A DNA stretch of 64,000 nucleotides from Azolla caroliniana (lineage: Eukaryota; Plantae; Polypodiophyta), in assembly GCA_043228905.1 (NCBI GenBank), contig JBHGNT010000017.1, positions 12,710,001 to 12,774,000 on the forward strand, in the 5' to 3' direction. The translations under genes and the position numbers were made by a program. Below are positions 1 through 64,000 of the stretch, piece after piece; position 1 is the first letter of the stretch, and each line of letters opens with the position of its first letter. Below the pieces are notes generated by a model. It worked only from the letters and a program-made list of their open reading frames with translations. It had not been told where the DNA came from and searched no databases.

Positions 1-114
1 GTTCGGCTTTCGTTTGTGTCGTCTTTCGGCCGAATTCTCTTCCTTTCGGTTCGGCTTTCTTTCGGGTCGACTTTTGGTCGAATCCTCTTTTACCCGGTTC
101 GGCTTTCTTTCGGA

Positions 115-1404
115 TCAGAATCCCGTCCGGATCACCTTCCATCCAAACCGGCTTCCGACTTTACCTTTCTTGCTGCCACCTCCCGTCTCTCCCGTCTCAC
201 GTTGGTTCTCGGACACAACTGCCGAAGTCTCTAGAATTAGTGGGTAGGAATCCTCGGTATTATCATCCTCCATTGTTTCACCCATAGCCATATTCTCGGC
301 TATCTCTCCGTCGTATGCATCGACTTCGACCTTTGTTTTCTCTCCGCCACCTTCCGTCTCTTCGGTCTCACGTTGCCTTTCGAACGCAACCGCCGGAGTC
401 TCTAGAATTAGTGGTGGGGAAGTCTCGATATGGCCATCCGTCGTTGATTCGTCCATAGCCACCTTCAATTCGATGTCATCTTTCGTGGTGACCTCCTCAA
501 TCAAGTCCTCCTTGCTCTCTTTCACTGCATCAATTATGCTTACCCTTTTTTCACCCGATGTTTCGGACACTTGTATTCTGAAATCTTCTTCTACACTTGG
601 GTTATCGGCCTTATCCTTCGCCATCGTTCTTTCGCAAGACAAGAGGGTAGCTTGTTTTACACCCTCTTCCGTCGCACCATCATGTTGTATTTCGGCCTTC
701 ATATCGGCTCCATCGTTTGTCTTCAATCGACCATCCTTCATCGGCCATGTCGTTGACAAGATTCTCATCTTCCTCTCATCATGTCTCCGGCATACCCTTT
801 GGACTTCGGCCCAATCTTCGGTAAGACCATTCGTACCTTCATCGTCTTCGAGTTTGATCCCGATGTCCATCCTTTCTTTTCGATCGATCGATTTTACGAA
901 CATTAGGACTTTATCCTCCCCCACCAATCGTTGTTCCCGCTCCGAGAGTCGAGCAAGACGATGCTCGAACTCTAGGAATGCTTGTGTTGCACTTTGGTGG
1001 GTCTTCTCCGATGCCACCCATTCATCGAACTCTCGCCGATCTCGTCCCTTCGGTCTATCGTAATCATATGCCTCTCGTAAAGCTCCTTCAAAGGACCCCC
1101 ATGTTGGGTTTTGTTGCCGTATCTTGTAGATTCTTTCTTGTAACTCATCCGTGGCTACCCGATTGAAGGATATCACTTGCAATCCTTCCGGTGTCCCACA
1201 TCGCATCATCTCCCCTTTGTAGTCATGTAGATAGCGTGACACATCATTTCCGTTGAATTGTCCGTTTCGTTGTACGAGCCGCTTTACTGCCCCCGTGATC
1301 TCCGACATCGCTCGTTGTTCTTGTAGCATCCGCTCGAACATCAACATCATCGTTATGCTCATTGCCTCTTGTTGATTCTCCATCTCCTTGCCACCCGCCT
1401 TCAC
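115..1404 (-). CDS. gag: Gag (capsid-like) protein with an acidic C-terminal tail and no zinc knuckle; first ATG near 1383
   Basis: GQFNGNDVSRYLHDYKGEM...TWGSFEGAL...LMFVKSID...GLTEDWAEVQRVC aligns with Gag at 35023-36369 (GRFSGKDATKYLASYGAEM...TWEEFEGRL...LLFVKSVD...GLTTDWAAVKRVC). The frame is uninterrupted. Confidence 0.8.
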   Translation of the reverse strand: MKAGGKEMENQQEAMSITMMLMFERMLQEQRAMSEITGAVKRLVQRNGQFNGNDVSRYLHDYKGEMMRCGTPEGLQVISFNRVATDELQERIYKIRQQNPTWGSFEGALREAYDYDRPKGRDRREFDEWVASEKTHQSATQAFLEFEHRLARLSEREQRLVGEDKVLMFVKSIDRKERMDIGIKLEDDEGTNGLTEDWAEVQRVCRRHDERKMRILSTTWPMKDGRLKTNDGADMKAEIQHDGATEEGVKQATLLSCERTMAKDKADNPSVEEDFRIQVSETSGEKRVSIIDAVKESKEDLIEEVTTKDDIELKVAMDESTTDGHIETSPPLILETPAVAFERQRETEETEGGGEKTKVEVDAYDGEIAENMAMGETMEDDNTEDSYPLILETSAVVSENQRETGETGGGSKKGKVGSRFGWKVIRTGF

Positions 1405-1417
1405 GTCGGGTTCACCA
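1401..1417 (-). promoter_or_regulatory. Primer binding site, tRNA-Trp
   Basis: TGGTGAACCCGACGTGA is complementary to the plant tRNA-Trp 3' end (...TCACGTCGGGTTCA-CCA, recalled sequence). Identical to the PBSs at 12070 and 35010. Confidence 0.85.
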
Positions 1418-1421
1418 ACTG

Positions 1422-2204
1422 TGTCGTGCCTTTCGGCTCCAGATCGTTGCGTGAGTCGGGTGGGAACCGCCGAGGTTTTGGACTAGGAGAAAGAAAAATA
1501 TGAGATGAGGCTAGTAATGAATAGATTATTAGAAAGAGAGATAGAAATTTCGTGAATCCCACGAGTGTATTGTATTCGATTAATCAATATTTAGATAAGA
1601 ATATGTATTTAGATTGAAAGAAAGATATAAGAAACTTGTGAATCCCACAAGTATAGCTTATATTATTTTCGTGAATCCCACGATTATATTAATCGGTTGG
1701 TGTTTTCGGAAATATATCCAATTTCCAAATATTTCACACACCTATTACATTGTGCTCCCCATCCTTATGTAGTGATGGGAGAGACTAAGCATAACTACAT
1801 GCTTTTTCTAATATGTTCATGCACACTAAATGTGCATGTGATGCTTTTCTAATCCTTGCTTTTATTTGCTAAATATAGTGCTCATGCACGCTAGATGTGC
1901 ATGAGTCACTTTTTAGTCGCTTGCGTTTTTCTATAAAATATTCACGCACTCTAAAAATGCATGATTTACCTTTTAATAAAGGTAGGCGCAAATAAAGCAG
2001 TTATAGTTATTAAATCTATTTATAGAACACTAAAGATAAGGTAGCATAATGGTAAAGTTGAGGTTTGGCTACGTGGAGGTACAAGGTTCAAATCTTGCCC
2101 TATGCATGTGATAAATATCTTGATATTCTTATTTTATTTATTTATATGTAATTAAATCGGTTATATTATTTTTACTTTTTCACGTAGTGTACGAAATACA
2201 CTAA
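1422..2204 (-). repeat. 5' LTR of element A (outer terminus slightly eroded)
   Basis: Reverse-complement similarity to 5660-6386 at both ends. Contains repeated TCGTGGGATTCACGA-type motifs. Confidence 0.8.
2035..2107 (+). ncRNA. tRNA-derived Pol III-type cassette inside the LTR, antisense to the element
   Basis: A-box TAGCATAATGG at 2042-2052, B-box GGTTCAAATCT at 2085-2095, T-arm-like hairpin and a CCTATGCA end. Confidence 0.5.
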
Positions 2205-2208
2205 ACGC

Positions 2209-4645
2209 ACTACATGAATAGGCAAGAAAAACCCCACAAGAAAAAGACCCCCTTTCACCACCTCACTCTTCTTGCTTTATATGAAGTTCTCCTCTAGTAG
2301 ATAAGTTTCGCTTGCTTTCTTTTCCACGCTTTTTTTAGAGCTTTTCCATCTCCTATTCATAGTTATGACACAACGATCTTCTAATCGTCATATCTCCCTC
2401 ATCCATGCTCCAAATTTAGAGTTTTAAAAAGCTACGGATAGCTCTCTTCACAACCTTTCTAACCCATATTTACACGTGATATTTGGGTGTCAAACGAGAG
2501 AGTTATGAGCATTTGTTTCTGACTGCGTTTTGGTGGTCTGCTTTTTCTCTTTTTAACTTTTCTCCATCTTTATTGCTTTTATTTGGACTTATCCACGAGA
2601 TGTTAGTTCATGTCCTTGTCCTCCAAATGTGAATCCTCCATACCTTATATTCTTTTAGTGTCCAATGGCTTGAATTCTAAAAACAGTTTCACATTTAGCC
2701 CTCCCCCTTGCTTCTTGGTGAACCATTTATGGTGAACCCTAAGCTACTAATAAAACTAAAGGTTCTCCTTCGCCTTATTCATGGCTATAGACAAAGAAGG
2801 AGATAATAAATAAATAAATAAAAACAAATGATGTGAGTAAAACCCCCGCTAGTCGGTAGGAAAAACCTCACACTTCTAAACACACACACATACACATTGA
2901 CAATTGCCATCACCATCTTTCTCCTTGTCAACACAAAGAAAGAGGTTACAACAATTAGTATATCTTCATCAACTTTCCAAACAGAAGTAGGTCTATGTGA
3001 TACATAACTCTTGATAGAAGTAAGCATGTTAACATATGAATAAATCTTTCGAGCGAGCGAACCTTTTGTACAAATACCTTCAAAGCTTCGAGACTTGTCA
3101 GAATTGTCATATTTTGAATTATGTCAATCTTTGCTTCATCAACATGACTTTCTTCTTGGCACACCACATTCTCCACATTACCTTGTTTTTTATGTATGAC
3201 CATTTCATCTAGAATCTCATCTCGAAAAGGAAGAAAAAATAAATCTCGTTTGGTTGACTCATTCAAGGGTTGGAAGTTAACGTCTTTCTCCTTTGGAACC
3301 ACAACAATAGGTGATATACACTTCAAATCCTCCATATGATAAATGAAACTCTCTTGTAACAATGCTTTATGATCTTTCTTTTGCACAACCTTAGATTCTT
3401 GAAGAGTTTGGGCAATTGGTACCTTCAATTTGATAAGGTCTTTGGAGCAATCTTCTCCTTTTATATGTGAATAGACATTTATGAGTAATTTTGGAAACTC
3501 AAAAAGAAAAGAACTAAACCTTAGATGCTCTTCTCCTTGGATATAGCTTGAAATCATCTTCTCCAAGGTGATAATGCTTTTCTCTTCAATGACTTCTTCT
3601 TCCTCCTTAGACACCATGTGGAATGATTTGTTTTCCCTATCCCACGAAGATTCATCAATTGTTATGCTTTCCTCTTCTTGATTGCCATTGTCGATAGATG
3701 ATTCCTTCTCCTTTATACATTTGATTAGTTGTGGTGGATCCTTTGATGGTGATAAGTTCATGATACTCCAATCATGCATTGCAAGTAATTCTCTTTGCTC
3801 TTGATCAAATTGTTGTTGAAGAGTTGATGCCCACATAACTTTGTTGCTACTCAATGCAAATCCAAAACATAAATCATGCACGAACACCTTCATACACTGC
3901 AACTTGGCACTTACCAATGCTTCCTTACACGCATTGATCTCCAAAAGCCAATCTCCAGCTATCACTTCTAGGTTACCTTCTTCATCTTGCAACTTCGTTG
4001 TGGGTACTTCACCATCAACAACTTCTTTTGTCATATCTTCCATTTCATCTTGCACATATTCATCATCAACCACCATATCGCTTGTTGTATCAATAATGTC
4101 CTCAACATGATGTACATTGGCATCACCATCCATAACATCGCTTCTCATAACAATCTCCTTAGATTCGTCTTTCACATCATCATTCTTTATATCATGGTTG
4201 TCCTCATGAACTAGATGGGGGAACTCCACATTCATCACCTCTTCTTCATTGTCTCTGGAATCACCTTCATAGACATCATTATAACTCCAAAAATTAGAAT
4301 AATGATATGAGGGAACCTGTTGAATCGGACATTGCAAGTAGGCTGGTTGTTGGCTCATGACCGATCCACAATTATTATATCTTGGATTTATGGTATATGA
4401 CGCCGATACTCCATATGCTTCATCGAATAACAACTTCTTCAATTGTTGATCATAACTTTGACATACTCGAAGCAAATCATGGAAAGACCTTGGGTACTTC
4501 ATATGCACTTCATATTGAAAATATGGATCTAGCCCTGCTTTGAATCTTTCCATCTTGAAGTATACATCTTCAACGCCTCCAACAAGTCCAATCCAAGTGG
4601 ACCATATATCCAAAAACGTCTTCTCATACTCGAGGTAGCACATTG
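2209..4645 (-). mobile_element. Degenerate gypsy-derived element: gag/RT-remnant ORF, PPT-like tract (~2698-2710) and probable partial 3' LTR (2693 leftwards) interrupted by element A
   Basis: The ORF carries Gag-like FKAGLDPYFQYEV...PRSFHDLL and RT-like CISPIVVVPK...NFQPLNESTKRDLFFLPFRDEILD. On the minus strand CAAGGGGGAGGGC precedes TGTGAAAC. Confidence 0.55.
2955..4645 (-). pseudogene. Chimeric Gag C-terminus + acidic linker + RT remnant without catalytic core, in one open frame
   Basis: This is the part of the 712-aa ORF from CYLEYEKTF onward. The ORF's N-terminal part is only antisense read-through of element A'. Confidence 0.55.
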
Positions 4646-5659
4646 GTGCGATCGAAAGGCAACGTGAGACCGAAGAGACGGAAGGTGGCGGAGAGAAAAC
4701 GAATGTCGAAGCCGACGAATACGATGAAGAGATAGCCGAGAAGAATGCTAAGGGTGAAACTACGAAAGAAGGTAATACCGAGGATTCATGCCAACAATAT
4801 CTAGAGACTTCGGCGGTTGTGTCCGAGAACCAACGTGAGACCGGAGAGACGGGAGATGGCGGCGAGGAAGGTAAAGTCGGAAGTCGGTTCGGATGGAAAA
4901 TGATCCATCCGAAATTCCAACCTAAAAGAAAGTGCGACAATGCGGAGGTCGGGTCTACGACGGGAGAAGCGCGTAATACAGAGCACGCTCTACGGCGAAT
5001 AAAGAAACGCGTGTTATGGCGAATAAAGAAGCACGCGCTACGGCGAGAAAAGAAGCATGCATTACAACCACACGAGGACCGAACAACGAGCACATATCGG
5101 AGGACCTACGTAGCGAACAACGGAAAGAAGTGCCGAAAGTCGAACCGGACAAGGCAGGTGAAAACGAAGAAAAGAAAGCAAATCCGGACGAAAAGAAAAG
5201 AAAAGAAACCGACCCGAAAGAGCACTGAATCGGTAAAAACCGATCAACCGAGTCTGGATCGACCGAATACAAATCGGAAAGGAAGCCGAACTAAACGAAA
5301 GACGATCCGATGAGACCGAATCGGAAGTAAGCTAATCCGACTAAACCGAAAATCCGAAAAGAAGTCAAGATTGATGAAGAAAAGAAATAGGGCAAGAAAA
5401 GATACTACCGCGGATGACAAGGACCAAGCGGGCCATGCAAAAAGCGAACGAAGACTATGGTGGATCGGATGTCGACAATGGTTCGGGTGGAAAGAATGGA
5501 TGTGCTCCAAATGGAGAGACAAAGTCAACATAACAAGAGAAGTCGAGGGTACTACGAGCCGGCAACGAAACCAATCGGGTAGAGACCGGACGGAGGAGAC
5601 TAACAAACACCAACAACTTCGGCACATACCGGAGGATGTGCGGGTTTGGAGGGGGTGAG

Positions 5660-6386
5660 TGTCGTAGTGTATTTTGTACACTACGTGAAAAACGTATATA
5701 GTATTAGATTCAATAAAAAATGAAGAAATAGAAGAAAATAGCAAAATAAATGGAACATGCATAGGGCAAGATTCGAACCTTGCACCTCCATGTTAATAAT
5801 GTAATGTCTTACCATTACACTAGCATTTCATTAGTGTTAAAGCATAGATGTCCCACATAGAAAGGTAAATTCACGCTAGGATAAACATTAGAAAAACGCA
5901 TAACAAAAGAAAAAGCTACACATACACATCTAGCGTGCATGATAAAATACGCACAAGTTAGAAAAAAGCATGATCACTTTAGATAAAGCATATAGTCTAT
6001 CTATAGGAAAAGCATGGGGTGTATAGTTAGAGAAAAAGCATGGATTACTAAGACTTCCTCATCACTACATAAGGATGGGGAGCACAATGTAATTGTGTGT
6101 GAAATACTTGGAAACTGGATATGTTTCTAAAAAACACCAATTAATAAACTATACTCGTGGGATTCACGAGGATTCTATATCATTCTCTTTCAACCCAAAT
6201 TTATATTCTTATATTCATATTGATTAATCAAATACAATACACTCGTGGGATTCACGAGTTTGCTATAACTCTTTCTTACAACATATTTATATTCTTATTA
6301 GCCTTAAAACTCTCCTCTTCCTAGTCCAAAACCCTAGTGGTTCCCACCCGACTCACGCAAACGATCCGGAGCCGAAAGGCACGACA
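5660..6386 (+). repeat. 3' LTR of element A'
   Basis: TGTCGTAG...GGCACGACA termini, preceded by a purine tract. Confidence 0.85.
5757..5825 (-). ncRNA. tRNA-derived Pol III-type cassette inside the LTR, antisense to the element
   Basis: Minus strand reads TAGTGTAATGG (A-box) ... GCAAG-GTTCGAAT-CTTGC (B-box in a T-arm hairpin) CCTATGCA. Confidence 0.55.
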
Positions 6387-6387
6387 C

Positions 6388-6669
6388 AGAATGATATAGA
6401 ATCCTCGTGAATCCCACGAGTATAGTTTATTAATTGGTGTTTTTTAGAAACATATCCAGTTTCCAAATATTTTTCACACCAAATTTATATTCTTATATTC
6501 ATATTGATTAATCAAATACAATACACTCGTGGGATTCACGAGTTTGCTATAACTCTTTCTTACAACATATTTATATTCTTATTAGCCTTAAAACTCTCCT
6601 CTTCCTAGTCCAAAACCCCAGCGGTTCCCACCCGACTCACGCAACGATCCGGAGCCGAAAGGCACGACA
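6388..6669. repeat. Inverted copy (6388-6479 of 6097-6186) plus direct copy (6479-6669 of 6196-6386) of LTR sequence
   Basis: Near-identical sequence matches visible directly. Confidence 0.9.
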
Positions 6670-6873
6670 ACGCGTGTATAAAGTCTAATGCTATATTGCT
6701 AAGTAACCAATTAAGTCTGATTAATCGTTGTGTCTTAAGTTATCTCGCCGTAACACCCCTTTGGTGAAGTGTCTTCTGTAGACACCCTGTGTTAGGCCAT
6801 TGTCCGGCCCTAAGGAATAACACAATTTTTGGCAACCACGATTGCTGCACAATCGCAACGAACATCGGCGAGA

Positions 6874-9800
6874 ATGGATGACTAGAACAACGAACGATCC
6901 GATTACGGAGCGAGCAAGGAGACTTGCTGAACGGCTGAGGACGCAAGAGGCTTTCCATCAAGCGGCAGAAGAAATCAGAGCGGATCGCTCATTTTCCAAA
7001 GTGATCCGGAGAGTGGCCAAGGAGTCATTTTGGTTACCACAAAACGACTACCCGGATGAAGGAAGTAGCCTAAGCAACCTTCAGGAAGCGGAATGCCTTC
7101 TCCAGGCATTGGCAGCGGGCGAAGGCGAATCCGAAGCATTTTCAACTTTTGAATCAGATTCGGAAGGGGAATACAGCGCACTTGCGAACTACCGCAACAG
7201 TAACAACACCCCAACGGACCGGAGGACGAGGAGTCGGATACCTTGCCAACACCGGAACCAGAATTGACAAGGCTGGAACCTCTTGCACTGGAAGTCGAGC
7301 ACACTCTGGAACCAGAAGTCGAGGAATAGAGACCTCCGACACCGGAAGTCGAGAAGGAGAAGCCTCCGACACCAACAGAGGAGCAGGAAAGACCTCCGAC
7401 AGCAATAGAGGACCGGGAAAGACCTCTGACGCCGACAGAGGAGGAGGAAAGACCACTGACACCACCAACCCGCATACCAACACCAGACAACGATATGTCG
7501 TTCCAATATCCTAGATACCGGGATGATCCAGACACGGAAGCTCACGTCCATGCGTTTCAGCAGACCTGGGAGGCAAACCATGTGTCCCAACGCTTAAATG
7601 TGGCTGAAGAGGAACGCTCAAAAAGGGCAAAGTTCAGCATGACCCTGGAGGGACCGGCCGCCAGATGGCACCAAACACAAGATCCCAGCACCATCCCCAC
7701 GTTTGAAACATAAAAGACAAAGTTCTTGCATTTCTTTCACAAGGAGATGGACCAACGGGAAATGGTAGGCTTATTTTACAATATCCAGCAGGAACCAACG
7801 GAGAACATTCAACAGTTTGTCATCCGGTTCCAGCGGATCCACAGTCAGCTCAGTCGAACACCACCGGAGGAAGAAACAAAGGCCATATTCTTAGCAGCAC
7901 TCCGGGAACCCTTACGAACGGTGTGCACCGTCATTGATTTCCGCACCAGCAGCATAGATCAAGTGATCGACCGAGTTCGGGAAATGGAAAACTCAAGTTC
8001 ATGGCTAACCATGGGCGCACTTCAGCGTGCACTACCGACAGATGAGGACCTCCATTTCCGGCAAGAAATTCAATGTACGACATGCCTGAATGCCGGACAT
8101 TCAATGCTGGAATGCACCATGCGTTCCCGATGCTTGCTCTGCCACTCCAAAAGTCACACAATGGAACGGTGTGAGTATAACTTGTTAAATCGGGAAGCAC
8201 CACCGGTCCGGAAAATTGAACCATGAAGCAACCGAGAGGAAGAAGAAGAACGTTGGCGGCGAGAGGAGCGCTACCGGCCGGCACAAGATGTCTGGTACAG
8301 CGATCGAAGAGACGCTTATGACCGGTATGACAGACAGGATAGATACCAGGACTAGAATGGACGGTACGAGAGATACAACCGGGATCACTCCCCTGGTTAC
8401 AACCAACGACGGGACGACTATGGCAAGTATGACGACCAAACCTGTCAAGGTTACCGAAACAAAAAGAATTTCAACAAGAAACGTCATTTCAACGAAAAAG
8501 GGGGTCATCCACGGGAACCGGAAAAGGGCGCTCCAAGCAGCCAACTGGACCAAAACCAAGCACTTACCATAGGACCTCAACTGGGGGGCAGGCACAAACG
8601 CCGAATCCAGCAACACCCAGAAGGCGTACTGCTATTATTGCCGACAAGAAGGCCACTATAGTAACCAATATCCGGCGAAGAGCTACGACAAGCGACCAAC
8701 GGTGAACATGGTAGACGCGGAAGTCGCGGACTTACAACAAGTCACTACAAGATCAAAAGGCAAAGCCACGAATTGGGAAACTCAAGAAGCCATCCGGAAG
8801 CAGGCAACCGAATGGGTGAAGAAGGCAAACGAGCAGAATGCGGCAGACCTCGAACAACAAAAGGAGAATGCCGAAGAGCTCACCGGCTTGGGGCAGCCCG
8901 AAAACCCAACATTGCCAAATAACGTTGCCGTTAGGCCGGCTATTTCAACTGGTACCACGTTTACGGAAGGACTGAAGACAGGAAGGACGGCAGCCGACAC
9001 GCCACCGGCTCCCACATTCTTTTCAAATCCGGAGGAAGGACCAACAGTGGTAGACACGAGCAATCCGGCAATCACAGCCATCGTGAAAGGAAAAGAGCTA
9101 CCCAACACCATTATCGATGGAGGATCCGGCGTGAACGTGATCAGCCTCAGAACGTGTAACACTCTAGAAATCCATGACTAGGAACCATGCCCGTTTTGGC
9201 TTCGGATGGCGGACACAAGCTCAGTACGGCCGTCTGGATTAATACGTGATCTGGAAGTGACCATCGGGGGTCACACATTTCGCATTTCCGCAGTAGTTCT
9301 CTAGCTACAGGCTCAGGGAGCTTACCCACTATTGTTGGGACGCCCTTGGTTAAAAACAGCACACATCAAGCAAAACTGGAGGAAGAATATAATTACGTTC
9401 TGGCCTGGAAAAGCGAAAGTGTGAGTACCAACTCAACCATGGTCGGGTACCGGCAAGGAATTGACGCCGCTATATGCGGAATGTGTCAACATGCTGGAAG
9501 GATTGGCGGACGAAGAGGTTGATGTAGTCGAAGCAGTATCACCGTACATACTGCAACCGGACGGGACCGACGAGGAGCCAGATAAAGAAGCAATCCGGGA
9601 GTTATGGCAAGTATAGGAGGCACTGGAAAGAGAAATGGTGGTGTCACAGCACGTAAAAGCATCCCAACTAGAAGAGGTAAACCTAAGTACCACAGAGGAC
9701 ACAAGACCGGTGCACATCGCCAAGGAAATGACACCGGAGAACAAAATGGCAATGATCACACTCCTAAAAGAATTTCGCGATGTGTTCGCCTGGTCCTACG

Positions 9801-11374
9801 AGGATATGCGGGGACTCCATCCTCAGTTGTATCAACACCAGATACATCTGAGTAAAGACACCAGACCGGAGGTGCAACGACGTTACCGGATGAACCTGAA
9901 TTACGCAGCAAAAGTCAAAGAAGAAATTGACAAGTTGCTAAGGGTTGGCTTCATCCAACCGGTAAAGAAAGCCACATGGCTCAGTCCGATAGTCGTCGTA
10001 CTGAAAAAGAACGGTAAGATAAGAGTTTGCGTCGACTACCGGAAATTGAATGCGGCTACGTTAGCAGACGCCTTTCCAATTCCATTCACAGATGGAGTCC
10101 TGGATGCGGTCGCCGGACATGAGGTGTACAGTTTTCTGGACGGTTTCAGCAACTATAATCAGATCCGGATGCACCCCGACGACCATGAGAAAACCTCTTT
10201 TGTCCCCGAATGGGGAGTCTTTGTTGTCGTAGTGATGATGTTCGGACTGAAAACGGTGCCGGCAACCTTCTAGCGGATCATCGTGGAGATTTTTGGAGAA
10301 TTCATTCCGGCATTCATGTAGGTGTTCTTGGACGACTTCGCTATTTATAGCCGGAAAGGGGATCACCTTCAGCACCTCCGACTATGTTTGGAGAAATGTA
10401 GGGTTTACCGACTAAGCCTGAACCCGGAAAAATGCGTGTTCGGAGTGGCCAATGGAGCGTTACTTGGCCACCTCGTGAGCAAGGACGGTATTGCAGTGGA
10501 TCCGGACAAGGTCAAAACTATTTTGGAGGCACCGGCACCAAACACGGCAAAGGCATTAAGCCGGTTCTTAGGACAAATTCGGTGGCATAGCTGAATGCTC
10601 CAGTATCTAGCAGACCTGGCTACACCATTGCATGTCGCGGTACATCAGACACCGTTCCAATGGACGGACACAGAAGACCAGGTTTACCGGGCACTAAAAG
10701 TACTGATGTCACAAGCGCTGGTGGTGCAACCTCCGGATTGGTCTAAAGAGTTCCATGTGTTCGTTGACGCGTCTGACATCACAATCGGGATCGTGCTTAT
10801 GCAACTTACAGAACCGAAATGGTACCGGCCAGTGTATTATGCCAGCCGGAAGCTGTCCCAAGCAGAACGTAATTATTCCACAATGGAAAGGGAGGCCTTG
10901 GGTATGATCTACAATGTCACCAAGTTTAGACACTATCTATTGGGAAGGATATTTTCGTTTCACGTAGATCATTCGGCGCTCCTCTACTTGGTGTCCAAAG
11001 CATCACTCACCGGTAAGCTTGCCCGGTGGACGTTACTATTACAAGAATTTGAGTTCGAGATATTCCACTGACTCGGCATACAACATGCGGTAGTAGACTA
11101 TTTGAGCCGGTTAGATTCCAGCGAAACTGGTGACGGCGTCCCAGACGACTTTCCGAATGCAGAGTTGTTTAGAGTTACAGCAAAAACGACAACTGATGGT
11201 ACGGTCGCAGAGGAAGACAAGTGGCTCACCAACATGCACCAATTTCTAAACACCGGTTTACCTCCGGAAGAAATGAACAGAGACGAAAAGAAACGCTTAA
11301 CGGTTCAAAGCTGGCACTTCTGTTTATTATAGGACACACTGTACCACAAAGGCGTAGATGGCATATGGCAACGT
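6874..11374 (+). pseudogene. pol: gag-pol of element B (Gag with CCHC knuckles, protease, RT, RNase H, start of integrase); many stops and frameshifts
   Basis: YPRYRDDPDTEAHV; CTTCLNAGHSMLEC; IIDGGSGVNVIS; WLSPIVVV..KNGKIRVCVDYRKLN; FLDD; FHVFVDASD; ERNYSTMEREAL. Confidence 0.92.
7261..7470 (+). repeat. 30-bp coding tandem repeat (EE.ERPPTPT-like) in gag
   Basis: GAGGA..GAAAGACCTCCGAC.. recurs every 30 nt. Confidence 0.75.
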
Positions 11375-12065
11375 TGTCGTGAAGAAAATCGTCCCCAGGC
11401 GCAAACCGTGTATAGTGTGTGTGAACCGGCCCTTACACGTGGGCACGTCCCTTGTCGTATAGTAGATAGGTAGGCACAAAGGTTAAATCCTAGGTAGCAA
11501 TATTCTATAAGGGAAATCGAGGAGTATCTCTGTCCGAAAGGACAGAGAATTAATGTGATGTAAACGGGTGAAACGGCCTCCCTCCTTGAGCTATAAAAGA
11601 GAGGGAGACGGGGGAGAGAAGATATCGCGCGCTAGAGGGGACGAAGTGCTGTCGGACTGGGACCGAGCTCTTCTTCTCTGTCGTTCTCCATAGCTTCTTT
11701 TGCGCATGTTCTCAGGAGGCTGATCCTGCTCCGTGGAACGCCCGTGTGCTTCCGGCAGAATCTCCATCTTGCTCTCTTGTGTGCGTGGGTGATCAGGCGC
11801 CGGCATCCATCCCACTGACCTAATCGGCTGTAACCGTTTGAGTCGTCTGCATACATGCAAATACATACACATATTTATATACATGCGCTAGTGTTCTCAA
11901 CTCGTGTCTCCTGTGTTGTTGGGCCGCGTCCCCGTGTGCTTCTTTGTCTATACGTGTGTGTTTTCTCTCTCTCTCTCTCACTCTCCCCTTTCCCTCACCT
12001 ATTCCTCGGTCCAAGACCCCAGTGATCCCGCCTTGTTCTCCACGCACGCGCGTAACAACGCGACA
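11375..12065 (+). repeat. 5' LTR of element C
   Basis: Near-identical to 18907-19598. TATAAAA at ~11592. Confidence 0.95.
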
Positions 12066-12069
12066 TATT

Positions 12070-12088
12070 TGGTGAACCCGACGTGAAT
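12070..12088 (+). promoter_or_regulatory. Primer binding site, tRNA-Trp
   Basis: TGGTGAACCCGACGTGAAT, 4 nt after the LTR end. Confidence 0.9.
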
Positions 12089-12108
12089 AGGCGGCAGAGG
12101 AGTAGAAG

Positions 12109-14233
12109 ATGAGGGGGTCGGACCTCGCAGAAGCCATGGCTTCGGCTGTGGACCGTATAGTGAGTGCGCGCGAAGGCACCGGTGCCCTTGATAGGGCTAT
12201 CGAGGTGGTTGTCGGTACGATCGGCCGGTTTAGTGGGAAGGATGCCACGAGCTACTTGGCGTCCTACCGGGCTGAGATGGTAATGAGGGACATTCCGGAA
12301 GAGAGGCGTCTAGCCGGATTCCCTCGAGTGGCGATGCCAGGCATCCATGCGGAGGTGCTCGAGGTACGGGCCGAGAGCCGGACCTGGGAGGAGTTCGAAG
12401 GTCGGCTCCTCGAAAGATACGGGCTTGAAGATGCGCTTCGACTTTCGAACCGGGACTTCATGGAGTGGGTGGAGACCCCCGACAAAGGAAGGAACACGTC
12501 AGTGCTCGTCCGGGTGTTTGAGGAACGCTTCGCATGCCTCTCGGTGCTTGACCAGACCGTTCTGGACACAAGCCGTGTCCTATTGTTTGTTAAGTCAGTT
12601 GATGAGTGGGATCGGGAGCAGGTATGCCTCCTATTGGAGACTGATGATGGGCTGACGGCCGACTGGGCCGTGGTGAAAAGGGTCTGTGGCTGTTTCGACA
12701 AATGGCGGGAATGGGTTGACAAAGGATCGACTGGGCGGGCTCTGTCACAACGAGGAAGCTCGACCAAACACCACCAACGTGAAGGGAAGAGACCCGGGAT
12801 TGGCTCGAGATCGGATTGGCTTCGACCAGCATGGTCAAGGGCTCGTCCGGGGGAGCAGCTCTGGAGGAACTTATGCGGATGGTAAGGGATCTCCAGATCG
12901 CCCAGGCACGGAGGGACGGTAGTGAACAGGGCCGTGACCGACGACCTCTGGCTAGAAAAAGGTGCATGTGGTGTGACGCGGTTGGGCACATCCGAAAGGA
13001 CTGCGGGGACTTCGTCGAGGCGATGAGAAGCAACGTGGTGTACCTGTGGAACGGTCGGGTGCACGCCAGCGAGACCCGAAGGGCCCTAGACCTGAACGTC
13101 GGGCGAGGAGGTATGAAAAGGTTGATGGAGGAGGCGGTGGCTCATCACGCAGAGACCGTCCACTACTCGGTGTCAGCTGGTATTCGGGTCGGAGGTGGCG
13201 AGGCCCCGAAGACAAACAAAGCCGGGTTCTGGCCAACGATGCTAGAAGGCCTCGCCGGCGCGCGACTAAGGAAAGAAGAGGCGAACCGCGCGGAAAAACG
13301 GGTCCGGGAGGTAACCGGGTGGAGTGACCTGGTGGAAGAAAAGACAGGCTTCGTCGAAGCAGCTTGTCAAAATTACGAGGCTCTGGTGGAGGACAAGCGG
13401 GTAGGAAAAACCGGAGGGGCCGAGCCCTCGCAACGATATGAAACTCGGTCCGGGCAAAGGCGGAATGAGGTCGATGCAACTGGCGCCCAGGATAATCCCA
13501 AGAGGGGCGGGTACCGGCTGGGCACAAAAATCGAAAGATCCATGGACCTGCGAAAGGTCCTGGAAGAACGAATCCTCGACAGCAAGGTGGAGCTATCGCT
13601 GAGGGAAGTGCTCGGGATCGCCAAGAAGGAGTTTCACGACTCCATCATAGACTTGGTGAAGAGGAAGAGGTTGTCACAGAGACAGAACCGGAGAAGCGGG
13701 TGGAGGTGCAAACGACGCACATAGAGGACATGGCGCTGGAAGACGAGTTGGCGGAGAGCCACTATTCGAGGCCACACTGGGCCAGAGCGACCACGGAGAC
13801 CCCCGTGAAGATCGGAGATGTTCATGAACCGGTGGTGGTGTTGGCGGACCACGGTTCAGAAATCAATTTGATGTCCATGGACTTCTATAAGAAGGGGAAA
13901 TGGCCGATCAACACCAAGCACGGGTGGAAAATACGGGCGGCGACGCATGCCACCGAAGAACTGCATGGAGCCTACCTGAACGTACGAGTAAAGATCGGCG
14001 ATGTCGAGATTGACCAGCACTTCTTCGTGCAGGAGACGCCCTCACATCCGGTTATACTCGGAGAACCGTACATCACGACAGCACAGATGGAGACCAAGGT
14101 GCTGGACAACGGCTCAGCCTATGCGAGGGTGAAGAGCCAGGATGGGCGTCACTCGGTCTAGTTCCTGACGGTGAAACCGAACCATGAGAGGAACCGCGAG
14201 ACCCTCGGGGGCGAAAGCCGGGAGGATTTTTGA
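12109..14233 (+). pseudogene. gag: gag-protease ORF of C (two frameshifts, one premature TAG); natural end ...REDF-stop
   Basis: ORFs 12109-12885, 12816-13724 (CMWCDAVGHIRKDC) and 13700-14161 (LADHGSEINLMS) are collinear with element D. Confidence 0.9.
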
Positions 14234-14290
14234 AGAGGGTTATCAAGGCGTTGGACCGCGATAGTCCGGACACTCCGGGAAAACCCCACA
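14224..14290 (+). promoter_or_regulatory. Putative -1 ribosomal frameshift signal (G_GAT_TTT_TGA + stem GGGTTATC/GATAGTCC)
   Basis: The pol ORF begins in the -1 frame at this heptamer, with a 6-nt spacer before the stem. Conserved in element D. Confidence 0.7.
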
Positions 14291-16559
14291 AGTCTGTGAT
14301 AGCAAAGAAGACCTATGTTATAAGTAGGAAATTTTGGTTCTCCGACAACGGAGGGTGTACGATAGTCGACGTTGTTGGCCGGAAGAAGAGAAGGGCGGAG
14401 GAGCGACTTCGGGCATGTGGCGTCCTCGGCCTCGGAGAGGAAATCAACCGACCCGTGGAGGCGGTCTCTTTCAACGATACCTTGGGGGAGCTGCGGGAGG
14501 TAGTCGGAGGAGTCCTTAAAGAGGACCGGACAATTCCAGTATGTTCGGAAAAGATGTACGAAGTCATCGCGGACTTCAGTAGAGGGCTCGAGTCGGATCG
14601 GACGGCCTGGGTGGACACGAGGTACAAGACTGTGGACCGGAAGGTGAGGCCAGTCGTGGCTCCCTTGCCGGAGGGCAGCGAGTTGCAAATACAGGGGGTT
14701 GTGTCAAACCCGAGTTTACGAAATCCGGCCCGCATAGGACACACGTTCACCAACATAACGTTGCGCGAGCTCAAAATCGGTGGGGGCGGCTTCCTACTGC
14801 TGGCGGAAGAGGACCGTTTTCGGGGAATGCTCGGAAGGCACGGGAAGGCTTTCGCATTCTCACCGAAGGAGATCGGGTGCGTAGACCCGACAGTCGTGGA
14901 ACCGATGATGATATTCACGGTACCGCATGTGCCGTGGAGTCTAAAACCGATTCCAGTTCCTAGAGCTCACATCCCGAAGCTGATGGAGCTGTTAAAGCAG
15001 AAGGTCGAGATGGGAATCCTCGAACCGTCGAGTGCCCCATACTCGAATCGGTGGTTTACCGTGCCGAAGAAGGACGGCACGCTGCGCTTTATTCAAGACC
15101 TACACCTGGTCAACAAGGTGACCATTCGAAACGCAGGAATCAGACCGACAATAGACGAGTTCGCGGAGGCCTTCGCCGGAAGGTCGATTTACTCGGTCGG
15201 TGATCTCTACTCGGGGTACGATCAGTTCCAGCTTGCCGTAGAGAGCAGAGACATCACGACAATGCGAACTCCTCTCGGCCTAGTACAGATGTGTACCCTG
15301 CCGCAAGGAGGGACGAACTCGGTGGCTCACATGGTGAACGCAATGAACAAAGTGCTGAGGGATTGTATCCCGGACATCACCATGCCATTTTTTGACGACG
15401 TCCCGATCAAGGGATGCCCGGTGGAGGAAAGGGACGAGACGATCGAACCGGACGGATGCCGGAAATTTGTGGTGACGCACATCGATGACTGCGAGAAGGT
15501 GCTACAGAGGTTGGAGGGCGCGAGGCTCACCTTCTCCGGGGGAAAGTCGGCCTTCGGGCAATCAGAGATCATTGTCGTTGGACACCTATGCGGGTTGTAC
15601 GGCCAGAAACCGTCTCCGGCTAAGGTAGAAGCCATCTCCGCGATGAAGAACGATTGTAGCTCGGTCACGGAGGTTCGGAGGTTCTTGGGAGCGTACGCGT
15701 TCTACCACATATGGATCCCGCATTACGCTCACGTCACGGAGCTGTTATACGGGTTGCTGAAAAAGGGGCGAAAATTCGAGTGGAGAGATGAGCATACGGA
15801 GTCTATCCGGAAGATGAAGGAAGCACTTGCCGCGGCTCCAATTTACGGAAAGAGCACTCCAATTTACGTAACGGTAGACACGAGTCCGACCGGGATCGGA
15901 TGGGTCGTCAACCAAGAGGACGAGGACGGCATGCGTTCCCCGATCCGGTTCGGCGCGAAGGTCCTCAGCGAGCGATAGCGAGGATACGCCCAGGTTAAAC
16001 GCGAGCTCTCGGGTATCGTTTCGGCGGTAAAGGCCGATAAAGACTACCTGATCGGGACAAAGGTAATTATCGAGACGGACTGCCTGCCGATCCTTGGCAT
16101 GGTTTCCGGATGCATGACGCCGGACCTGGCAATCCTCAGGTGGATAACGTACATCAAGTTCTTGAATCCGGAAATAGGACACATTTCCGGGAAAGACAAC
16201 GCCATGGCCGACATGCTTTCAAGGGCGAGGTTCGAAAACGACGGCGGCATGGTTTCAGAGGACGAGGAAGTCGGCGTGGACTTCTTCGAAGCGGCTTACG
16301 TAACAACCGGTAGGGAATGCTCTCCAACGCTTAACGATTTCGACGAGAGCAGGTACGACGGGGAGTGGCTGCAGATCGGTTGGTTCCTGAAAACAATGAC
16401 ACCAGACGCGGCATGGACAACGGACGAGGCCAACCGGATTCGGAAGAAAGCCTACCGATTCTTTCTCCGGGACGGATACATATGGAAGCACCCGAAGAAG
16501 AGGAACGACATCCCGCTCCGAGTGGTGGTGAAGAAGGAGGAACAGGAGGATTTGCTGGC
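14230..16559 (+). pseudogene. pol: pol (RT-RNase H-start of IN) of element C, premature stop at 15976
   Basis: SAPYSNRWFTVPKKDGTLRFIQDL; DLYSGYDQF; LPQGGTNS; PFFDD; VTVDTSPTGIG. Confidence 0.92.
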
Positions 16560-18310
16560 TGTTGAGTATTCGACGTTCCTTATGTCTGACGCTCGGCCAC
16601 AACCGAGATTCTTTTCATACACAGAAAAACAGGTAATGAAACGCGACACAAAGGGGAGAAATGGTACACAGGAGGTTTACGTGGAAAACCCCAAAATAGG
16701 GGAAAAACCACGACAGCCCACAGGCTGCAAACTGTCACTATGTAGGAATATACAACAATGAGTTCACTGAGGCGACGACCTCGTGCTCTCAGATCTTCGC
16801 CACAGGCGGCGGTTACAACAGAGGCAACGACCTCGTCTCTCTCTCTCTCTCTCTCTCTGTACAGTTATGCACTCTCGCTTCTTCTTGCACCAACAATGAA
16901 GAATCACAACAACAAAAACGACACACCTAAAAGTTTGCCCTAAGTCATATTTATACTAATATGACTTCTCGGCTATTTACAAATGTAGCCTCGATGGGCT
17001 CTCAGAAACATATTTACGAATATGTCTCTTCCTCTGGTTCATACCGGGCCTGCACCATCCGGCTCTTCGTAGTCGGGTACTCCCCATCCGGTTCATACCG
17101 TTTCTACACCATCCGGCTCTCCGCAGTCGGGTACTCCCCATCCGGTTCATACCGGGTCTACACCATCCGGCTCTCCGCAGTCGGGTACTCCCCATCCGGT
17201 TCATACCGTTTCGTCGGCACTGTTCTTCTCCCTTCCCATCCGGAGGGACCTGTCTCCCAACAAACTCCCCCTTCACTCCGGCATGGGGTGTCTTTCCAGC
17301 CCGATCCTCTTCCGGCATGCGTCCAGCTTGTCGGGTGTCAGCACTTTGGTCAGCATATCTGACCCGTTCTCGGCCGTGTGGATCTTCGCCAGTGCGAACT
17401 CCTGGTCATCTACCCTTTCCCGGATCCAATGATACCTCCGCTGGATATGCTTCGTCCGGGAATGGTAGGCCGCATTCTTAGCAAGGTGGATGGCACTTTG
17501 ACTATCGCAGTAGAGTCGGTATTCCTCTTGCCGGATACCGAGCTCTCCGATGAAGTCCTTCATCCATAATATTTCCTTGCCGGCTTCTACAGCCGCCATG
17601 TACTCCGCCTCTGTGGTTGACAATGCAACCGTCTTCTGCAGCCTCGACTGCCACGAAACAGCTCCCCCTGCATATGTCATCACATACCGGATGTAGACCG
17701 GCTGGTATCCACATCAGCCGACATGTCCGAATCGGTGAAACCGTCTAGTTGAGGTTTCCCGGAGCCGAATCGGAGACACATATTTGAAGTGCCCTTCAAA
17801 TACCGGAGTACCCATTTGACCGCGTTCCAATGCTCCTTGCCGGGATTACTCATGAACCGGCTCACCACTCCGACTGCGTATCCAATGTCCGGTCGGGTAC
17901 AAACCATTGCGTACATCAAGCTCCCGACGGCAGAGGCATATGGAATCTTCATCATATCTACCTTCTCTCCTTTTGTCTTCGGGTTTTGCTTGCCGAACAA
18001 CTTGCAGTTTGCCGGGAGTGTCGATCCGACCGGTTTTGCATCTGACATGTTGAACCGGTGAAGCACCTTTGTCACATACTTCTCCTGTGACAGCCATAAT
18101 TGCTTCACTGACCGGTCCCGAATGATGTGCATCCCCAACATCTGTCTTGCCGGACCCAAGTCTTTCATTGAGAAGGTCCGGTTGAGAGCCTTCTTCAGCA
18201 TCCGTATTTTGCCTTGATCTCATCCGACGATCAACATGTCATCCACGTACAGGAGAAGTATCAGGAAGTCCCCTCCTTCGAACTTCTTCACGAACACGCA
18301 GTGATCGGCC
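16560..18310 (-). mobile_element. Ty1/copia 3' fragment (RT end, RNase H, PPT, 3' LTR 17262-16560) nested in element C
   Basis: YVDDML region; PYASAVGSLMYAMVCTRPDI; VALSTTEAEY; HSRTKHI; PPT TGAAGGGGGAG; LTR ends TGTTG...CAACA. Confidence 0.9.
17036..17212. repeat. 54-bp tandem repeat (~3.2 copies) in the copia LTR
   Basis: GGTTCATACC starts at 17036, 17090, 17144 and 17198. Confidence 0.9.
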
Positions 18311-18830
18311 GACCGAGCTGATGTTAGGACAGAAGCCGATCATGCCAACAGAGCGAACGATCTCCTCGTGGGCCACGGTGGACTGGAGGGATGAGATGAG
18401 CCGGGAGGAACTGTTGGCGGCGCGGATTCGACAGCTCGAGCGGAGGCCGGAGGACGTAGAGCGAGCCGCGGAGAAACTTCGGGTAGCGAGGATAAGGAAC
18501 AAAGCCCGGTTCGATCGAACACACCGGTTCAGGCCAAGGAAGATTGAGGAAGGCGACTGGGTGCTAGTCTACGACAGCAGCCTCGACAATCAGCACAGGG
18601 CCACGCGGAAGTTTGCGAGGAGGTGGTTCGGGCCTTACGTAGTAATAGGCGCCAACGGCAATGGGACGTACCATCTCGCGGAGCTCGACGGTACAAGAAT
18701 GGCGATACCGGTAGCGGGGAAGAGGATCAAAGCGTTCAAGAAACGGCACGACGGGGAGCCGGAGCTAGGGGGCATGGACAGCGACAACGAGCAGCCCGAG
18801 GCGGAGGATGAACCAGTAAACGAGGAATAA
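18311..18830 (+). pseudogene. Integrase C-terminus (GPY/F motif) of element C
   Basis: GDWVLVYDSSL...KFARRWFGPYVV; homologous to the end of the 36902-40582 ORF. Confidence 0.9.
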
Positions 18831-18906
18831 AAGCAAGGATTGGTTTTCTCCCGTAGGAACCCAATTTTGGCGCATACCGGTGGATGCGCGGTTAGGTGGG
18901 GGCGGA

Positions 18907-19598
18907 TGTCGTGAAGAAAACCGTCCCCAGGCGCAAACCGTGTATAGTGTGTGTGAACCGGCCCTTACACGTGGGCACATCCCTTGTCGTATAGTAGATA
19001 GGTAGGCACAAAGGTTAAATCCTAGGTAGCAATATTCTATAAGGGAAATCGATGAGTAGCTCTATCCGAAAGGACAGAGAATTAATGTGATGTAAACGGG
19101 TGAAACGGCCTCCCTCCTTGAGCTATAAAAGAGAGGGAGACGGGGGAGAGAAGATATCGCGCGCTAGAGGGGACGAAGTGCTGTCGGACTGGGACAGAGC
19201 TCTTCTTCTCTGTCGTTCTCCATAGCTTCTTTTGCGCATGTTCTCAGGAAGCTGATCCTGCTCCGTGGAACGCCCGTGTGCTTCTGGCAGAATCTCCATC
19301 TTGCTCTCTTGTGTGCGAGGGTGATCAGGTGTCGGCATCCATCCCACTGACCCGATCGGCTGTAACCCTTCAAGTCGTCTACATACATGCAAATACATAC
19401 ACATATTTATATACATGCGCTAGTGTTCTCAACTCGTGTCTCCTGTGTTGTTGGGCCGCGTCCCCGTGCGCTTCTTTGTCTATACGTGTGTTGTTTCTCT
19501 CTCTCTCTCTCTCACTCTCCCCTTTCCCTCACCTATTCCCCGGTCCAAGACCCAGTGGTACCGCCTTGTTCTCCACGCACGCGCGTAACAACGCGACA
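18907..19598 (+). repeat. 3' LTR of element C
   Basis: Follows the PPT-like GGTTAGGTGGGGGCGGA and matches the 5' LTR. Confidence 0.95.
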
Positions 19599-20525
19599 GC
19601 GTGCAGTGCGCAACAACGAAAAGGAAATAATATTGCGCGAAGCACACTGCGGAGTCGCTAGAGGACATTATGTCGGAGACGCTACGGCAAGGAAAATATG
19701 GCAGAGTGGACTATGGTGGCCGACAACATTGAAGGATGCAGTCCGGTACGCTAAAGAATGCGACCTATGTAAGCGAATGGGCCAACCAACCGAACAAGCC
19801 AGGATGCTTCACTAGCCCGTGCTACCGTTAGAACCATTTTAGAAATGGGGGCTGGATTTTGTTGGGCCATTCAAAATACCAGCACTGAGAACCGGCAACC
19901 GGTATGTGATTGTCACTACGGACTATTGCACCAAATGGGTGGAATCCAAAGCGCTATGCAACAACACCGCAACATCCACGGCAAAAATTTTATATGAATA
20001 CATTTGGTGCCAGTAAGGATGTCTGATAGAGCTAATAAGTGATGAAGGTGGGCACTTCTTAGGGCAAGTAGTGGAAAGTTTGATGACATTCTATGCGGTG
20101 GTGCACAAACGGAGCACTTCCTATTATCCGCAAGCCAACGGATTAGTCGAGTCAACAAATAAAACACTACAGAACATCCTTCGAAAAATCGTCAATGAGA
20201 ACCGGACGGATTGGGATACAAAGCTACACAGTGCACTCTGGGCCTATCGAATGGCATATAAGACAAGTATCTGCAGAACACCGTTTCGCCTAGCATTCGG
20301 ATTGGAAGCAATGATGTTGGTCGAGTTCCAGGTACCGAGTTTACGAATCCAGATTCGGGAAAGCCTAAATGAGAAGGAATCGGAAGCGATCCGGTTAGCC
20401 GCGCTGTGCGAATTGGAAGAACACCGGCTAGCCAGCATCATGCACCTAGAACTTGAGGAGTAGCGAAGGAAAGCGTTTGTGGATCATCACCAAAAACGGA
20501 ACGAAAAGATGTTCGGAATCGGACC
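19599..20525 (+). pseudogene. Integrase of element B (HHCC + core), resumed after the C insertion
   Basis: EAHCGVARGHY...CDLC; YYPQANGLVESTNKTL; DWDTKLHSALWAYR. Confidence 0.9.
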
Positions 20526-20967
20526 CATGCCAAGAAACCCATTTGAACAAGTAAAGACCGACACAAAACCGGACACCGGTAAGTCGGAAGAGACGGCAAC
20601 ACGTTTAGCAATTGGCAAGCGCGAAGCTAGTAAGAGGGAGCACGAGCCGGCAAATGGCAAGAACGACGCGACGGCAAGCAGTCTAGCGGCCGGCAAGTCC
20701 CACAATTCGGATAGGGGTCCGGTGGGACCAGATGCGAATTAACCAAACCGTTTTTATTATAAAAATAAATAAATAAATAAATGGAATCAAAGTAAATCAT
20801 GCAAGGACGAGGTGTGAACGGACACATGCAAGAACAAGGAGTGAACAGGCACTTTGAAAAGGTACGTAGTGGGCTATTAATAACGTATTAAACCACCGCC
20901 ACATGGCACGACATTCTATTTTAGTACACGACGTGCACACGCGCTGCTAAGAAAAACAGGCGCCAAA

Positions 20968-23675
20968 ATGCAGCAAGAAAACCCCCACCGCATAGAGGTC
21001 TTCACATTTCGCGAACAGCGGAGCACAAACGCAGACAAGCGATTGAAGATTATCATACGCGAGCCCACGCAAACAGAGCCTCCTCACACACATCCCTCAC
21101 CAACGCTCACCGACCTCGAAGAAGCCATGGACTACCAGGCACTCTCTGAAGCAACCAAGAAGTGGCTAAGGCAACACGGGTTAGAAGGTTTCCTTACGAT
21201 CATGGAGGCGCCACCGCACCGAGAGGCGGAGAAGATAGTAAAAAAAATCGACACAGAACTGATCACGAAGGAGGCCATCCATGCTTTGATCGGCCTTCTG
21301 GAGGGAGGCATCTTCACTATCGACAACCCTACCCCGAAGCAGCTCCCAAAATATTTTGGTGAATACTCCGTGGCCAACAAGGCTTGCAGGACACAGGGTG
21401 GCGAAGATACATTATTTCGGGAGATTGCCCATGTGCTCCGTGAATTTGGACATATATACCCTTGACCCCCGTGCATGCCTCAGAACCGGGCCGGCTTAAT
21501 CATAGCAACTCTGTAAGAGGCAAGGAGGGTCGGAGAATATGGATTGCAGTGGCACAATGGCTCACCCTATTGGCGCCACCTATCGAGCCCACCTAGACCA
21601 CAAAGCGGGGGAGAACGACCAGAGGCACCCCGAAAACGGCTTCGAAACGGCAGTAGTTGTTGGCTTCTAAGGCACCCAAAGGGAAGGCGGCCGACACGGA
21701 CAAGGCAGCAAAAGAGCGCGCCAGTCAGAAGCGGAAGACGGAAACGCAGGAGGAGACACCGGCACGGCCTATCAAGATCAGACTTCTCCGACCAGTGCAA
21801 CAAGAACCGGACCCCTTGGCAGCAAAAATCAACATTGGGACTCAGCAGGAGGAAGCGAAGGAGGAATTGTTAGAGCACCTCCAGCGGCGCCAGAAGGCAA
21901 GCACCTCAAAACAGGCTGGGGAGCATTCGAACCCAAAGAAGGATGGGATGCCTCTACCCCGCACTGAGCATCCTGCACCAAGGGTGGAACCGAAACCAGT
22001 TCGGACAGAACGGGTCACAAAGCTCCCTGCACAACAAGCTATATCGGCGGGTCAGGATACGGCAAGACCCAAAATTCAAGCGCCAACAATATAGTTGCCT
22101 TCCGCACCGGCAGGTCAACAACAATCAGAGGCGGAGCGGCCAACGGAGGTGTAACCAGAACCAGAACGGCAAAGTGGTCACCAACTAGAGACGGAGTTGC
22201 AGGTCGACGCAACTAGACAAGACCAAGCAATGGCTAGCGAAACCAACAGCCAACCCACCGTGCAGACGCAACAATAGGGTACCGGTAGCCAATGGCTCCA
22301 ATGGATTGGAGAATAGATTGCCAGAGTGGTGCACTACATAGAGGAGGAAGAGAAAGTGCAGATGGACCGGTTGCTAGTCACAACTAGAGAACTAGAGACA
22401 GCATGGTCGAGGATCCGGAGCCTAGAACAACACTTGAACCTGGCCACAGAAGAATTGGCGAAAATGGCCTTAACCAAACCACAAATCCAAGCATCGGTGA
22501 CTCCGGTAGATGTACAGAATAAATACACACCAGCACTTGTACATAGTAATAAGACCCTGGAGACAGAACTTGTTCCGGAGACAGTGGCGGCACAAGCAAA
22601 AGAGCTTGCCGATTTGAAAGATGAACTGGCCGCACAAGAAGCATTACGCACCGGAGAAAGGGAATTGAACAAAGCGGCAGAAGAAGAACAAAGAAAGACT
22701 GTTGAGAACCTCCGTCGGGCAGAAGAGAATCTACGGAAAGGACATCAGGCATATGACCAGCTTAAGGAGGAGAAAGAGAAAGTGTTGCGACGAATGGTGG
22801 AAACAGAGATTGAAAGAGTTAAGGAAGAACTCCGTCAACAGAAAGATCGGGAAGACAACGCTCGCCGCCAACTCAACCAGAAGTTGAAGCAAAAGACCGA
22901 TGATTTTGAGCACTTGCACCAAGACTTTAAGCACCTGGATACGGAGCATAAGAAATAGCAGGAGAAGATGGCCGAGCTCCGATAGGAAGTTCATCGAGCC
23001 GAGACAGCGCTAGCGGAAGAACAGGCTGAAAGAACAATGCTATTGGAGGAAGCCGCGCAGGAACGTACGGAGCTCCATAAGCAGCATTATGAAGAAAAGG
23101 AAAGAGCGGCAATGGTATTGCAGAGGTTGCAGTCCACATACCAAAACCAATTATCACATTACCGGGAGCAGGAGGCGGACATGGTGACGTTGATCAAGCA
23201 ATTGAAGGAAGAACAGCAAGCCGCGGAGGACAAATTGAAGATGGGACTGGAGTGGATCCAGTTCATTGTCCAGGCATGGAGGAACAAGACAAAACGCTTG
23301 ATTGACGAAAGCTCCGCGCAATGGTGGGACAAATGGGCAAAGCACATAGCCGAGCTCCAGTTGCTAAGGGTGAACGTGGAAAACCGGCAGAAGGATGGCG
23401 ATGACTGTTACATGCTAACAAAGGAGGACTTCACCGCCGTAAGAGATGAGTTAGCAGAAGACTTTGTAACTCTGGCGGAGGAATAGTGAGCAGTGGTCCG
23501 GCAACTGGTAGCACAATTGGACGATGATCGACTGGATTCGCAAATCCAGTTTGAAAGCTATGAGCGGACCAGGCTACGGAAAGAAGACGCAAAGCAGGCG
23601 GCAACCGTCAACCTCAGCGATGAGGAGCCATCGTCGGGGCGAGTCAACCGGAGTCAAATCCGTCAGAGCAGCTAA
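20968..23675 (+). pseudogene. Extra ORF of element B between pol and the 3' LTR: globular N-terminal domain, charged linker, long coiled coil
   Basis: ORF pieces 20968-21465, 21657-22094, 22326-22958, 23037-23486 and 23493-23675. A diverged homologue lies at ~60640-62650. Confidence 0.75.
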
Positions 23676-23934
23676 CAGAGGAATCACCGCCACAACCGCC
23701 GGTACCGGGAACTGAAGAGACGCCATCTAAGGAGCAATAGTCGGAGGAGCCGGAGCCACAACAACAACAGCCACAACTTCAACAACACTCACAACAATAG
23801 CAACAACAGCAACAACAGATTTTCGACGAACCATTGGATACCCTGGAGTAGAGTATTCTGGATATCTTGGACGAAGGCTAAGGGCCGGATAGTGGGATTC
23901 GACGTACAAGGTACTGTCCCACGGGCGTGCCATG

Positions 23935-24374
23935 TGTTACCCGGCCGACAGAGGAGTTAAAGACCAGAATGTGAAAGGCATGGGTTATTCGGAATAGATC
24001 ATAATTAAGTAGTTTATGAGATGTGAACGGACGGACCGGAATCGGTATGCCGATCCGGATCCGGACTGGTTCTGAATAGGTGTCGGTTGGCACCGTTTTG
24101 TACTCACCACCGATGACCTATATAAAGGCCCGGTTACAATGTAAAACTTGACGGATAATTAATAGAGCTTCTTGTTTTATCTTTAAGTATTGATTACCGT
24201 TCTGTACTAATTGTTCTATCATACGCGTGTATCAAGTCTAATGCCATATTGCTAAGTAACCAATTAAGTCTGATTAATCGTTGTGTCTCAAGCTATCTCG
24301 CCATAACACCCCTTTGGTGAAGTGTCTTCCATAGACACCCTGTGTTAGGCCATTGTCCGGCCCTAAGAAATAAC
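23935..24374 (+). repeat. 3' LTR of element B
   Basis: Starts TGTTAC, has TATATAAA at ~24119, and its 3' part matches 6670-6821. Confidence 0.85.
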
Positions 24375-24745
24375 TGAGATCCCTCATTTTTCATTTGTGC
24401 TAAGAGCACTTTGGCCACTTTGTCTAGATGGATGAATGTTGCCAAGTTACCAAAAAAACAAATTGGAACCAGCCGGAAAGCAAACCGGATCCCGCCAGTA
24501 AGCAATCTGAAACCCGCTGGTAAGAAAACTGGAACCACTCGGTAAGCAAAACTGGAACCTGCCGGTAAGCAAAACTGGAACCCACCGGTAAGCAAAACCG
24601 GAAACCGGCCGGTAAGCAAAACCCGAAACTGGCCGGTAAGCAAACCAGAACGTATAACGGTTTGCAGGATGATGTGGCTAATTAAAGTGAAATGCAGAAA
24701 TCTAAAGTAAAGGTCATGTGGACGGTCGAACTATGTAAAAAAATG
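24375..24745 (+). repeat. Internal fragment of the long LTR family seen at 28945-30031 and 57906-59290 (host of B)
   Basis: TGAGATCCCTCATTTTTC...CACTTTGGCCACTTTG and ~22-bp GGTAAGCAAAACCGGAACC subrepeats are shared with 29153-29490. Confidence 0.85.
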
Positions 24746-25326
24746 TACATGTAGCTAAGGACAAGATGGGGAAACTCGATCCCAAGAGCCGACAATGCAT
24801 ATTTCTCGGCGACGGCTATCGGCTATGGAACCTAACTGACAAGAAGGTTATCAAGAGCCGAGACATAGTTTTCATGGAAGATAAGACTATTGTGTACCGG
24901 GAGAAGGAGAAAACGGGTGAACCCTCTTGGCTAGTCGGAAGTCTATTACCGACTAAAGAACAAGGAGAGCCAACCGGATTCAAAAAGGGAGTAAGTTTGG
25001 TCGAAGACTAGTCGGGAGTCCGATTCGGACACGAAGTCGGATACGGAGCAGGATCGACCGGCCGGATCTAAAGAGGGAGTAGTCAAATCTGAATCTGACG
25101 ACGAACCAGCCGAAAGGAAAGAGGAAGGACAAGCATGGACCTTTAAGTAGAGCAGTTGGATGTCAAGACGATGTTCCTGGATGGTGATCTCGAAGAGGAG
25201 ATATATATGTAGCAACTGTAGGGATTCGTCCAAAATGGGAAGGAGAACCTAGTATACCGGTTGAAAAAGAGTCTTTTTGGACTGAAATAAGCACCCTGGC
25301 AATGGTAGAACACGACTTCCACAAGA
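24746..25326 (+). pseudogene. Heavily deleted copia integrase/RT remnant
   Basis: GKLDPKSRQCIFLG...VIKSRDIVFMED; QLDVKTMFLDGDLEEEIY-like; LKKSLFGLK.APWQW-like. Confidence 0.75.
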
Positions 25327-27163
25327 TGTTGGGAATTCGGTCCCTCCAGATGGGATCCAGATGAGAACCGGACGAGCCGGATCGAACGAGCTGCATGAAA
25401 GAAACAGATCCGGAAGGGTTCCGGATGACAACCGGAAACCGGATCAAGTGAATCCGAATGGATCCGGTGCAAAACGGATCCAAAGCCATATGTGTAAATA
25501 TGTTTCATGGTGAGCCCATCGAGGCTATATTTGTAAATAGCCCAAATGTCATATAAGTATAAATATGACTTAGGGATATTACTTTAGTAGAGTTCATAGA
25601 GTGTACACAAAGAGTGAATGAGAGAGAAAGAGAGACAAAGAACGAGTTTTTTGTTGTAACCGCCTGTTGGTGAAGACATAGAGCTTGAGGTCGTTGTCTC
25701 TAAGTCTCACATTGTATTACTCCCCTTATAGTGATAGCTGGAGTACATGGGCTTTTGTGGTTTTTCCCATTTAGGGTTTCCACGTAAACATTATGTGTCA
25801 TCTAGTTGTTAGTTTGGGTTTTCTTCCATTCGTTGTTTAAGACTCGGTTATGGCCGAGCGCTATTATCCACACAAACTGGTATCAGAGTGAACAAGGGAA
25901 TAAAGAATCATTCGTCGGCATGTTCAAGCTCACCAGCTCCAACTACCCAGTGTGGAAGTGGAAGATGAGGGCCATGCTCGTGGTCAAAGATCTCGGGTTG
26001 CCGATACAGTTCGAGGACAAGAAACCGGAAAAGATCGATGCCACGACATGGGAGGTGATGCATATGAAGACAATGGTGTACATCCGGTGCTTCATCAACA
26101 TGAGCCTATATAGCAACTTCAATGAAGAAAGTATAGCTCATATGCTCTGGGAGAAAATCGGCACTATGCGTGAGAGTAAAAACGTCGTAAATCGGGTTTC
26201 GTTATTCCAGAAGCCAGTGAGGCTCCAGTATCAGGACGGATCCAGCATGATAGATCACATAAATGCATTTCAAGGGCTCATAAATCAAACAACTTCGATT
26301 GAAGTACCTCTGGCTAACGAGGTACTTGCATTGCTCCTACTTGGTTCCCTCCCGAATAGTTGGGAGACACTAGTTGTCACTTAGGGCAACGCCGGGCCGG
26401 AAGGAAAGCAGTTGTCCCTAGCAAGGGTAAAATCAAGTTTAGTAGATGAAGAAGCTCGCCAAAAGGACCAGGAGTCCGGAACCGATCTGAAGGCCTTGGT
26501 CACGGAAGATGACCAAAACCGGAGAAGAGGCCGGTATCGGAGTCCCCAAAACTGGGACAAATCGGGGATGAGGTCGAAGTCAAGGGGGAGGCCTATTTGC
26601 TTCTATTGTGGGAAGCGGGGGCACTTGCAGAAGAACTGTCGGCATTTCCGCAAAGAGAAAGGGGTCGATACCACCGATTCGAAGAAGACTTCGGACTGGA
26701 GAGGTCTGGATCGGAAAGGAATGTCGGCGATCGTGACAAGTGAAGAAGAACTGATGCTCATTGCCGAGGAGAATGAGTTAAACCTTATCGGCGACGAGAC
26801 AACGTGGGTTGTCGATTCCGGAGCGTCGTTCCATTTGACACTGGACCGGAAATTCTTCTCATGCTACATAGCCGAAGATGAAGGTTGTGTCCAGATGGGG
26901 AATGAAGGTACATGCCGAATTGTCGGCATAAGAGATGTGTTGTTGACAACATCAACCAGATGCAAATTGCTGCTGAAAAAAGTCTGACACGTTCCGGAGG
27001 TTCGGTTGAACCTAATATCAGCCGGTCGGCTAGATGATAAAGGCTACACGGGTAGCATCCGAAACGGAGTCATGAAATTAAGCAAAGGAAGCCGGATCGT
27101 GGCTTGAGCCCGGAAGATCAACACATTGTACCTGATGCATGCCCGGATACGTCGGGAAAAAGT
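25327..27163 (+). mobile_element. Ty1/copia 5' part: LTR 25327-25874, tRNA-iMet PBS at 25878, gag-protease; truncated
   Basis: TGTTGGGAATTC start; TGGTATCAGAG; LLLGSLPNSWETLV; CFYCGKRGHLQKNC; WVVDSGASFHL. Same family as element F. Confidence 0.9.
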
Positions 27164-27459
27164 TGTCATGATATGACAAGACTCGAACCCATGACCTTAT
27201 GTTACATGGGTCACGCTCTTGACCATTAGACTATATGTTGCAATGCGAAGAATATTATTTTTATTTAAGTTTTACTATAGAAAATTGATGTATATTCCAG
27301 ATTTCTCTGGAACATTCTAGAAACTTATGGAGTACTCCTAAGAACACTATAAAACGAGGCACAAGGCATTATTTTGAACCAAATCGGTTCAACGCCAGTC
27401 TTAAGCCTCCTAGCTACTATTGTATATTCTCTTAACATAATATATATCTTTTGTTATCA

Positions 27460-27504
<45 letters not shown>

Positions 27505-27690
27505 TTCCTTCTCTCGAGAGTTCTACACCTCCCTTAGTACTAATCCTCATCTTTTAGTACTAATTTCTTCTCTTTCTTAGTATTGTTCCTGACAGTACTT
27601 CTCTGTCTTAATATTGTTCCTGATAGTTTGAACCGATTTGGTCTCCTTCCTTCTCTTCCTTTATCTTCTTACTTCTCCCTCCCTTCATAC
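27164..27690 (+). repeat. Putative LTR of an unidentified element (TG start, TATAAAA, CT microsatellite); right end uncertain
   Basis: Abruptly interrupts the copia coding sequence at TGTCATGA and has LTR-like composition. Confidence 0.4.
27169..27240 (-). ncRNA. tRNA-like Pol III cassette
   Basis: Minus strand TAGTCTAATGGT (27233-27222) and GGTTCGAGTCT (27189-27179) at tRNA-like spacing. Confidence 0.5.
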
Positions 27691-27889
27691 TAATCTCTTA
27701 TTCCTCTTTTCTCTCATATTATGGCCACTTTTAGCGCTCAAGAATATCAATCCGGTTTTCTGGAGTTGCAATGCTTGAAAGAGAAGTTTCTCGCATTGGA
27801 ACAAGAAATCAATGACTGTTGGGTGAGCTTCAACAACTTGTTGGCATAAAAGGCTAACTCCTTCCAAATTGTATCCATCTGGGTGTGAA

Positions 27890-28935
27890 CTCGTTAATAA
27901 GTTAGGGCTTAGTATATAAGTGAATACCTAACATTGTAATGAGTGATGACGAGCAGAGTATTGTATATCTGAGAAAGAACGAGGTAATAAGAAGCTTTCC
28001 ATTAAAGCACCATCTATGTAAGTCTCCACGCCTATTCTATTTTCTGTATGTGTTGTTTGTTGTCCAGTACCGACTACAGATCCATACATGTTTTCGCACA
28101 TGGCACTCACCCACAACTGGTATTAGAGCCAACTCTTTACCATTCGGCGGCAACAGAGAACAGAAGAAGCTGAAAGAAAAGACAAGATCAAAAATCTCAA
28201 GTTCACAAACAGAATATGGTTTCAACATCCAGAACAGGAGTTGAAATCAAAAAATTCGACGGCAAAAACTTTGCCTTATGGAAGGAAATGATGCAAGATG
28301 TGTTGATCATTCGAAGACAGGTTGAAGCCATTCGGCACAGTGAAAAACCTTCTTCAATGAAAACCGAGGAGTGGAGATCAACGAACGAAATCGCAGGCTC
28401 CACCATCCGAATGCATCTGGTCGAAAACGTCTATTTCAGCATGGCGAAAAAGACGACATCATTCTCATTGTGGGAGAAGCTACAAGCCATCTATGAGAAG
28501 AAGTCCTGATCTTCGAAACTGATATTGATCAAAACAATTGTTCAACATGAAGATGAAAGAGACTGATCCAACAACCTCCCTCATCAACACCTTCAGTTGG
28601 GTGTTGTCAGAGCTCTTCGTCACAAGGGATCAACTTCGAAGAAGAAGTGATAGCCCTTGCCATCCTATCGAGCTGGGAGGTATTCTGTACGACTTACGCC
28701 AATAGCCGACCGATCCTAAATCTGGACGAAACAACTGGCCAAGTCCTCGTAGAGGACATCAGGCGAAAATCGATGGGACTAACCATCGATGAGTTGGCAG
28801 AAGCCCATCACTCGGCCGAGTCATTCGACCAATCGAGTCGAACCAAAGAACAAGCTGACAAAACCAGTCCACGCTATAGCCGATCGAAAACAAGGGGTGA
28901 CCGATAGCGATCGAAGTCAAGAACAGGTCGAACAC
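27890..28935 (+). mobile_element. Ty1/copia fragment: LTR end (28115), PBS TGGTATTAGAGCC (28118), degenerate gag
   Basis: EIKKFDGKNFALWKEMMQDVL...LWEKLQAIYE is a typical copia Gag N-terminus. Confidence 0.8.
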
Positions 28936-28944
28936 GATATGAAA

Positions 28945-30031
28945 ACTATGTAAAAAAATAATGAAATAATTATTTTAGATTAGATTAGTAGCTTGTTATA
29001 GAAAGATGGATGTACTCAAGAGCTTTACAACGCATTTCACTACATACAAAATGGAAGTTATGAGAACATGAAGTTTGAGAAGATAGGGAAAATAAAACTA
29101 TGATTTATCCCACATAGATAGGAAACTTAAGGCCCTGGCTATATAAGCACATTGAGATCCCTCATTTTTCTTTTGTGCTAAGAGCACTTTGGCCACTTTG
29201 TTTAGATGGATGAATCTGGCCAAGTTACCAAAAAACCAAATTGGAACCGGCCGGAAAGCAAACCGGAACCCGTCGGTAAGCAATCCGGAACCCGCCGGTA
29301 AGAAAACAGGAACCAGTTGGTAAGCAAAACCAGAACCGGCGGCGGAGCTGGTGAGGCGGCACCAATCGGCGACCGAACGAAACCGGTGACTGGACGAGGC
29401 TGGACGCAAACCGAACGAATAACAAGATCATGTGGCTAATTAAAGTGAAGTGAAGAAAACTAAAGTAAAGGTCATGTGGACGGTCGCATACAACTAAAAG
29501 AAAAAGCCATGCAACTAAAAGAAAAAGTTATGCAACTAAAAGTAGAGGCCATGCAACAAAAAGTGGAAAGGCTATGATCAATAGAGAACTCCATATATAT
29601 TCCATTTTTTTTCCTACACTCATTCTCTCTCCATTTTTTATTTTTCTTTTCCTTCTTAGCTCCCTTATATTATCTAAAATAGAACTCTCATAAACCCTAA
29701 TTTCCTTACGGAAGCCATTAACCCTAAATTTCCTTACGGAAGCCAAAAACCCTAAATTTCCTTACGGAAGCCATAAACCCCAAATTTCCTTACGGAAGCC
29801 ATATCTCTCAAAACCTCTAATTTTTCTTTTCTATTAATCTTAGTAAACCTAAATCTTCTAAATCCCAATCTTGGGACATATTGTAATTTCTTTTCCTTTG
29901 TTAATGAAAATTATTAAAATTTCTCCTTTATCTTAATTCTTAAAAGTATAAACGCACGAATTTGATATCCTCCGGTCGGAGGCCCCGGGATCTGCCTCAA
30001 GTTCACGTATCCTCGTCATAATTTCACGACA
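28945..30031 (+). repeat. Long LTR (TGTCG...CGACA type), first ~20 nt missing
   Basis: Reverse-complement homologue of 57906-59290. Ends TTCACGACA, followed by GCGG. Confidence 0.8.
29692..29800 (+). repeat. ~28-bp tandem repeat x4 with telo-box AAACCCTAA and a TTCC-TTAC-GGAA mini-hairpin
   Basis: AAACCCTAA(A)TTTCCTTACGGAAGCC units are directly visible. Confidence 0.85.
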
Positions 30032-33000
30032 GCGGTCTTCTGAAACTTCTCTCCCCCTTCCGTGGTCATTCGGGACGTCTCTCCCCCTCAAGTTCGGCAC
30101 GTCAAGGTGACGCAACCCAAGCGCACCGGATAATTGCCTCAACTTGTCCAGACCAAGAGGCTTGATGAAGACTTACAGTATGTATGCCTTCGGGGGTGCG
30201 GATCACTTCGATCCCGAGGAAGTAATGAAGGTCCCCGAGATCCTTCATGTCGAATGATGCCGCAAGCTGGAGCTTCACGTAGTCAATCTCACCTAGGTCT
30301 GCGCAGGTGATGACCAAGTCATCAATATAGAGTAAAATGCTAACCGGGCCGAGTCAACCTTTCTAGATGAATAGTGAGGAGTTAGATTTTGACGTTGCAA
30401 AGCCCATCCAACGCAATCGTTGCGTGATCTTCACGTTCCAGGCACGGGGGGCTTGCTTTAGTCTGTAAAGGGACTTCTTCGTTCTAGAGTGAAATCCAGG
30501 GGGTTGTACCATGTACACCTGTTCCTCAAGCGCACCTTATAGGAACGCATTCTTTACATCCATCTAATGCAAGTGCCACCCCTTCGCCATAGCTACTGCC
30601 AGTAGAACACGCACGGTAGTCATCTTCGCAACAGGCTCAAAGGTCTCGTCGTAGTTCACGTCGTGCTTCTTCTGCACGTAGCCTTCGCTACTAATTGGCC
30701 CTTGTATCGCTTGACCGAGCCGTCGGTGTTGTACTTGACCTTGTACACCCACCTACATCCAATCGGCTTCACACCTTTCGGTGCGTCAACCAAGTTCCAG
30801 GTTGCATTTTTCGCCAATGTGCGCATTTCTTCCTCCATTGCGGCACGCCAATTCGCATCCTTCGCCGCATCTACGTAGCTCTCGAGCTCACACACTTCCG
30901 CTATACGGGTCATGTACGCATAGTGATGCGCCATGTACTCATTGTATCCGAACTGCACAACAGGGTTTTCCAGGCGGGTAGATCGGCATTATTGCTCATT
31001 AGCCGATGTTGAGGCTTCCTTGGCCGACGCGGACTTCACTCTTGAAGACCCAACGTTGCTCTTCTCGAAGTCGGATTCGCGTCGATCCGACTCGTCCTTA
31101 TCCATGTCGTACTCCGGCATGTTCTACTTCCCTTTTACCTTGTGCGTAAGCCGTCTCCTCGGCTTCCTGCGCGGCGAATGCACGACCGAGTCTCCATTAC
31201 TCACCGGCTCTTCTTCGGACTTGTCAAACTGACTCAGTCATCCATTCGGTCCATGTAACCAAAGCGAGATCGGACTTGCTTCGAGGGTCCCGATTTCACC
31301 CTCATTCAAAGGCACTTCAGCCTCGCTGACCTCATCGTTCAGAACTCGGATTGGAGTTGAGATCCGAACTCGGAGGCAAGTAGCAGGACGCAGACTCGTC
31401 GAACACAATGTCACGACTCACGCGAGCTTCTTTGGTTCGGGGGTTATAGCACTTATAACCCTTCTGCTCATCCGAATAGCCGACTAAGATACACTTCTCA
31501 ATTTCCGTGTCCAACTTCCTCCGTTTCTCCTTCGGCACATGCACATACGCAATGCTACCGAAAACTCTCAAGTGTTGTAAATTTGGCTTCCTTCCGAAAT
31601 ACAGCTCATGCACCGACACTTTGTCTCCGATCCAATTTTAGATGTAGACTGCGGTTGACGCTTCGGCCCAATAGAACTTGGGCAAGCTCTTTTCTTCCAG
31701 CATTGCCCGTGTTGCTTCCACAATCGACCGATTCTTCCTTTCGGCCACGCCGTTCTGTTCCGGCGTATATTTGCAACTGAATTCGTGCCGAATTCCCATC
31801 TATAGCAGGTACCTGTTGAATTGACTGGAAAAGTACTCTTTTCCGCCATCCAACCACAGGCACTTGATCTTTCTTCCTGTTTCCCTTTCAATGAAACTCT
31901 TGAGGTCCCGAAAATAGTCGAAGACTTCACTCTTCTTCTTAATGAGGTAGATCCATGTGTGCCGCATATAGTCGTCGATGAAGGAGACGAAATATCGACA
32001 ACCGCCAAGACTAAGGTTTTGTATTGGCCCCATACATCGGAATGTATCAAGTCGAGCTTGTTCCGGCTCTAGTTACGCTTGTTAGGGAAAGGAAGTCGGT
32101 GTTGCTTCCCAAGCTGGTAGGCTTCACAAATTTGTGCCTTCCGCCCACTAAATTTGGGCAATCCAAACACCACATGTTTCGATTGCAGGTCTTGAAGCCG
32201 TTAATAGTTGAAGTGGCCTATCTTCTTGTGCCATAAGTCAATATCCGACTTGACTTTTTGTCCATTTGCGAGCATTGCGGTTCCACCGTCACTAGAATCG
32301 AGGATAAACATCCTCTCGTCTCTACGCCCTTGCGCAATAACTCGGCCTTCTTCCTCGATGAAGCACCCAAGATCCATGAACCGGACTTGCATCCCTTGGT
32401 CGACGATCTGCCCGACCGACAGTAGATTCTTTGTGATTGTCAGGATGTGTAACACGTTCATGAGTTTCGCTTTTTACCCGACATGGCTCAGGGGAACTTC
32501 ATCGACATTCGTGAGCAGATGCGGAGTGTCGTCTCCGGTTGTGACTACTCCTAGTTGCATCGGTTTCTCAAGGTATGAGAACCACTCCTTGTGGCACGTC
32601 ATGTGGTTTGACGCGTCTGAGTCGATGTACCACACCTCGTCCGATTTCGGGGTGGACTTCTTCATCGAGTTTGCTTCGTGTCTCGTCACGAAGGTTGACC
32701 CTTTTCCGGCTTTTCCGGATCCTTCGGCGTAGTGCGATCACTGCCGATTACCCTTGTCGGTTTGTCCGGAACCGGTCCTCTCCGAATCGGCGTGCTTCTT
32801 CCAACACTCGATCTCCTTGTGGCCCTTCTTGCCACAGTAGCAGCATTCTGCGGCGGATTTCCCTTGTCGGTTCTCGTCGCCTCGACTCCCCCTATTTCTG
32901 GAGGGTCCGGAATTGCTGTCGGCATCACTTCAGTGCCTTCTTCCTTGATCCCGTCGGCCGCTTCCATTGCGTACCGACTCGCCTCGTCCACCACAACCAC

Positions 33001-34264
33001 GGGGCCTATCTCCTTCTGTGTACAACATCTTGATGTTAGGATGTGTGCTCGTCGACACACCCGCGTGGTTCTCCTCTATAAGGAGCATCAACTGTAGGTC
33101 GAAAAACGACGACGTGTTCTCCCGTGTGCACACAGCAGTTCAGAACGCTCCGAACTTCGACGCCAATCCCCCGAGGCAGATCTCCACCATCTCGCCTTCC
33201 TCAACGTTCACATCGATGGAGGCTAAGGAGTCGCATATAACTTTGATCTTCGAGGTGTAATCAACCACCGACAAGTCGCGTTGTCGTAAGTTGCTCAACT
33301 CCTATCGTAAGTTGCTCAACTCTTGTCGGAGTTGAAGCTTTCTGGCTGTGATGCTTGCGGAGAAAATCCTTTCCAGATTTCCTCAAGCATCCTTCAACGT
33401 TCTTGCTTCCCGAATATAGCTCAGAAGTTGTTCGCCCACACAAGAGTTGAAGCTTTCTAGCTGTGATGCTTGCAGAGAAAATCCTTTCCAGATTTCCTCA
33501 AGCATCCTTCAACGTTCTCGCATCCCGAATATAGCTTAGAAGTTGTTCGCCCACACAAGACGTGAAGCAGTAGAGAACTTTGCTTGCTGACTGTTCCCAA
33601 GCCGGGAAGTCTTTGTGTGTCGAATTAAGTGTTGTGTCATTTGCTCCATCGACATAGCTCCAATAACTGTGCCCGAGCAAGTACTGGTGCATCTTGTAAG
33701 ACCAAGACGCGTAGTTGTTTCTGTCGAGCTTCTCTGTTGGAAGCGAGCTAGCCATGCCTCTATCCATTTTGTTTTTCCTGTTCTTTACGAAGGTTAGGTT
33801 TTCTTCTTTGAGCTAAGGTCGGCTGCAGAGGTTCTCAACCCATGCGCTCTGATACCATGTAGAAAAAATAGCATGTGGAGACAATAGGAAACTGAACATA
33901 GAAACACAGGTTTTAATGGAGAGCTTGAATATACATAGTACGCGGGAGAGACAAACAGAGAGAATGCACAAAAAATTCTATTCAAAAATAATACTTAGTT
34001 TGTACATAGGATGTGCTCAGTGAGCACTTTTATACAATTCCATACGGACTGATAGAAGTACTTCAATGCTCATAACTGAGCTCTACACTTACTCCCAAAA
34101 TATATTCCTACGCGGAATATCTTTCCAACGGCCTCTCGTTGCATACTGGTTTGCGTAACAGTTTACGCACCCGGTTTACGCACCAATCCGGCCTAACCGA
34201 TCGACCCCAAGCGGGTCTCGGCTTGTACAGCCGATCCGGCCAATGTTGAGCTTGTATCTCAACA
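30032..34264 (-). mobile_element. Element H: Ty1/copia (5' LTR 34264-33858, iMet PBS 33857-33846, degenerate gag-PR-IN-RT, purine tract ~30080), inserted into element F
   Basis: EKLDRNNYASWSYKM; WYIDSDASNHMT; YFVSFIDDY; KPIGCRWVYKVKY; FDMKDLGDLHYFLGIEV. Confidence 0.9.
33331..33560. repeat. ~115-bp tandem duplication within copia gag
   Basis: GTTGAAGCTTTCT...CGCCCACACAAGA occurs twice in tandem. Confidence 0.85.
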
Positions 34265-35049
34265 TGTCCGCATCAGCCAACATATCCGACTCAGTGAATC
34301 CGTCAAGTTGGGGTTTACCAGAGCCAAACTGGAGGCACATACTCGAGGTGCCTTTCATATACCGGAGTATCCACTTGACCGCATTGTCGTGAAGAAAACC
34401 GTCCACAAGCGGAATCGGTGCACCGGAGCGTAGGAACCGGCTCTTCATGCACGTGCGCCTTATGTTGTGCATAGGAGATCCTAGGCAGGCAGATTCGGTA
34501 GGTAGGAAGTAAAGGGGAAACAGCTCCTTCCTTGCCTATAAAAGGAGGGAGACGAGGAGGGGCGAAGGGATCGCGGAGAGTCGAGGACGAAGTGCTGTCA
34601 GTTTGTGTGCGAAGGCTTCTCTCTCTCTCTGGTTCGCAAACTCCATAGCTTCCTTCTATGTAGGTTTCGGGAGGCTCGCGCTGCTCTAAGGAATGCCCGA
34701 GTGCTTCCGGCAGCACCTCCAACCTACTTCTTCCTTTCTGTGTGTTTACGAACAGGTATCAGCATCTGTTCGCCGGCCTGTTCGGTTGTAACCGACTTCG
34801 TGTTTTGTTGTTTGTCTTTGTTAATACACACATACATTCATGTCTCTCTGTGTTGCTGTCCCACTCGCTTCTTTGTGTCGAAGGGCCGTGTCCCTGTGAA
34901 TCTACTCTCGCACGTAGTGGGTCTCTTCTCCTCTCTCTCTTGCTCTTCGGTGCAGGACCCCCGAGGTCCCGCCTCATTCCACGCATCCACGAGGAATACC
35001 TCGACATCTTGGTGAACCCGACGTGAAAGAGGCGGCAGAAGAGCAGAAG

Positions 35050-37154
35050 ATGAAAGGGTCGGATCTTGCGGAGGCCATCGCTTCGGCCGTGGATCGGATA
35101 CTGAGCGCACGCGAGGGCTCCGACGCCCTCGACAGAGCCATTGAGGCGGTCGTCGGTACGATCGGCCGGTTCAGCGGAAAGGATGCCACGAAGTATTTGG
35201 CGTCCTACGGGGCGGAAATGCTGATGCGGGACATTCCGGAAGAGAGGCGTCTTGCCGGGTTTCCTCGAGTGGCGATGCCGAGCATCCATGCGGAGGTGCT
35301 CGAGGTGCAGACGGAGAGACGTACCTGGGAGGAGTTCGAAGGCCGACTCCTAGAAAAATACAGGCTGGACGACGCACTCCAGCTTTCGAAATGGGACTTC
35401 ATGGAATGGGTGGAGTCCCCCGGCAAGGGAAGAAACGCGACGGCACTCCTCCGGGAGTTCGAAGAACGCTTTGCGCGCCTTTCGGCGCTTGACCGAACCG
35501 TTCTGGATACGAGCCGAGTCCTACTGTTCGTCAAGTCGGTGGACGAGCGGGACCGGGACCAAGTCGGCTCCTTGTTGGAAACCGAGGACGGGCTGACAAC
35601 CGACTGGGCTGCGGTTAAGAGAGTCTGTGGCCGTTTCGATAAACGGCGAGAATGGGCTGACAACGGGGCGGCCGGTCCGGGCTCTGTCACATCAAGGAGG
35701 CTTGAACCGGCACCGCAAGTGCGAAGGGAAGAAACCCGGGAATGGCTCGAAACCGGTCCGGCTTCGACCGGCATGGTCAATGGCTCGTCCGGAGGAGCAA
35801 CGCTGGAGGAGTTGACGCGGGCGATAAAGGATCTCCAGATCGCCCAGACTCGAAGGGAAGGCGGCGAGCTGGCTCGTGACCGACGGCCGGCAACGGGGAA
35901 CAGGCGCATGTGGTGCGACGAGGTTGGCCACATTCGGAAGGACTACGGCGATTTTGCAGAGGCGTTGAGGAACCGGGTGGTGTACCTGTGGGAAGGCCGG
36001 GTGCACGCCGGCGACACCAGGAGGGCCCTGAACCGAAACGACGGGCGAGGAGGAATGAAAAGACTGATGGAAGAGGCAGCGGCCCGACACGTGGAGGCCA
36101 TCCACTACTCGGCATCGGCTGGCATTCGGGTCAGGGGCAGCGAGGCCCGAAAGGAGGGCAAAGACGGATTTTGGTCGGCAATGCTGGAAGGTCTTGCCGG
36201 CGCACGGCTAAAGAAAGATGAAACGGACCGCGCTGAGAGACGGGTCCGGGAAATAACCGGCTGGAGCGATCCAGTTGAGGAGAAGACGGGCTTTGTAGAA
36301 GCCGCCTGCCGGAACTACGAGGCTCTGGTTGAAGACAAACGGGTGGGGAAAGCCGGATTCGGGCAATGACGGTACGAGACCCGATTCGGGCAATGACGGA
36401 ACGATGCCGGTGGGTCCAGCCCGCAAGATAACCCCAGGAAGGGCGGATACCGACTGGGGACGGAAATAGAAAGGACTACGGACCTACGAAAGGTCCTAGA
36501 AGAACGGATCCTCGACAGCAAAGTGGAGCTGTCATTGCGAGAGGTGCTAGGGATCGCCAAGAAGGAGTTCCACAACTCCATTGTGGACCTGGTGAAACGG
36601 AAGAGGCTGTCGACGGAGACGGAACCGGAAAGACCGATGGAGGTGCGGACGACGCACATCGACGACATGGCGATGGAAGACGAGTGGGCGGAGAGCCACT
36701 ATTCGAGGCCACACTGGGCCCGAGCGACCACGGAGACCCCGGTAAAGATCGGAGATGTTCAGGAACCGGTGGTGGCATTGGTGGACCACGGTTCGGAAAT
36801 AAACCTGATGTCCATGGACTTCTATAAGAAGGGGAAGTGGCCGATCAACACCAAGCACGGGTGGAAGATACGGGCGGCGACGCGCGCCACCGAGGAACTG
36901 CATGGGGCCTGCCCGAACGTGCGAGTCAAGATCGGCGACGTCGAGATTGACCAGCACTTCTTCGTACAGGAGACGTCCTCGCACCCGGTCATATTACGGC
37001 GGCGCGAATGGAGACCAAGGTGCTCGACAATGGTTTGGCCTACGCGAGGGTCAAAAGCCAGGACGGGTGCCATTCGGTGCAATTTCTGACGGTGTGGCCG
37101 AACCACGAGAGAAACCGCGAATCCCTCGGTGGCGAGAACCGGGAGGATTTTTAG
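35050..37154 (+). pseudogene. gag: gag-protease ORF of D (in-frame TGAs at 36367 and 36394, 16-nt deletion near 36993); natural end ...REDF-TAG
   Basis: ORFs 35023-36369 and 36523-37089 share a frame. LVDHGSEINLMS protease motif. Aligns to element C. Confidence 0.9.
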
Positions 37155-37211
37155 AGAGGGCTGCCAAGGCGTGGGGCCGAGACAGCCCGGACACTCGGAA
37201 AGGACCCCACG
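37145..37211 (+). promoter_or_regulatory. Putative -1 frameshift site G_GAT_TTT_TAG followed by an H-type pseudoknot
   Basis: Stem 1 GGGCTGCC 37158-37165 / GACAGCCC 37181-37188; stem 2 CGTGGGG 37170-37176 / CCCCACG 37205-37211. pol is in the -1 frame. Confidence 0.75.
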
Positions 37212-40200
37212 ACTGTACGATAGGTAGAAAAATTTGCTTCTCCAACAACGGAGGGTGTATGATAGTCGGCATCGTCGGCCGAGAAAAGACAAGGGCGGAT
37301 GTGCGACTTCGAGCGTGCGGAGTTCTCGGCCCGGACGAGGAAATCAGCGGAGCCGTGGAGCCGGTCTCCTTCGACGACACCTTGGGAATGCTGAGGAAGG
37401 TAGCCGGAGAAGACCTTAACGAAGACCGGACGATACCGGTATGTTCTGAAGAGATGTACGAAGTCATCGAGAACTTCATTCGGGGGCTTGGGTCGGATCG
37501 GACGGCCCGAGTTAGCACGAGGTACAAGGCTGTGGACCGGAAGGTAAGGCCAGTCGCGGCACCCTTGCCGGAGGGTAGCGAGTCCCGAATCAAAGGGGTG
37601 GTATCGGACCCCAGTTTACGAGATCCGGCCTACATAGGACACACCTTCACCGACGGAACGCTCCGGGAGCTCAAAATCGGTGGGGGCGAGTTCCTACTGC
37701 CGGCGGAGGAAGACCGGTTTCGGAGAATGCTCGGAAGGCACGGGAAAGCATTCGCATTCTCACCGGAAGAGATCGGGTGCGTAGACCCGACGATCGTGGA
37801 GCCGATGGTGATATTCACGGTACCGCATGTACCGTGGAATCTCAAGCCGATTCCAGTACCGAGAGCTCACATCCCGAAGTTGCTGGAGCTATTGAGGCAG
37901 AAAGTCGATATGGGTATTCTCGAACCGTCGAGCGCGCCATACTCGAACCGATGGTTTACCGTACCAAAGAAAAACGGAACATTGCGCTTCATTCAGGACC
38001 TGCAACCGGTCAACAGAGTGACCATCCGGAACGCAGGAATCGGACCGACCGTAGACGAGTTCGCTGAGGCCTTCGCCGGAAGGTCGATTTACTCGGTCAG
38101 TGATCTGTACTCGGGGTATGACCAGTTCCAACTAGCCGTGGAGAGCAGAGACATTACGACGATGCGAACTCCCCTCGGCCTAGTGCGAATGTGTACCCTG
38201 CCACAAGGAGGGACCAACTCGGTGGCCCACATGGTGAATGCAATGAACAAAGTACTGAGGGATTGCATCCCGGACATCACCATGCCATTTCTAGACGACA
38301 TCCCTATCAAGGGGTGCCCGGTGGAAGAGAAGGACGAGACACTCGGGCCGGACGGATGCCGGCGATTCGTAGCAACACACATCGACGACTACGAGAAGGT
38401 GCTACAAAGGCTAGAGGATGCGAGGCTCACCTTCTCCGGGGAGAAATCGGCCTTCGGGCAATCAGAAATCCTGGTGGTCGGGCACCTATGTGGACCATAT
38501 GGCCGGAAGCCGTCTCCGGCAAAGGTAGAAGCCATCTCTGCGATGAAGACCGACTGTAGCTCGGTTACGGAAGTTCGGAGGTTCCTGGGGGCATGCACAT
38601 TCTACCACATATGGATCCCGCATTACACCCACGTTGCGGAACCGCTATACGGGTTGCTGAAGAAGGGGCGAAAATTCAAGTGGCGAGACGAGCACATGGA
38701 GTCGGTCCGGAAGCTGAAGGAAGCTCTTGCGGCAGCACCGACGCTCCGAAAGGCTGTCTACGAGAAAGGTACCCCGGTATACATAACGGTGGATACGAGT
38801 CCAACCGGGATCGGATGGGTCGTCAACCAAGAAAACAAGGACGGCATTCGGTTCCCGATCCGATTCGGCGCAAAGGTCCTCAGTGAGCGACAGCGAGGGT
38901 ACGCCCAGGTTAAATGCGAACTCTGGGGTATCGTTTCGGCAGTAAAGGCCGACAAAGACTACCTGATCGGGACAGAAGTGATTATCGAGACGGATTGCCT
39001 GCCGATTCTCGGCATGGTTTCCGGATGCGCGACACCGGACCTGGCGATGCTCAGGTGGATAGCGTACATCAAGTCCCTGGACCCGGAGATACGACACATT
39101 TCCGGAAAAGCCAACGCCATGGCCGACATGCTTTCGAGGGCGAGGTTTGATGAAGAGGGCGGCATGGTTTCTGAGGACGAAGAAGTCGGCGTGGACTTCT
39201 TCGAGGCGGCGTACGTGACGACCGATGGGGCGAGCACTCCGGCACTTAACGGCTTCGACGAGAGCAAGTACGACGGCGAGTGGCTGCAGATCGGTGGGTT
39301 TCTGAGGACAATGACGTCGGATGCGTCATGGACGAGGGACAAGGCCAACCGGATCCGGAAGAAAGCATACCGATTCTTCCTCCGGGACGGACACTTATGG
39401 AAGCACCCAAAGAAGAGGAACGGCGTCCCGCTCCAGGTGGTGGCGATGAAGGAAGAACAGGAGGAGCTGCTGACGGCCTACCACGACAGCCCTTGGGTTG
39501 GACACCGTGGAACGTGGGCCACGTTCGAGAAGATAAAGGGGAAGTACTGGTGGCCGGGACTGTACCGGGACGTGCATCGGTTCGTGACGACTTCCGAGAG
39601 CTGTCAGATGCACTCCATAGTCCGACATCGGGACGAGCTTCACCCTACGTACCCTCTAACCATCCACTTCAAATGGATGGTAGATCTGGTGACGATGCCG
39701 ATGGGAGAAGGACAGATGCGGTATCTGGTCCTGGCTCAGGAAGATCTGATGAACCAGGTAGAAGGCCGAGCCCTTCAGAACAAGACGACCGCAGCCGTAT
39801 GTCGGTTCCTAATCGAGGACATGATATGCCGGTACGGGTGCGTCGGGAAGATCGTGGCTGATCGCGGGGAGTTGGACGCCGAAGAGGCCGAGGAGTTGTT
39901 CGATCGGCTAGGAGTCAAGCTCTCGCTTACCACTGCGTATAATCCGGAGGCGAATGGGAAGGTGGAGCGCGGACACGGACCGATCGTCAAAGCGTTAGTT
40001 CGGGCATGCGGAGGTCGAGTCGGGAACTGGCCACGGCTGCTGCCTTACGCGTTGTGGGCGGACCGAACTACGCACAGTTTGGTAACCGGATTCATGCTGG
40101 CAGAGCTCATGTTTGGGAAAAAGCCGATCATGCCGATAGAACGTACGATCTCCTCATGGGCAACCGTGGACTGGAGAGACAAGATGAGCCGGGAGGAACT

Positions 40201-40582
40201 GTTGGCGGCGCGCATACGACAGCTCGAGCGAAGACCGGAGGACGTGGAGCAGGCCGCGGGAAAGATTCGGGTGGCAAGGACGAGGAACAAAGCCCGGTTC
40301 GACCGAATGCATCGGCTCCGACCGAAGAAGTTCGAGGAAGGCGACTGGGTGCTAGTCTATGACAGCAGCCTCGACAACCAGCACCGAGCGACATGGAAGT
40401 TCGCAAGAAGGTGGTTCGGGCCTTACGTGGTACAAAGCGCCAACGACAACGGGACGTACCATCTGGCGGAACTTGACGGCACGAGAATGGCGACACCGGT
40501 AACTGGGAAGCGGATCAAAGCGTTCAAGAAGCGTCACGACGACGAGCCGGATCCAGTTAACCTGAACCGCGACGACGAATGA
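37145..40582 (+). CDS. pol: Pol polyprotein (RT-RNase H-integrase), uninterrupted; probably entered by frameshift
   Basis: Part of ORF 36902-40582: PFLDD, ITVDTSPTG, YHDSPWVGHRG, WMVDLV, VADRGE, YNPEANGKVERGH, WFGPY. Confidence 0.93.
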   Translation, partial: GFLERAAKAWGRDSPDTRKGPHDCTIGRKICFSNNGGCMIVGIVGREKTRADVRLRACGVLGPDEEISGAVEPVSFDDTLGMLRKVAGEDLNEDRTIPVCSEEMYEVIENFIRGLGSDRTARVSTRYKAVDRKVRPVAAPLPEGSESRIKGVVSDPSLRDPAYIGHTFTDGTLRELKIGGGEFLLPAEEDRFRRMLGRHGKAFAFSPEEIGCVDPTIVEPMVIFTVPHVPWNLKPIPVPRAHIPKLLELLRQKVDMGILEPSSAPYSNRWFTVPKKNGTLRFIQDLQPVNRVTIRNAGIGPTVDEFAEAFAGRSIYSVSDLYSGYDQFQLAVESRDITTMRTPLGLVRMCTLPQGGTNSVAHMVNAMNKVLRDCIPDITMPFLDDIPIKGCPVEEKDETLGPDGCRRFVATHIDDYEKVLQRLEDARLTFSGEKSAFGQSEILVVGHLCGPYGRKPSPAKVEAISAMKTDCSSVTEVRRFLGACTFYHIWIPHYTHVAEPLYGLLKKGRKFKWRDEHMESVRKLKEALAAAPTLRKAVYEKGTPVYITVDTSPTGIGWVVNQENKDGIRFPIRFGAKVLSERQRGYAQVKCELWGIVSAVKADKDYLIGTEVIIETDCLPILGMVSGCATPDLAMLRWIAYIKSLDPEIRHISGKANAMADMLSRARFDEEGGMVSEDEEVGVDFFEAAYVTTDGASTPALNGFDESKYDGEWLQIGGFLRTMTSDASWTRDKANRIRKKAYRFFLRDGHLWKHPKKRNGVPLQVVAMKEEQEELLTAYHDSPWVGHRGTWATFEKIKGKYWWPGLYRDVHRFVTTSESCQMHSIVRHRDELHPTYPLTIHFKWMVDLVTMPMGEGQMRYLVLAQEDLMNQVEGRALQNKTTAAVCRFLIEDMICRYGCVGKIVADRGELDAEEAEELFDRLGVKLSLTTAYNPEANGKVERGHGPIVKALVRACGGRVGNWPRLLPYALWADRTTHSLVTGFMLAELMFGKKPIMPIERTISSWATVDWRDKMSREELLAARIRQLERRPEDVEQAAGKIRVARTRNKARFDRMHRLRPKKFEEGDWVLVYDSSLDNQHRATWKFARRWFGPYVVQSANDNGTYHLAELDGTRMATPVTGKRIKAFKKRHDDEPDPVNLNRDDE

Positions 40583-43500
40583 TCCGAAACCGAGGAAGAA
40601 CCGACGGGCGGAGAATGAAGGTTGGACCGGTTTTTCTCCGTCCCAACACAATCTGGCGCATGCCGGTGGATGTGCGGTTAGGTGGGGGCGGATGTCGTGA
40701 AGAAAACCGTCCACAAGCAGAATCGGTGCACCGGAGCGTAGGAACCGGCTCTTCATGCACGTGCACCTTATGTTGTGCATAGGAGATCCTAGGCAGGCAG
40801 ATTCGGTAGGTAGGAAGTAAAGGGGAAACGGCTCCTTCCTTGCCTATAAAAGGAGGGAGACGAGGAGGGGCGAAGGGATCGCGGAGAGTCGAGGACGAAT
40901 TGCTGTCGGTTTGTGTGCCAAGGCTTCTCTCTCTCTCTGGTTCGCAAACTCCATAGCTTCCTTCTGTGCAGGTTTCGGGAGGCTCGCGTTGCTCTGAGGA
41001 ATGCCCGAGTGCTTCCGACAGCACCTCCAACCTACTCCTTCCTTTCTGTGCGTTTACGAACAGGTATCGGCATCTGTTCGCCGGCCTGTTCGGTTGTAAC
41101 CGACTTCGTGTTTTGTTGTTTGTCTTTGTTAATGCACACATACATTCGTGTCTCTCTGTGTCGCTGTCCCACTCACTTCTTTGTGTCGAAGGGCCGTGTC
41201 CCTGTGAATCTACTCTCCCACGTAGTGGGTCTCTTCTCCTCTCTCTCTTGTTCTTCAGTGCAGGACCCCCGAGGTCCCGCCTCATTCCACGCATCCGCGA
41301 GGAATACCTCGACAGCGTTCTAGTGCTCTTTTCCGGGATTGTTCATGAACCGACTCACCACTCCGATTGCAGATCTAATATTTGGCCAAGTGCACACCAT
41401 TCAATACATTAGACTTCCGACTACAAAGGAATATGGAATCTTCATCATATCCATCTTCTCTACCTTTGCCTTTGGGATTGGCTTTCCAGATAGCTTGCAG
41501 TTTGGAGGGAGTGTCGATCCGACATGTTGAACCATTGAAGCAGCTTTATCACGTACTTCTCCTATGACATCCACAACAACTTCTTCGACCGGTCCCAGAT
41601 GATGTGCATCCCCTAAACCTGTCTTGCTGGACCCCAGTCTTTCATTGAGAAGGTCCGGTTTAGGGCCTTACTCAGCATGTGTATCTTGACTTGGTCTCAT
41701 CTGACGATCAACATGTCGTCAACGTCCAGAAACAATATCAGGAAATCTCCTCCGTCAAATTTCTTCACAAACACACAATGATCAGCTTGCGTCTTGTGGT
41801 ACCCTTGATCCATCATGAAGGAGTCGAACTTCCAGTACCATTGCTAGGGGGCTTGCTTCAAGCCGTATAAGCTCTTCTTCAGTCGGCACACTAGTTGTTC
41901 CTTCCCTTTCTTCTCAAATCCTTCCGGTTGATGCATTTAGATCTCTTCTTCGAGGTCACCATGTAGGAATGTCGTCTTGACGTCCAATTGCTCTGCCTTG
42001 AGTTCCATGCTTGCCGCTATGCTCAATACCCTCCGGATGGATGTCATCTTTACTACCGGGGCAAAGATCTCATCGAAATCCACACCTTTCTTTTGTTAGA
42101 AACCCTTCACCAAGATTCGGGCCTTGTACCTCGGTGGATTTCCGGCATATACCGGTTTCAGCTTGTACACCCACTTATTCCAGAGTGCTCTCTTTCCTTT
42201 CAATAGCTCTGTCAATTCATATGTGTGGTTCTCATGCAGGGAATCCATCTCGTCCTGCATGACACTTAACCACTTGTAGGTGTGGGTGTCTTTCTTTGCT
42301 TCTTCGAAGCTTTCCGGCTCCCCCTCATCGGTCAGCAATTCGTGCTCTGCATCTGGAAATCTCCAGGGGCTCTTCTCTCTCTAAGAGGGTATCTTCATCC
42401 TTGGTTTTCAGAAACCAGTTCATCTATTTGTTCCAAATCCGAATCTGTTTCAGGGTCTTGTCCGGTTCTAGTTTCAGCTTCCCCTTCTTCTTCTTTGATC
42501 GGTTCAGTTTCTACTCCGAATCCGGCCAGTTCTTCGAGTGTCATCCGGCTTCCGGCCGGAATGGTCCTCAGCTCCTTCAGTTGATCTTTGCCTGTCGACC
42601 CAGAATTCATTATCCTTTTCTCAGACTCCCTGTCGACAATGGTCTTGTCCTCCATGAAGATATCGCCGTATCCAAGGAATATGCATGGTGTGGACTTCGG
42701 ATCTAGCTTTTCTCTCTTGTCCTTTGCAACATGTGAGACACCCGAACACCTTCAGATGCCAGTAAGACACATGTTTACCGGTCCATACTCTCTGTGGTGT
42801 GTCTCCGTCCAAGGGTGTTGAGGGTGATTTGTTTATCACATACGTCGTCGTCATCAGTGCCTTAGTCCAAAACGTCTTGGGTAGCTTTACATGTGCCAGC
42901 ATGCTCCGGACTCTCTCCATCACGATCTGGTTCATCCGTTCGGCCAGCTCATTTTGTTCCGGCGTCTTCGGCATAGTGAATTCGAGTTAGATTCCCTTCG
43001 ATCAACATTACTCCTCGAACTGCCCCCGGTACTCTCCTTCGATATCTGCTCGAACAGCCTTCAGCTTCCGACCGGTTTCTCTTTCCACTCTCGCATGGAG
43101 TTCCTTGAAGATAGACAACACCTGATCCTTCGTCTTCAACGGTGAGACCCACAACTTTCGGCTATGGTCATCTATGAACATCACGAAGTACTGCCATCTG
43201 GCATGTCACGTCATGTCCACTTGACACACATCGGTATGCACTAGCTCCAGTGGTGCATTCCGTCTCCTCGGTGGTCTTGATTGGAAGGAGGTTCGGTTTT
43301 GTTTGGCGGCCAAGAAATCGGTGCACTTCTCAAGATGCACGTCTTTCACCTCCGGAATGAGGTTGTCTTCAGCAAGTCTTCTCATCCGCTTTTGGCTCAT
43401 ATGACAAAACCTTTTGTGCCACAGCTCACCGGTAGTGTCGGATGCTACATTCACTTCTTCCCGGCATATCCGAGCATGCATCAAATACAATGTCTTGATC

Positions 43501-45321
43501 TTCCGGGCTCGAGCCACAATCAGGCTTCCTTTGCTGAATTTCATGACTCCGTTCTGGATGCTACCCATGTAGCCTTGATCATCTAGCCGACCAGTTGATA
43601 TCAGGTTCAACCAAACCTCCGGAACGTGTGGGACTTCTTTCAGCAGTAATTAGCATACGGTTGATGTCGTCAACAACACATCTCCTATGCCCACAATTCG
43701 GCATGTACCTTCATTCCCCATACAAACACAACCGTGATCTCCGGCTATGTAAGTTGAGAAGCATTTCTGGTCCGGTGTCAAATGGAACGACGCTCCAGAA
43801 TCGAAAACCCAGGTCGTCTCGTTGCTGACAAGGTTGAGCTTGCTCTCCTCAACAATGAGCATCAGTTCTTCTTCACTTGTCACGATCGCCAACATTCCTT
43901 TTCTCTCCGAACCTTTCCGGTCCGAACCCTTCTTCGAATCGGCACTGTCGGTTTCTTTCTCTTTCCGGAAATGCCCAAAGTTCTTTTGGAAGTGCCCTGG
44001 CTTCCCATAGTAGAAGCAAGTAGGCCCCCCCTTGACTTCGACCTCGTCCCCGATTTGTCCTAGTTTTGGGGACTCCGATACCATCCTCTTCCCTGGTTAT
44101 GGTCATCTCCCGTGACCAAGGGCTTCGGATCGGTTCCGGACTCCCGGTCCTTTCGGCGAGCTTCTTCATCTAGCATGCTTGATATTACTCTTGCTAGGGA
44201 CAACTACTTTCCTTCCGGCCCAGCATTGCCCAAAGTGACAACTAACGTCTCCCAACTATCCAGGAGGGAACCAAGCAAGAGCAATGCAAGTACCTCTTCA
44301 GCTAGAGGTACTTCAAATGAAGTTGTTTGATTTATGAGCCCCTGAAATGCATTCACGTGCTTCACCATGCTAGATCCGTCCTGGTACCTGAGTCTCACTA
44401 ACTTCCGGAATACCGAAACTTGATTTACGGCATTTTTACTCTCCAACATGGTGCCGATTTTCTCCCAGAGCACATGAGCTTTACTTTCTTCATTGAAGTT
44501 GTTGTACAGGCTCATGTCAATGAAGCACCAGATGTACATCGTTGTCTTCATGTGCATCACCTCCCATGTTGCGGCATCAATCTTATCTGGTTTCTTGTCC
44601 ATGAACTGTACCGGCAACCAGAGATCTTTGACCATAATCATGTCCCTCATCTTCGACTTCCACTCTGGGTAGTTGGAGTTAGTGATTTTCAACATGCCGC
44701 CGAATGATTCTTCCATTTCCTTTGTTTGCTCTGATACCATATTTTGCAAAAATAACGCTCGGCCACAACCGAGTCTTCAACAAGGAATAGAGGAGAACAA
44801 ACTCAAATCGAGATGACATAGGATGTTAACGTGGAAAACCCTAAATAGGGAAAAACCATGAGAACCCACAGACTCCAAACTATCACTATATGCGAGAGGT
44901 ACAATCAGAGACCTGGAGGCAATGACCTCGAGCTCTATATCTTCACTAGCCGGCGGTTACAACAAAAACTAGTTCTGTATCTCTCTCTCTCACTCGCTCT
45001 CTATATACAACGATATACAACAACTCTAATTACTACACTCAAGTGATTGCCCTGACTCATATTTATACGTATATGACTTTAGGGCTATTTACAAATATAG
45101 CCTCGATGGGCTCACCATGAAACATATTTACACATATGTTCTTGGATCCGGTTTGCACCGGATCCATTCAGATTCACTTGATCCGGTTTCCGGGTCTCAT
45201 CCGAAACCCTTCCGGATCTGGTTCCTTCATCCGGCTTGTCCGGTTCTCATAAGGAACCCTTCCGGATCCGGTTCCTCTGGTTCTCATCTGGATCCCATCC
45301 GGAGGGACCGAATTCCCAACA

Positions 45322-45551
45322 ATCGACTACATCGAGACTCCGTCATTGTGGTGGGTCAACACTTGTAGCCTGTGCGCCGGCACCAGGTATGACTCGACAC
45401 CATGACGGTCGGTCATATGGGACGTCAATCGAGGCTCGAGTCCATCTCGATCCCTTCGCTCGGGTGGATCGGCACCCTTCTTTCTCTCTCTCCTTTCTTA
45501 TTAATCAATTATATCTTTATCATATGCTTACTTTAGATCATAGCTCTAACA
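45322..45551 (+). repeat. 3' part of an LTR (ends CTCTAACA), interrupted by element F
   Basis: Reverse complement of 45663-45900. Confidence 0.8.
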
Positions 45552-47338
45552 ACCATGATTTCGACTTGTCAAATACTACATCTCAGCTCACTCAAACTTG
45601 TTTTGTTCGAGGGTTATAGCACTTATAAACCTTTTGCTCATGTGAGTAGTCGAGAAGGATACTGTTAGAGACATGAACTAATGTAAGCATTAAATAAGGA
45701 TAGAATATAGATAAATAGATAGAAAGGAGAGAGAGAAAGAAGGGTGCCGATCCACTCGACCACCCCCGAGCGAAGGGATCGAGACGGACTTGAGCCTCAA
45801 TCGGCGTCCCATATCACTGTCGTGGCGTCGAGTCGTACCTGGTGTTGGCGCGCTCGCTACAAGAGTTGACCCACCACAAGACAGAGTCTCGACGTAGTCA
45901 ACCAGATGCTCAAATGAGGGTAGCTAGGCCTCTTATTTATAGTGATACCCAAGGCCCCCAGGCAAGTTCACACTTGGCCTAATGGGTTGTCTCAATCCCG
46001 AGGATTAAAAGTAATCCTCCCCTTCTTTACACTCTCGTTTAACCCTCACACTTATCCACGTATATAGAATACTACGGTAAATTCTCGCCACGGGATATTA
46101 TATGGTCATGCCCGTAACAGATACACTTCTCCGACTTCATGTCCAGCTTTCTCCACCTCTCATCCAGCCCATGCACATAGACAATGTTGTTGAATACCCC
46201 TAAGGTCTCGTAAATTCGGCTTATGCCTGAAATATAGCTCGTGTGCTGACACCTTATCCCCAATCCGGTTTTGGATGTAGACGGTTGTGCGGACCCCCTC
46301 GGCTTGTAGAACTTGGGCATGCTTTTATCCTCAAGCATTACCCTTGCCGCCTCCATAATCTATTCGCCAAGTGCAACCATGGTTGTCCAAGAAGTAAGTG
46401 GTATGCTCCCGGAGCGTCAAAGACCAAGACTACCGCCGACATGTCCCTTTGTCAAGTGTTGTTGAGCTCTTGCCGGAGCCACAACTTCCGGACCGTTGTG
46501 CTTGCCGTGAAAATATTCTTTAAATTCTCCCAAGATTCTTTCGACATTTTTTCATCCTTGATGTAGCCGAGCATCTGGTCATGCACACAGGACATGAGGC
46601 AGTACAACACTCTGCTCACTCCTTGCTCCCATGCCGGGAAGTCCTTGTGTGCCATCTCCGACGCTACTTCATTCACTCCCTCGACATAGCTCCAATAACC
46701 GTGTCCAAGCAGCAACTGGTGCATCTTGTAAGACCAAGATGCATAATTGCTTATGTCGAGGTTCTCCGTCGGAAGCGAGTTTATCATTCTTCTGTCCATT
46801 CTTTGTTAGGTCCGTTCTCTTTCCCAGAAGTTACGTTTTCTTTGGTCTACTTAAGCTTTCTGTAGGCAACAAAGACTTCTCAACCCTCACACTCTAATAC
46901 CATGAAAAGAATTATGTGTGGAAGCTTGAGGACCTAACTAACTTCACTGGATGTTAACATAAAACATACACAGGTTTAATGGAAGCTTCAAAACACACAG
47001 AGAATACATGAGAGAGATAGAGAGAACAAAACAACATAAAATCAATTCAAATTAACAGTCTATACATACAATGTGCTCAGAGAGCACTTTTATACAAGTC
47101 CTTAAAAGGACTGACAAAAGTACCGACATGTACTTCAATTCTCATACAAGCAACTGACACTAACTCCAAGAAATATGCCTACGTACTAGGTTGGGACTGT
47201 AGGCCTCTAATGGCTTACCGGTTGCAATCTAATCTGGTTCTCAGATCCGGCTCTTGGTTCCGGATACCGATCCGGACACCAATCTAGTTCTCAGTTCTGA
47301 ACTTCGATCCGGATCCAGTTGAGCTTGTCCACTCAACA
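45552..47338 (-). mobile_element. Deleted Ty1/copia of the H-like family (5' LTR 47338-46903, PBS 46902-46891, gag and IN remnants)
   Basis: ENLDISNYASWSYKMHQ; KLDMKSEKCI; TGGTATTAGAGT. Confidence 0.85.
45663..46119 (-). mobile_element. Solo LTR with a 5-bp TSD
   Basis: TGTTA...TAACA termini with GATAC on both sides (45658-45662, 46120-46124). Minus-strand CTATAAATA. Confidence 0.9.
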
Positions 47339-49971
47339 AGTATAAATATAACTAGGGCAAAAATATTACACGTTGTTGTCTTTGAAAAGTGCTATTGTAA
47401 CTGACAGAGAGGGAGGGAGGGAGAGAGAGAGATTCAGAGATAGAGAACATGGTTGTTGCCCTATTTATTGTCTCCGGAGTGTATACCTCCTGTTACTATA
47501 GTGATTATGTTGGGAGTCTGCGAACTCCCATGGTTTTTCCCATTTAGGGTTTCCACGTTAACATCTTTTGTCGTTTTGCCTCTAAGTGAGTGTATGTGTG
47601 AAATATTCTGATTTTCTATCTTGTGCTTGAACCTCATTGTGGTCGAGGCCCATTCTCTATCAAACTAGTATCAAAACGAAGGCTCATTACCTTCAAGCAA
47701 AAGAAAATGGAAAACTCATTCGGCAGAATGTTCAAATTAATCGGCGCCAACTATTTTGTGTGCAAAGACTTATGGTTGCCAATGCAATATGGCAAAACTA
47801 GGCCTGATGAGATTGATGCATTGACTTTGGAAGTGTTGCATCTGAAGGCGACTGCATACATAAGATGCTTTATAGACATGAGTCTATACAACAACTTTGA
47901 TGAAGAGACGGATGTTGACGTCCTTTGGAAGAAGATTGGCATAATGTTTGAGAACAAGAACGTCGTAAACAAGGTCTCAATTTTAAGGAAGATCATGAGA
48001 CTCCAGTATCAAGATGGCATAGCGGAGCATGTGAATGCTTTCCCAGGACTAATCAACCAAACCACTTCTTTGGAGGTACCTCTAGCCCACGAGTTACTCA
48101 CATTACTATTGTTGGGATCTCTTCTGGATAGTTGGGAGACGCTCGTTGTCACATTAGGCAACACCAGACCAGAAGGGAAGCACTTATCCTTGGACAAGGT
48201 GAGGTCAAGATTGCTTAACAAAAAAGCTCTTCCTAAGGACAGAGAAGCAACCTCTGACCCAAAGGCCTTAGTCATGGAGGGTGACATGAATCGAGGAAGA
48301 GGCCGGAATAGAAGTCCCCAGAATCAGGAGAAGTCTGGGACTAGGTCGAAGTCAAGGGGGAGGCCCACATGCTTCTATTATGGGAAATCAAGGCACTTCT
48401 AGAAGAATTTCCGACAGTAAAGGAAAGAGAAAGGGGTAGCAGATGGTGTTCAACAGAAGAAGATTCCAGACAATAAGAATACCTCTGCAATCACCACAAG
48501 TGAGGAGGAGTTGTTATTCATCTGTGAGCAAAGCAAGCTGAATCTTGTCGGTGATGAATCGACATGGGTGGTTGATTTGGGTGCATCATTTCATCTTACT
48601 CCTGACAAAGGATGCTTCTCATCGTACACAACCAATGATCACGGATATGTGAAGATGGGAAATGACGGCGCATGGAAATTAGTCGAAATCGGGGAAGTGT
48701 ATCTGTAGACATCAACAAGTTGTAGAATGGTGTTGAAGGATGTGCACCATGTTTTAGACATCAGATTGAATCTGATATCGACCGGATGGCTTGATGATGA
48801 AGGTTACAGTGGTACCTTCCAGAATGGCACCTGGAAATTCTACAAAGGAAATCTTATTGTGGCCCGTGCCCAAAAGCAAAGTACTCTATACATGATGCAT
48901 GCATGAGTGAACCGGAATGAGGTGAATGTGGCAGGTGACACAGCCCATGAGTTGTGGCATAAGAGGCATGCCACATGAGCCAGAAGGGGATGTAAATGAT
49001 AGCCGAAAAGTAGCTCATACTAGAGGTAAAGAAAGTGCATCTAGACTAATGCCTCGATTGCCTGGCCGGAAAGCAAAATAAGGCAGTTTTTAAGATTGCT
49101 TAAAGTATGAGGCACTTCATCGGGGGTTGTTTGGGGTGGACTCAAGTTTAGATCTTATTTGTATGTCTAAACCTAAGTAGTGATATAGTTTTAAGGGAAT
49201 AGAAAAGCAAGGGCATGGGTGGGGGGGCTAGGGGAGTGTAGCTTGTTTAAGATATCAAAAGTATTTAAACCTAATCAAAGTTTTTAGAACATATTAAAGA
49301 TCATTGGGATAACTTAAGTTTTTAAACACCAATAGAGTATTATTAAAACATCAATGTAGAGTATTATTAAAATGGGACCACACGCTTAGATGAAAGGGAG
49401 TTGTTTAAACACATGCTTAAACAAACATTTAAAAGAAAGATTATTATAAATAAATAAATAAGAGAGATTGGGATTAAAAATGATTATGGTTAAGAAGGGA
49501 TTATGATTAAGGGGGAAGGGGTTGCTAAAACAAAGTACTTAAACGAATGTTTAAACAAATACTTAGATAAAAAAACTCTTGGGCAAACACTTAAAGAAGG
49601 TTATGATTAAAAGAGAAGGCAGGGATTATGATTAAAGAAAAGGGGTCATGGCTAAGAAGAGGATGATTATGATTAAGAGAGGAGAATACTTCAACAATTG
49701 TTTAAACAAAAAGTTAGACCAAAAAAAAGATTGAACAAGTATTTAAAAAAAGGGGTTAAACAAGTACGTAATAAAAATGATTATTAAACAAGTACTTAAT
49801 AAAAAATGATTAAATAAATACTTAAAAACTTAAGACAAAAAAATTGACAAAAAAGTGATTAAACAAGTACTTAATAAAAATTGATTAAATAAGTACTTAA
49901 GAACTTAAGACAAAAAAATAGATAAGAGCAACACATAGAAGGAACGAAAGTTTTACTATCATAAGGCAACG

Positions 49972-50017
49972 ATCGGCAAATACATTTCGCCTCGATGGAG
50001 GCTCTTCAGTGCTCGAT
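49972..50017 (-). ncRNA. Minimal type I hammerhead ribozyme
   Basis: ATCGAGCA-CTGAAGA-GCCTC(CATC)GAGGC-GAA-ATGTAT-T-TGCCGAT: CUGANGA and GAAA core, 5-bp stem II, quasi-palindromic stem III, 7-bp stem I with one bulge. Confidence 0.8.
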
Positions 50018-50078
50018 GTACAAATGATGAAAACTAAGCTTACTAGGTTGCTCTTTTTATAGGGAGAGGGAGGAGAGA

Positions 50079-50617
50079 CCCTTGTATGTGGGATATACAA
50101 AAGTGTGTACAAAGGGAAGGTAAAAGAGTGTACACAAGACTTTAGGTGGGGGTTAAGAGGGGTGAGAGTACTCAAAATTTTAGGTGGGGGGGAATAGGAG
50201 TGAGAGTACTCAAAACTTTAGGTGGGGGGAAAGGATGACTGTACTAGGTGGTTTCTTAGTTTTTTACCATTTAGCCAACATGTAGGGAACTATATTGTGG
50301 TTGTCCCTTGTATGTGGGACATACAAAAGTGTGTACAAAGGGAAGGTAAAAGAGTGTACACAAGACTTTAGGTGGGGGTTAAGAGGGGTGAGAGTACTCA
50401 AAACTTTAGGTGGGGGGAAATAGGGGTGAGAGTACTCAAAACTTTAGGTGGGGGGAAATAGGGGTGAGAGTACTCAAAACTTTAGGTGGGGGGAAATAGG
50501 GGTGAGAGTACTCAAAACTTTAGGTGGGGGGAAAGGATGACTGTACTAGGTGGTTTCTTAGTTTTTTACCATTTAGCCAACACGTGAGAGGGGGTGTAAG
50601 GGAACTATATTGTGGTT
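50079..50617. repeat. Partial tandem duplication (50079-50302 vs 50305-50617) containing a 38-bp G-rich tandem array
   Basis: GAGAGTACTCAAAACTTTAGGTGGGGGGAAATAGGGGT units start at 50390, 50428, 50466 and 50504. Confidence 0.9.
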
Positions 50618-50920
50618 ATCCTAGGAGAGGTTTAAGTTTGTTTCTCACGAGCGCTCCGATTTGGAGTTTTTTGATACATGGGGAGTAACGAAGCTTAAAA
50701 ACAACGGTGGAGGTTTTTTGTTGTTGGGTTGGTTAGAGAGTAGTTGGTTTCGTATAGACTAGGGGACGGTCGAAAAACACTTGAGTAGGAACTTCGACGG
50801 GTAGCCCCTAGCTCTTAGTCGGTCGTAGAACTTTTTGCGTAGTTCCTTGTAGCCATTTTCCGAGCTCTCTCGGATAGCATACCGTTTTAGTTCTCCCGTG
50901 ATGAAACCCTTTTTGTGTGC
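50520..50920 (-). pseudogene. PLE reverse transcriptase C-terminal region (stops, one frameshift), ending ...NGKKLRNHLVQSSFPPT-stop
   Basis: Manual translation continued beyond ORF 50759-50965. Confidence 0.7.
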
Positions 50921-51154
50921 TATGGCAAAGTCACATGCTAGTGCACAATATTTTGTGACCTTCATAGATGACTACAAAAGGAAATTATGGGTCTCCACAT
51001 TGAAGACAAAGGACCAAGTGAAGAGTGGAAAGAGAATCTGGACAAAAGCGGAAGGCTATCCGGACGGACAATGGAGGGGAGTACAGAGGGCAGTTTGAGG
51101 AATACAGTCGAACCCAAGGAATTCAGCTGGAAAACACTTCACCGAAGACTTGAG

Positions 51155-54100
51155 GGAATCGGACCGACCATAGACGAGTTCGCGGAGGCCTTCGCCGGAA
51201 GGTAGATTTACTCGGTCGGTGATCTGTACTCGGGGTATGACCAGTTCCGACTAGCCGTGGAGAGCAAAGACATTACGACGATGCGAACTCCCCTCGGCCT
51301 AGTGCGAATGTGTACCCTGCCACAAGGAGGGACCAACTCGGTGGCCCACATGGTAAATGCAATGAACAAGGTACTGAGGGATTGCATCCCGGACATCACC
51401 ATACCATTTCTAGACGACATCCCGATCAAGGGGTGCCTGGTGGAAGAGAAGGACGAGACACTCGGGCCGGACGGATGCCGGCGATTCGTGGCAACACACA
51501 TCGACGACTGCGAGAAGGTGCTACAAAGGCTAGAGGTTGCGAGGCTCACCTTCTCCGGGGAGAAATCGGCCTTCGGGCAATCAGAAATCCTGGTGGTCGG
51601 ACACCTATGCGGACCATATGGCCGGAAGCCGTCTCCGGCAAAAGTAGAAGCCATCTCCGCGATGAAGACCGACTGTAGCTCGGTTACGGAAGTTCGGAGG
51701 TTCCTGGGGGCGTGCGCATTCTACCACATATGGATCCCGCATTACGCCCACGTTGCGGAGCCGCTATACGGGTTGCTGAAGAAAGGGAGAAAATTCGAGT
51801 GGCGAGACGAGCACACGGAGTCGGTCCGGAAGCTGAAGGAAGCTCTTGCGGCAACACCGGCGCTCCGGAAGGCTGTCTACGAGAAGGGTACCCCGGTATA
51901 CATAACGGTGGATACGAGTCCGACCGGGATCGGATGGGTCGTCAACCAAGAAGACGAGGACGGCATTCGGTTCCCGATCCGATTCGGCACGAAGGTCCTC
52001 AGTGAGCGACAACGAGGGTACGCCCAGGTTAAACGCGAACTCTGGGGTATCGTTTCGGCAGTAAAGGCCGACAAAGACTACCTGATCGGGAAAGAAGTGA
52101 TTATCGAGACGGATTGCCTCCCGGTTCTCGGCATGGTTTCCGGATGCGTGACACCGGACCTGGCGATGCTCAGGTGGGTAGCATATATCAAGTCCCTGGA
52201 CCCGGAAATACGACACATTTCCGGAAAGGACAACGCCATGGCCGACATGCTTTCGAGGGCGAGGTTTGATGACGAGGGTGGCATGGTTTTGGAGGATGAA
52301 GAAGTCGGCATGGACTTTTTCAAGGCAGCGTACGTGACGACCGATGGGACGAGCACTCCGGCGCTTAACGGCTTCGACGAGAGCAAGTATGACGGCGAGT
52401 GGCTCCAGATCGGTGGTTTCTTAAGGACAATGACATCGGATGCGTCGTGGACGAGGGACGAGGCCAACCGGATCCAGAAGAAAGCATACCGATTCTTTCT
52501 CTGGGACGGATACTTATGGAAGTACCCGAAGAAGAGGAACGACGTCCCGCTCCGGGTGGTGGCGATGAAGGAAGAACGGGAGGAGCTGCTGACGGCCTAC
52601 CACGACAGCGCTTGGGCTGGACACCGTGGAACGTGGGCCACGTTCGAGAAGATAAAGGGGAAGTACTGGTGGCCGGGACTGTACCGGGACGTGCATCGGT
52701 TCGTGACAACTTGCGAGAGCTGTCAGATGCACTCCATAGTCCGACATCGGGATGAGCTTCACCCTATGTACCCTCCGACCATCCACTTCAAATGGATGGT
52801 AGATCTGGTGACGATGTCGATGGGGGTAGGACAGATGCGGTATCTGGTCCTGGCTCGGGAAGATCTGACGAACCAGGTGGAAGGCCAAGCCCTTCAGAAC
52901 AAAACGACCGCGGCCGTATGTCGGTTCCTGATCGAGGACGTGATATGCCGGTACGGGTGCGTCGGGAAGATCGTGGCTGATCGCGGGGAGTTGGATGCCG
53001 AAGAGGCCGAGGAGTTGTTCGACCGGCTAGGAGTCAAGCTCTCACTTACCACTGCGTACAATCCGGAGGCGAATGGGAAGGTGGAGCGCGGACACAGACC
53101 GATCGTCAAGGCATTAGTTCGGGCATGCGGAGGTCAAGTCGGGAACTGGCCGCGGCTGTTGCCTTACGCGTTGTGGGCGGACGGAACTACGCACAGTTCG
53201 GTAACCGGATTCATGCCGGCAGAGCTCATGTTTGGGCAGAAGCCGATCATGCTGATGGAACGTACGATCTCCTCATGGGCAACCGTGGACTGGAAAGACG
53301 AGATGAGCCGGGAGGAACTGTTGGCGGCGCGCATACGACAGCTCGAGCGAAGACCGGAGGACGTGGAGTAGGCTGCGGGAAAGCTTCGGGTGGCAAGGAC
53401 GAGGAACAAAGCCCAGTTCGACCGGACGCACTGGCTCCGACCAAAGAAGATCGAGGAAGGCGACTGGGTGCTAGTCTACGACAGCAGCCTCGTCAACCAG
53501 CACCGAGTGACACGGAAGTTCGCAAGAAGGTGGTTCGGGCCTTACGTGGTACAAAGCGCCAACGACAACGGGACGTACCACCTGGCGGAGCTCGACGGCA
53601 CGAGAATGGCGATACCGGTAGCTGGGAAGCGGATCAAAGCGTTCAAGAAGCGTCACGACGACGAGCCGGATCCGGTTAACCTGGACCACGACGACGAACG
53701 ATCCGAAACCGAGGAAGAACCGACGGGCGGGGAATGAAGGCTGGACCGGTTTTCTCTGTCCCAACTCAATTTGGCGCATGCCGGTGGATGCGCGGTTAGG
53801 CGGGGGCGGATGTCGTGAAGAAAACCGTCCACAAGCGGAATCTGTGCACCGGAGCGTAGGAACCGGCTCTTCATGCACGTGCGTCTTATGTAGTACATAG
53901 AAGATCCTAGGTAGGTAGATCCGGTAGGTACTTAATGGGAAACGGCTCCTTTCTTGCCTATAAAAGGAGGGAGACGAGGAGGAGTGAGGGATCGCGGTGA
54001 GAGAGGACGAAGTGCTGTCGGGTTGTGGGCCGAAGGCTTCTCTCTCTTCCATACTCCGTAGCTTCTTTCTGCACAAGGTTTCGGGAGGCTCGCGCTGCTC

Positions 54101-54430
54101 TGAGGAATGCCCAAGTGCTTCCGGCAGCACCTCCAACCTACTCCTTTCTTTTTGAGCGTTTACGAACAGGCATCGGCATCTGTTCGCTGGCCTGTTCGGT
54201 TGTGACCAACTTCGTGCTTCTTGTTGTTTGTCCTTGTTAATATATATATACATACATTCGTGTCTCTCTGCGTCGTGTCCCACTCGCGTCTTTGTGTCGA
54301 AGGGCCGTGTCCCTGTGAATCTACGCCCACTCGTAGTGGGTCCCTTCCCTTCTCCTTTGTCTCTTGCTCTTCGGTACAAGACCCCCGAGGCCCCGCCTCA
54401 TTCCATGCATCCGCGAGGAATACCTCGACA
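51155..54430 (+). mobile_element. pol: Element E: 5'-truncated copy of the D family (pol 51155-53737 with TAGs at 51202 and 53369; 3' LTR 53811-54430)
   Basis: Near-identical to 38036-41314. LTR TGTCG...CGACA is followed by GCGT. Confidence 0.95.
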
Positions 54431-56362
54431 GCGTGAATCGAGAATAAACATCCGACCCTCTCTTCGTCCACGTGCGATGAGTCAGCCCTCTTTTTCGATG
54501 AAGCAACCGCCTTGATTAAATCGAACTTGCATCCCTTGCTCTACAATTTGGCCGACGGAGACCAAATTCTTCGTAATGGCCGATACATGCAAGACATTTT
54601 TAATGTAATTTTGCTTACCTTCTTTTCCGAACAGAACATTGCCAATGTGCCGAATCGGGTGCGTAGTGTCGTCTCCGGTTTCGACATAGCCGGGTCGGTC
54701 CGGCTCTCGAAGTTCTTAGAACCATTCTTGATGCGATGTCATATGGTTTGAGGTACCGGAATCGACGAACCATACGTCTTCCGGGTGTGTTGAGGTAGCG
54801 GCTGACAGATTTTGCTCTATGTTTCATCATGAACATTCCGCCATTGTCGGAGTTGTGCGCATACATTCCGCCATGATCTTCGTACTCGGAGTTGTGCCCG
54901 TACATTTCACCACGGTAGGAGTTGTGTGCATACATTCTGCCATGATCTTCGTAGTCGGATTTGTGTGCGTAATTCGTGAGTTGTCGGCTTGTGGAAGCCG
55001 ATTCACGCATCTTCTTTCAGCACTCTTCTTTGTGGTGGCCGAGCTTTCCGCAATATCCGCATTTGGTTGCGTTTTGACGGCTCGGGCTAGAGTGGAAGCT
55101 CCCCCTTCTTGCGAAGGTTCCTCATTGGCCTCCGTTTTGCAGCCGAAATTGGGAGTTGTTGTCATAGGTCGGACCTTGTTCGCCTTGTACTTGGCCGAAT
55201 CGGCCTCTCGCTCGTCCGCGTCCTCTTCCTCCATTAGAGTGCGTGTAGAGCATGTGGCCTTCCAACTCATTGCTCCTTGTACGCACGTGGTTTTCTTCGA
55301 CCAATAGCATTGATTGGAGCTCGATAAAGGAGGGAGATTTCTCCCGTGCTAGGCCGCCGAGGCATATTTGCACCATCTCATCATCATCTATACTTACGCT
55401 TATTGAGCCGAGCAAGTCGCAAAGTTCCTTGATCTTCAAGGTGTATGTCGTGATGGACATGTCCCTTTGTTGAATGTTGTTCAACTCTTGGCATAGTTGA
55501 AGCTTCCTCGTGGTCGTGTTGGCGGCGAAAATCTTTCGTAGATTTTCCCACGCTTCCTTTAGCGTCTTGGCTTCTCGAATGTAACCGAGCATGTGGTCTT
55601 GAACACATGTCGCCATACAATACATCACGCAGCTTGCGGTTTGCTTCCATGTCGCGTATCTGGGAGCTGCTTTGGCGGGTTGATCTTCATGCGCTCCTTT
55701 GATGTAGCTCCAATAGCCTTGTCCGACAAGGTATTGGTGCATCTTGTACTCCCAAGATGTGAAGTTGTTTCGATCCAACTTCTCGGTAGGGAGAGCGCTC
55801 CCCATTTGAGTATTCATTATGTTGATTCTTCTTCTTCTTCTTCTTCTCTCTTCGAATGCGAGCTATGTAGCGAAGCTACGATAGCTATGAGCCGGTTCTT
55901 GGTCGTCGGCGTGGAGCACAACACACGAGCTCGATGAGGCAAATGGGCTAGATCGAGCTACCAAATTACTCTGATACCATGTTAAGAATCAAGAGATGGA
56001 TTCTTGTGAAGCGGAATAGGTGTGAACTGTGTGTGTATGAGAGAGAGAGAGAGAGAGAGTGAGTGAAACACAGAGAATACGCAAGGTAAAAGTATATTGA
56101 CAAAGGAGAAAGACTCAACATTGTACAAGGAGGGAGGAGGGTGCTTTATATAGTCACCCTCTCTCTTCATTAACTACATGACTCATGAAGAGTGGGGAAT
56201 GTTAAAGCTCATAAGTTATGTGTCATAGAATATGATTCTATGACTCATACTAAATGTTAGAATACAAAGTGGTGATTTAATGGTGACTCTTGACCGTTGG
56301 AGTGTCTATTCACTCTCAAGGTGAGTTCACACACTAGACCAAGTTGAGCTTGATTCTCAACA
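54431..56362 (-). mobile_element. Ty1/copia of the H-like family: 5' LTR 56362-55980, PBS 55979-55968, gag-protease remnant
   Basis: EKLDRNNFTSWEYKMHQYL; TGGTATCAGAGT; TGTTGAGAATC...TTAACA termini. Confidence 0.88.
54835..54980 (-). repeat. 30/39-bp coding repeats (HNS.YEDHGGMYA) in the copia gag-PR linker
   Basis: GGAGTTGTG..CATACATTC recurs four times. Confidence 0.7.
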
Positions 56363-56799
56363 TATGTGTGTGTGTTTTTCCGGTTAGCTTAGGTGTGGAT
56401 ATACGTGTGTGTGCGTTTCCGGTTAGCGTAGGGTTCAAGTGAGGGTGCGTGCGTGGTTGCCGAGGTAGGTGTGCCGGTAGTAACCGGGTGTATATGTGTG
56501 TATGTGACCGGGCTATGACCCGCACCTCTTTTGAGGCCCTTGTACATACGGGCAAGAGGGTCGTGTGGATACGCCCTTCTTTCTAGAGTCCGGGTTGTTT
56601 CCGAAATGCCTCCGGAACGGTTCGGATCGGTCTTCCCCAAACATATCCCGGGATTGATCCAGTTGGCAACGTGACAGACTTCGGAGGATTCGGCCTTCCG
56701 GAGACTCCTCTCCTCCTGGTCCATGACCCCGGTGGTCCCGCTCGGATCCGACATGTAGGCGCAGGATTCTGCGACAACGATAATCGGACTTAGCCATGT

Positions 56800-59700
56800 A
56801 GCTTATTTTACCGGTCTGATAAAATCGAGCCTCAGCAGCTTGTCGATTTCTTCTTTGACTCTCACTGCATAATTCGGGTTCATCTGGTACCTCCATTGCA
56901 TTATCGGTTTCGCGTCCTTGTTGAGTTGAATTTGATTGTGGTATAGTTGGGGATCCAACCCTCGCATAACTTCTTATGACCAGGCGAACACGTCTTGAAA
57001 TTCTTTGAGCTCTATTGTTGCTTTCTTTTCCTCCGAGAGCAATTCCTTTGCCACGTACACCGCTTTTGGTGCATCCTCAGTCCCAAGGTCCACCTCTTCT
57101 AGTTGAGATGCCTTCACTTGTTGAGATACCGCCATTTCTCGTTCCAACGATTCTTGTGCTTGTCGTAGTTCACGGATCGCCTCCCAATTTGGCTCCTCAT
57201 GGACTTCCTCTGAGTGCATGACGTACGGTGTGACGGCTTCGACAATATCTACTTCAAATAACGGAACTATCTTTGGGTGTTCATCTAGGTAGCGGTCGAC
57301 TTCGTCGTCTGTTGATCCATCCAACATGTTTATGCTCTTTGCATATAATGGTGGTAGCTCCTTACTGGTACCCACACGTGGGTGGGTCGAGACCCGTACC
57401 TTCATCTTTCCTCTGTAGAAGGTAATTACTAATGATGTTCCTCTGCCTATTTTGCTTTATATGTGTTGTCCTTAGCCATGGTCTCCCTAACAACAGGGGA
57501 TACGCTCCCTGTGCATTGAGTTGCAAGACTACCACAGATATCATGAAATCATGCCCACCAATTGTAATCTCCAAGTTCCGGATGAGTCCGGTTGGCCGAA
57601 CCCAACTGATATCTGCCATACGCAGCCAGAACGGCCATGGTTCCCATTCTCTGATACCTACGTTGTCGCAGGTTCGTTGGCTTATCACGTTTACTCTAGA
57701 ACATAGAGACTTTGTGCTTCAATGTATGAATACCCCTTCTTAGGAAGGAGACATATATCAAAAACACATGTATACTCTGGTCCCATAGGTCAAAATTGGC
57801 CTCTTTATGGACGATAGAAATTCCAATTCTAATTCTGATTCCGGTTATTTCTTTTCCTTTAATGATAGCTATTATTGTTGGATTACTGGTGTCCACTATT
57901 GCCGATGTCGCGAAAATACGACGAGGATACGTGAACGTTGAGGCAGGACCCCGGGGCCTTTGATTAGAGGATATCAGATTTGTGTATTTATGTACTAAGA
58001 ATTAACCGAAATGAGAAAGATTAACAAATTTCATTAACAAGTAGAAAGAAAGATTACAATCAATCCCAAGATTGGGATTACAAAAGTTTTATCTTAAGGA
58101 GATTGCTAGAATAATAGATTAGAAGAAACTAAGATATGGATTCCATGGAGATTTAGGGTTCTTGGCTTTCATAAGAGATTATGGTTATATGAGTATTACG
58201 GCTTCCGTAGGGAAGATTAACGTTTTTGAGTGTTATGGCTTCTGTAGGGAAGATTAGGGTTTACTTAAGAGATATGGCTTCGATAAGATAAGGGAGCTCC
58301 AAAGGAAAAGAAAAACAATATAATATGGAGAGTCCCAATATAGGAAAAAAATAGAATATATATGGTGTTCCCCGTTGATCATATGCATGTCTACTTTTTG
58401 TTGCATGGCCTCTACTTTTAGTTGCATAGCTTCTTCTTTTAGTTGCATGGCTTTTTCTTTTTGTTGCATGCGACCGTCCACATGACCTTTACTTTTTGCA
58501 TGCACTCCAACTTTAGTTGCTTGCGTCCACATGGCCTTTACTTTAGTTCTCTTCACTTTACTTTAGTTTGTTGCATGATCCAATCTTCCGTCCGTCTGCA
58601 TCCAACCTCGTCCGGTAGCCGGTTCCGCTCGATCACCGAATCCCTCGCCGACCGGTTCCGTTTTGCTTGCCGGCCGGTTCCGGTTCTGGTTTTGCTTGCC
58701 AGTTCCGGTTCCGGTTTTGCTTGCCGGCCGGTTCCAGTTTTGCATACAGGCCGGTTTCCGGTTTACATACCAGTTCCGGTTCCAGTTTTGCTTACCGGCC
58801 GGTTCCGGTTTGCTTGCCGGTACCGGTTCCAGTTTTGCATACCGGCCAGTTTCCGATTTGCATACCAGTTCCGGTTTTGCTTGCCGGCCAGTTCCGGTTC
58901 TGGTTTTGCTTACCGGCCAGTTTCCGATTTGCATATCGACCGGTTTCCGGATTTGCTTACCGGCCGGTTTCCGGTTTTAGGGAATTTGGCCACCATCATC
59001 CATCAAGACAAAGTGGCCAAAGTGCTCTTAGCACAAATGAATAATGAGGGAGCTCAAGGTGCTTATATAGCCAGGGCCTTAACTTTCCTATCTATGTGGG
59101 ATAGTTCTAATTTCCCTATCTTCTCAAACTTTATTTTGACATAACTTGATATGTATTTCTCCATTTTGTATATAGTAAAATACATTTTGAAGCTCTTGAG
59201 TATATCCATCTTTCTATAGTAAGATACTAATTTAATCTATAATAATTATTTCATTATTTTTTTACATAGTGTGTGAAGATTCACACGACACCGGTCCTTC
59301 CTTTGGGTTGGAAAAGAAGGCCGGTGTTGGCTCCAGGTTTTTTAGCCCTATCACCGATTGGAGTCATTCTGTAAATCAAGGGACTAACTGTAATACACGA
59401 CCTAGTGGTAGCATGATGTGACATTCTTGTAACGCTTGATAGGTTGAGTCATCATCTGTGGTTTCTATTAGTGTTCCCGAAGGTTTGAGCTGTCGTCGCA
59501 GCTCGACCGTGTTTCATTCATTGGCTTTCTCTATCCATTCGGTAGCCTGCTTTCAGATGGCCTCTTGAGTCTCCCACTCGGTAGTTTTCCCTTTAGCTCT
59601 TGTGGTGACTTGTTGAACGTCGGTCACCTCTACGGTTACCATATTCACCACCAACTGCTTTTCGTTGGTCTTGCTCGGGTAATGACTACTATAATGTCCT

Positions 59701-60480
59701 TCCTTTCAGTAGTAGTAGCAGTAAACCCTCCAGTTATTACTTGATTCTCCTTTCTCCATCATTCCCGGCTTGCTACCAGAATTTATCCAGTTGGTTTACT
59801 CCAGCCTCCGTTGCTCCGGTTCCGGGACTGGGACCGTCGTTTCTGTATTTGTCTCCCTTCGGTATTCTCTGGCCAGTTCCCAACCTTCTTCCCGACGATT
59901 CTTTTCCTTACGGTTGTGGCGATGGTGGTTCTGGTTCCCTTGGCGTTCCAGCTACCATCTATCTTAATCTGGATACTCCCGTCAATCCGGGTATCTTCTG
60001 TCATCTCTTCTTCGAGTATAATCCGGGGAGTAGTCGCGATTGTAACGCTCTCGATTGTAGTCTCCTCCTCGCCGGTAGGTGCGGTCCTCATCGTAGTCCT
60101 CTCTTCTTCTGATGTCGTATCGGTCCCTTTGTTCTAGATGATATCATTCTTCCCACCAGAACTATCCCTCTTCTGGTTTGTTCTGTGGTTCCATGTCTCA
60201 GACCGGTGCCGCTTGCCGATTGAGCAGGTTGTACTTGCACTGGTCCATGGTATGGGGCCGGGACTGGCACAACATGCACTACGTCCGCATCGTGCATTCT
60301 AACATCGAGTGACCGGGGTTGAGGCACGTTGTACATTGGACTGCCTGTGGAAACCATATTCCTCATCTTTGGGTAGCGCTCACTGTAGAGCTCCCATTGC
60401 CATGTGATTGCTATTTTGGGCACTATCCATTTCTAGCACCCGGTCGATGTCTTCATCCATGGTGCTCGTCCAGAAGTCGA
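56800..60480 (-). mobile_element. Element G: degenerate B-family gypsy gag-PR-start of RT, interrupted by a solo LTR
   Basis: VKASQLEEVDL...EFQDVFAWS; WPFWLRMAD; YPLLLGRPWL; MDTSNPTI. Collinear with ~7930-9930. Confidence 0.88.
57906..59290 (-). mobile_element. Solo LTR (~1.39 kb, TGTCG...CGACA) with 4-bp TSD CCGA/CCGG
   Basis: Removing it restores the host PKEGP|AIVDT, matching element B's PEEGPTVVDT. ~22-bp CCGGTT subrepeats at 58650-58980. Confidence 0.88.
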
Positions 60481-60639
60481 ATATTGTTAGCATCGTTCTT
60501 TGATATTATGAACGGCCACCACGAAAAGGCGTACTCATACTATTTAAAGATTACCACGCAACGTACTCATACTATAATCGTACACGACGTGTATGTGCGG
60601 GAATCAAGAAAAGGCAACAGGAACAATGGGGATACAAAA

Positions 60640-62650
60640 TGACAGGTTGACCGAAAGCTTGTCATTTTGCGAAAGACGACTTTGGAGAGCACTACAGAGC
60701 ACACAGATTTCCGGAAAAGCACAAGCAACCAACTAACCCCAAGCACATCTCCACAGCAGTGCAGGCGAAGACGAAGACACAGGACTGATGGCACTCATCA
60801 AGCACGGATGGGAAGGCTTCCTCCAGGTGGCAGAGGTGCCACCACACAAAGAACCAGAGAAGGTTGCTGCCATCATAGACCTTGACGAAATATCTGAAGG
60901 AACTGTGCAGGCTCTTGTTAGATTGCCTATCGGAGGACTATACTCCATAAAAAACCCCTCCTGAAACGTTCTGACAGACTACTTCGGGGAGTATTCCCTC
61001 GCCAACAAAGCATACTGCACACAGGGCGGCAAGTACCCCCCTGTTTAGGAAGGTGGCTCGTATTTTGTTACAATATGGTTTTGTGCACCCTCACCCACTA
61101 GCTATGCCCAAGAACAAAGCCAGTTTTATAATAGCCACATTCGAAGGCATCAAAGTAGACTAGCCGGTAATCATGGCGGATGCATTAAGAGTAAGCATCC
61201 AAGTAGTCATAGATGGCAAGAAGGCCTGATGCAGGTTAGCATAATGGCTAACCCCATTAGTACCCCCAACACACACCATCAAGAAGAAGAAACATGTCCA
61301 GCCGAAAACCACACCGAATAAGGTATCCAAACGGCAGCACCTCTTGTCAAAGCACAACCCCAGATGGACGGACTGGGAAGCATCTCAACGGGAAGAAACA
61401 TAAACGACCCGGAGACAGGAGGTGGTAGAGCCCGCTCCGGAAAAAATGGCCAAACCACTTAAAATCAAGCTACGCTAACAAGACAAGGACACAGAAGACC
61501 TCGGAGGGTGAACCCAGAAACCACAGAGGAAGAGGCGGAAGAAGAACCAACTGAAACCCTCCAGCATCGTCCAAGGAAGCGCGACACGGAGCAACAGGGG
61601 GAAGGCTCAGTTCCAAAGCTGAATAGCACCCCGATGATCGACTCAATGGTGGTAGAACCCAGGACAGAGGAAGATCTGGAAATAAGGCCATAAGTGGTGG
61701 CAACGGTTCATCAAGATCCAGTTACAGGAAGTCTAACCTCACCGGTCCTTCAAGAACAACACCACGAGGAACATCGTCCCGAGCAGACACTAGAGCCGTT
61801 AACCCAATGGTTCAAAAAGGAGCATGAACCAAGACCGGAGCAAGTGCAGTCCTTCACTGTCCCAACACAACACGGAACCTGCCGACAATGGTTGAAATGG
61901 ATCGGAGAGTAGGTATCCGGTGTTGCTGACCGAATGGACGAGGAACAACGGCAAGTCAGTAATCAAGTGGTGTGGTTGCTAGCAACAACCGAAGAATTAG
62001 AGAAGGCCCAGGCACAGATCCGGAGCCTGGAAGAAGAGTTAAAAAGGGCTAAAGAATGTGTGGCCATCATGGCTAACAAGGGACAAACTACAAGCGCAGT
62101 AATGGAGCCGGTGCCACCGGCTACTTTACAGAAGGAAGCTCTGGAAACAGAGGCACAACCAGTGGTGAGTACAACCCAGGAAAAAGACGCAGAACGAGAA
62201 AAGGAAATATCAACCTTAAGGGAAGAACTCGTAGCTCAGGAAGCACTAAGAGAATGAGAGAGAGCAAAAAAGCAAACAACCGAGGAAGAGAAGTAGAGAC
62301 TAGAGGAAAATCTCTGGAAAAGTCACGCACATAAGGACCGGCTGAAGGAGGAAAGAGAAAAGCTACTGTAAGAGAAGGATAAGCTCCTAAGAATGCCAGA
62401 AATGGGAATAGAGCAGTTGAAGGAAGAAATCCGGCAGCAAAAGGATTGTGAAGATTGGGCATGCTCTCAAATCAATCGGTGCCTTAAATAGAAAACGGAG
62501 GATTTCGAAAAGTTGCATAGAGACCACAAGCAAGTAGACACCGAACACAAGAAGCTTGGGTTGGAATGTGACTGGCAACAAGAGAATATAAAAGAAATCT
62601 GGACAGAGCTGGCCAAGCTCACAGAGGAGTTGGCGAAGCAACGCAAAAAT
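60640..62650 (+). pseudogene. Degenerate homologue of the element B extra ORF
   Basis: HGWEGFL..PPHKEPEK..YFGEYSLANKAYCTQGG versus HGLEGFL..PPHREAEK..YFGEYSVANKACRTQGG; coiled coil AQIRSLEEEL...LREELVAQEALRE. Confidence 0.8.
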
Positions 62651-62654
62651 TAAA

Positions 62655-63157
62655 ATAGGATCCGGACGGTAATAACAGAAACTCTTCCGGATCTATCTGT
62701 TCCTATTTTAATTTTAGCTAATTAATTATTACCCGTATAGGTAGGTGTACGGGAGGGTTAAGGTGTAATGTGTATGGTGTGTAAATTCTAAGGTGTGTAA
62801 TGTGTAATATGAATGAGTGTGTAAGGATGAGTATGTGTAGGGACACATGCACAATCATATGCATGTGTATAAGAATGCGTAACTGTTACGGTCTTATTTA
62901 TAACGGTCATGTAACCGTTGCATTGGATGTATTATATAAACCCCTTATGGGCATGTAACGAACATATCTTTTTCCTCTCTCATTTTTGTGTCATTTCTTA
63001 TTTTCACTCTCGTTTTCTCTCTCTCTAATGTAACCCCCTTGGGAAGGGGGTGAAGCCATTCTAGGCTTCACCCCCCACCCATTAACACTAATAACTAATA
63101 CTTTCCATTTCTGGCTTGTCCCCCATGTGTCTTTCATACTCCGGCCTCCAACCAACA
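62655..63157 (+). repeat. Probable LTR fragment (TATATAAA, ends CCAACA) with a 12-bp perfect hairpin
   Basis: Abuts copia RT at 63158. GGGGGTGAAGCC-ATTCTA-GGCTTCACCCCC at 63046-63075. Confidence 0.45.
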
Positions 63158-64000
63158 ACTCTGGCACGGAAGAGTGCAAACCGACTAAGTATCGTCAACT
63201 AATCGGGAGTCTCATCTACCTCACGATCACTCGACCTGACCGGAGCTATCCGGTCGGCCTCCTTAACCAATTCATGCAAACTCCGGGGGATATTCATTTC
63301 GATTGCGCTAAGTGAGTGTTATGATACGTGAATGGAACAATGGACTATGGAATTCTCTACCATCGGCCACACCAATTCGACTCGAAGGGTATACGGATAC
63401 CAACTGGGCCGGCGACAGAGCCGATCGATGATCGACCTTCGGATTTGTCTGCCTGCTCGGCAGCGGAGCAATATCTTGGAGTAGTAAGAAGCAGCCTACC
63501 GTCGCACTTTCGAGCACAGAGGCCGAATACAAGGGCGCAACCATGGCTACATGTGAAGCCATATGGTTCAAGAGGATTTTGAAGGATCTAGGCGTTCCTA
63601 TGAAGGATCCGACTCCCTTTTACTATGACAACATGAGCAATATTTATCTAGTTCGGAACCCGGTGTTCCACGCACGCACAAAGCATATTGAAGTGCATTA
63701 TCACTTCATTCGAGAGCACGTTGAGGCCGGAGATGTCGACCTTGAACACATCAACACAAATCTTTAGACAACCAACAACTTCACCAAGGCCCTAAGAGCC
63801 GACAAGCTTCGGCAATTCATGTCAAACCTTGGATATACGATCCCTGACTTGCCAAGCTTGAGGGCGACTACAAGAGAGAGCCGGATACCATCCGAACCGG
63901 GTACGAGCCGAAGTGGACATGGGAGATCGTCCAAACCGACCCGAGTTGAGCTTGAGGGGGCATGCTGAGAATCAAGCTCAACCTAGTGCAAAGTGTGAAC
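63158..64000 (+). mobile_element. Ty1/copia 3' end: RT end, RNase H, PPT TTGAGGGGG, start of 3' LTR at ~63963
   Basis: YRQLIGSLIYLTITRPD; NPVFHARTKHIEVHYHFIRE. The LTR start resembles the reverse complement of 56325-56362. Confidence 0.9.

What the first reader, a model, noticed from the sequence alone, without database searches (positions are those of the whole stretch)
11371..59294. All TGTCG...CGACA elements sit in 4-bp CpG-centred target sites, mostly GCGT
Seen: C is flanked by ACGT/GCGT and D by GCAT/GCGT. E is followed by GCGT (54431), A' by ACGC (6670, the reverse complement of GCGT), and A probably by ACGC (2205, eroded end). The solo LTR 57906-59290 is flanked by CCGA/CCGG, and the LTR ending at 30031 is followed by GCGG. 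All seven insertions fit NCGN, and the TSD mismatches are transitions at C/G. An unrelated solo LTR (45663-46119) has an ordinary 5-bp GATAC TSD. Known: most plant LTR elements make 5-bp TSDs with weak sequence preference, while some Drosophila errantiviruses make sequence-specific 4-bp TSDs. Inference: a CpG-reading, possibly methyl-CpG-reading, integrase without a chromodomain could steer insertions into other transposons and explain the dense nesting.
Basis: partly seen in the sequence, partly recalled or inferred. Interest (0 to 1): 0.8.

Follow-up and report, generated by a model that had tools for sequence, protein, structure and literature searches.

The report
Fern retrotransposons that insert at CpG
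A group of jumping genes in what is likely a fern genome sits almost only in four-base sites centred on CG, a habit already reported for the moss Phygy elements, and this likely steers them into other CG-rich transposons; whether they also read DNA methylation is untested.

Summary
The CpG-centred 4-bp target is real and genome-wide. 461 of 510 non-PBS LTR ends of one family are followed by NCG, against 3.25% background. All 65 paired target-site duplications (TSDs) keep CG on at least one side; 38 are perfect 4-bp, none perfect 5-bp. Two details fail: the commonest site is ACGT, not GCGT, and A is an inverted member of one compound array, so six insertions count, not seven. The elements are chromodomain-less Ty3/gypsy with a tRNA-Trp primer site, in a likely fern host. 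Neumann 2019 already gives 4-bp NCGN TSDs for the moss Phygy lineage, and Phygy is reported in ferns. So this is most likely a new member of a known kind; no Phygy reference was available for a tree. New here: the motif H-[V-CG-B]-D, and targets in repeats in 97 of 109 cases against 425 of 600 motif-matched CpGs. CpG content explains about half of the nesting; methyl-reading, chromatin targeting or selection may explain the rest.

The parts
11375..19598 (+). Element C, CpG-targeting Gypsy; LTRs 11375-12065 and 18907-19598 (3.0% apart); carries a nested Copia-like fragment at about 16666-18309; itself inside another Gypsy
11371..11374 (+). Left TSD of C, ACGT (right copy GCGT at 19599-19602)
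34385..41314 (+). Element D, 6930 bp; LTRs 34385-35006 and 40693-41314 (3.5% apart); TSD GCAT (34381-34384) / GCGT (41315-41318)
35010..35027 (+). Primer-binding site of D, 18 nt complementary to the 3' end of the host's tRNA-Trp plus CCA
36809..40582 (+). pol frame of D: RT, RNase H, integrase in Ty3/gypsy order
39428..40579 (+). Integrase of D: zinc finger, DDE core with clade-specific D-R-G-E, SH3-like end, short tail; no chromodomain or methyl-CpG-binding domain
51146..54430 (+). Element E, 5'-truncated; 3' LTR 53811-54430 followed by GCGT (54431-54434)
5660..6669 (+). A', last LTR of a compound A-type array; followed by ACGC (6670-6673); left ACGC at L101:1826-1829, outside the window
1422..2203 (-). 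A, inverted LTR inside the same array, eroded 5' end, tRNA-Trp primer site at about 1400-1416; not an independent insertion
57906..59290 (-). Solo LTR of family B (same lineage); TSD read on the element's strand CCGG/TCGG
28945..30031 (+). Family-B LTR lacking its first ~20 nt; followed by GCGG (30032-30035)
17820..17823 (+). Empty paralogue of D's target, one copy of GCGT
24223..24226 (+). Empty paralogue of the A-array target, one copy of ACGC
45663..46119 (-). Control: solo LTR of a chromodomain-bearing Gypsy family with 5-bp TSD GATAC/GATAC

Best explanation
These are chromodomain-less Ty3/gypsy LTR retrotransposons, likely of the Phygy lineage, that sit in 4-bp V-CG-B target sites, and their integrase likely reads the central CG as sequence while bending the target there. 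Shown: the 4-bp duplication, the near-absolute CG, the anatomy, one integrase clade, and the excess of targets in repeats. Inferred: the intasome cuts with a 4-bp stagger and unstacks the central step as foamy-virus integrase does (its consensus is V-YR-B), and base contacts narrow YR to CG; the conserved Glu three residues after the second catalytic Asp and the conserved SH3 loop are candidate readers. Because CpG is scarce in this genome's AT-rich gene-bearing DNA and common in young transposons, the sequence rule alone sends most copies into other elements. Loss of copies that hit genes likely adds to that. The flanking CpGs are then methylated and decay to TG or CA on one side.
For: 461 of 510 non-PBS D-type ends followed by NCG against 3.25%. 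181 of 206 unselected flanks CG, the other 25 all TG or CA. 65 of 65 pairs with CG on at least one side (61 of 61 without the four from the CG-constrained search), 38 perfect 4-bp, 0 perfect 5-bp. Control family about 1 of 57 (by eye). The other YR steps (TA, TG, CA) never occur on both sides. Families A, B, D, E fall in one integrase clade (100/99) with Riccia proteins, apart from chromoviruses (the A-type integrase is assigned through L103). Best structural matches are foamy-virus and Ty3 integrases. Motif-matched CpGs lie in repeats 425 of 600 times against 284 of 600 for any position. About 10 of 109 targets have no repeat match. Phygy: 4 bp 100% NCGN, tRNA-Trp 81%, no extra domain.
Against: Targets are in repeats more often than CpG content predicts: 97 of 109 against 425 of 600, difference 0.08-0.29 by region bootstrap. 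Removing the 32% of non-repeat CpG flanks that are open frames raises the expectation only to about 0.81 against 0.91 (my arithmetic). 23 of 109 targets lie in the lineage's own copies against 53 of 600. So something beyond the 4-mer acts, and selection as its cause is not shown. The candidate residues rest on a DNA-free monomer model (pLDDT 78.6, pTM 0.54) and on recalled foamy-virus numbering. No tree with a Phygy reference.
Confidence: 0.7

Rival explanations
1. The integrase core prefers 5-methyl-CpG at the centre of the site, so methylation itself is the address that keeps copies in silent transposon DNA.
For: Residual repeat excess over motif-matched CpGs (97 of 109 against 425 of 600); higher CpG density around targets (median 11 against 9 per 200 nt, p=0.005, not corrected for clustering); no chromodomain, yet more nested than the chromodomain control (8 of 23).
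Against: No MBD, SRA or chromodomain; about 10 of 109 targets in non-repeat DNA; TSD decay is of the same order as ordinary post-insertion decay; repeat status is only a proxy, and CpG is depleted in non-repeat DNA too (o/e 0.3-0.6), so that DNA may also be methylated.
Confidence: 0.15
2. CG is read as plain sequence, and a separate chromatin cue (a host tether, or timing of access to heterochromatin) adds regional targeting.
For: Own-lineage nesting 23 of 109 against 53 of 600; repeated use of the same sites in repeats; Phygy enriched at liverwort centromeres (PMC12885004, passages).
Against: The integrase tail after the SH3 fold is only about 15-20 residues and poorly conserved; selection against gene hits could give the same excess.
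Confidence: 0.12
3. Only DNA flexibility is selected (any pyrimidine-purine step), and CG dominates because targets are GC-rich.
For: Central YR preference is general for 4-bp integrases (PMC4422553, passages).
Against: TA, TG and CA are each about twice as common as CG in background yet occur on both sides in 0 of 65 pairs.
Confidence: 0.02
4. Artefact: LTR ends misplaced, so the CG belongs to the element.
For: The termini themselves contain CG (TGTCG, CGACA).
Against: Inner LTR ends abut the primer site and purine tract and fix the boundaries; the outer bases of the 4-mer vary between insertions but match within a pair; empty paralogues carry one copy.
Confidence: 0.01

Closest known systems
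Phygy (Ty3/gypsy, non-chromovirus; Neumann et al. 2019, PMC6317226; passages and supplementary table 5 read)
   Same: 4-bp NCGN TSD, tRNA-Trp primer site, no chromodomain or other extra domain, coding region filling nearly the whole inner part.
   Different: Defined from the moss Physcomitrella patens, 7656-9968 bp; here a likely fern host, D-type copies about 6.3-7.3 kb, plus shorter deleted A and B copies. The paper gives only NCGN; here V-CG-B with G disfavoured at -1 and C at +1 outside. In the passages read it offers no mechanism.
Prototype foamy virus integration (PMC4422553, passages read)
   Same: 4-bp TSD, consensus V-YR-B, T and A disfavoured at the outer positions; top structural matches of the model.
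   Different: A weak preference for any YR step there; a near-absolute CG here. Ala188 there, Glu at the matching place here (correspondence from recalled motif numbering).
Drosophila Gypsy-group elements (PMC3276498, passages read)
   Same: 4-bp sequence-specific palindromic TSDs shared by clade.
   Different: Listed motifs are ATAT, TATA, TRYA; not CG-centred.
CopiaMBD of arthropods (PMC6673714, abstract and opening read)
   Same: Accumulates in CpG-dense, methylated transposon regions.
   Different: Copia with a captured methyl-CpG-binding domain; no such domain here, and here CG is the cut site itself.

Membership tests
Phygy | Ty3/gypsy domain order RT-RH-INT | tested here: met
   Pfam on D, C and E frames
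Phygy | No chromodomain | tested here: met
   None at E<=1 in D integrase, P0001, P0035, while three control integrases score 27-31 bits
Phygy | No additional (archaeal) RNase H | tested here: met
   One RNase H stretch in D pol, no second RNase H family
Phygy | 4-bp TSD of form NCGN | tested here: met
Phygy | Primer site for tRNA-Trp | tested here: met
   18-nt match; 6 of 6 fetched host loci called tRNA-Trp(CCA); seen in families A, B, C, D
Phygy | Length 7656-9968 bp | tested here: inconclusive
   D-type mostly 6.3-7.3 kb, below the moss range; C is 8224 bp only with a nested fragment. The paper calls size of little weight for classification
Phygy | Falls in the Phygy clade of RT/RH/INT trees (the primary criterion) | not testable with these tools
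   The paper's sequence and element files were too large to read; no named Physcomitrella protein among the 240 listed hits. The tree shows a separate clade with Riccia proteins, without a Phygy reference
Phygy | Host range as first defined: P. patens only | tested here: not met
   Host gene is closest to Ceratopteris and Adiantum (58-60%) against 42% for Ceratodon; later papers name Phygy in ferns (PMC13477047) and a liverwort (PMC12885004), so this no longer defines the group
Chromoviruses (Tcn1, Galadriel and others) | Chromodomain at the integrase end | tested here: not met
   separate clade
TatI (4-bp TSD, tRNA-Trp) | Additional RNase H in 100% of elements | tested here: not met
CopiaMBD-like methyl readers | Encoded methyl-CpG-binding domain | tested here: not met
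   No MBD or SRA match in gag, pol or integrase

The most novel reading that the evidence does not exclude
An old clade of Gypsy elements shared by mosses, liverworts and ferns has an integrase core that reads 5-methyl-CpG at the cut site, using host methylation as its safe-harbour address with no reader domain.
Probability: 0.15. Interest if true: 0.75.

Novelty: new member of a known kind. Interest (0 to 1): 0.3.

Why it matters
The NCGN rule is in print as one sentence and one table cell (only one retrotransposon paper came up for NCGN). This genome shows it is close to absolute and shared by several families with thousands of LTR ends. It also shows how a plain CG rule can act as gene avoidance without a chromodomain, since CpG here is concentrated in transposons. 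For annotation, 5-bp-TSD filters will miss these elements. If the integrase proved to read methylation, it would be a new way for a retroelement to use the host epigenome; nothing here shows that.

Tried and rejected
Strand bias of TSD decay as a trace of methylation at the time of insertion: right side 10 TG / 7 CA, left 5 CA / 3 TG; no usable signal. Moss host: my first guess, rejected. 'Copia' for the control family: rejected, it is a chromodomain Gypsy. Target rule in relatives from metagenome contigs: 80 loci, many with TGTCG/CGACA ends and the Trp site, but contigs are collapsed; outer flanks were readable at four ends in three loci (CCGT, GCGG, CCGC, ACGT) and one was CTGC; too few to count on. 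A named Physcomitrella relative: none. Expression: no RNA holder listed; two poly(A) runs added by species label gave 450 and 268 reads, mostly under 95% alike, so relatives are transcribed weakly at most and this says nothing on these copies. No methylome was available; the search for fern methylation papers listed none that I read. Literature searches for a mechanism or a fern report of the rule found none; subscription papers are not covered. Rows dropped before the flank counts: 4 left flanks read as purine-tract variants and 5 right flanks read as primer-site variants or array junctions (106 to 102, 123 to 118), then 14 from the CG-constrained search.
Full report
Observation. Self-alignment fixes C at 11375-19598 (ACGT/GCGT), D at 34385-41314 (GCAT/GCGT), E's 3' LTR at 53811-54430 (then GCGT), the solo LTR at 57906-59290 (CCGA/CCGG) and the control solo at 45663-46119 (GATAC/GATAC). 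Two empty paralogues in the window carry one copy of the 4-mer (17820-17823 GCGT, 24223-24226 ACGC), so these are duplications made at insertion. A' gains a perfect partner: ACGC precedes the first LTR of a compound array at L101:1826-1829, about 8.2 kb upstream of the window. A is an inverted member of that array with an eroded start and a head-to-head junction at its other end, so there are six independent insertions, not seven.

Genome-wide test. The D-type LTR end occurs 931 times; 421 are followed by the primer site and 461 of the other 510 by NCG, 90%. Background NCGN is 3.25% in 60 evenly spaced 10-kb stretches of contigs C1-C5 and 5.7% in the window. For family A, of the first 100 of 1814 listed ends, 38 are primer sites and 59 of 62 others are NCGN, 3 NTGN (by eye). 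For the control family about 1 of 57 is NCGN (first 100 of 1799, by eye). In fetched loci, 181 of 206 flanks not selected for CG are CG-centred and the other 25 are TG or CA (dropped rows are listed under Tried and rejected). Of 65 pairs (10 A, 17 B, 38 C/D), 38 are perfect 4-bp, all CG-centred, none is a perfect 5-bp, and none lacks CG on both sides; four pairs came from a CG-constrained search. The motif is H-[V-CG-B]-D: T is rare first (3-4%), A rare last (1-3%), G rare at -1 (7%), C rare at +1 (9%). ACGT leads (48 of 206) and GCGT is 20 of 206, so 'mostly GCGT' is local. TCGA, the commonest NCGN in background (11%), was not seen among the 220 flanks.

What the elements are. D encodes RT, RNase H and integrase in Ty3/gypsy order with DUF4100 upstream and no chromodomain, whereas the control family has one. 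The primer site matches the host's tRNA-Trp over 18 nt. Families A and B share the termini and primer site, with gag about 34-37% and pol pieces about 44-74% identical to D. Their integrases form one clade (100/99) with Riccia proteins, marked by D-R-G-E where other Gypsy integrases of this genome have D-R-D-P, D-R-G-P or D-Q-G-G (35 rows, midpoint root, a long-branch warning). LTR pairs differ by a median 2.2% in 31 elements. A host antiporter exon is closest to Ceratopteris and Adiantum, so the host is likely a fern; an earlier scan note suggested this.

Known status. Neumann et al. 2019 (PMC6317226; passages; supplementary table 5) state that Phygy elements prefer NCGN: 186 elements, 4 bp in 100%, tRNA-Trp in 81%, no extra domain. 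Its element list and sequences could not be read, so the tree criterion is untested. PMC13477047 (one passage) says ferns contain Phygy; PMC12885004 (passages) finds it enriched at liverwort centromeres; PMC6911290 (passages) notes Phygy nested in Tcn1 and GC-centred 4-bp TSDs. My searches found no paper on the mechanism or on the rule in a fern.

Mechanism. Retroviral integrases with 4-bp TSDs bend the target at a central pyrimidine-purine step; the foamy-virus consensus is V-YR-B (PMC4422553, passages). V-CG-B is a subset of it, and the model of D's integrase (pLDDT 78.6, pTM 0.54) matches foamy-virus and Ty3 integrases best. Bending alone cannot be enough, since TA, TG and CA are commoner than CG and unused. 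Base reading is therefore inferred. Candidates are Glu148 of the modelled piece (68 of 70 rows), which by recalled numbering sits where foamy virus has the target-contacting Ala188, and the conserved L-x-x-Q-H...K-F-x-x-R-W stretch of the SH3-like end. These are leads only.

Does it steer into transposons, and is methylation read? Right-hand flanks (200 nt) match another fetched locus in 97 of 109 cases, against 425 of 600 motif-matched background CpGs, 284 of 600 random positions and 8 of 23 control insertions; with the background-only library the counts are 89 of 109, 372 of 600, 248 of 600 and 7 of 23. So the CG rule covers a little over half of the rise from 47% to 89%. The rest survives a bootstrap over regions (difference 0.08-0.29). 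After a protein-level rescue the figures are 99 of 109 and 449 of 600; discounting the 32% of non-repeat CpG flanks that are open frames gives about 0.81 expected against 0.91 (my arithmetic). Own-lineage targets are 23 of 109 against 53 of 600. The residue fits methyl preference, a chromatin cue or loss of copies near genes, and standing insertions cannot separate these. The library is incomplete and many loci come from C1 and C2. The TSD transitions (29 of 31 mismatches) are post-insertion decay: the central CG differs in 7 of 31 pairs, against 12.9% of CpGs between LTRs. The known methyl-reading retroelement, CopiaMBD (PMC6673714, abstract and opening), uses a captured domain that is absent here.

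Verdict. Observation real with two corrections; most likely a fern member of the Phygy lineage showing its published target rule; sequence readout of CG most likely (0.7), methyl-CpG readout open (0.15). Interest 0.3.

Noticed in passing
L101:1830 to window 6669 (G000:C17:12701830-12716669): A 14.8-kb compound array of A-type copies under one ACGC/ACGC duplication, with tandem LTRs, a head-to-head palindromic junction at a primer site (L101:8568-8584) and a short inversion at window 6388-6479. A concatemer, later rearrangement or assembly error.
   Followed up: partly
window 34381-34384; L048; G000:C7:12354050: The same Copia-like site is hit repeatedly: D at GCGT, L048 in the opposite direction at the neighbouring CCGC, and a third copy at ACGT. 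Other right flanks recur two or three times on different contigs. Hot spots or duplications.
   Followed up: no
window 45663-46119 and L136-L165: The control is a chromodomain-bearing Gypsy, yet its insertions lie mostly in AT-rich non-repeat DNA (8 of 23 in repeats, median GC 0.37), the reverse of the usual expectation.
   Followed up: partly
window 2955-5105, minus strand: A 716-codon open frame without Pfam match, with gag-like and decayed RT-like stretches, lying inside the A array; almost no match in the fetched loci.
   Followed up: partly
L068 and L121: Copies inserted into their own lineage's signals: one in the CG of a primer site, one in the CCGG just before a purine tract.
   Followed up: no
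G000:C8:17.80-17.82 Mb and C16:4.99-5.11 Mb: Clusters of the tRNA-Trp 3' end, at about 1.2-kb spacing on C8; 63 matches genome-wide.
   Followed up: no
window 58650-58980: Family-B LTRs carry an array of 23-24-bp CCGG-rich repeats, a store of potential targets for the lineage.
   Followed up: no
window about 7700-11370 and 19599-20514: C interrupts the pol of a different Gypsy clade (D-Q-G-G type). I did not check whether it is the purine-tract-less family of earlier scan notes.
   Followed up: no
L166-L225: The genome is two-toned: AT-rich stretches (GC 35-38%, CpG o/e 0.3-0.6) and GC-rich stretches (45-55%, o/e about 0.8-1.1).
   Followed up: partly

Follow-up and report, generated by a model that had tools for sequence, protein, structure and literature searches.

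The stretch of Azolla caroliniana DNA analyzed here (64,000 nucleotides, called the window) carries two retrotransposon copies, elements C and D, whose reverse transcriptase-RNase H-integrase (RT-RH-IN) frame lies behind a stop codon, and the locus raises the question of how this frame is translated. In both copies a protease-like frame ends in ...HERNR(E/D)..REDF*, and the RT-RH-IN frame follows at -1. The original prediction explained this by a -1 ribosomal frameshift at the heptamer G_GAU_UUU, followed by a stop and a pseudoknot; its coordinates for heptamer and stop were confirmed in both copies, as was the -1 relation of the frames (Table 1). Comparison with intact copies and divergent relatives indicated that the junction of these Phygy-like Gag-protease (Gag-PR) and RT-RH-IN genes is very probably a programmed -1 signal, with a likely -2 signal in a sister clade.

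In intact elements, two ORFs overlap only around G_GAU_UUU, the downstream one being offset by -1. The upstream ORF usually ends with the codon directly after the heptamer, and two predicted interleaved stems keep their pairing across cassettes while their sequence turns over. Because a stop, a slippery sequence and a predicted pseudoknot are kept between PR and RT, ribosomes likely slip back one base at this point. Most ribosomes would terminate at the adjacent stop and release Gag-PR, and a minority would stall on the pseudoknot with GAU and UUU in the P and A sites, re-pair on GGA and UUU, and read on (..E-D-F then L-E-R..) to give Gag-PR-RT-RH-IN. The outcome would be protease made 1:1 with Gag and a rationed supply of RT and integrase. 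The same heptamer is reported to drive -1 frameshifting of PEMV (pea enation mosaic virus) in wheat germ extract, where re-pairing in the A site is essential and a nearby stop helps (PMC4737148).

Table 1. Coordinates of elements C and D, the predicted cassettes and related features (window positions unless a locus is named)
Feature	Position	Strand	Remarks
5' LTR of element D	34385..35006	+	96.5% identical to 40693-41314
Primer-binding site, tRNA-Trp (D)	35010..35026	+	complement found at a genomic tRNA-Trp(CCA) gene, 3' end
gag-protease region of D	35050..37154	+	DUF4100; stops and frame change in D, relatives intact
Aspartic protease motif DHG (D)	36784-36792	+
Slippery heptamer G_GAU_UUU / GGATTTT (D)	37145..37151	+
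RT-RNase H-integrase frame of D	37145..40582	+	open; -1 relative to the gag-PR end
6-nt spacer (D)	37152..37157	+	Gag-PR stop TAG (37152-37154) plus 3 nt
Pseudoknot stem 1, 5' strand (D, predicted)	37158..37165	+
Pseudoknot stem 2, 5' strand (D, predicted)	37170..37176	+	within the stem 1 loop
Interstem segment (D)	37177-37180	+	4 nt
Pseudoknot stem 1, 3' strand (D, predicted)	37181..37188	+
16-nt loop between stem strands (D)	37189-37204	+
Pseudoknot stem 2, 3' strand (D, predicted)	37205..37211	+
3' LTR of element D	40693..41314	+	match to 34385-35006
Element C	11375..19598	+	decayed, other sequence inserted; LTRs 11375-12065 and 18907-19598
Cassette of element C	14224..14290	+	heptamer 14224-14230, TGA 14231-14233, stem 1 14237-14244/14260-14267
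Third copy	51155..54434	+	5'-truncated, begins within RT, without junction
Sister-clade cassettes AG_GTT_TTT	L161:2835-2912; L163:2497-2574; L191-L220; L245-L259		5-nt spacer, same predicted pseudoknot

The Gag-PR/RT junction in the window and in the same genome

Both window copies are decayed upstream of the junction, by stops and a frame change inside gag-PR in D and by several lesions in C. Two copies broken in this way could not by themselves exclude a shared old mutation, and the layout therefore had to come from intact copies elsewhere in the genome. In relatives where it is intact, the gag-protease frame is 726 codons long from stop to stop. Stem 1 begins 6 nt past the heptamer and forms 7/8 pairs in D and 8/8 in C, including the A-U/G-C swap described in the original prediction, and the D loop pairs with the downstream strand at 7/7 positions. 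Stem 2 had also been called degenerate in C; this was true of the window's own copy C but not of C-like copies, since 22 of the 27 scorable ones keep 6/6 pairs and five keep 5/6. Having a seventh pair in stem 2 is a typical D-subfamily trait, and stem 2 measures 6 bp in most C-like copies and most intact young ones. At 37187-37199 of the window, and in intact copies of the same genome, a small long-loop hairpin could compete with the base of stem 1; it was seen in own-genome subfamilies and was left out of the pseudoknot model, and a conformational switch is possible.

A search of the same genome with the RT protein listed 150 matches, whose pol frames were mostly about 1160-1175 codons long, with one of 1872. 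Twenty long copies, selected mainly for a long pol ORF, were fetched whole. The PR-containing ORF ended at the heptamer-stop, with pol in -1, in 16 of them (one with GAC instead of GAT), and the other four had a premature PR stop, a frame break just before the site, no gag, or a fused frame (one copy each). The Gag-PR and pol ORFs overlapped by 13 nt in 9 of the 16 split copies, the smallest overlap in the same-genome set. Because a query containing the site biased the choice of copies, those first retrieved in that way were kept out of the conservation claims, which rest on loci picked by RT protein. Among 50 loci so chosen, 42 had the exact heptamer-TAG, five a variant, one an unrelated match and two no junction match.

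Exact-pattern counts over the same genome gave 1373 split sites, three with one T more (fused) and four with one T fewer. The fused copy L091 (G000:C15:18492305-18500305) has the extra T in the slip run and a single 1872-codon ORF; its LTRs are identical at 825/825 positions, so the fusion either dates from a recent insertion or came later, unless the T run was misassembled. L242 and L243 are the two further one-more-T sites. Intact copies with PR and RT in one frame, which would speak against frameshifting, were found as a rare single copy (L091) and in no family (3 against 1373). L091 is the chief finding that speaks against a strict version of the prediction, but fused copies are no commoner than those with the opposite one-base indel, and they have not amplified. 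In most of the young copies L093-L110, a 325-codon third-frame ORF overlaps RT (about 4078-5052 in element orientation), which is probably a by-product of their near identity.

The layout of the intact copies also bears on splicing, which has been shown to remove the stop and join the ORFs in Ogre elements. Here the ORFs overlap and are not separated by about 270 bp. There is no conserved donor, the commonest GT offset being shared by 10/26 families, and the commonest YAG offset falls inside stem 1; splicing would also leave the heptamer and its fixed spacer unexplained. Two runs of poly(A) RNA over an intact copy (429 and 237 reads, mixed strand) had no joint or indel listed near the junction, where a depth of about 13 and 6 gives low power and makes this weak evidence against splicing. 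The RNA reads of the main family are too thin for an expression level or for excluding rare splicing. With the overlap and the missing donor, we consider splicing very improbable and retain a programmed -1 shift as the preferred reading.

Slip site and predicted pseudoknot across the lineage

A metagenome scan with a pol alignment returned 80 loci, many of them near-duplicates, which reduce to 29 distinct cassettes. A protease upstream of pol, 44-97% identical, made 59 of the 80 loci scorable, and among these relatives pol lay in the -1 frame in 57, in +1/-2 in two and in frame in none. Leaving L182, with its junction deleted and no slip site, outside the count, the slip sites of 58 relatives were GGATTTT (48), GGATTTC (5), GGGTTTT (1), AAATTTT (1), GAATTTT (1) and GGTTTTT (2). 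As slippery heptamers, G_GAU_UUY accounts for 53/58, G_GGU_UUU, A_AAU_UUU and G_AAU_UUU occur once each, and the remaining two are the -2/+1 clade. The stop adjoins the heptamer in 50/58 relatives, and eight have no adjacent stop. In L147, L156, L165, L167 and L188, the Gag-PR stop lies 1-21 codons beyond the heptamer, with spacer and stems kept.

These sites can be set beside transcriptional or reverse-transcriptase slippage on the U5 run, by which an in-frame RNA, and not the ribosome, would supply the fusion. The three genomic copies with one T more are in frame, as slippage would have it, and one is very young. However, the four copies with one T fewer show that such indels are a symmetric background against 1373, and no indel at the run is listed in the RNA reads, at their low depth. 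Moreover, six of the 58 relatives keep the layout without a five-U run (the five GGATTTC sites have three U and L167 has four), and slippage leaves the pseudoknot unexplained. Such slippage is highly unlikely as the source of RT-RH-IN, and ribosomal frameshifting accounts better for these observations.

A test of heptamer invariance had been suggested with the prediction. Over 28 divergent families, the heptamer proved near-invariant with variable flanks, its columns being 88-100% conserved against 27-65% for the 30 upstream columns; neither the 28-family counts nor the alignment and the tree include L113, which has lost the stop. At the first G, which serves as wobble base for the codon before it, the base was G in 13/13 four-fold-degenerate cases (7 amino acids), against a background of 313/1165 (27%) in the upstream PR. 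This bias reflects selection at the nucleotide level. ORF overlap was 16 nt or less in 8/28 families and 10 nt in three, and the value for L156 is an artefact of a broken copy.

RT-RH-IN could also be a separate product, if ribosomes reinitiate or initiate internally past the Gag-PR stop and the RNA structure is an initiation element. Structures beside stops can generally serve reinitiation, and some 120-155 poorly conserved residues lead the pol frame up to its first conserved motif. However, the first Met of the pol frame varies from codon 3 to codon 111 across the 28 families, and no stop interrupts the pol frame across the heptamer in the examined families, with the heptamer conserved at the base level. 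For these reasons we regard separate initiation as most unlikely and frameshifting as the preferred explanation.

The 29 cassettes, aligned without gaps, were used for the stem tests. Stem 1, placed by covariation 6 nt downstream of the heptamer and so within the 5-9 nt typical of a stimulatory structure, was 91.4% paired, with 31 double-change cells (13.4% double changes) and compensatory changes at 6/8 pairs. None of 500 shuffles scored as high, and slid registers were 25-42% paired. When helices were placed at 25,407 positions across the RT alignment of 28 families, none attained 80% pairing together with 13% double changes. Within the same genome, G-C, G-U and A-U all occur at pair 3. Stem 2, which pairs the loop of stem 1 with downstream sequence as in an H-type pseudoknot, had a mean of 6.2 bp and a cognate score of 16.4, against 13.3 for non-cognate and 11.6 for shuffled partners (permutation p 5e-5 for cognate against non-cognate, uncorrected for relatedness), and it exceeded all 90 control positions. 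Singly, it reached p<0.05 in 13/29 cassettes and was weak in some families, such as L149 and L156. The covariation for which a test had been suggested is therefore present in stem 1 and, more weakly, in stem 2; as the cassette is also protein-coding and the sequences are related, these counts are not independent events. The interstem segment varies in length among families. Nested folding returned stem 1 in four divergent cassettes; it did not return stem 1 as the minimum-energy fold of D (z -0.56) or in C, whose fold was likewise unremarkable (z -0.71). Rfam frameshift models gave only a chance match to 37000-37400 (E 2.3).

With the heptamer conserved, the stems covarying and fused copies rare, the data support the frameshift reading of the Gag-PR/RT junction, and the putative recoding signal is, by comparison of sequences, real and strongly conserved. 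By the same comparison the frameshift-type junction is lineage-wide; the span of the lineage, the non-adjacent stops and the offset of the sister clade had been missed by the original prediction. In the outgroup L186 (pol about 50% identical, itself with a stop), the protease is followed by G_GGT_TTT-stop and by a strong stem (L186:6593-6670), which suggests that the signal predates the lineage.

A sister clade with the other frame offset

In L161 and L163, Gag-PR ends CAG GTT TTT GAC/TAC TAG and pol lies in the +1/-2 frame. In the same genome, 29/30 loci of the L161 family read ..QVF(D/Y)* with pol in +1/-2, and 85 of the 86 sites of this family are of equal length. The family is young and intact in this genome. 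LTR identity was 99.4-100% in 15 full-length copies, which also showed the tRNA-Trp primer site and flanks of the NCGN type, with pol intact in all 15 and Gag-PR in 11, and dN/dS between the two sister-clade families was about 0.08-0.10 in both ORFs. In a tree of 34 rows (midpoint root, falling on the two most distant rows), the two families formed a 100/100 clade nested among -1 elements, in keeping with a natural change from -1 to -2.

The U run and the pseudoknot of this clade keep their register in the pol frame; the move is confined to the gag frame and shortens the spacer to 5 nt; stem 2 is 8 bp in both families. Because pol is in the other frame and the slip site (AG_GUU_UUU) lies one base closer to the same pseudoknot, ribosomes here probably slip by -2, a reading that we hold with moderate confidence. 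The site offers -2 re-pairing in the A site only, the P-site tRNA being unable to re-pair. Spacers 1-2 nt shorter are reported to favour -2 shifts in vitro (PMC3458567).

The frame relation is the same for +1 and -2, and plant and fungal elements with +1 pol are known (PMC5009743), so that a +1 shift in this clade has to be weighed. UUU_U, which permits +1 re-pairing, is present in L163 and at 8/86 same-genome sites, but 77/86 have UUU_G, a poor +1 partner for tRNA-Phe. In addition, with five U in the run, a -2 slip re-pairs perfectly in the A site, and the ancestral pseudoknot has been kept, with its 8-bp stem 2 in both families and a spacer one base shorter. A +1 shift is rather unlikely on these grounds, a slip that is neither -2 nor +1 is improbable, and -2 is the offset that we favour. 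The chances are about even that one conserved pseudoknot directs -1 in most of the lineage and -2 in this derived, recently active clade through a slip site shifted one base closer. RNA reads on the sister clade numbered 4, 3 and 0 in three runs, with none at the junction, and were too few to test it.

Element identity, known recoding systems and significance

The elements have the LTRs, primer site and domain order (Gag-PR-RT-RH-IN) of Ty3/gypsy LTR retrotransposons. The L-x-D-x-G-S motif of the upstream domain was invariant in an alignment of 18 relatives. Pfam aspartyl protease models matched 12/18 members at E<=0.05 (best 1.6e-5, the first member being below the curated cut-off), and the best PDB match of the protease profile was the Ty3 Gag-Pol polyprotein (E 0.013). 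Judged by these scores, which are weak yet agree with the motif and the position, the domain upstream of the junction is a protease. The closest named homologues were liverwort gene models, with about 52-66% identity.

Phygy is a clade of plant non-chromovirus Ty3/gypsy elements, whose ORF layout is given as 'not determined' and for which the text of the survey on this clade describes no recoding signal (Neumann et al. 2019, PMC6317226). The elements studied here share with Phygy the tRNA-Trp primer site, the 4-bp NCGN target duplication, and an interior filled by the coding region with no chromodomain or extra RNase H match, but are 6.9-8.0 kb long, against 7.7-10.0 kb for Phygy (PMC6317226); D, L091 and L093 measure 6.9-7.4 kb and the sister clade 7.9-8.0 kb. 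The NCGN duplication was exact in L091 and L093, had one change in C and D (GCAT/GCGT flanking D), and was clear in L247, L248, L249, L252 and L259. By primer site and target duplication, the elements match a Phygy-like Ty3/gypsy lineage. At L241, three tRNA-Trp(CCA) genes lie inside 1.5 kb, spaced about 700 nt.

Other features were seen in the window. A Gag-like ORF at 115-1482 (minus strand) follows a similar primer-site sequence (translating as ..GEPDVK..); it has no Pfam match and appears to be either a non-autonomous derivative or a related element. At 2955-5105 (minus strand) there is a 716-codon open frame, acidic, partly gag-like by eye and with no Pfam match. A Copia-type RNase H fragment, recognized by its motif by eye, lies at 63300-63900, with a chance GGATTTT at 63574, and a tandem array of about 24-nt units at 58640-58980.

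In the Tat clade, the break is a spacer or intron in Ogre and a single in-frame stop in Retand, both with an extra RNase H, whereas the frames overlap here; the table of the plant survey lists no lineage with overlapping frames after the protease (PMC6317226). According to a 2016 review, the split-frame elements of plants that were known in 2003 used +1 (PMC5009743). There is also a likeness to plant viruses: in umbravirus PEMV RNA2, G_GAU_UUU has been shown directly, with plant ribosomes and the polymerase in -1 (PMC4737148), and a G_GA-type heptamer is stated for dianthoviruses such as RCNMV, also with the polymerase in -1 (PMC5009743). In both, the stop is at or beside the slip site, as here (PMC4737148, PMC5009743). 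However, these viruses are described as having a bulged hairpin that pairs with a loop kilobases away, in contrast to the predicted local two-stem pseudoknot of about 55 nt. In Rous sarcoma virus, the protease lies in the first ORF. This alpharetrovirus has a -1 shift with a pseudoknot at the end of that ORF (PMC5009743). It differs in being an animal retrovirus, in its heptamer and in the larger size of its structure, and its lineage is unrelated, so that the likeness is convergent. For Skipper, a pro/pol frameshift has reportedly been proposed. Skipper has two ORFs with the protease in ORF2 (PMC5006619), and Tca3 has two ORFs with a break position not stated in the text (PMC4139406); 'frameshift' was looked for in the available text of papers on fungal Ylt1-like elements and is not mentioned there (PMC2864245, PMC3248453). 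The unpaired interstem element of the visna-maedi and LDV pseudoknots (PMC5009743) has a counterpart in the 4 nt of the predicted D structure.

The sister clade resembles the PRRSV nsp2TF site, where G_GUU_UUU yields a -2-frame product and, at GG_GUU_UUU, a -1 slip meets a stop directly after; GAC-type sister copies likewise have an immediate -1 stop (PMC4937337). At the PRRSV site there is no 3' RNA structure, and the shift depends on nsp1beta together with PCBP at a C-rich motif, in contrast to the covarying predicted pseudoknot 5 nt downstream in the sister clade (PMC4937337). As natural instances of -2, the review gives phage Mu, Trichomonas vaginalis virus 1 and the arterivirus site, which is stimulated by protein (PMC5009743). 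The open-access literature, subscription journals being largely outside the search, gave no description of this post-protease signal, and an IMG/VR scan for the cassette pattern gave 54 matches, none a relative. The class of mechanism is textbook; the place it occupies, the group of hosts and the apparent change from -1 to -2 were absent from the literature searched.

If correct, the frameshift would settle the ORF layout of a major retrotransposon group, Phygy, given as 'not determined' in the survey (PMC6317226), and would add post-protease -1 frameshifting, a recoding route unlisted for plant elements in these sources (PMC6317226, PMC5009743). Annotation pipelines would call every intact copy a pseudogene with a frameshift or invent an intron at the junction. 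In liverwort gene models (P0022-P0029 and others), PR and the RT leader are annotated as parts of single proteins, with deletions of variable extent at the junction; judged from the protein models, these look like predicted introns bridging a frameshift. The lineage would also offer some 29 natural, sequence-divergent forms of a single predicted compact pseudoknot for plant ribosomes, and with the sister clade the rule that ties spacer length to -1 or -2 slippage becomes testable on a natural signal pair. If the -2 reading is true, the clade would represent a natural -2 shift driven by RNA structure in eukaryotic ribosomes and would put the mRNA-tension (spacer length) model to an evolutionary test, for which dozens of natural sequence variants would be usable.

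Follow-up and report, generated by a model that had tools for sequence, protein, structure and literature searches.

A Penelope-like element family without a recognisable endonuclease, scattered through the Azolla caroliniana genome and probably inserted at DNA breaks

The window analysed here, a stretch of 64,000 nucleotides from a contig of the fern Azolla caroliniana, contains an AT-rich insert that splits a copia element. The first-pass annotation described the insert as a Penelope-like element (PLE) at a non-telomeric site, with a reverse transcriptase (RT) that stops past the thumb and is not followed by a C-terminal GIY-YIG endonuclease (EN). EN-minus PLEs were regarded as mostly restricted to chromosome ends, and the insertion of the few dispersed ones was stated to be open (PMC8557442). 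The locus raises the question of which PLE this is and how it came to lie in the interior of a chromosome. The split copia was confirmed, as the flanks were colinear with uninterrupted copia copies, and the peptide, tandem repeats, partial duplication, TATA motif and hammerhead listed for the minus strand were all present in the window (Table 1).

Table 1. Features of the PLE copy and of its host element, in window positions.
Feature	Position	Strand	Remark
Host copia, left part (gag to integrase start)	47540..49091	plus	decayed
A-run tail (read-through into the first bases of the next unit)	49087..49091	minus	overlaps target bases
5'-truncated, decayed EN-minus PLE copy	49092..50925	minus	true limits, followed by the A-run; 89-96% identity to other family copies
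Degenerate copy of the CGCAC(A/T)C motif	49102..49115	minus	near 3' end
AT-rich, internally repetitive 3' UTR / pseudo-LTR body	49116..49971	minus	
Type I hammerhead motif	49972..50017	minus	
TATA-like box TATAAAAAG	50061-50053	minus	52 nt upstream of hammerhead core
Internal duplication of ORF end and first 3' UTR	50079..50306	minus	
4.8 copies of a 38-bp tandem repeat	50352..50534	minus	expanded in window copy only
RT ORF 3' end (thumb and C-terminal tail)	50520..50925	minus	broken frame
Host copia, right part (integrase)	50926..51150	plus	gypsy element begins after it, at ~51150

The window copy corresponded to positions ~3739-5245 of a 5245-bp full unit (length from locus L036), with an internal duplication. 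The listed peptide was stitched over two premature stops, TAG at 50761-50759 and TAA at 50618-50616, and over a 1-bp deletion at ~50708, and the copy is therefore dead. Its final stop (50522-50520) was nevertheless the genuine RT ORF end. The RT ended in ...FPPT-stop in nine of 12 long loci, while two had earlier stops and one had no long RT frame. The 38-bp repeats, with a second set inside the internal duplication (50126-50233), and the duplication itself were found in this copy alone among 50 examined. The duplication was rejected as a pseudo-LTR. It was joined at a 4-nt GGAC microhomology (~50306) and may have arisen by a template jump. In 16 of 17 colinear comparisons, each against an uninterrupted copia copy, about 70 bp of the target were missing, and no target sequence was duplicated.

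We refer to the PLE family to which copy 49092..50925 belongs as the window family. The 361-bp ORF end had 41 matches in its own genome, 40 of them other than the window and 93-96% identical. A 16-nt 3'-end pattern matched exactly at 56 places (0 for the control), and a 5' UTR pattern of the family had nine genome matches. Most copies were 97-98% alike. They occurred as partial tandems whose pseudo-LTRs differed in length, as 5'-truncated copies and as inverted pairs, with two outward-facing 3' ends at two loci (L153 and L042). These traits and the hammerhead are those of the PLE order, as are the RT motifs (GLDF, DKN, FDVVSLYPSI, GTAMGS, YIDD and the thumb). Contigs of one sequencing run, of presumed type, covered part of the 3' half of the family, mostly at less than 95% identity. 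Four sister families, 43-44% identical to the window family, were found in the same genome.

In full units the RT frame overlapped an upstream ORF1 in -1. An A-AAA-AAC heptamer with a hairpin (-14.6 kcal/mol, z -3.5) was located at ORF1 codon ~484, and ORF1 of all sister families ended in the same heptamer and a stronger hairpin. A 78%-identical relative retained the signal with a compensatory C-G to U-A change. A -1 frameshift is predicted from these sequences to join ORF1 and RT. RT frames were free of stops in 10 of 15 full-length copies. Both frames were intact for the fusion in none of the full units read in this assembly, and in one contig of another assembly (L196).

The hammerhead consisted of helix I (50017-50010/49978-49972), the core CUGAAGA (50009-50003), helix II (50002-49989) followed by GAAA, and a short, palindromic helix III with one C>U change in the window copy. 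The predicted cut is 3' of 49979, and a dimer form is predicted. An Rfam scan of 48500-51500 gave no match and left the hammerhead undetected, and the monomer fold alone was not significant (z -1.5). The motif was conserved in 36 copies, and helix II varied among relatives with its pairing kept. The TATA-like box may act as a promoter; in the four sister families it had the same arrangement, 38-39 nt from the hammerhead core. The 3' end was fixed within a span of 5-10 nt (AATCTT and 5-11 nt of A-rich read-through, 48 of 50 copies). About 25-45 nt before this end all five families carried the CGCAC(A/T)C motif, a candidate RT-initiation signal. Its position near a fixed 3' end is consistent, by analogy, with internal initiation as in the EN+ Poseidon element PAc.

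For a PLE ending at the thumb, the first-pass annotation had offered two options, an N-terminal EN as in Chlamys and Naiad or no EN, and only the second held. In the full-length copies recovered, which included intact copies and independent assemblies, the RT ended at the thumb tail without a C-terminal GIY-YIG extension, and this was the same across the whole family. Penelope/Poseidon, Neptune, Nematis, Hydra and Dryad, which have a C-terminal GIY-YIG, were rejected on this ground. The suggested search for a GIY-YIG N-terminal to the RT found none in L036, L032, L038, L042 and L196, which does not fit Naiad or Chlamys. There was also no CxC motif before GxKF in full units and no insertion-in-fingers domain (IFD), the RT3-RT4 spacing being like that of the non-IFD rows of Craig et al. 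(Fig. S1). Naiad, Chlamys and PLE-X are therefore excluded.

Pfam recovered no GIY-YIG from ORF1 or ORF2 and detected the positive control (P0110). A PLE GIY-YIG profile found nothing in 196 sequences (1.15 Mb) of own-genome loci and nothing in the 56 closest metagenome loci, and it detected five distant EN+ loci. PF01541 matched none of 38 longer relatives. Among the best-scored candidates of the genome-wide searches (the best 56 of 433 in one search), there was a single PF01541 match, in a spliced exon that is presumably SLX1, and a single weak match to a PLE endonuclease query (E 0.04).

The RT comparison gave 294 homologs, EN+ PLEs among them, and a sequence search of the RT against PDB gave no match. 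The best named hits were from Cryptomeria (42-45%), Selaginella moellendorffii (41%), Ginkgo and Picea, and also from Closterium (37-38%). In two RT trees, which held no named fungal Coprina, Athena or Chlamys sequences, the window family, its four sisters and proteins from Selaginella, Ginkgo, Cryptomeria and Picea formed one clade (support 99 in one tree and 100/97 in the other, which had 53 selected rows). Closterium was placed next to this clade, and proteins with a C-terminal GIY-YIG were placed outside. The Selaginella clade-mate matched the published Selaginella reference motif, and the RT4 signature GTAMGSNFAVVYAC was common to the window family and the 'Selagine1' RT3-RT4 row of Craig et al. 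(Fig. S1). EN(-)PLEs have been tabulated for Selaginella, Pinus and Picea (PMC9033089). Because of the RT grouping, the shared signature and this table, we count the lineage as known: judged from sequence, it is probably that of the EN-minus Coprina-type plant PLEs, and only the family is new. The proposal of an unreported plant PLE thus stands for the family and falls for the lineage, which was already known from Selaginella and conifers.

The window family has no EN, a DKN motif and a hammerhead, as expected of Coprina. Chromosome-end location with ORFs toward the centromere was not found (most ends were unassembled), nor were reverse-complement telomeric repeats at the RNA 3' end. The family is therefore set apart from Coprina members despite its probable Coprina-type descent. 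Two ORFs with a predicted frameshift are a trait of Athena. Membership in Athena was rejected, since the Athena RT clade is rotifer-specific and its location telomeric, whereas this family falls in a plant clade and is interstitial. A literature search, not exhaustive, returned no report of PLEs in ferns or of break-type junctions of EN-minus PLEs; older PLE papers may mention internal copies.

The telomere repeat of this genome is TTTAGGG. On chromosome-scale contigs, none of 50 3' ends lay within 1 Mb of a contig end, against 4.7 expected, and the nearest was at 1.75 Mb (P 0.007 under a uniform model that ignores repeat density). Telomere arrays were present at six of the 34 contig ends looked at, and the window family was behind none of the six. 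The non-telomeric site is thus a property of the whole family, not of the window copy alone. One sister-family copy was found behind an assembled telomere and pointed toward it, opposite to fungal Coprina. None of the 50 3' junctions examined abutted telomeric repeats. Two to three CCCTAAA units occurred ~240 nt into the 5' UTR, past the 3' end, and no examined copy ended there. A related subfamily in other assemblies had CCCTAAA right after the 3' motif (L207, L208, L232).

The junction set comprised 50 junctions, including that of the window, from 53 fetched loci. L140 and L109 each lost one entry for which no 3' end was mapped, and the pseudo-LTR read-throughs L158 and L161 were also dropped. 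For 28 of the 50 a colinear empty site or self homolog was available, and seven of these were set aside as ambiguous: L137 because of a later insertion, L148 and L039 because they matched weakly on the 5' side, L153 because it is two-ended, and L167, L142 and L032 because of repeat arrays. The 21 kept sites showed 12 deletions (about 10 bp to 0.9 kb; raw offsets of 5-932 bp, tail included), three near-flush insertions and six duplications (206-887 bp); since the empty sites were paralogous repeat copies (75-98% alike) and not pre-insertion alleles, some of the deletions may predate or postdate insertion. A further target duplication of 18 bp brought the duplications to seven (18-887 bp).

Microhomology of 1-4 nt between tail and target was enriched, with at least 3 nt at seven of 20 clean 3' junctions against a null of 9.5% (P 0.002; seven of 27 junctions left out as not clean). 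No target consensus emerged over 45 sites, except that the first shared base was an A. Telomeric repeats of two or more units were present at three of 50 5' junctions, where 0.014 were expected. In L033 the filler was G-rich, on the upstream flank and inside the 18-bp duplication, and it was absent from the duplicate. L169 also had G-rich filler on the upstream flank, with a ~140-bp deletion, and three empty homologs lacked it. L173 had C-rich filler and no empty site for comparison. The same G-rich filler was found in the sister copies L098 (with a duplication of about 115 bp), L101 and L178. Interstitial spread, the lack of a telomeric 3' tag and junctions resembling break repair are where the family departs from the known EN-minus lineage.

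We suggest, with a probability of roughly 0.7, that this young, dispersed, two-ORF PLE without a recognisable EN inserts endonuclease-independently at pre-existing double-strand breaks. The absence of a GIY-YIG, the interstitial spread, the irregular deletions and duplications, the microhomology, the lack of a consensus and the telomeric filler all argue for it, and copying into accidental DNA breaks would likely account for the scatter. Transcription would start at the TATA box of an upstream pseudo-LTR and read into the next unit, and the -1 frameshift would yield an ORF1-RT fusion. The RT would bind near the conserved CGCAC motif, initiate within the AAAAAAGCG stretch and prime on the free 3' end of a chromosome break, aided by base pairing with the DNA end over 1-4 nt. 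The truncated cDNA would be attached by host end-joining to the other break end, which might be resected, giving a deletion, or be staggered or re-copied, giving a duplication. Either that end or the cDNA end might be briefly extended by telomerase; TTTAGGG filler is what would be expected if the RT primed one break end while telomerase occasionally extended the other or the cDNA.

A nuclease borrowed in trans, from a LINE (APE or RLE), an undetected EN+ PLE or a host structure-specific activity at hairpins or RNA-DNA hybrids, would instead lead to ordinary target-primed reverse transcription. We consider this unlikely, though several observations suit it. LINE-like ORFs are present in the genome (those of L106, which we take to be such from their motifs). 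Near-identical sites were reused: in four pairs of insertions into paralogous repeats, the two sites were 0-27 bp apart. One pair, L034/L139, flanked a small hairpin with a 7-bp stem. Another, L154/L039, represented independent insertions (elements 98% and flanks 91% alike). Both lie 9-10 nt past a stretch of 10-11 nt that matches the 3' end of the element itself, and this self-homology site is not explained by random breaks. General RNA-guided targeting via upstream homology was not supported (5 of 36 against 8.8%, P 0.2), and the reused sites may therefore be places where capture is favoured, fragile sites or marks left by a structure-specific nuclease. The seven duplications also suit a nuclease, and endonucleases make long duplications elsewhere, with a median of 900 bp in Dualen LINEs (PMC9977147). 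Even among EN+ Penelope copies, an insertion can be free of a duplication and joined by microhomology (PMC3846280). However, deletions exceeded duplications (12 to 7), most sites had no consensus such as TT/AAAA, the telomeric filler indicates long-lived free ends, and no PLE-type GIY-YIG was found in the searched loci or the best genome candidates.

It is quite improbable that insertions were clean and made irregular afterwards by illegitimate deletion, segmental duplication or errors of repeat assembly. The copies do lie within nested repeats, several duplications are in tandem arrays, and at least one apparent 5' junction was a later LTR insertion (L160/L161), with four more suspect. Later damage fits poorly with copies that are mostly so alike and with RT frames that are largely open, and the four long duplicates in L037, L038, L111 and L151 were 99-100% identical and started at the 3' junction.

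A novel nuclease hidden in ORF1 or in the low-complexity N-terminus of ORF2 seems very improbable. ORF1 (655 aa) has three homologs, all close relatives and none characterised, and it carries a conserved PxSLRIxPP motif, which leaves some room for such an activity. Its conserved core, however, was modelled as helices only (low confidence, pLDDT 57; 235 of 655 residues covered). The fold search of the core had no match at E<=0.001, an atlas search had no hit, and both ends of the protein are Pro/Ser/Thr-rich and unconserved. Coil-rich ORF1s are moreover described as usual in EN-minus PLEs (PMC13159263). That telomeric insertions were relocated inward by rearrangements is scarcely credible, for although the lineage is telomeric in Selaginella and fungi and CCCTAAA units occur in the 5' UTR and after the 3' motif of the related subfamily, the left and right flanks mapped to the same host repeat in 21 cases, which largely refutes it, the copies are young, and no 3' junction abuts telomeric repeats.

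Beyond break insertion itself, we put at slightly better than even odds a broader reading, in which an ancient EN-free PLE lineage of streptophytes (Closterium, Selaginella, gymnosperms and this plant) left the telomere here, dropped its telomeric priming tag and spreads autonomously genome-wide, normally by capturing breaks for which it competes with telomerase, while short stretches of RNA-DNA pairing bias the choice of site. If so, the element would provide a natural RT, related to telomerase, that can write kilobases of sequence into any free DNA end. The filler suggests that the same breaks are acted on by telomerase and by its closest relative among retroelements. This has a bearing on the origin of telomerase and on sequence loss and duplication at repair sites in plant genomes. 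A single genome offers about 50 young interstitial junctions, four sister families and RT frames that are intact, so that break capture as an insertion route can be tested directly.

The closest known systems are Sm1/Sm2 of S. moellendorffii and the conifer EN(-)PLEs, which share with the window family the RT clade, DKN, the type I hammerhead and partial tandems, and likewise lack an IFD and an EN. The Selaginella elements are described as telomere-associated (PMC4209133, PMC12477314), whereas copies of the window family are interstitial and lack a telomeric repeat at the 3' end. Coprina-1_Alen and Athena resemble it in having two ORFs, a coil-rich ORF1, RT in ORF2, a frameshift link and no EN (PMC13159263; PMC8557442, Fig. 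1 legend). All 13 copies of the fungal Coprina-1_Alen are at chromosome ends and point to the centromere (PMC13159263); the window family has none there, and the lone telomere-adjacent sister copy points the opposite way. PLE-X of Chara braunii and Selaginella, an EN-minus subclade of Chlamys, also has a hammerhead and is genome-wide in Chara, by an insertion route declared unknown (PMC8557442). Unlike the window family, which has neither motif and no fixed target, PLE-X possesses CxC and an IFD and targets 28S rDNA in Selaginella.

Outside the EN-minus PLEs, endonuclease-independent L1 insertion at double-strand breaks, with target deletions, microhomology and proposed break repair, was described from 21 loci (PMC1920257), and break repair was also proposed for interstitial telomeric insertions (PMC2246262). 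In L1 this is a rare side route, while in the window family it would be the main one, and with a fixed 3' end. Poseidon PAc starts reverse transcription inside its RNA, at a fixed site that lies downstream of the pseudo-LTR and accounts for the 'tail' (PMC11167929), and the fixed 3' end of the window family would fit a similar internal start. PAc makes its own cut in the target and begins synthesis without homology, whereas the window family combines the absence of an EN with enriched microhomology.

The region surrounding the PLE insert (positions 42000-58000 of the window) is made up of copia and gypsy elements that are nested and decayed; one of them is another copia of the host's type. Elsewhere in the Azolla genome, four or more sister families of EN-minus PLEs were identified (loci L094-L108), with an RT identity of 43-44%. 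Some of these families form young, complete head-to-tail arrays with a 5.6-kb period. Like the main family, they are mostly interstitial.

Locations of the second copia and of example sister-family loci (within L094-L108; C-numbers are contigs of the Azolla genome, G000)
Feature	Location	Strand
Second copia, same type as host copia	window, ~42100-44900	minus
Sister-family locus	G000:C400	
Sister-family locus	G000:C22:8.95 Mb	
Sister-family locus	G000:C12:9.62 Mb	
Sister-family locus	G000:C21:5.92 Mb	
Sister-family locus	G000:C4:8.70 Mb	

Two independent insertions (L154 and L039) occupied the identical base in paralogous gypsy copies. Just upstream of the insertion point, their empty site carried a 10-11 nt match to the element's own 3′ end. 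Three further pairs in paralogous repeats (L034/L139, L159/L097 and L165/L096) were spaced 4-27 bp apart, with L034 and L139 lying in opposite orientations, one on each side of a hairpin with a 7-bp stem.

At the 5′ junctions of two loci (L037 and L172), the upstream flank terminated in an apparent 3′ motif of a different PLE subfamily, which suggests template switching or two-ended capture between PLE families. Truncation at unit position 1047 was common to three loci (L112, L115 and L122), implying that one partial tandem was later duplicated.

In one copy (L031, G000:C13:8.84 Mb), ORF1 and RT were joined in a single 971-codon frame by an indel of one base close to the slippery site; the Closterium relatives are naturally single-ORF (~1040 aa). 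One protein from Picea glauca (P0132, KUM45112), whose annotation is that of a hypothetical mitochondrial gene, is an RT of the EN-minus clade.

A copy of sister family B (L178, first 8 kb of G000:C7) adjoined the telomere array and was oriented toward it; its inner 5′ junction, with subtelomeric satellite, contained G-rich telomeric filler. In other assemblies, a related subfamily (L207, L208 and L232) had CCCTAAA repeats directly after the conserved 3′ motif. These repeats constitute the canonical telomeric tag, which is absent from the PLE families of the Azolla genome.

What the first reader, a model, noticed from the sequence alone, without database searches (positions are those of the whole stretch)
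49972..50017. Minimal hammerhead ribozyme with a self-complementary stem III
Seen (minus strand): AUCGAGCA CUGAAGA GCCUC-CAUC-GAGGC GAA AUGUAU U/UGCCGAU. The core is complete, stem II is perfect, and stem I has 7 bp with a bulged A. The predicted cleavage triplet is AUU. Stem III AUGUAU is too short to fold as a monomer but pairs with itself in trans (4 Watson-Crick + 2 GU). Known: PLE pseudo-LTRs carry minimal type I hammerheads thought to cleave as dimers. Inference: this processes the element's transcript, and it independently supports the PLE call.
Basis: partly seen in the sequence, partly recalled or inferred. Interest (0 to 1): 0.7.

Follow-up and report, generated by a model that had tools for sequence, protein, structure and literature searches.

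The report
Jumping-gene copies start at ribozyme cut
This is a slightly decayed copy of a predicted self-cutting RNA motif in a plant jumping gene that lacks a DNA-cutting enzyme; a few percent of related copies begin exactly at the predicted cut, which likely records the ribozyme cutting in living cells, and their insertion scars suggest they likely patch chromosome breaks.

Summary
The motif is real (chance under 0.01 per 64 kb). It lies 3' of the reverse transcriptase of a 5'-truncated, dead copy (49087-50925, minus) of an endonuclease-less, two-ORF Penelope-like element with about 60 copies in this genome. The family's stem III is the perfect palindrome AUGCAU (53 of 58 copies). Five other families (RT 41-45% identical) keep the core, with compensatory palindromes (ACUAGU, ACAUGU) and a TATA word just upstream. 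Six of 199 copies in four families start within 2 nt of the predicted cut (0.7 expected among 15 nearby ends, P about 4e-5): likely a genomic record of cleavage. Four more start at +5 to +8, and most copies read through the motif. Copies are dispersed, with target deletions, 130-660-nt duplications and telomeric filler, suggesting insertion at DNA breaks. No cleavage or expression was measured. Hammerheads in plant PLEs are published; the scan noted this element type in this genome, and cut-site starts in animal PLEs, before.

The parts
49087..50925 (-). 5'-truncated copy of an endonuclease-less Penelope-like element (family A; positions about 3733-5244 of the 5245-nt unit)
50520..50925 (-). 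Remnant of the RT thumb and C-terminus (ITGELKRYAIRESS...LRARGYP...WLNGKKLRNHLV), with premature stops and a frameshift
50079..50534 (-). Internal duplication of the RT end and 3' UTR, with several 38-nt repeats
   Evidence: (D7)
50053..50061 (-). TATA word, 52 nt before the core; a TATA word lies 36-39 nt before the core in the other families. Promoter role inferred; predicted start near 50028
   Evidence: copy L071 starts at the matching base
49972..50017 (-). Type I hammerhead motif; substitutions against close copies at 50013 (G to A) and 49982 (C to T)
49980..49985 (-). Stem III segment AUGUAU (family AUGCAU, perfect palindrome)
49978..49979 (-). Predicted cleavage between U17 (49979) and 49978; related copies start here
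49122..49971 (-). AT-rich non-coding tail of the pseudo-LTR
49087..49121 (-). 3'-terminal hairpin-like segment and A-run: the shared 3' end of family copies, inferred site of internal RT initiation
50926..51150 (-). Upstream flank: host copia-like retrotransposon, target of the insertion
   Evidence: (I12, I17)
48501..49086 (-). Downstream flank: same copia-like element, resuming after about 75-78 missing target bases

Best explanation
The motif is a decayed copy of a type I hammerhead in the pseudo-LTR of an endonuclease-less Penelope-like retroelement, and in intact family members it likely cuts the element's RNA as a dimer, some 50 nt after a predicted transcription start. Shown: motif, family, two-ORF layout without GIY-YIG, covarying palindromic stem III, a TATA word before the motif in six families, fixed 3' ends downstream of the motif, excess 5' ends at the predicted cut, and dispersed insertions with target deletions, long duplications and telomeric filler. 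Inferred: (1) transcription starts about 30 nt after the TATA word; (2) two motifs pair through stem III (two in one tandem transcript, or in trans, perhaps helped by the element's protein) and cut after U17; (3) RT, made by -1 frameshift from ORF1, starts at a fixed internal site at the tail-head junction, primed by a broken DNA end with a few bases of microhomology; (4) it runs off at the cut end in a few percent of events, and otherwise copies uncut RNA or crosses a rejoined or jumped junction, which regenerates the promoter and makes tandems; (5) host break repair joins the 5' end. The window copy read through the motif, then mutated, and is likely inactive.
For: Motif beyond chance. Family of about 60 copies. 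RT with DKN and YIDD, no GIY-YIG motif or Pfam match; closest named relatives Selaginella 41% and Cryptomeria 41-47%. Across 10 motifs from six families all 96 of 96 cells pair, 4 pairs change on both sides (2 in stem III); slid controls pair 26-45%. Stem III is AUGCAU, ACUAGU or ACAUGU, self-duplex -4.6 to -4.8 kcal/mol. 5' ends at 0 and +2 (family A, L065, L056), 0, 0, -2 (G, L174, L224, L228) and 0 (C, L203): 6 of 15 ends between -100 and +2 versus 0.73 expected, P=4.5e-5; families E, G, C alone, examined after the idea arose, 4 of 10, P=9e-4; any-window scan P about 1e-3. Empty-site relatives fix the junction at 0 for L203 and 0/+1 for L224. Two long copies start at or beside the cut and span a whole unit to the next motif (L254, 5243 nt; L255, 4717 nt). 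No family G copy starts at +4 to +15 and no family A copy at +3 to +48, where a stall at the foot of stem I would end. 33 of 51 3' ends continue into the unit's head by at least one base. A slippery heptamer plus hairpin opens the RT frame in 6 of 6 families.
Against: No cleavage was measured. Only 6 of 199 copies start at the cut, so most templates were uncut or precisely rejoined. In family E the nearby ends lie at 0 to +4 (ambiguous), +5 and three at about +8, inside stem I, which a structure-induced stop explains as well. The ends were curated by hand: gapped BLAST moved L203 to -14 and L233/L234 to -25; I kept L203 at 0 on the empty-site relative, and counted L233/L234 once at -25. The uniform null is simple. 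U17 is in every family and is, from recall, the slowest of the allowed cleavage triplets. 18 of 58 family A copies have a changed core, explained as post-insertion decay but not tested. In the anole element the ribozyme was dispensable for insertion in vitro and no RNA reads ended at the cut (PMC11167929, passages read). The covariation shuffle ignores relatedness.
Confidence: 0.72

Rival explanations
1. The motif folds but rarely or never cuts in vivo; it is a binding or folding signal, and copies end near it because RT stalls in stem I or at the stem III dimer.
For: Family E ends at +5 and about +8 lie within stem I; one G copy ends at -10, the foot of stem II. About 95% of copies read through. 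U17 everywhere. Low in vitro activity of many PLE hammerheads (PMC4209133, parts 1-2 of 4 read) and dispensability in vitro (PMC11167929).
Against: The catalytic boxes are invariant apart from position 7 across families with RTs only 41-45% identical. Ends in A, C and G keep the whole 3' strand of stem I and stop at 0 plus or minus 2, not at the stem's entry; none were found there.
Confidence: 0.18
2. The window copy's AUGUAU form is itself a working dimer (4 WC + 2 GU).
For: Core and stem II are intact and all six positions can formally pair; the TATA word is present.
Against: Unique among 58 copies, a C-to-T change; predicted self-duplex +0.6 kcal/mol, and the two-copy fold does not form stem III. 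The copy has one motif only.
Confidence: 0.15
3. The motif is a parasite of the element (retrozyme-like passenger) that cuts but gives the element no benefit.
For: Raised in PMC8557442 (passage read): PLE clades without hammerheads proliferate well. Short tail-only copies starting at the cut exist (L065, L056, L174, L224, L228).
Against: Kept at the same place behind a TATA word in six deep families; no tandem arrays of the pseudo-LTR alone were seen among the loci fetched, while whole ORF-bearing units form tandems.
Confidence: 0.1

Closest known systems
Endonuclease-less PLEs of Selaginella moellendorffii and conifers (Coprina group) with type I hammerheads (PMC4209133 parts 1-2 of 4; PMC8557442 passages and section 9; PMC9033089 passages)
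   Same: RT without GIY-YIG, upstream ORF1 with frameshift, hammerhead in the pseudo-LTR, 5' truncation, partial tandems; RT 41% identical to a Selaginella protein.
   Different: Described as generally restricted to chromosome ends and primed on telomeric overhangs. Here 0 of 53 copies on contigs over 12 Mb lie within 100 kb of an end (median 6.1 Mb), the 3' end is an A-run plus head bases rather than telomeric repeats, and it lies about 905 nt past the cut. The primary papers (PMC1890498, PMC5850863, PMC4860704) were not held, so details there may bear on this.
PLE-X families of Chara and Selaginella (EN-lacking Chlamys; PMC8557442 section 9)
   Same: No endonuclease, canonical hammerhead, genome-wide in Chara; how they insert is left open there.
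   Different: They carry the CxC motif (and Chlamys the IFD); these RTs have no CxC and a 59-residue A-B spacing, and have a separate ORF1.
Poseidon element PAc of Anolis (PMC11167929, passages read)
   Same: Internal initiation of reverse transcription past the pLTR junction; hammerhead in the pLTR, shown there to be protein-assisted.
   Different: PAc has a GIY-YIG endonuclease, and no RNA ends at the cut were found; here genomic copies start at the cut.
Canonical short-helix-III type I hammerheads and metazoan min-HHRs (PMC4209133)
   Same: Core boxes, G10.1-C11.1 pair, palindromic 15.1-16.1 segment, predicted dimer.
   Different: No extra unpaired base before stem II and a 4-5-bp stem II, unlike min-HHRs; U17 in all families.

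Membership tests
Type I hammerhead ribozyme (dimer type) | Core CUGANGA ... GAAA ... UH | tested here: met
Type I hammerhead ribozyme (dimer type) | Stems I and II supported by covariation | tested here: met
   Stem II 2 pairs change on both sides; proximal stem I invariant; distal stem I differs in sequence but folds in each family, not counted by column
Type I hammerhead ribozyme (dimer type) | Short palindromic stem III | tested here: met
   Family AUGCAU 53 of 58; ACUAGU 69 of 71 in C and G, ACAUGU 32 of 33 in E. Window copy only with G-U pairs
Type I hammerhead ribozyme (dimer type) | Self-cleavage after H17 as a dimer | not testable with these tools
   Indirect only: excess 5' ends at the site
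Type I hammerhead ribozyme (dimer type) | Match to an Rfam hammerhead model | tested here: not met
   no hammerhead family at E<=10
Metazoan min-HHR (Cervera and de la Pena 2014) | Unpaired base between A9 and G10.1, long helix II, no helix III segment | tested here: not met
   G10.1 follows A9 directly, stem II 4-5 bp, 6-nt stem III segment
EN-minus PLE, Coprina-like | PLE-type RT (DK motif, YIDD, thumb) | tested here: met
EN-minus PLE, Coprina-like | No GIY-YIG endonuclease at either end | tested here: met
   RT frame ends after the thumb; no Pfam match in ORF1 or ORF2 at cut-off; no motif match. No fold search was run on ORF1
EN-minus PLE, Coprina-like | ORF1 joined by frameshift | tested here: met
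   A AAA AAC plus hairpin at the start of the RT frame in 6 of 6 families; pseudoknot not tested
EN-minus PLE, Coprina-like | Pseudo-LTRs, tandems, 5' truncation, inverted 5' pieces | tested here: met
EN-minus PLE, Coprina-like | Telomeric location and C-rich telomeric repeats beside the hammerhead as priming site | tested here: not met
   Family A: 0 of 53 within 100 kb of a large-contig end; CCCTAAA words lie at unit 235-242, not at the 3' end. Whether contig ends are telomeres was not checked
EN-minus PLE, Coprina-like | Placement in the Coprina clade with reference sequences | tested here: inconclusive
   Tree groups the six families with Selaginella and gymnosperm RTs apart from Closterium (100/99), but it had no labelled Coprina, Athena or Neptune references
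Naiad/Chlamys (including PLE-X) | CxC motif and insertion in fingers | tested here: not met
   No CxC in 6 of 6 RT frames; A-B spacing 59
Non-LTR retrozyme | Short non-coding tandem unit with one hammerhead each | tested here: not met
   Units are 4.7-6.1 kb and code for ORF1 and RT

The most novel reading that the evidence does not exclude
Endonuclease-less plant PLEs spread genome-wide as RNA-templated patches of DNA breaks, using a hammerhead-cut (possibly circularised) unit RNA with a fixed internal start; the genome records both steps, as copies that begin at the cut and as junctions with 130-660-nt duplications, deletions and telomerase-like filler.
Probability: 0.45. Interest if true: 0.75.

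Novelty: new variant of a known kind. Interest (0 to 1): 0.55.

Why it matters
Two points are called open in the papers read: what PLE hammerheads do in vivo (PMC8557442: still unclear; PMC11167929: no RNA ends at the cut) and how PLEs without an endonuclease insert away from telomeres (PMC8557442). This genome holds young, intact, tandem families whose copies bear on both and give exact predictions: the cut base, the start base, the initiation site and a matched pair of natural stem III variants. The motif at the given coordinates is itself an ordinary decayed copy.

Tried and rejected
Rfam found no hammerhead. Expression: no RNA holder listed; contigs of two coded runs gave only 85-95% alike pieces or nothing and no joints or ends, uninformative. 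Pfam gave nothing at cut-off for ORF1 or ORF2. Covariation within family A: none, only unpaired decay-type changes, so I turned to other families. The A-run as a poly(A) tail: rejected, it is about 6 A and runs on into head bases. The cut as the 3' end of the element: rejected. Naiad/Chlamys and retrozyme membership: rejected. One search was partly lost to a script fault and repeated. Dropped or moved rows in the end count: L155 (0 to +4 by microhomology, dropped), L219 and L220 (downstream of the sampled zone), L233/L234 (counted once at -25), L165, L192, L242 and the -14, -27, -52 rows (internal indels or another subfamily, not ends); 7 of 56 family C hits (tandem or duplicated contigs) were not fetched; families B and D were not surveyed for ends. 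Three primary papers were not held. Literature searches for cut-site starts or fern and bryophyte EN-minus PLEs listed no such report; subscription papers and supplements were not seen.

Full report
Observation. A loose descriptor finds this one site in the window, against 0.01 per shuffled window. Rfam has no hammerhead match.

Context. Upstream lies a broken RT thumb. A search with 201 nt around the motif gave 40 scored matches at 94-100%; exact and near-exact patterns gave 33 cores, 61 3' ends and 60 segments just past the cut, with zero control matches. The longest natural copies define a 5245-nt unit: head, ORF1 (655 aa), RT frame (779 aa from stop to stop), 170 nt, motif (cut after unit base 4340), 905-nt AT-rich tail, A-run. 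There is no GIY-YIG match or motif and no CxC. Named relatives are from Selaginella (41%), Cryptomeria (41-47%) and Closterium; the tree joins them with the first two, without labelled clade references. The host is therefore a land plant by inference; an earlier scan note calls it a fern, which I did not test. The window copy covers unit 3733-5244, has an internal duplication and sits in a copia-like element with about 75-78 target bases missing.

The family motif. 53 of 58 copies have stem III AUGCAU; AUGUAU is found only here, and the bulged A replaces G. Predicted self-duplex is -4.7 against +0.6 kcal/mol. 40 of 58 keep the core; the rest carry unpaired changes, mostly at G and C.

Other families. 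A relative's RT found 71 scored places of 604 candidates. Fetched loci show five more families, RT 41-45% identical, each with a hammerhead 250-800 nt after RT; three form perfect tandems of 6124, 5567 and 4673 nt. Stem III is ACUAGU or ACAUGU. On ten motifs 96 of 96 cells pair and four pairs change on both sides, two of them in the palindrome; slid controls give 26-45%. A 6-nt segment can close only one pair within a monomer, so selection on the palindrome points to dimers, the model of PMC4209133. All have U17. A TATA word lies 36-52 nt before the core in every family, putting the motif at the very start of the predicted transcript; one family A copy starts 33 nt after it. A slippery heptamer and hairpin open the RT frame in all six.

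Does it cut? I mapped 5' ends of copies that keep the bases just past the cut: 60 in A, 41 in G, 49 of 56 in C, 49 in E. Six start within 2 nt of the cut: two in A, three in G, one in C. Of 15 independent ends between -100 and +2, 0.73 are expected there (P=4.5e-5); E, G and C alone give 4 of 10 (P=9e-4); any 5-nt window reaches six in 201 of 200000 simulations. L254 starts exactly at the cut, confirmed by an empty-site relative, and runs 5243 nt to the next motif; L255 does the same within 4 nt. A stall at the foot of stem I would end at +8 to +14; A has no end at +3 to +48 and G none at +4 to +15. Against this, family E has ends at +5 and three at about +8 (one at an inversion), found partly after the statistic was computed, which fit trimming of a cut end or a stall equally. 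The calls on junctions were manual, and 188 of 199 copies do not start between -2 and +8.

3' ends and insertion. Family A copies end at one A-run, and 33 of 51 continue 1-4 bases into the unit's head, so the template spans or is primed at the tail-head junction, like the internal initiation of PMC11167929. Full-length copies carry upstream tail pieces of 163, 325 and 970 nt. Of 29 copies with an informative relative, 11 show duplications of 130-664 nt, 4 are within 15 nt of flush and 14 lack 11 to about 1000 target bases; the large deletions rest on single distant relatives and some duplications lie in host repeats. Telomeric repeats fill the 5' junction in 3 of 56 copies against 1 of 8667 background windows, in both orientations, and in two copies of other families. 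None of 53 copies lies within 100 kb of a large-contig end. These are the marks expected of insertion at existing breaks (inference from established knowledge of endonuclease-independent retrotransposition, recalled).

Mechanism. Transcription from the pseudo-LTR, dimer cleavage about 50 nt in, internal priming by a broken end, run-off at the cut or passage across an uncut, rejoined or jumped junction, then host repair. Whether the template is a circle cannot be told from DNA alone.

Comparison. Hammerheads in plant EN-minus PLEs are published (PMC4209133). What differs is the dispersed distribution of a Coprina-like element, the non-telomeric initiation site and copies starting at the cut. 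Seven searches of the held library listed no report of these, but three primary papers were unavailable. The scan's earlier notes report this element type in this genome, and cut-site starts in some animal PLEs but not others.

Verdict. Real motif, correct class, decayed copy; a new variant of a known kind whose family gives testable evidence on two open questions. Interest 0.55.

Noticed in passing
L087 (C20:5793273-5793744) and L092: A family A copy switches for 472 nt to the tail of a sister subfamily, ending in a variant of the same terminal hairpin, then resumes family A: a likely template switch. L092 is a sister-subfamily tandem with a decayed motif.
   Followed up: partly
L058, L067, L069: Three copies with different 5' ends run through the junction to unit base 1041 and share the same downstream flank; second initiation site, or new copies landing on an old duplicated fragment.
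   Followed up: partly
L081 (family A) and L255 (family E); L031 and L035: Independent copies, in one case from two families, have nearly the same downstream flank in a host repeat, hinting at insertion hot spots.
   Followed up: no
L093, L094, L095, L096, L122: Near-identical head-to-tail arrays of whole units with open ORFs (up to five units at C22:8.95-8.97 Mb); young and the best material for assays.
   Followed up: partly
L165: One U is missing in the UUU run at the predicted cut; could be an imprecise rejoining or an ordinary slip.
   Followed up: no
P0001: A 99% identical RT lies on a 5327-nt public contig, close to one unit length, as a collapsed tandem or circle would assemble.
   Followed up: no
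window 11000-20000, 34300-41400, 51150-54400: Three related gypsy-like retrotransposon copies, 80-96% alike, one with a 1257-aa open pol frame.
   Followed up: no
window 25300-27200, 42300-45400, 47600-48700, 55100-55900: Several copia-like remnants on both strands.
   Followed up: no
window 24375-24653, 29106-29337, 58580-59270: Arrays of a 22-24-nt degenerate repeat within a larger dispersed repeat, in both orientations.
   Followed up: no
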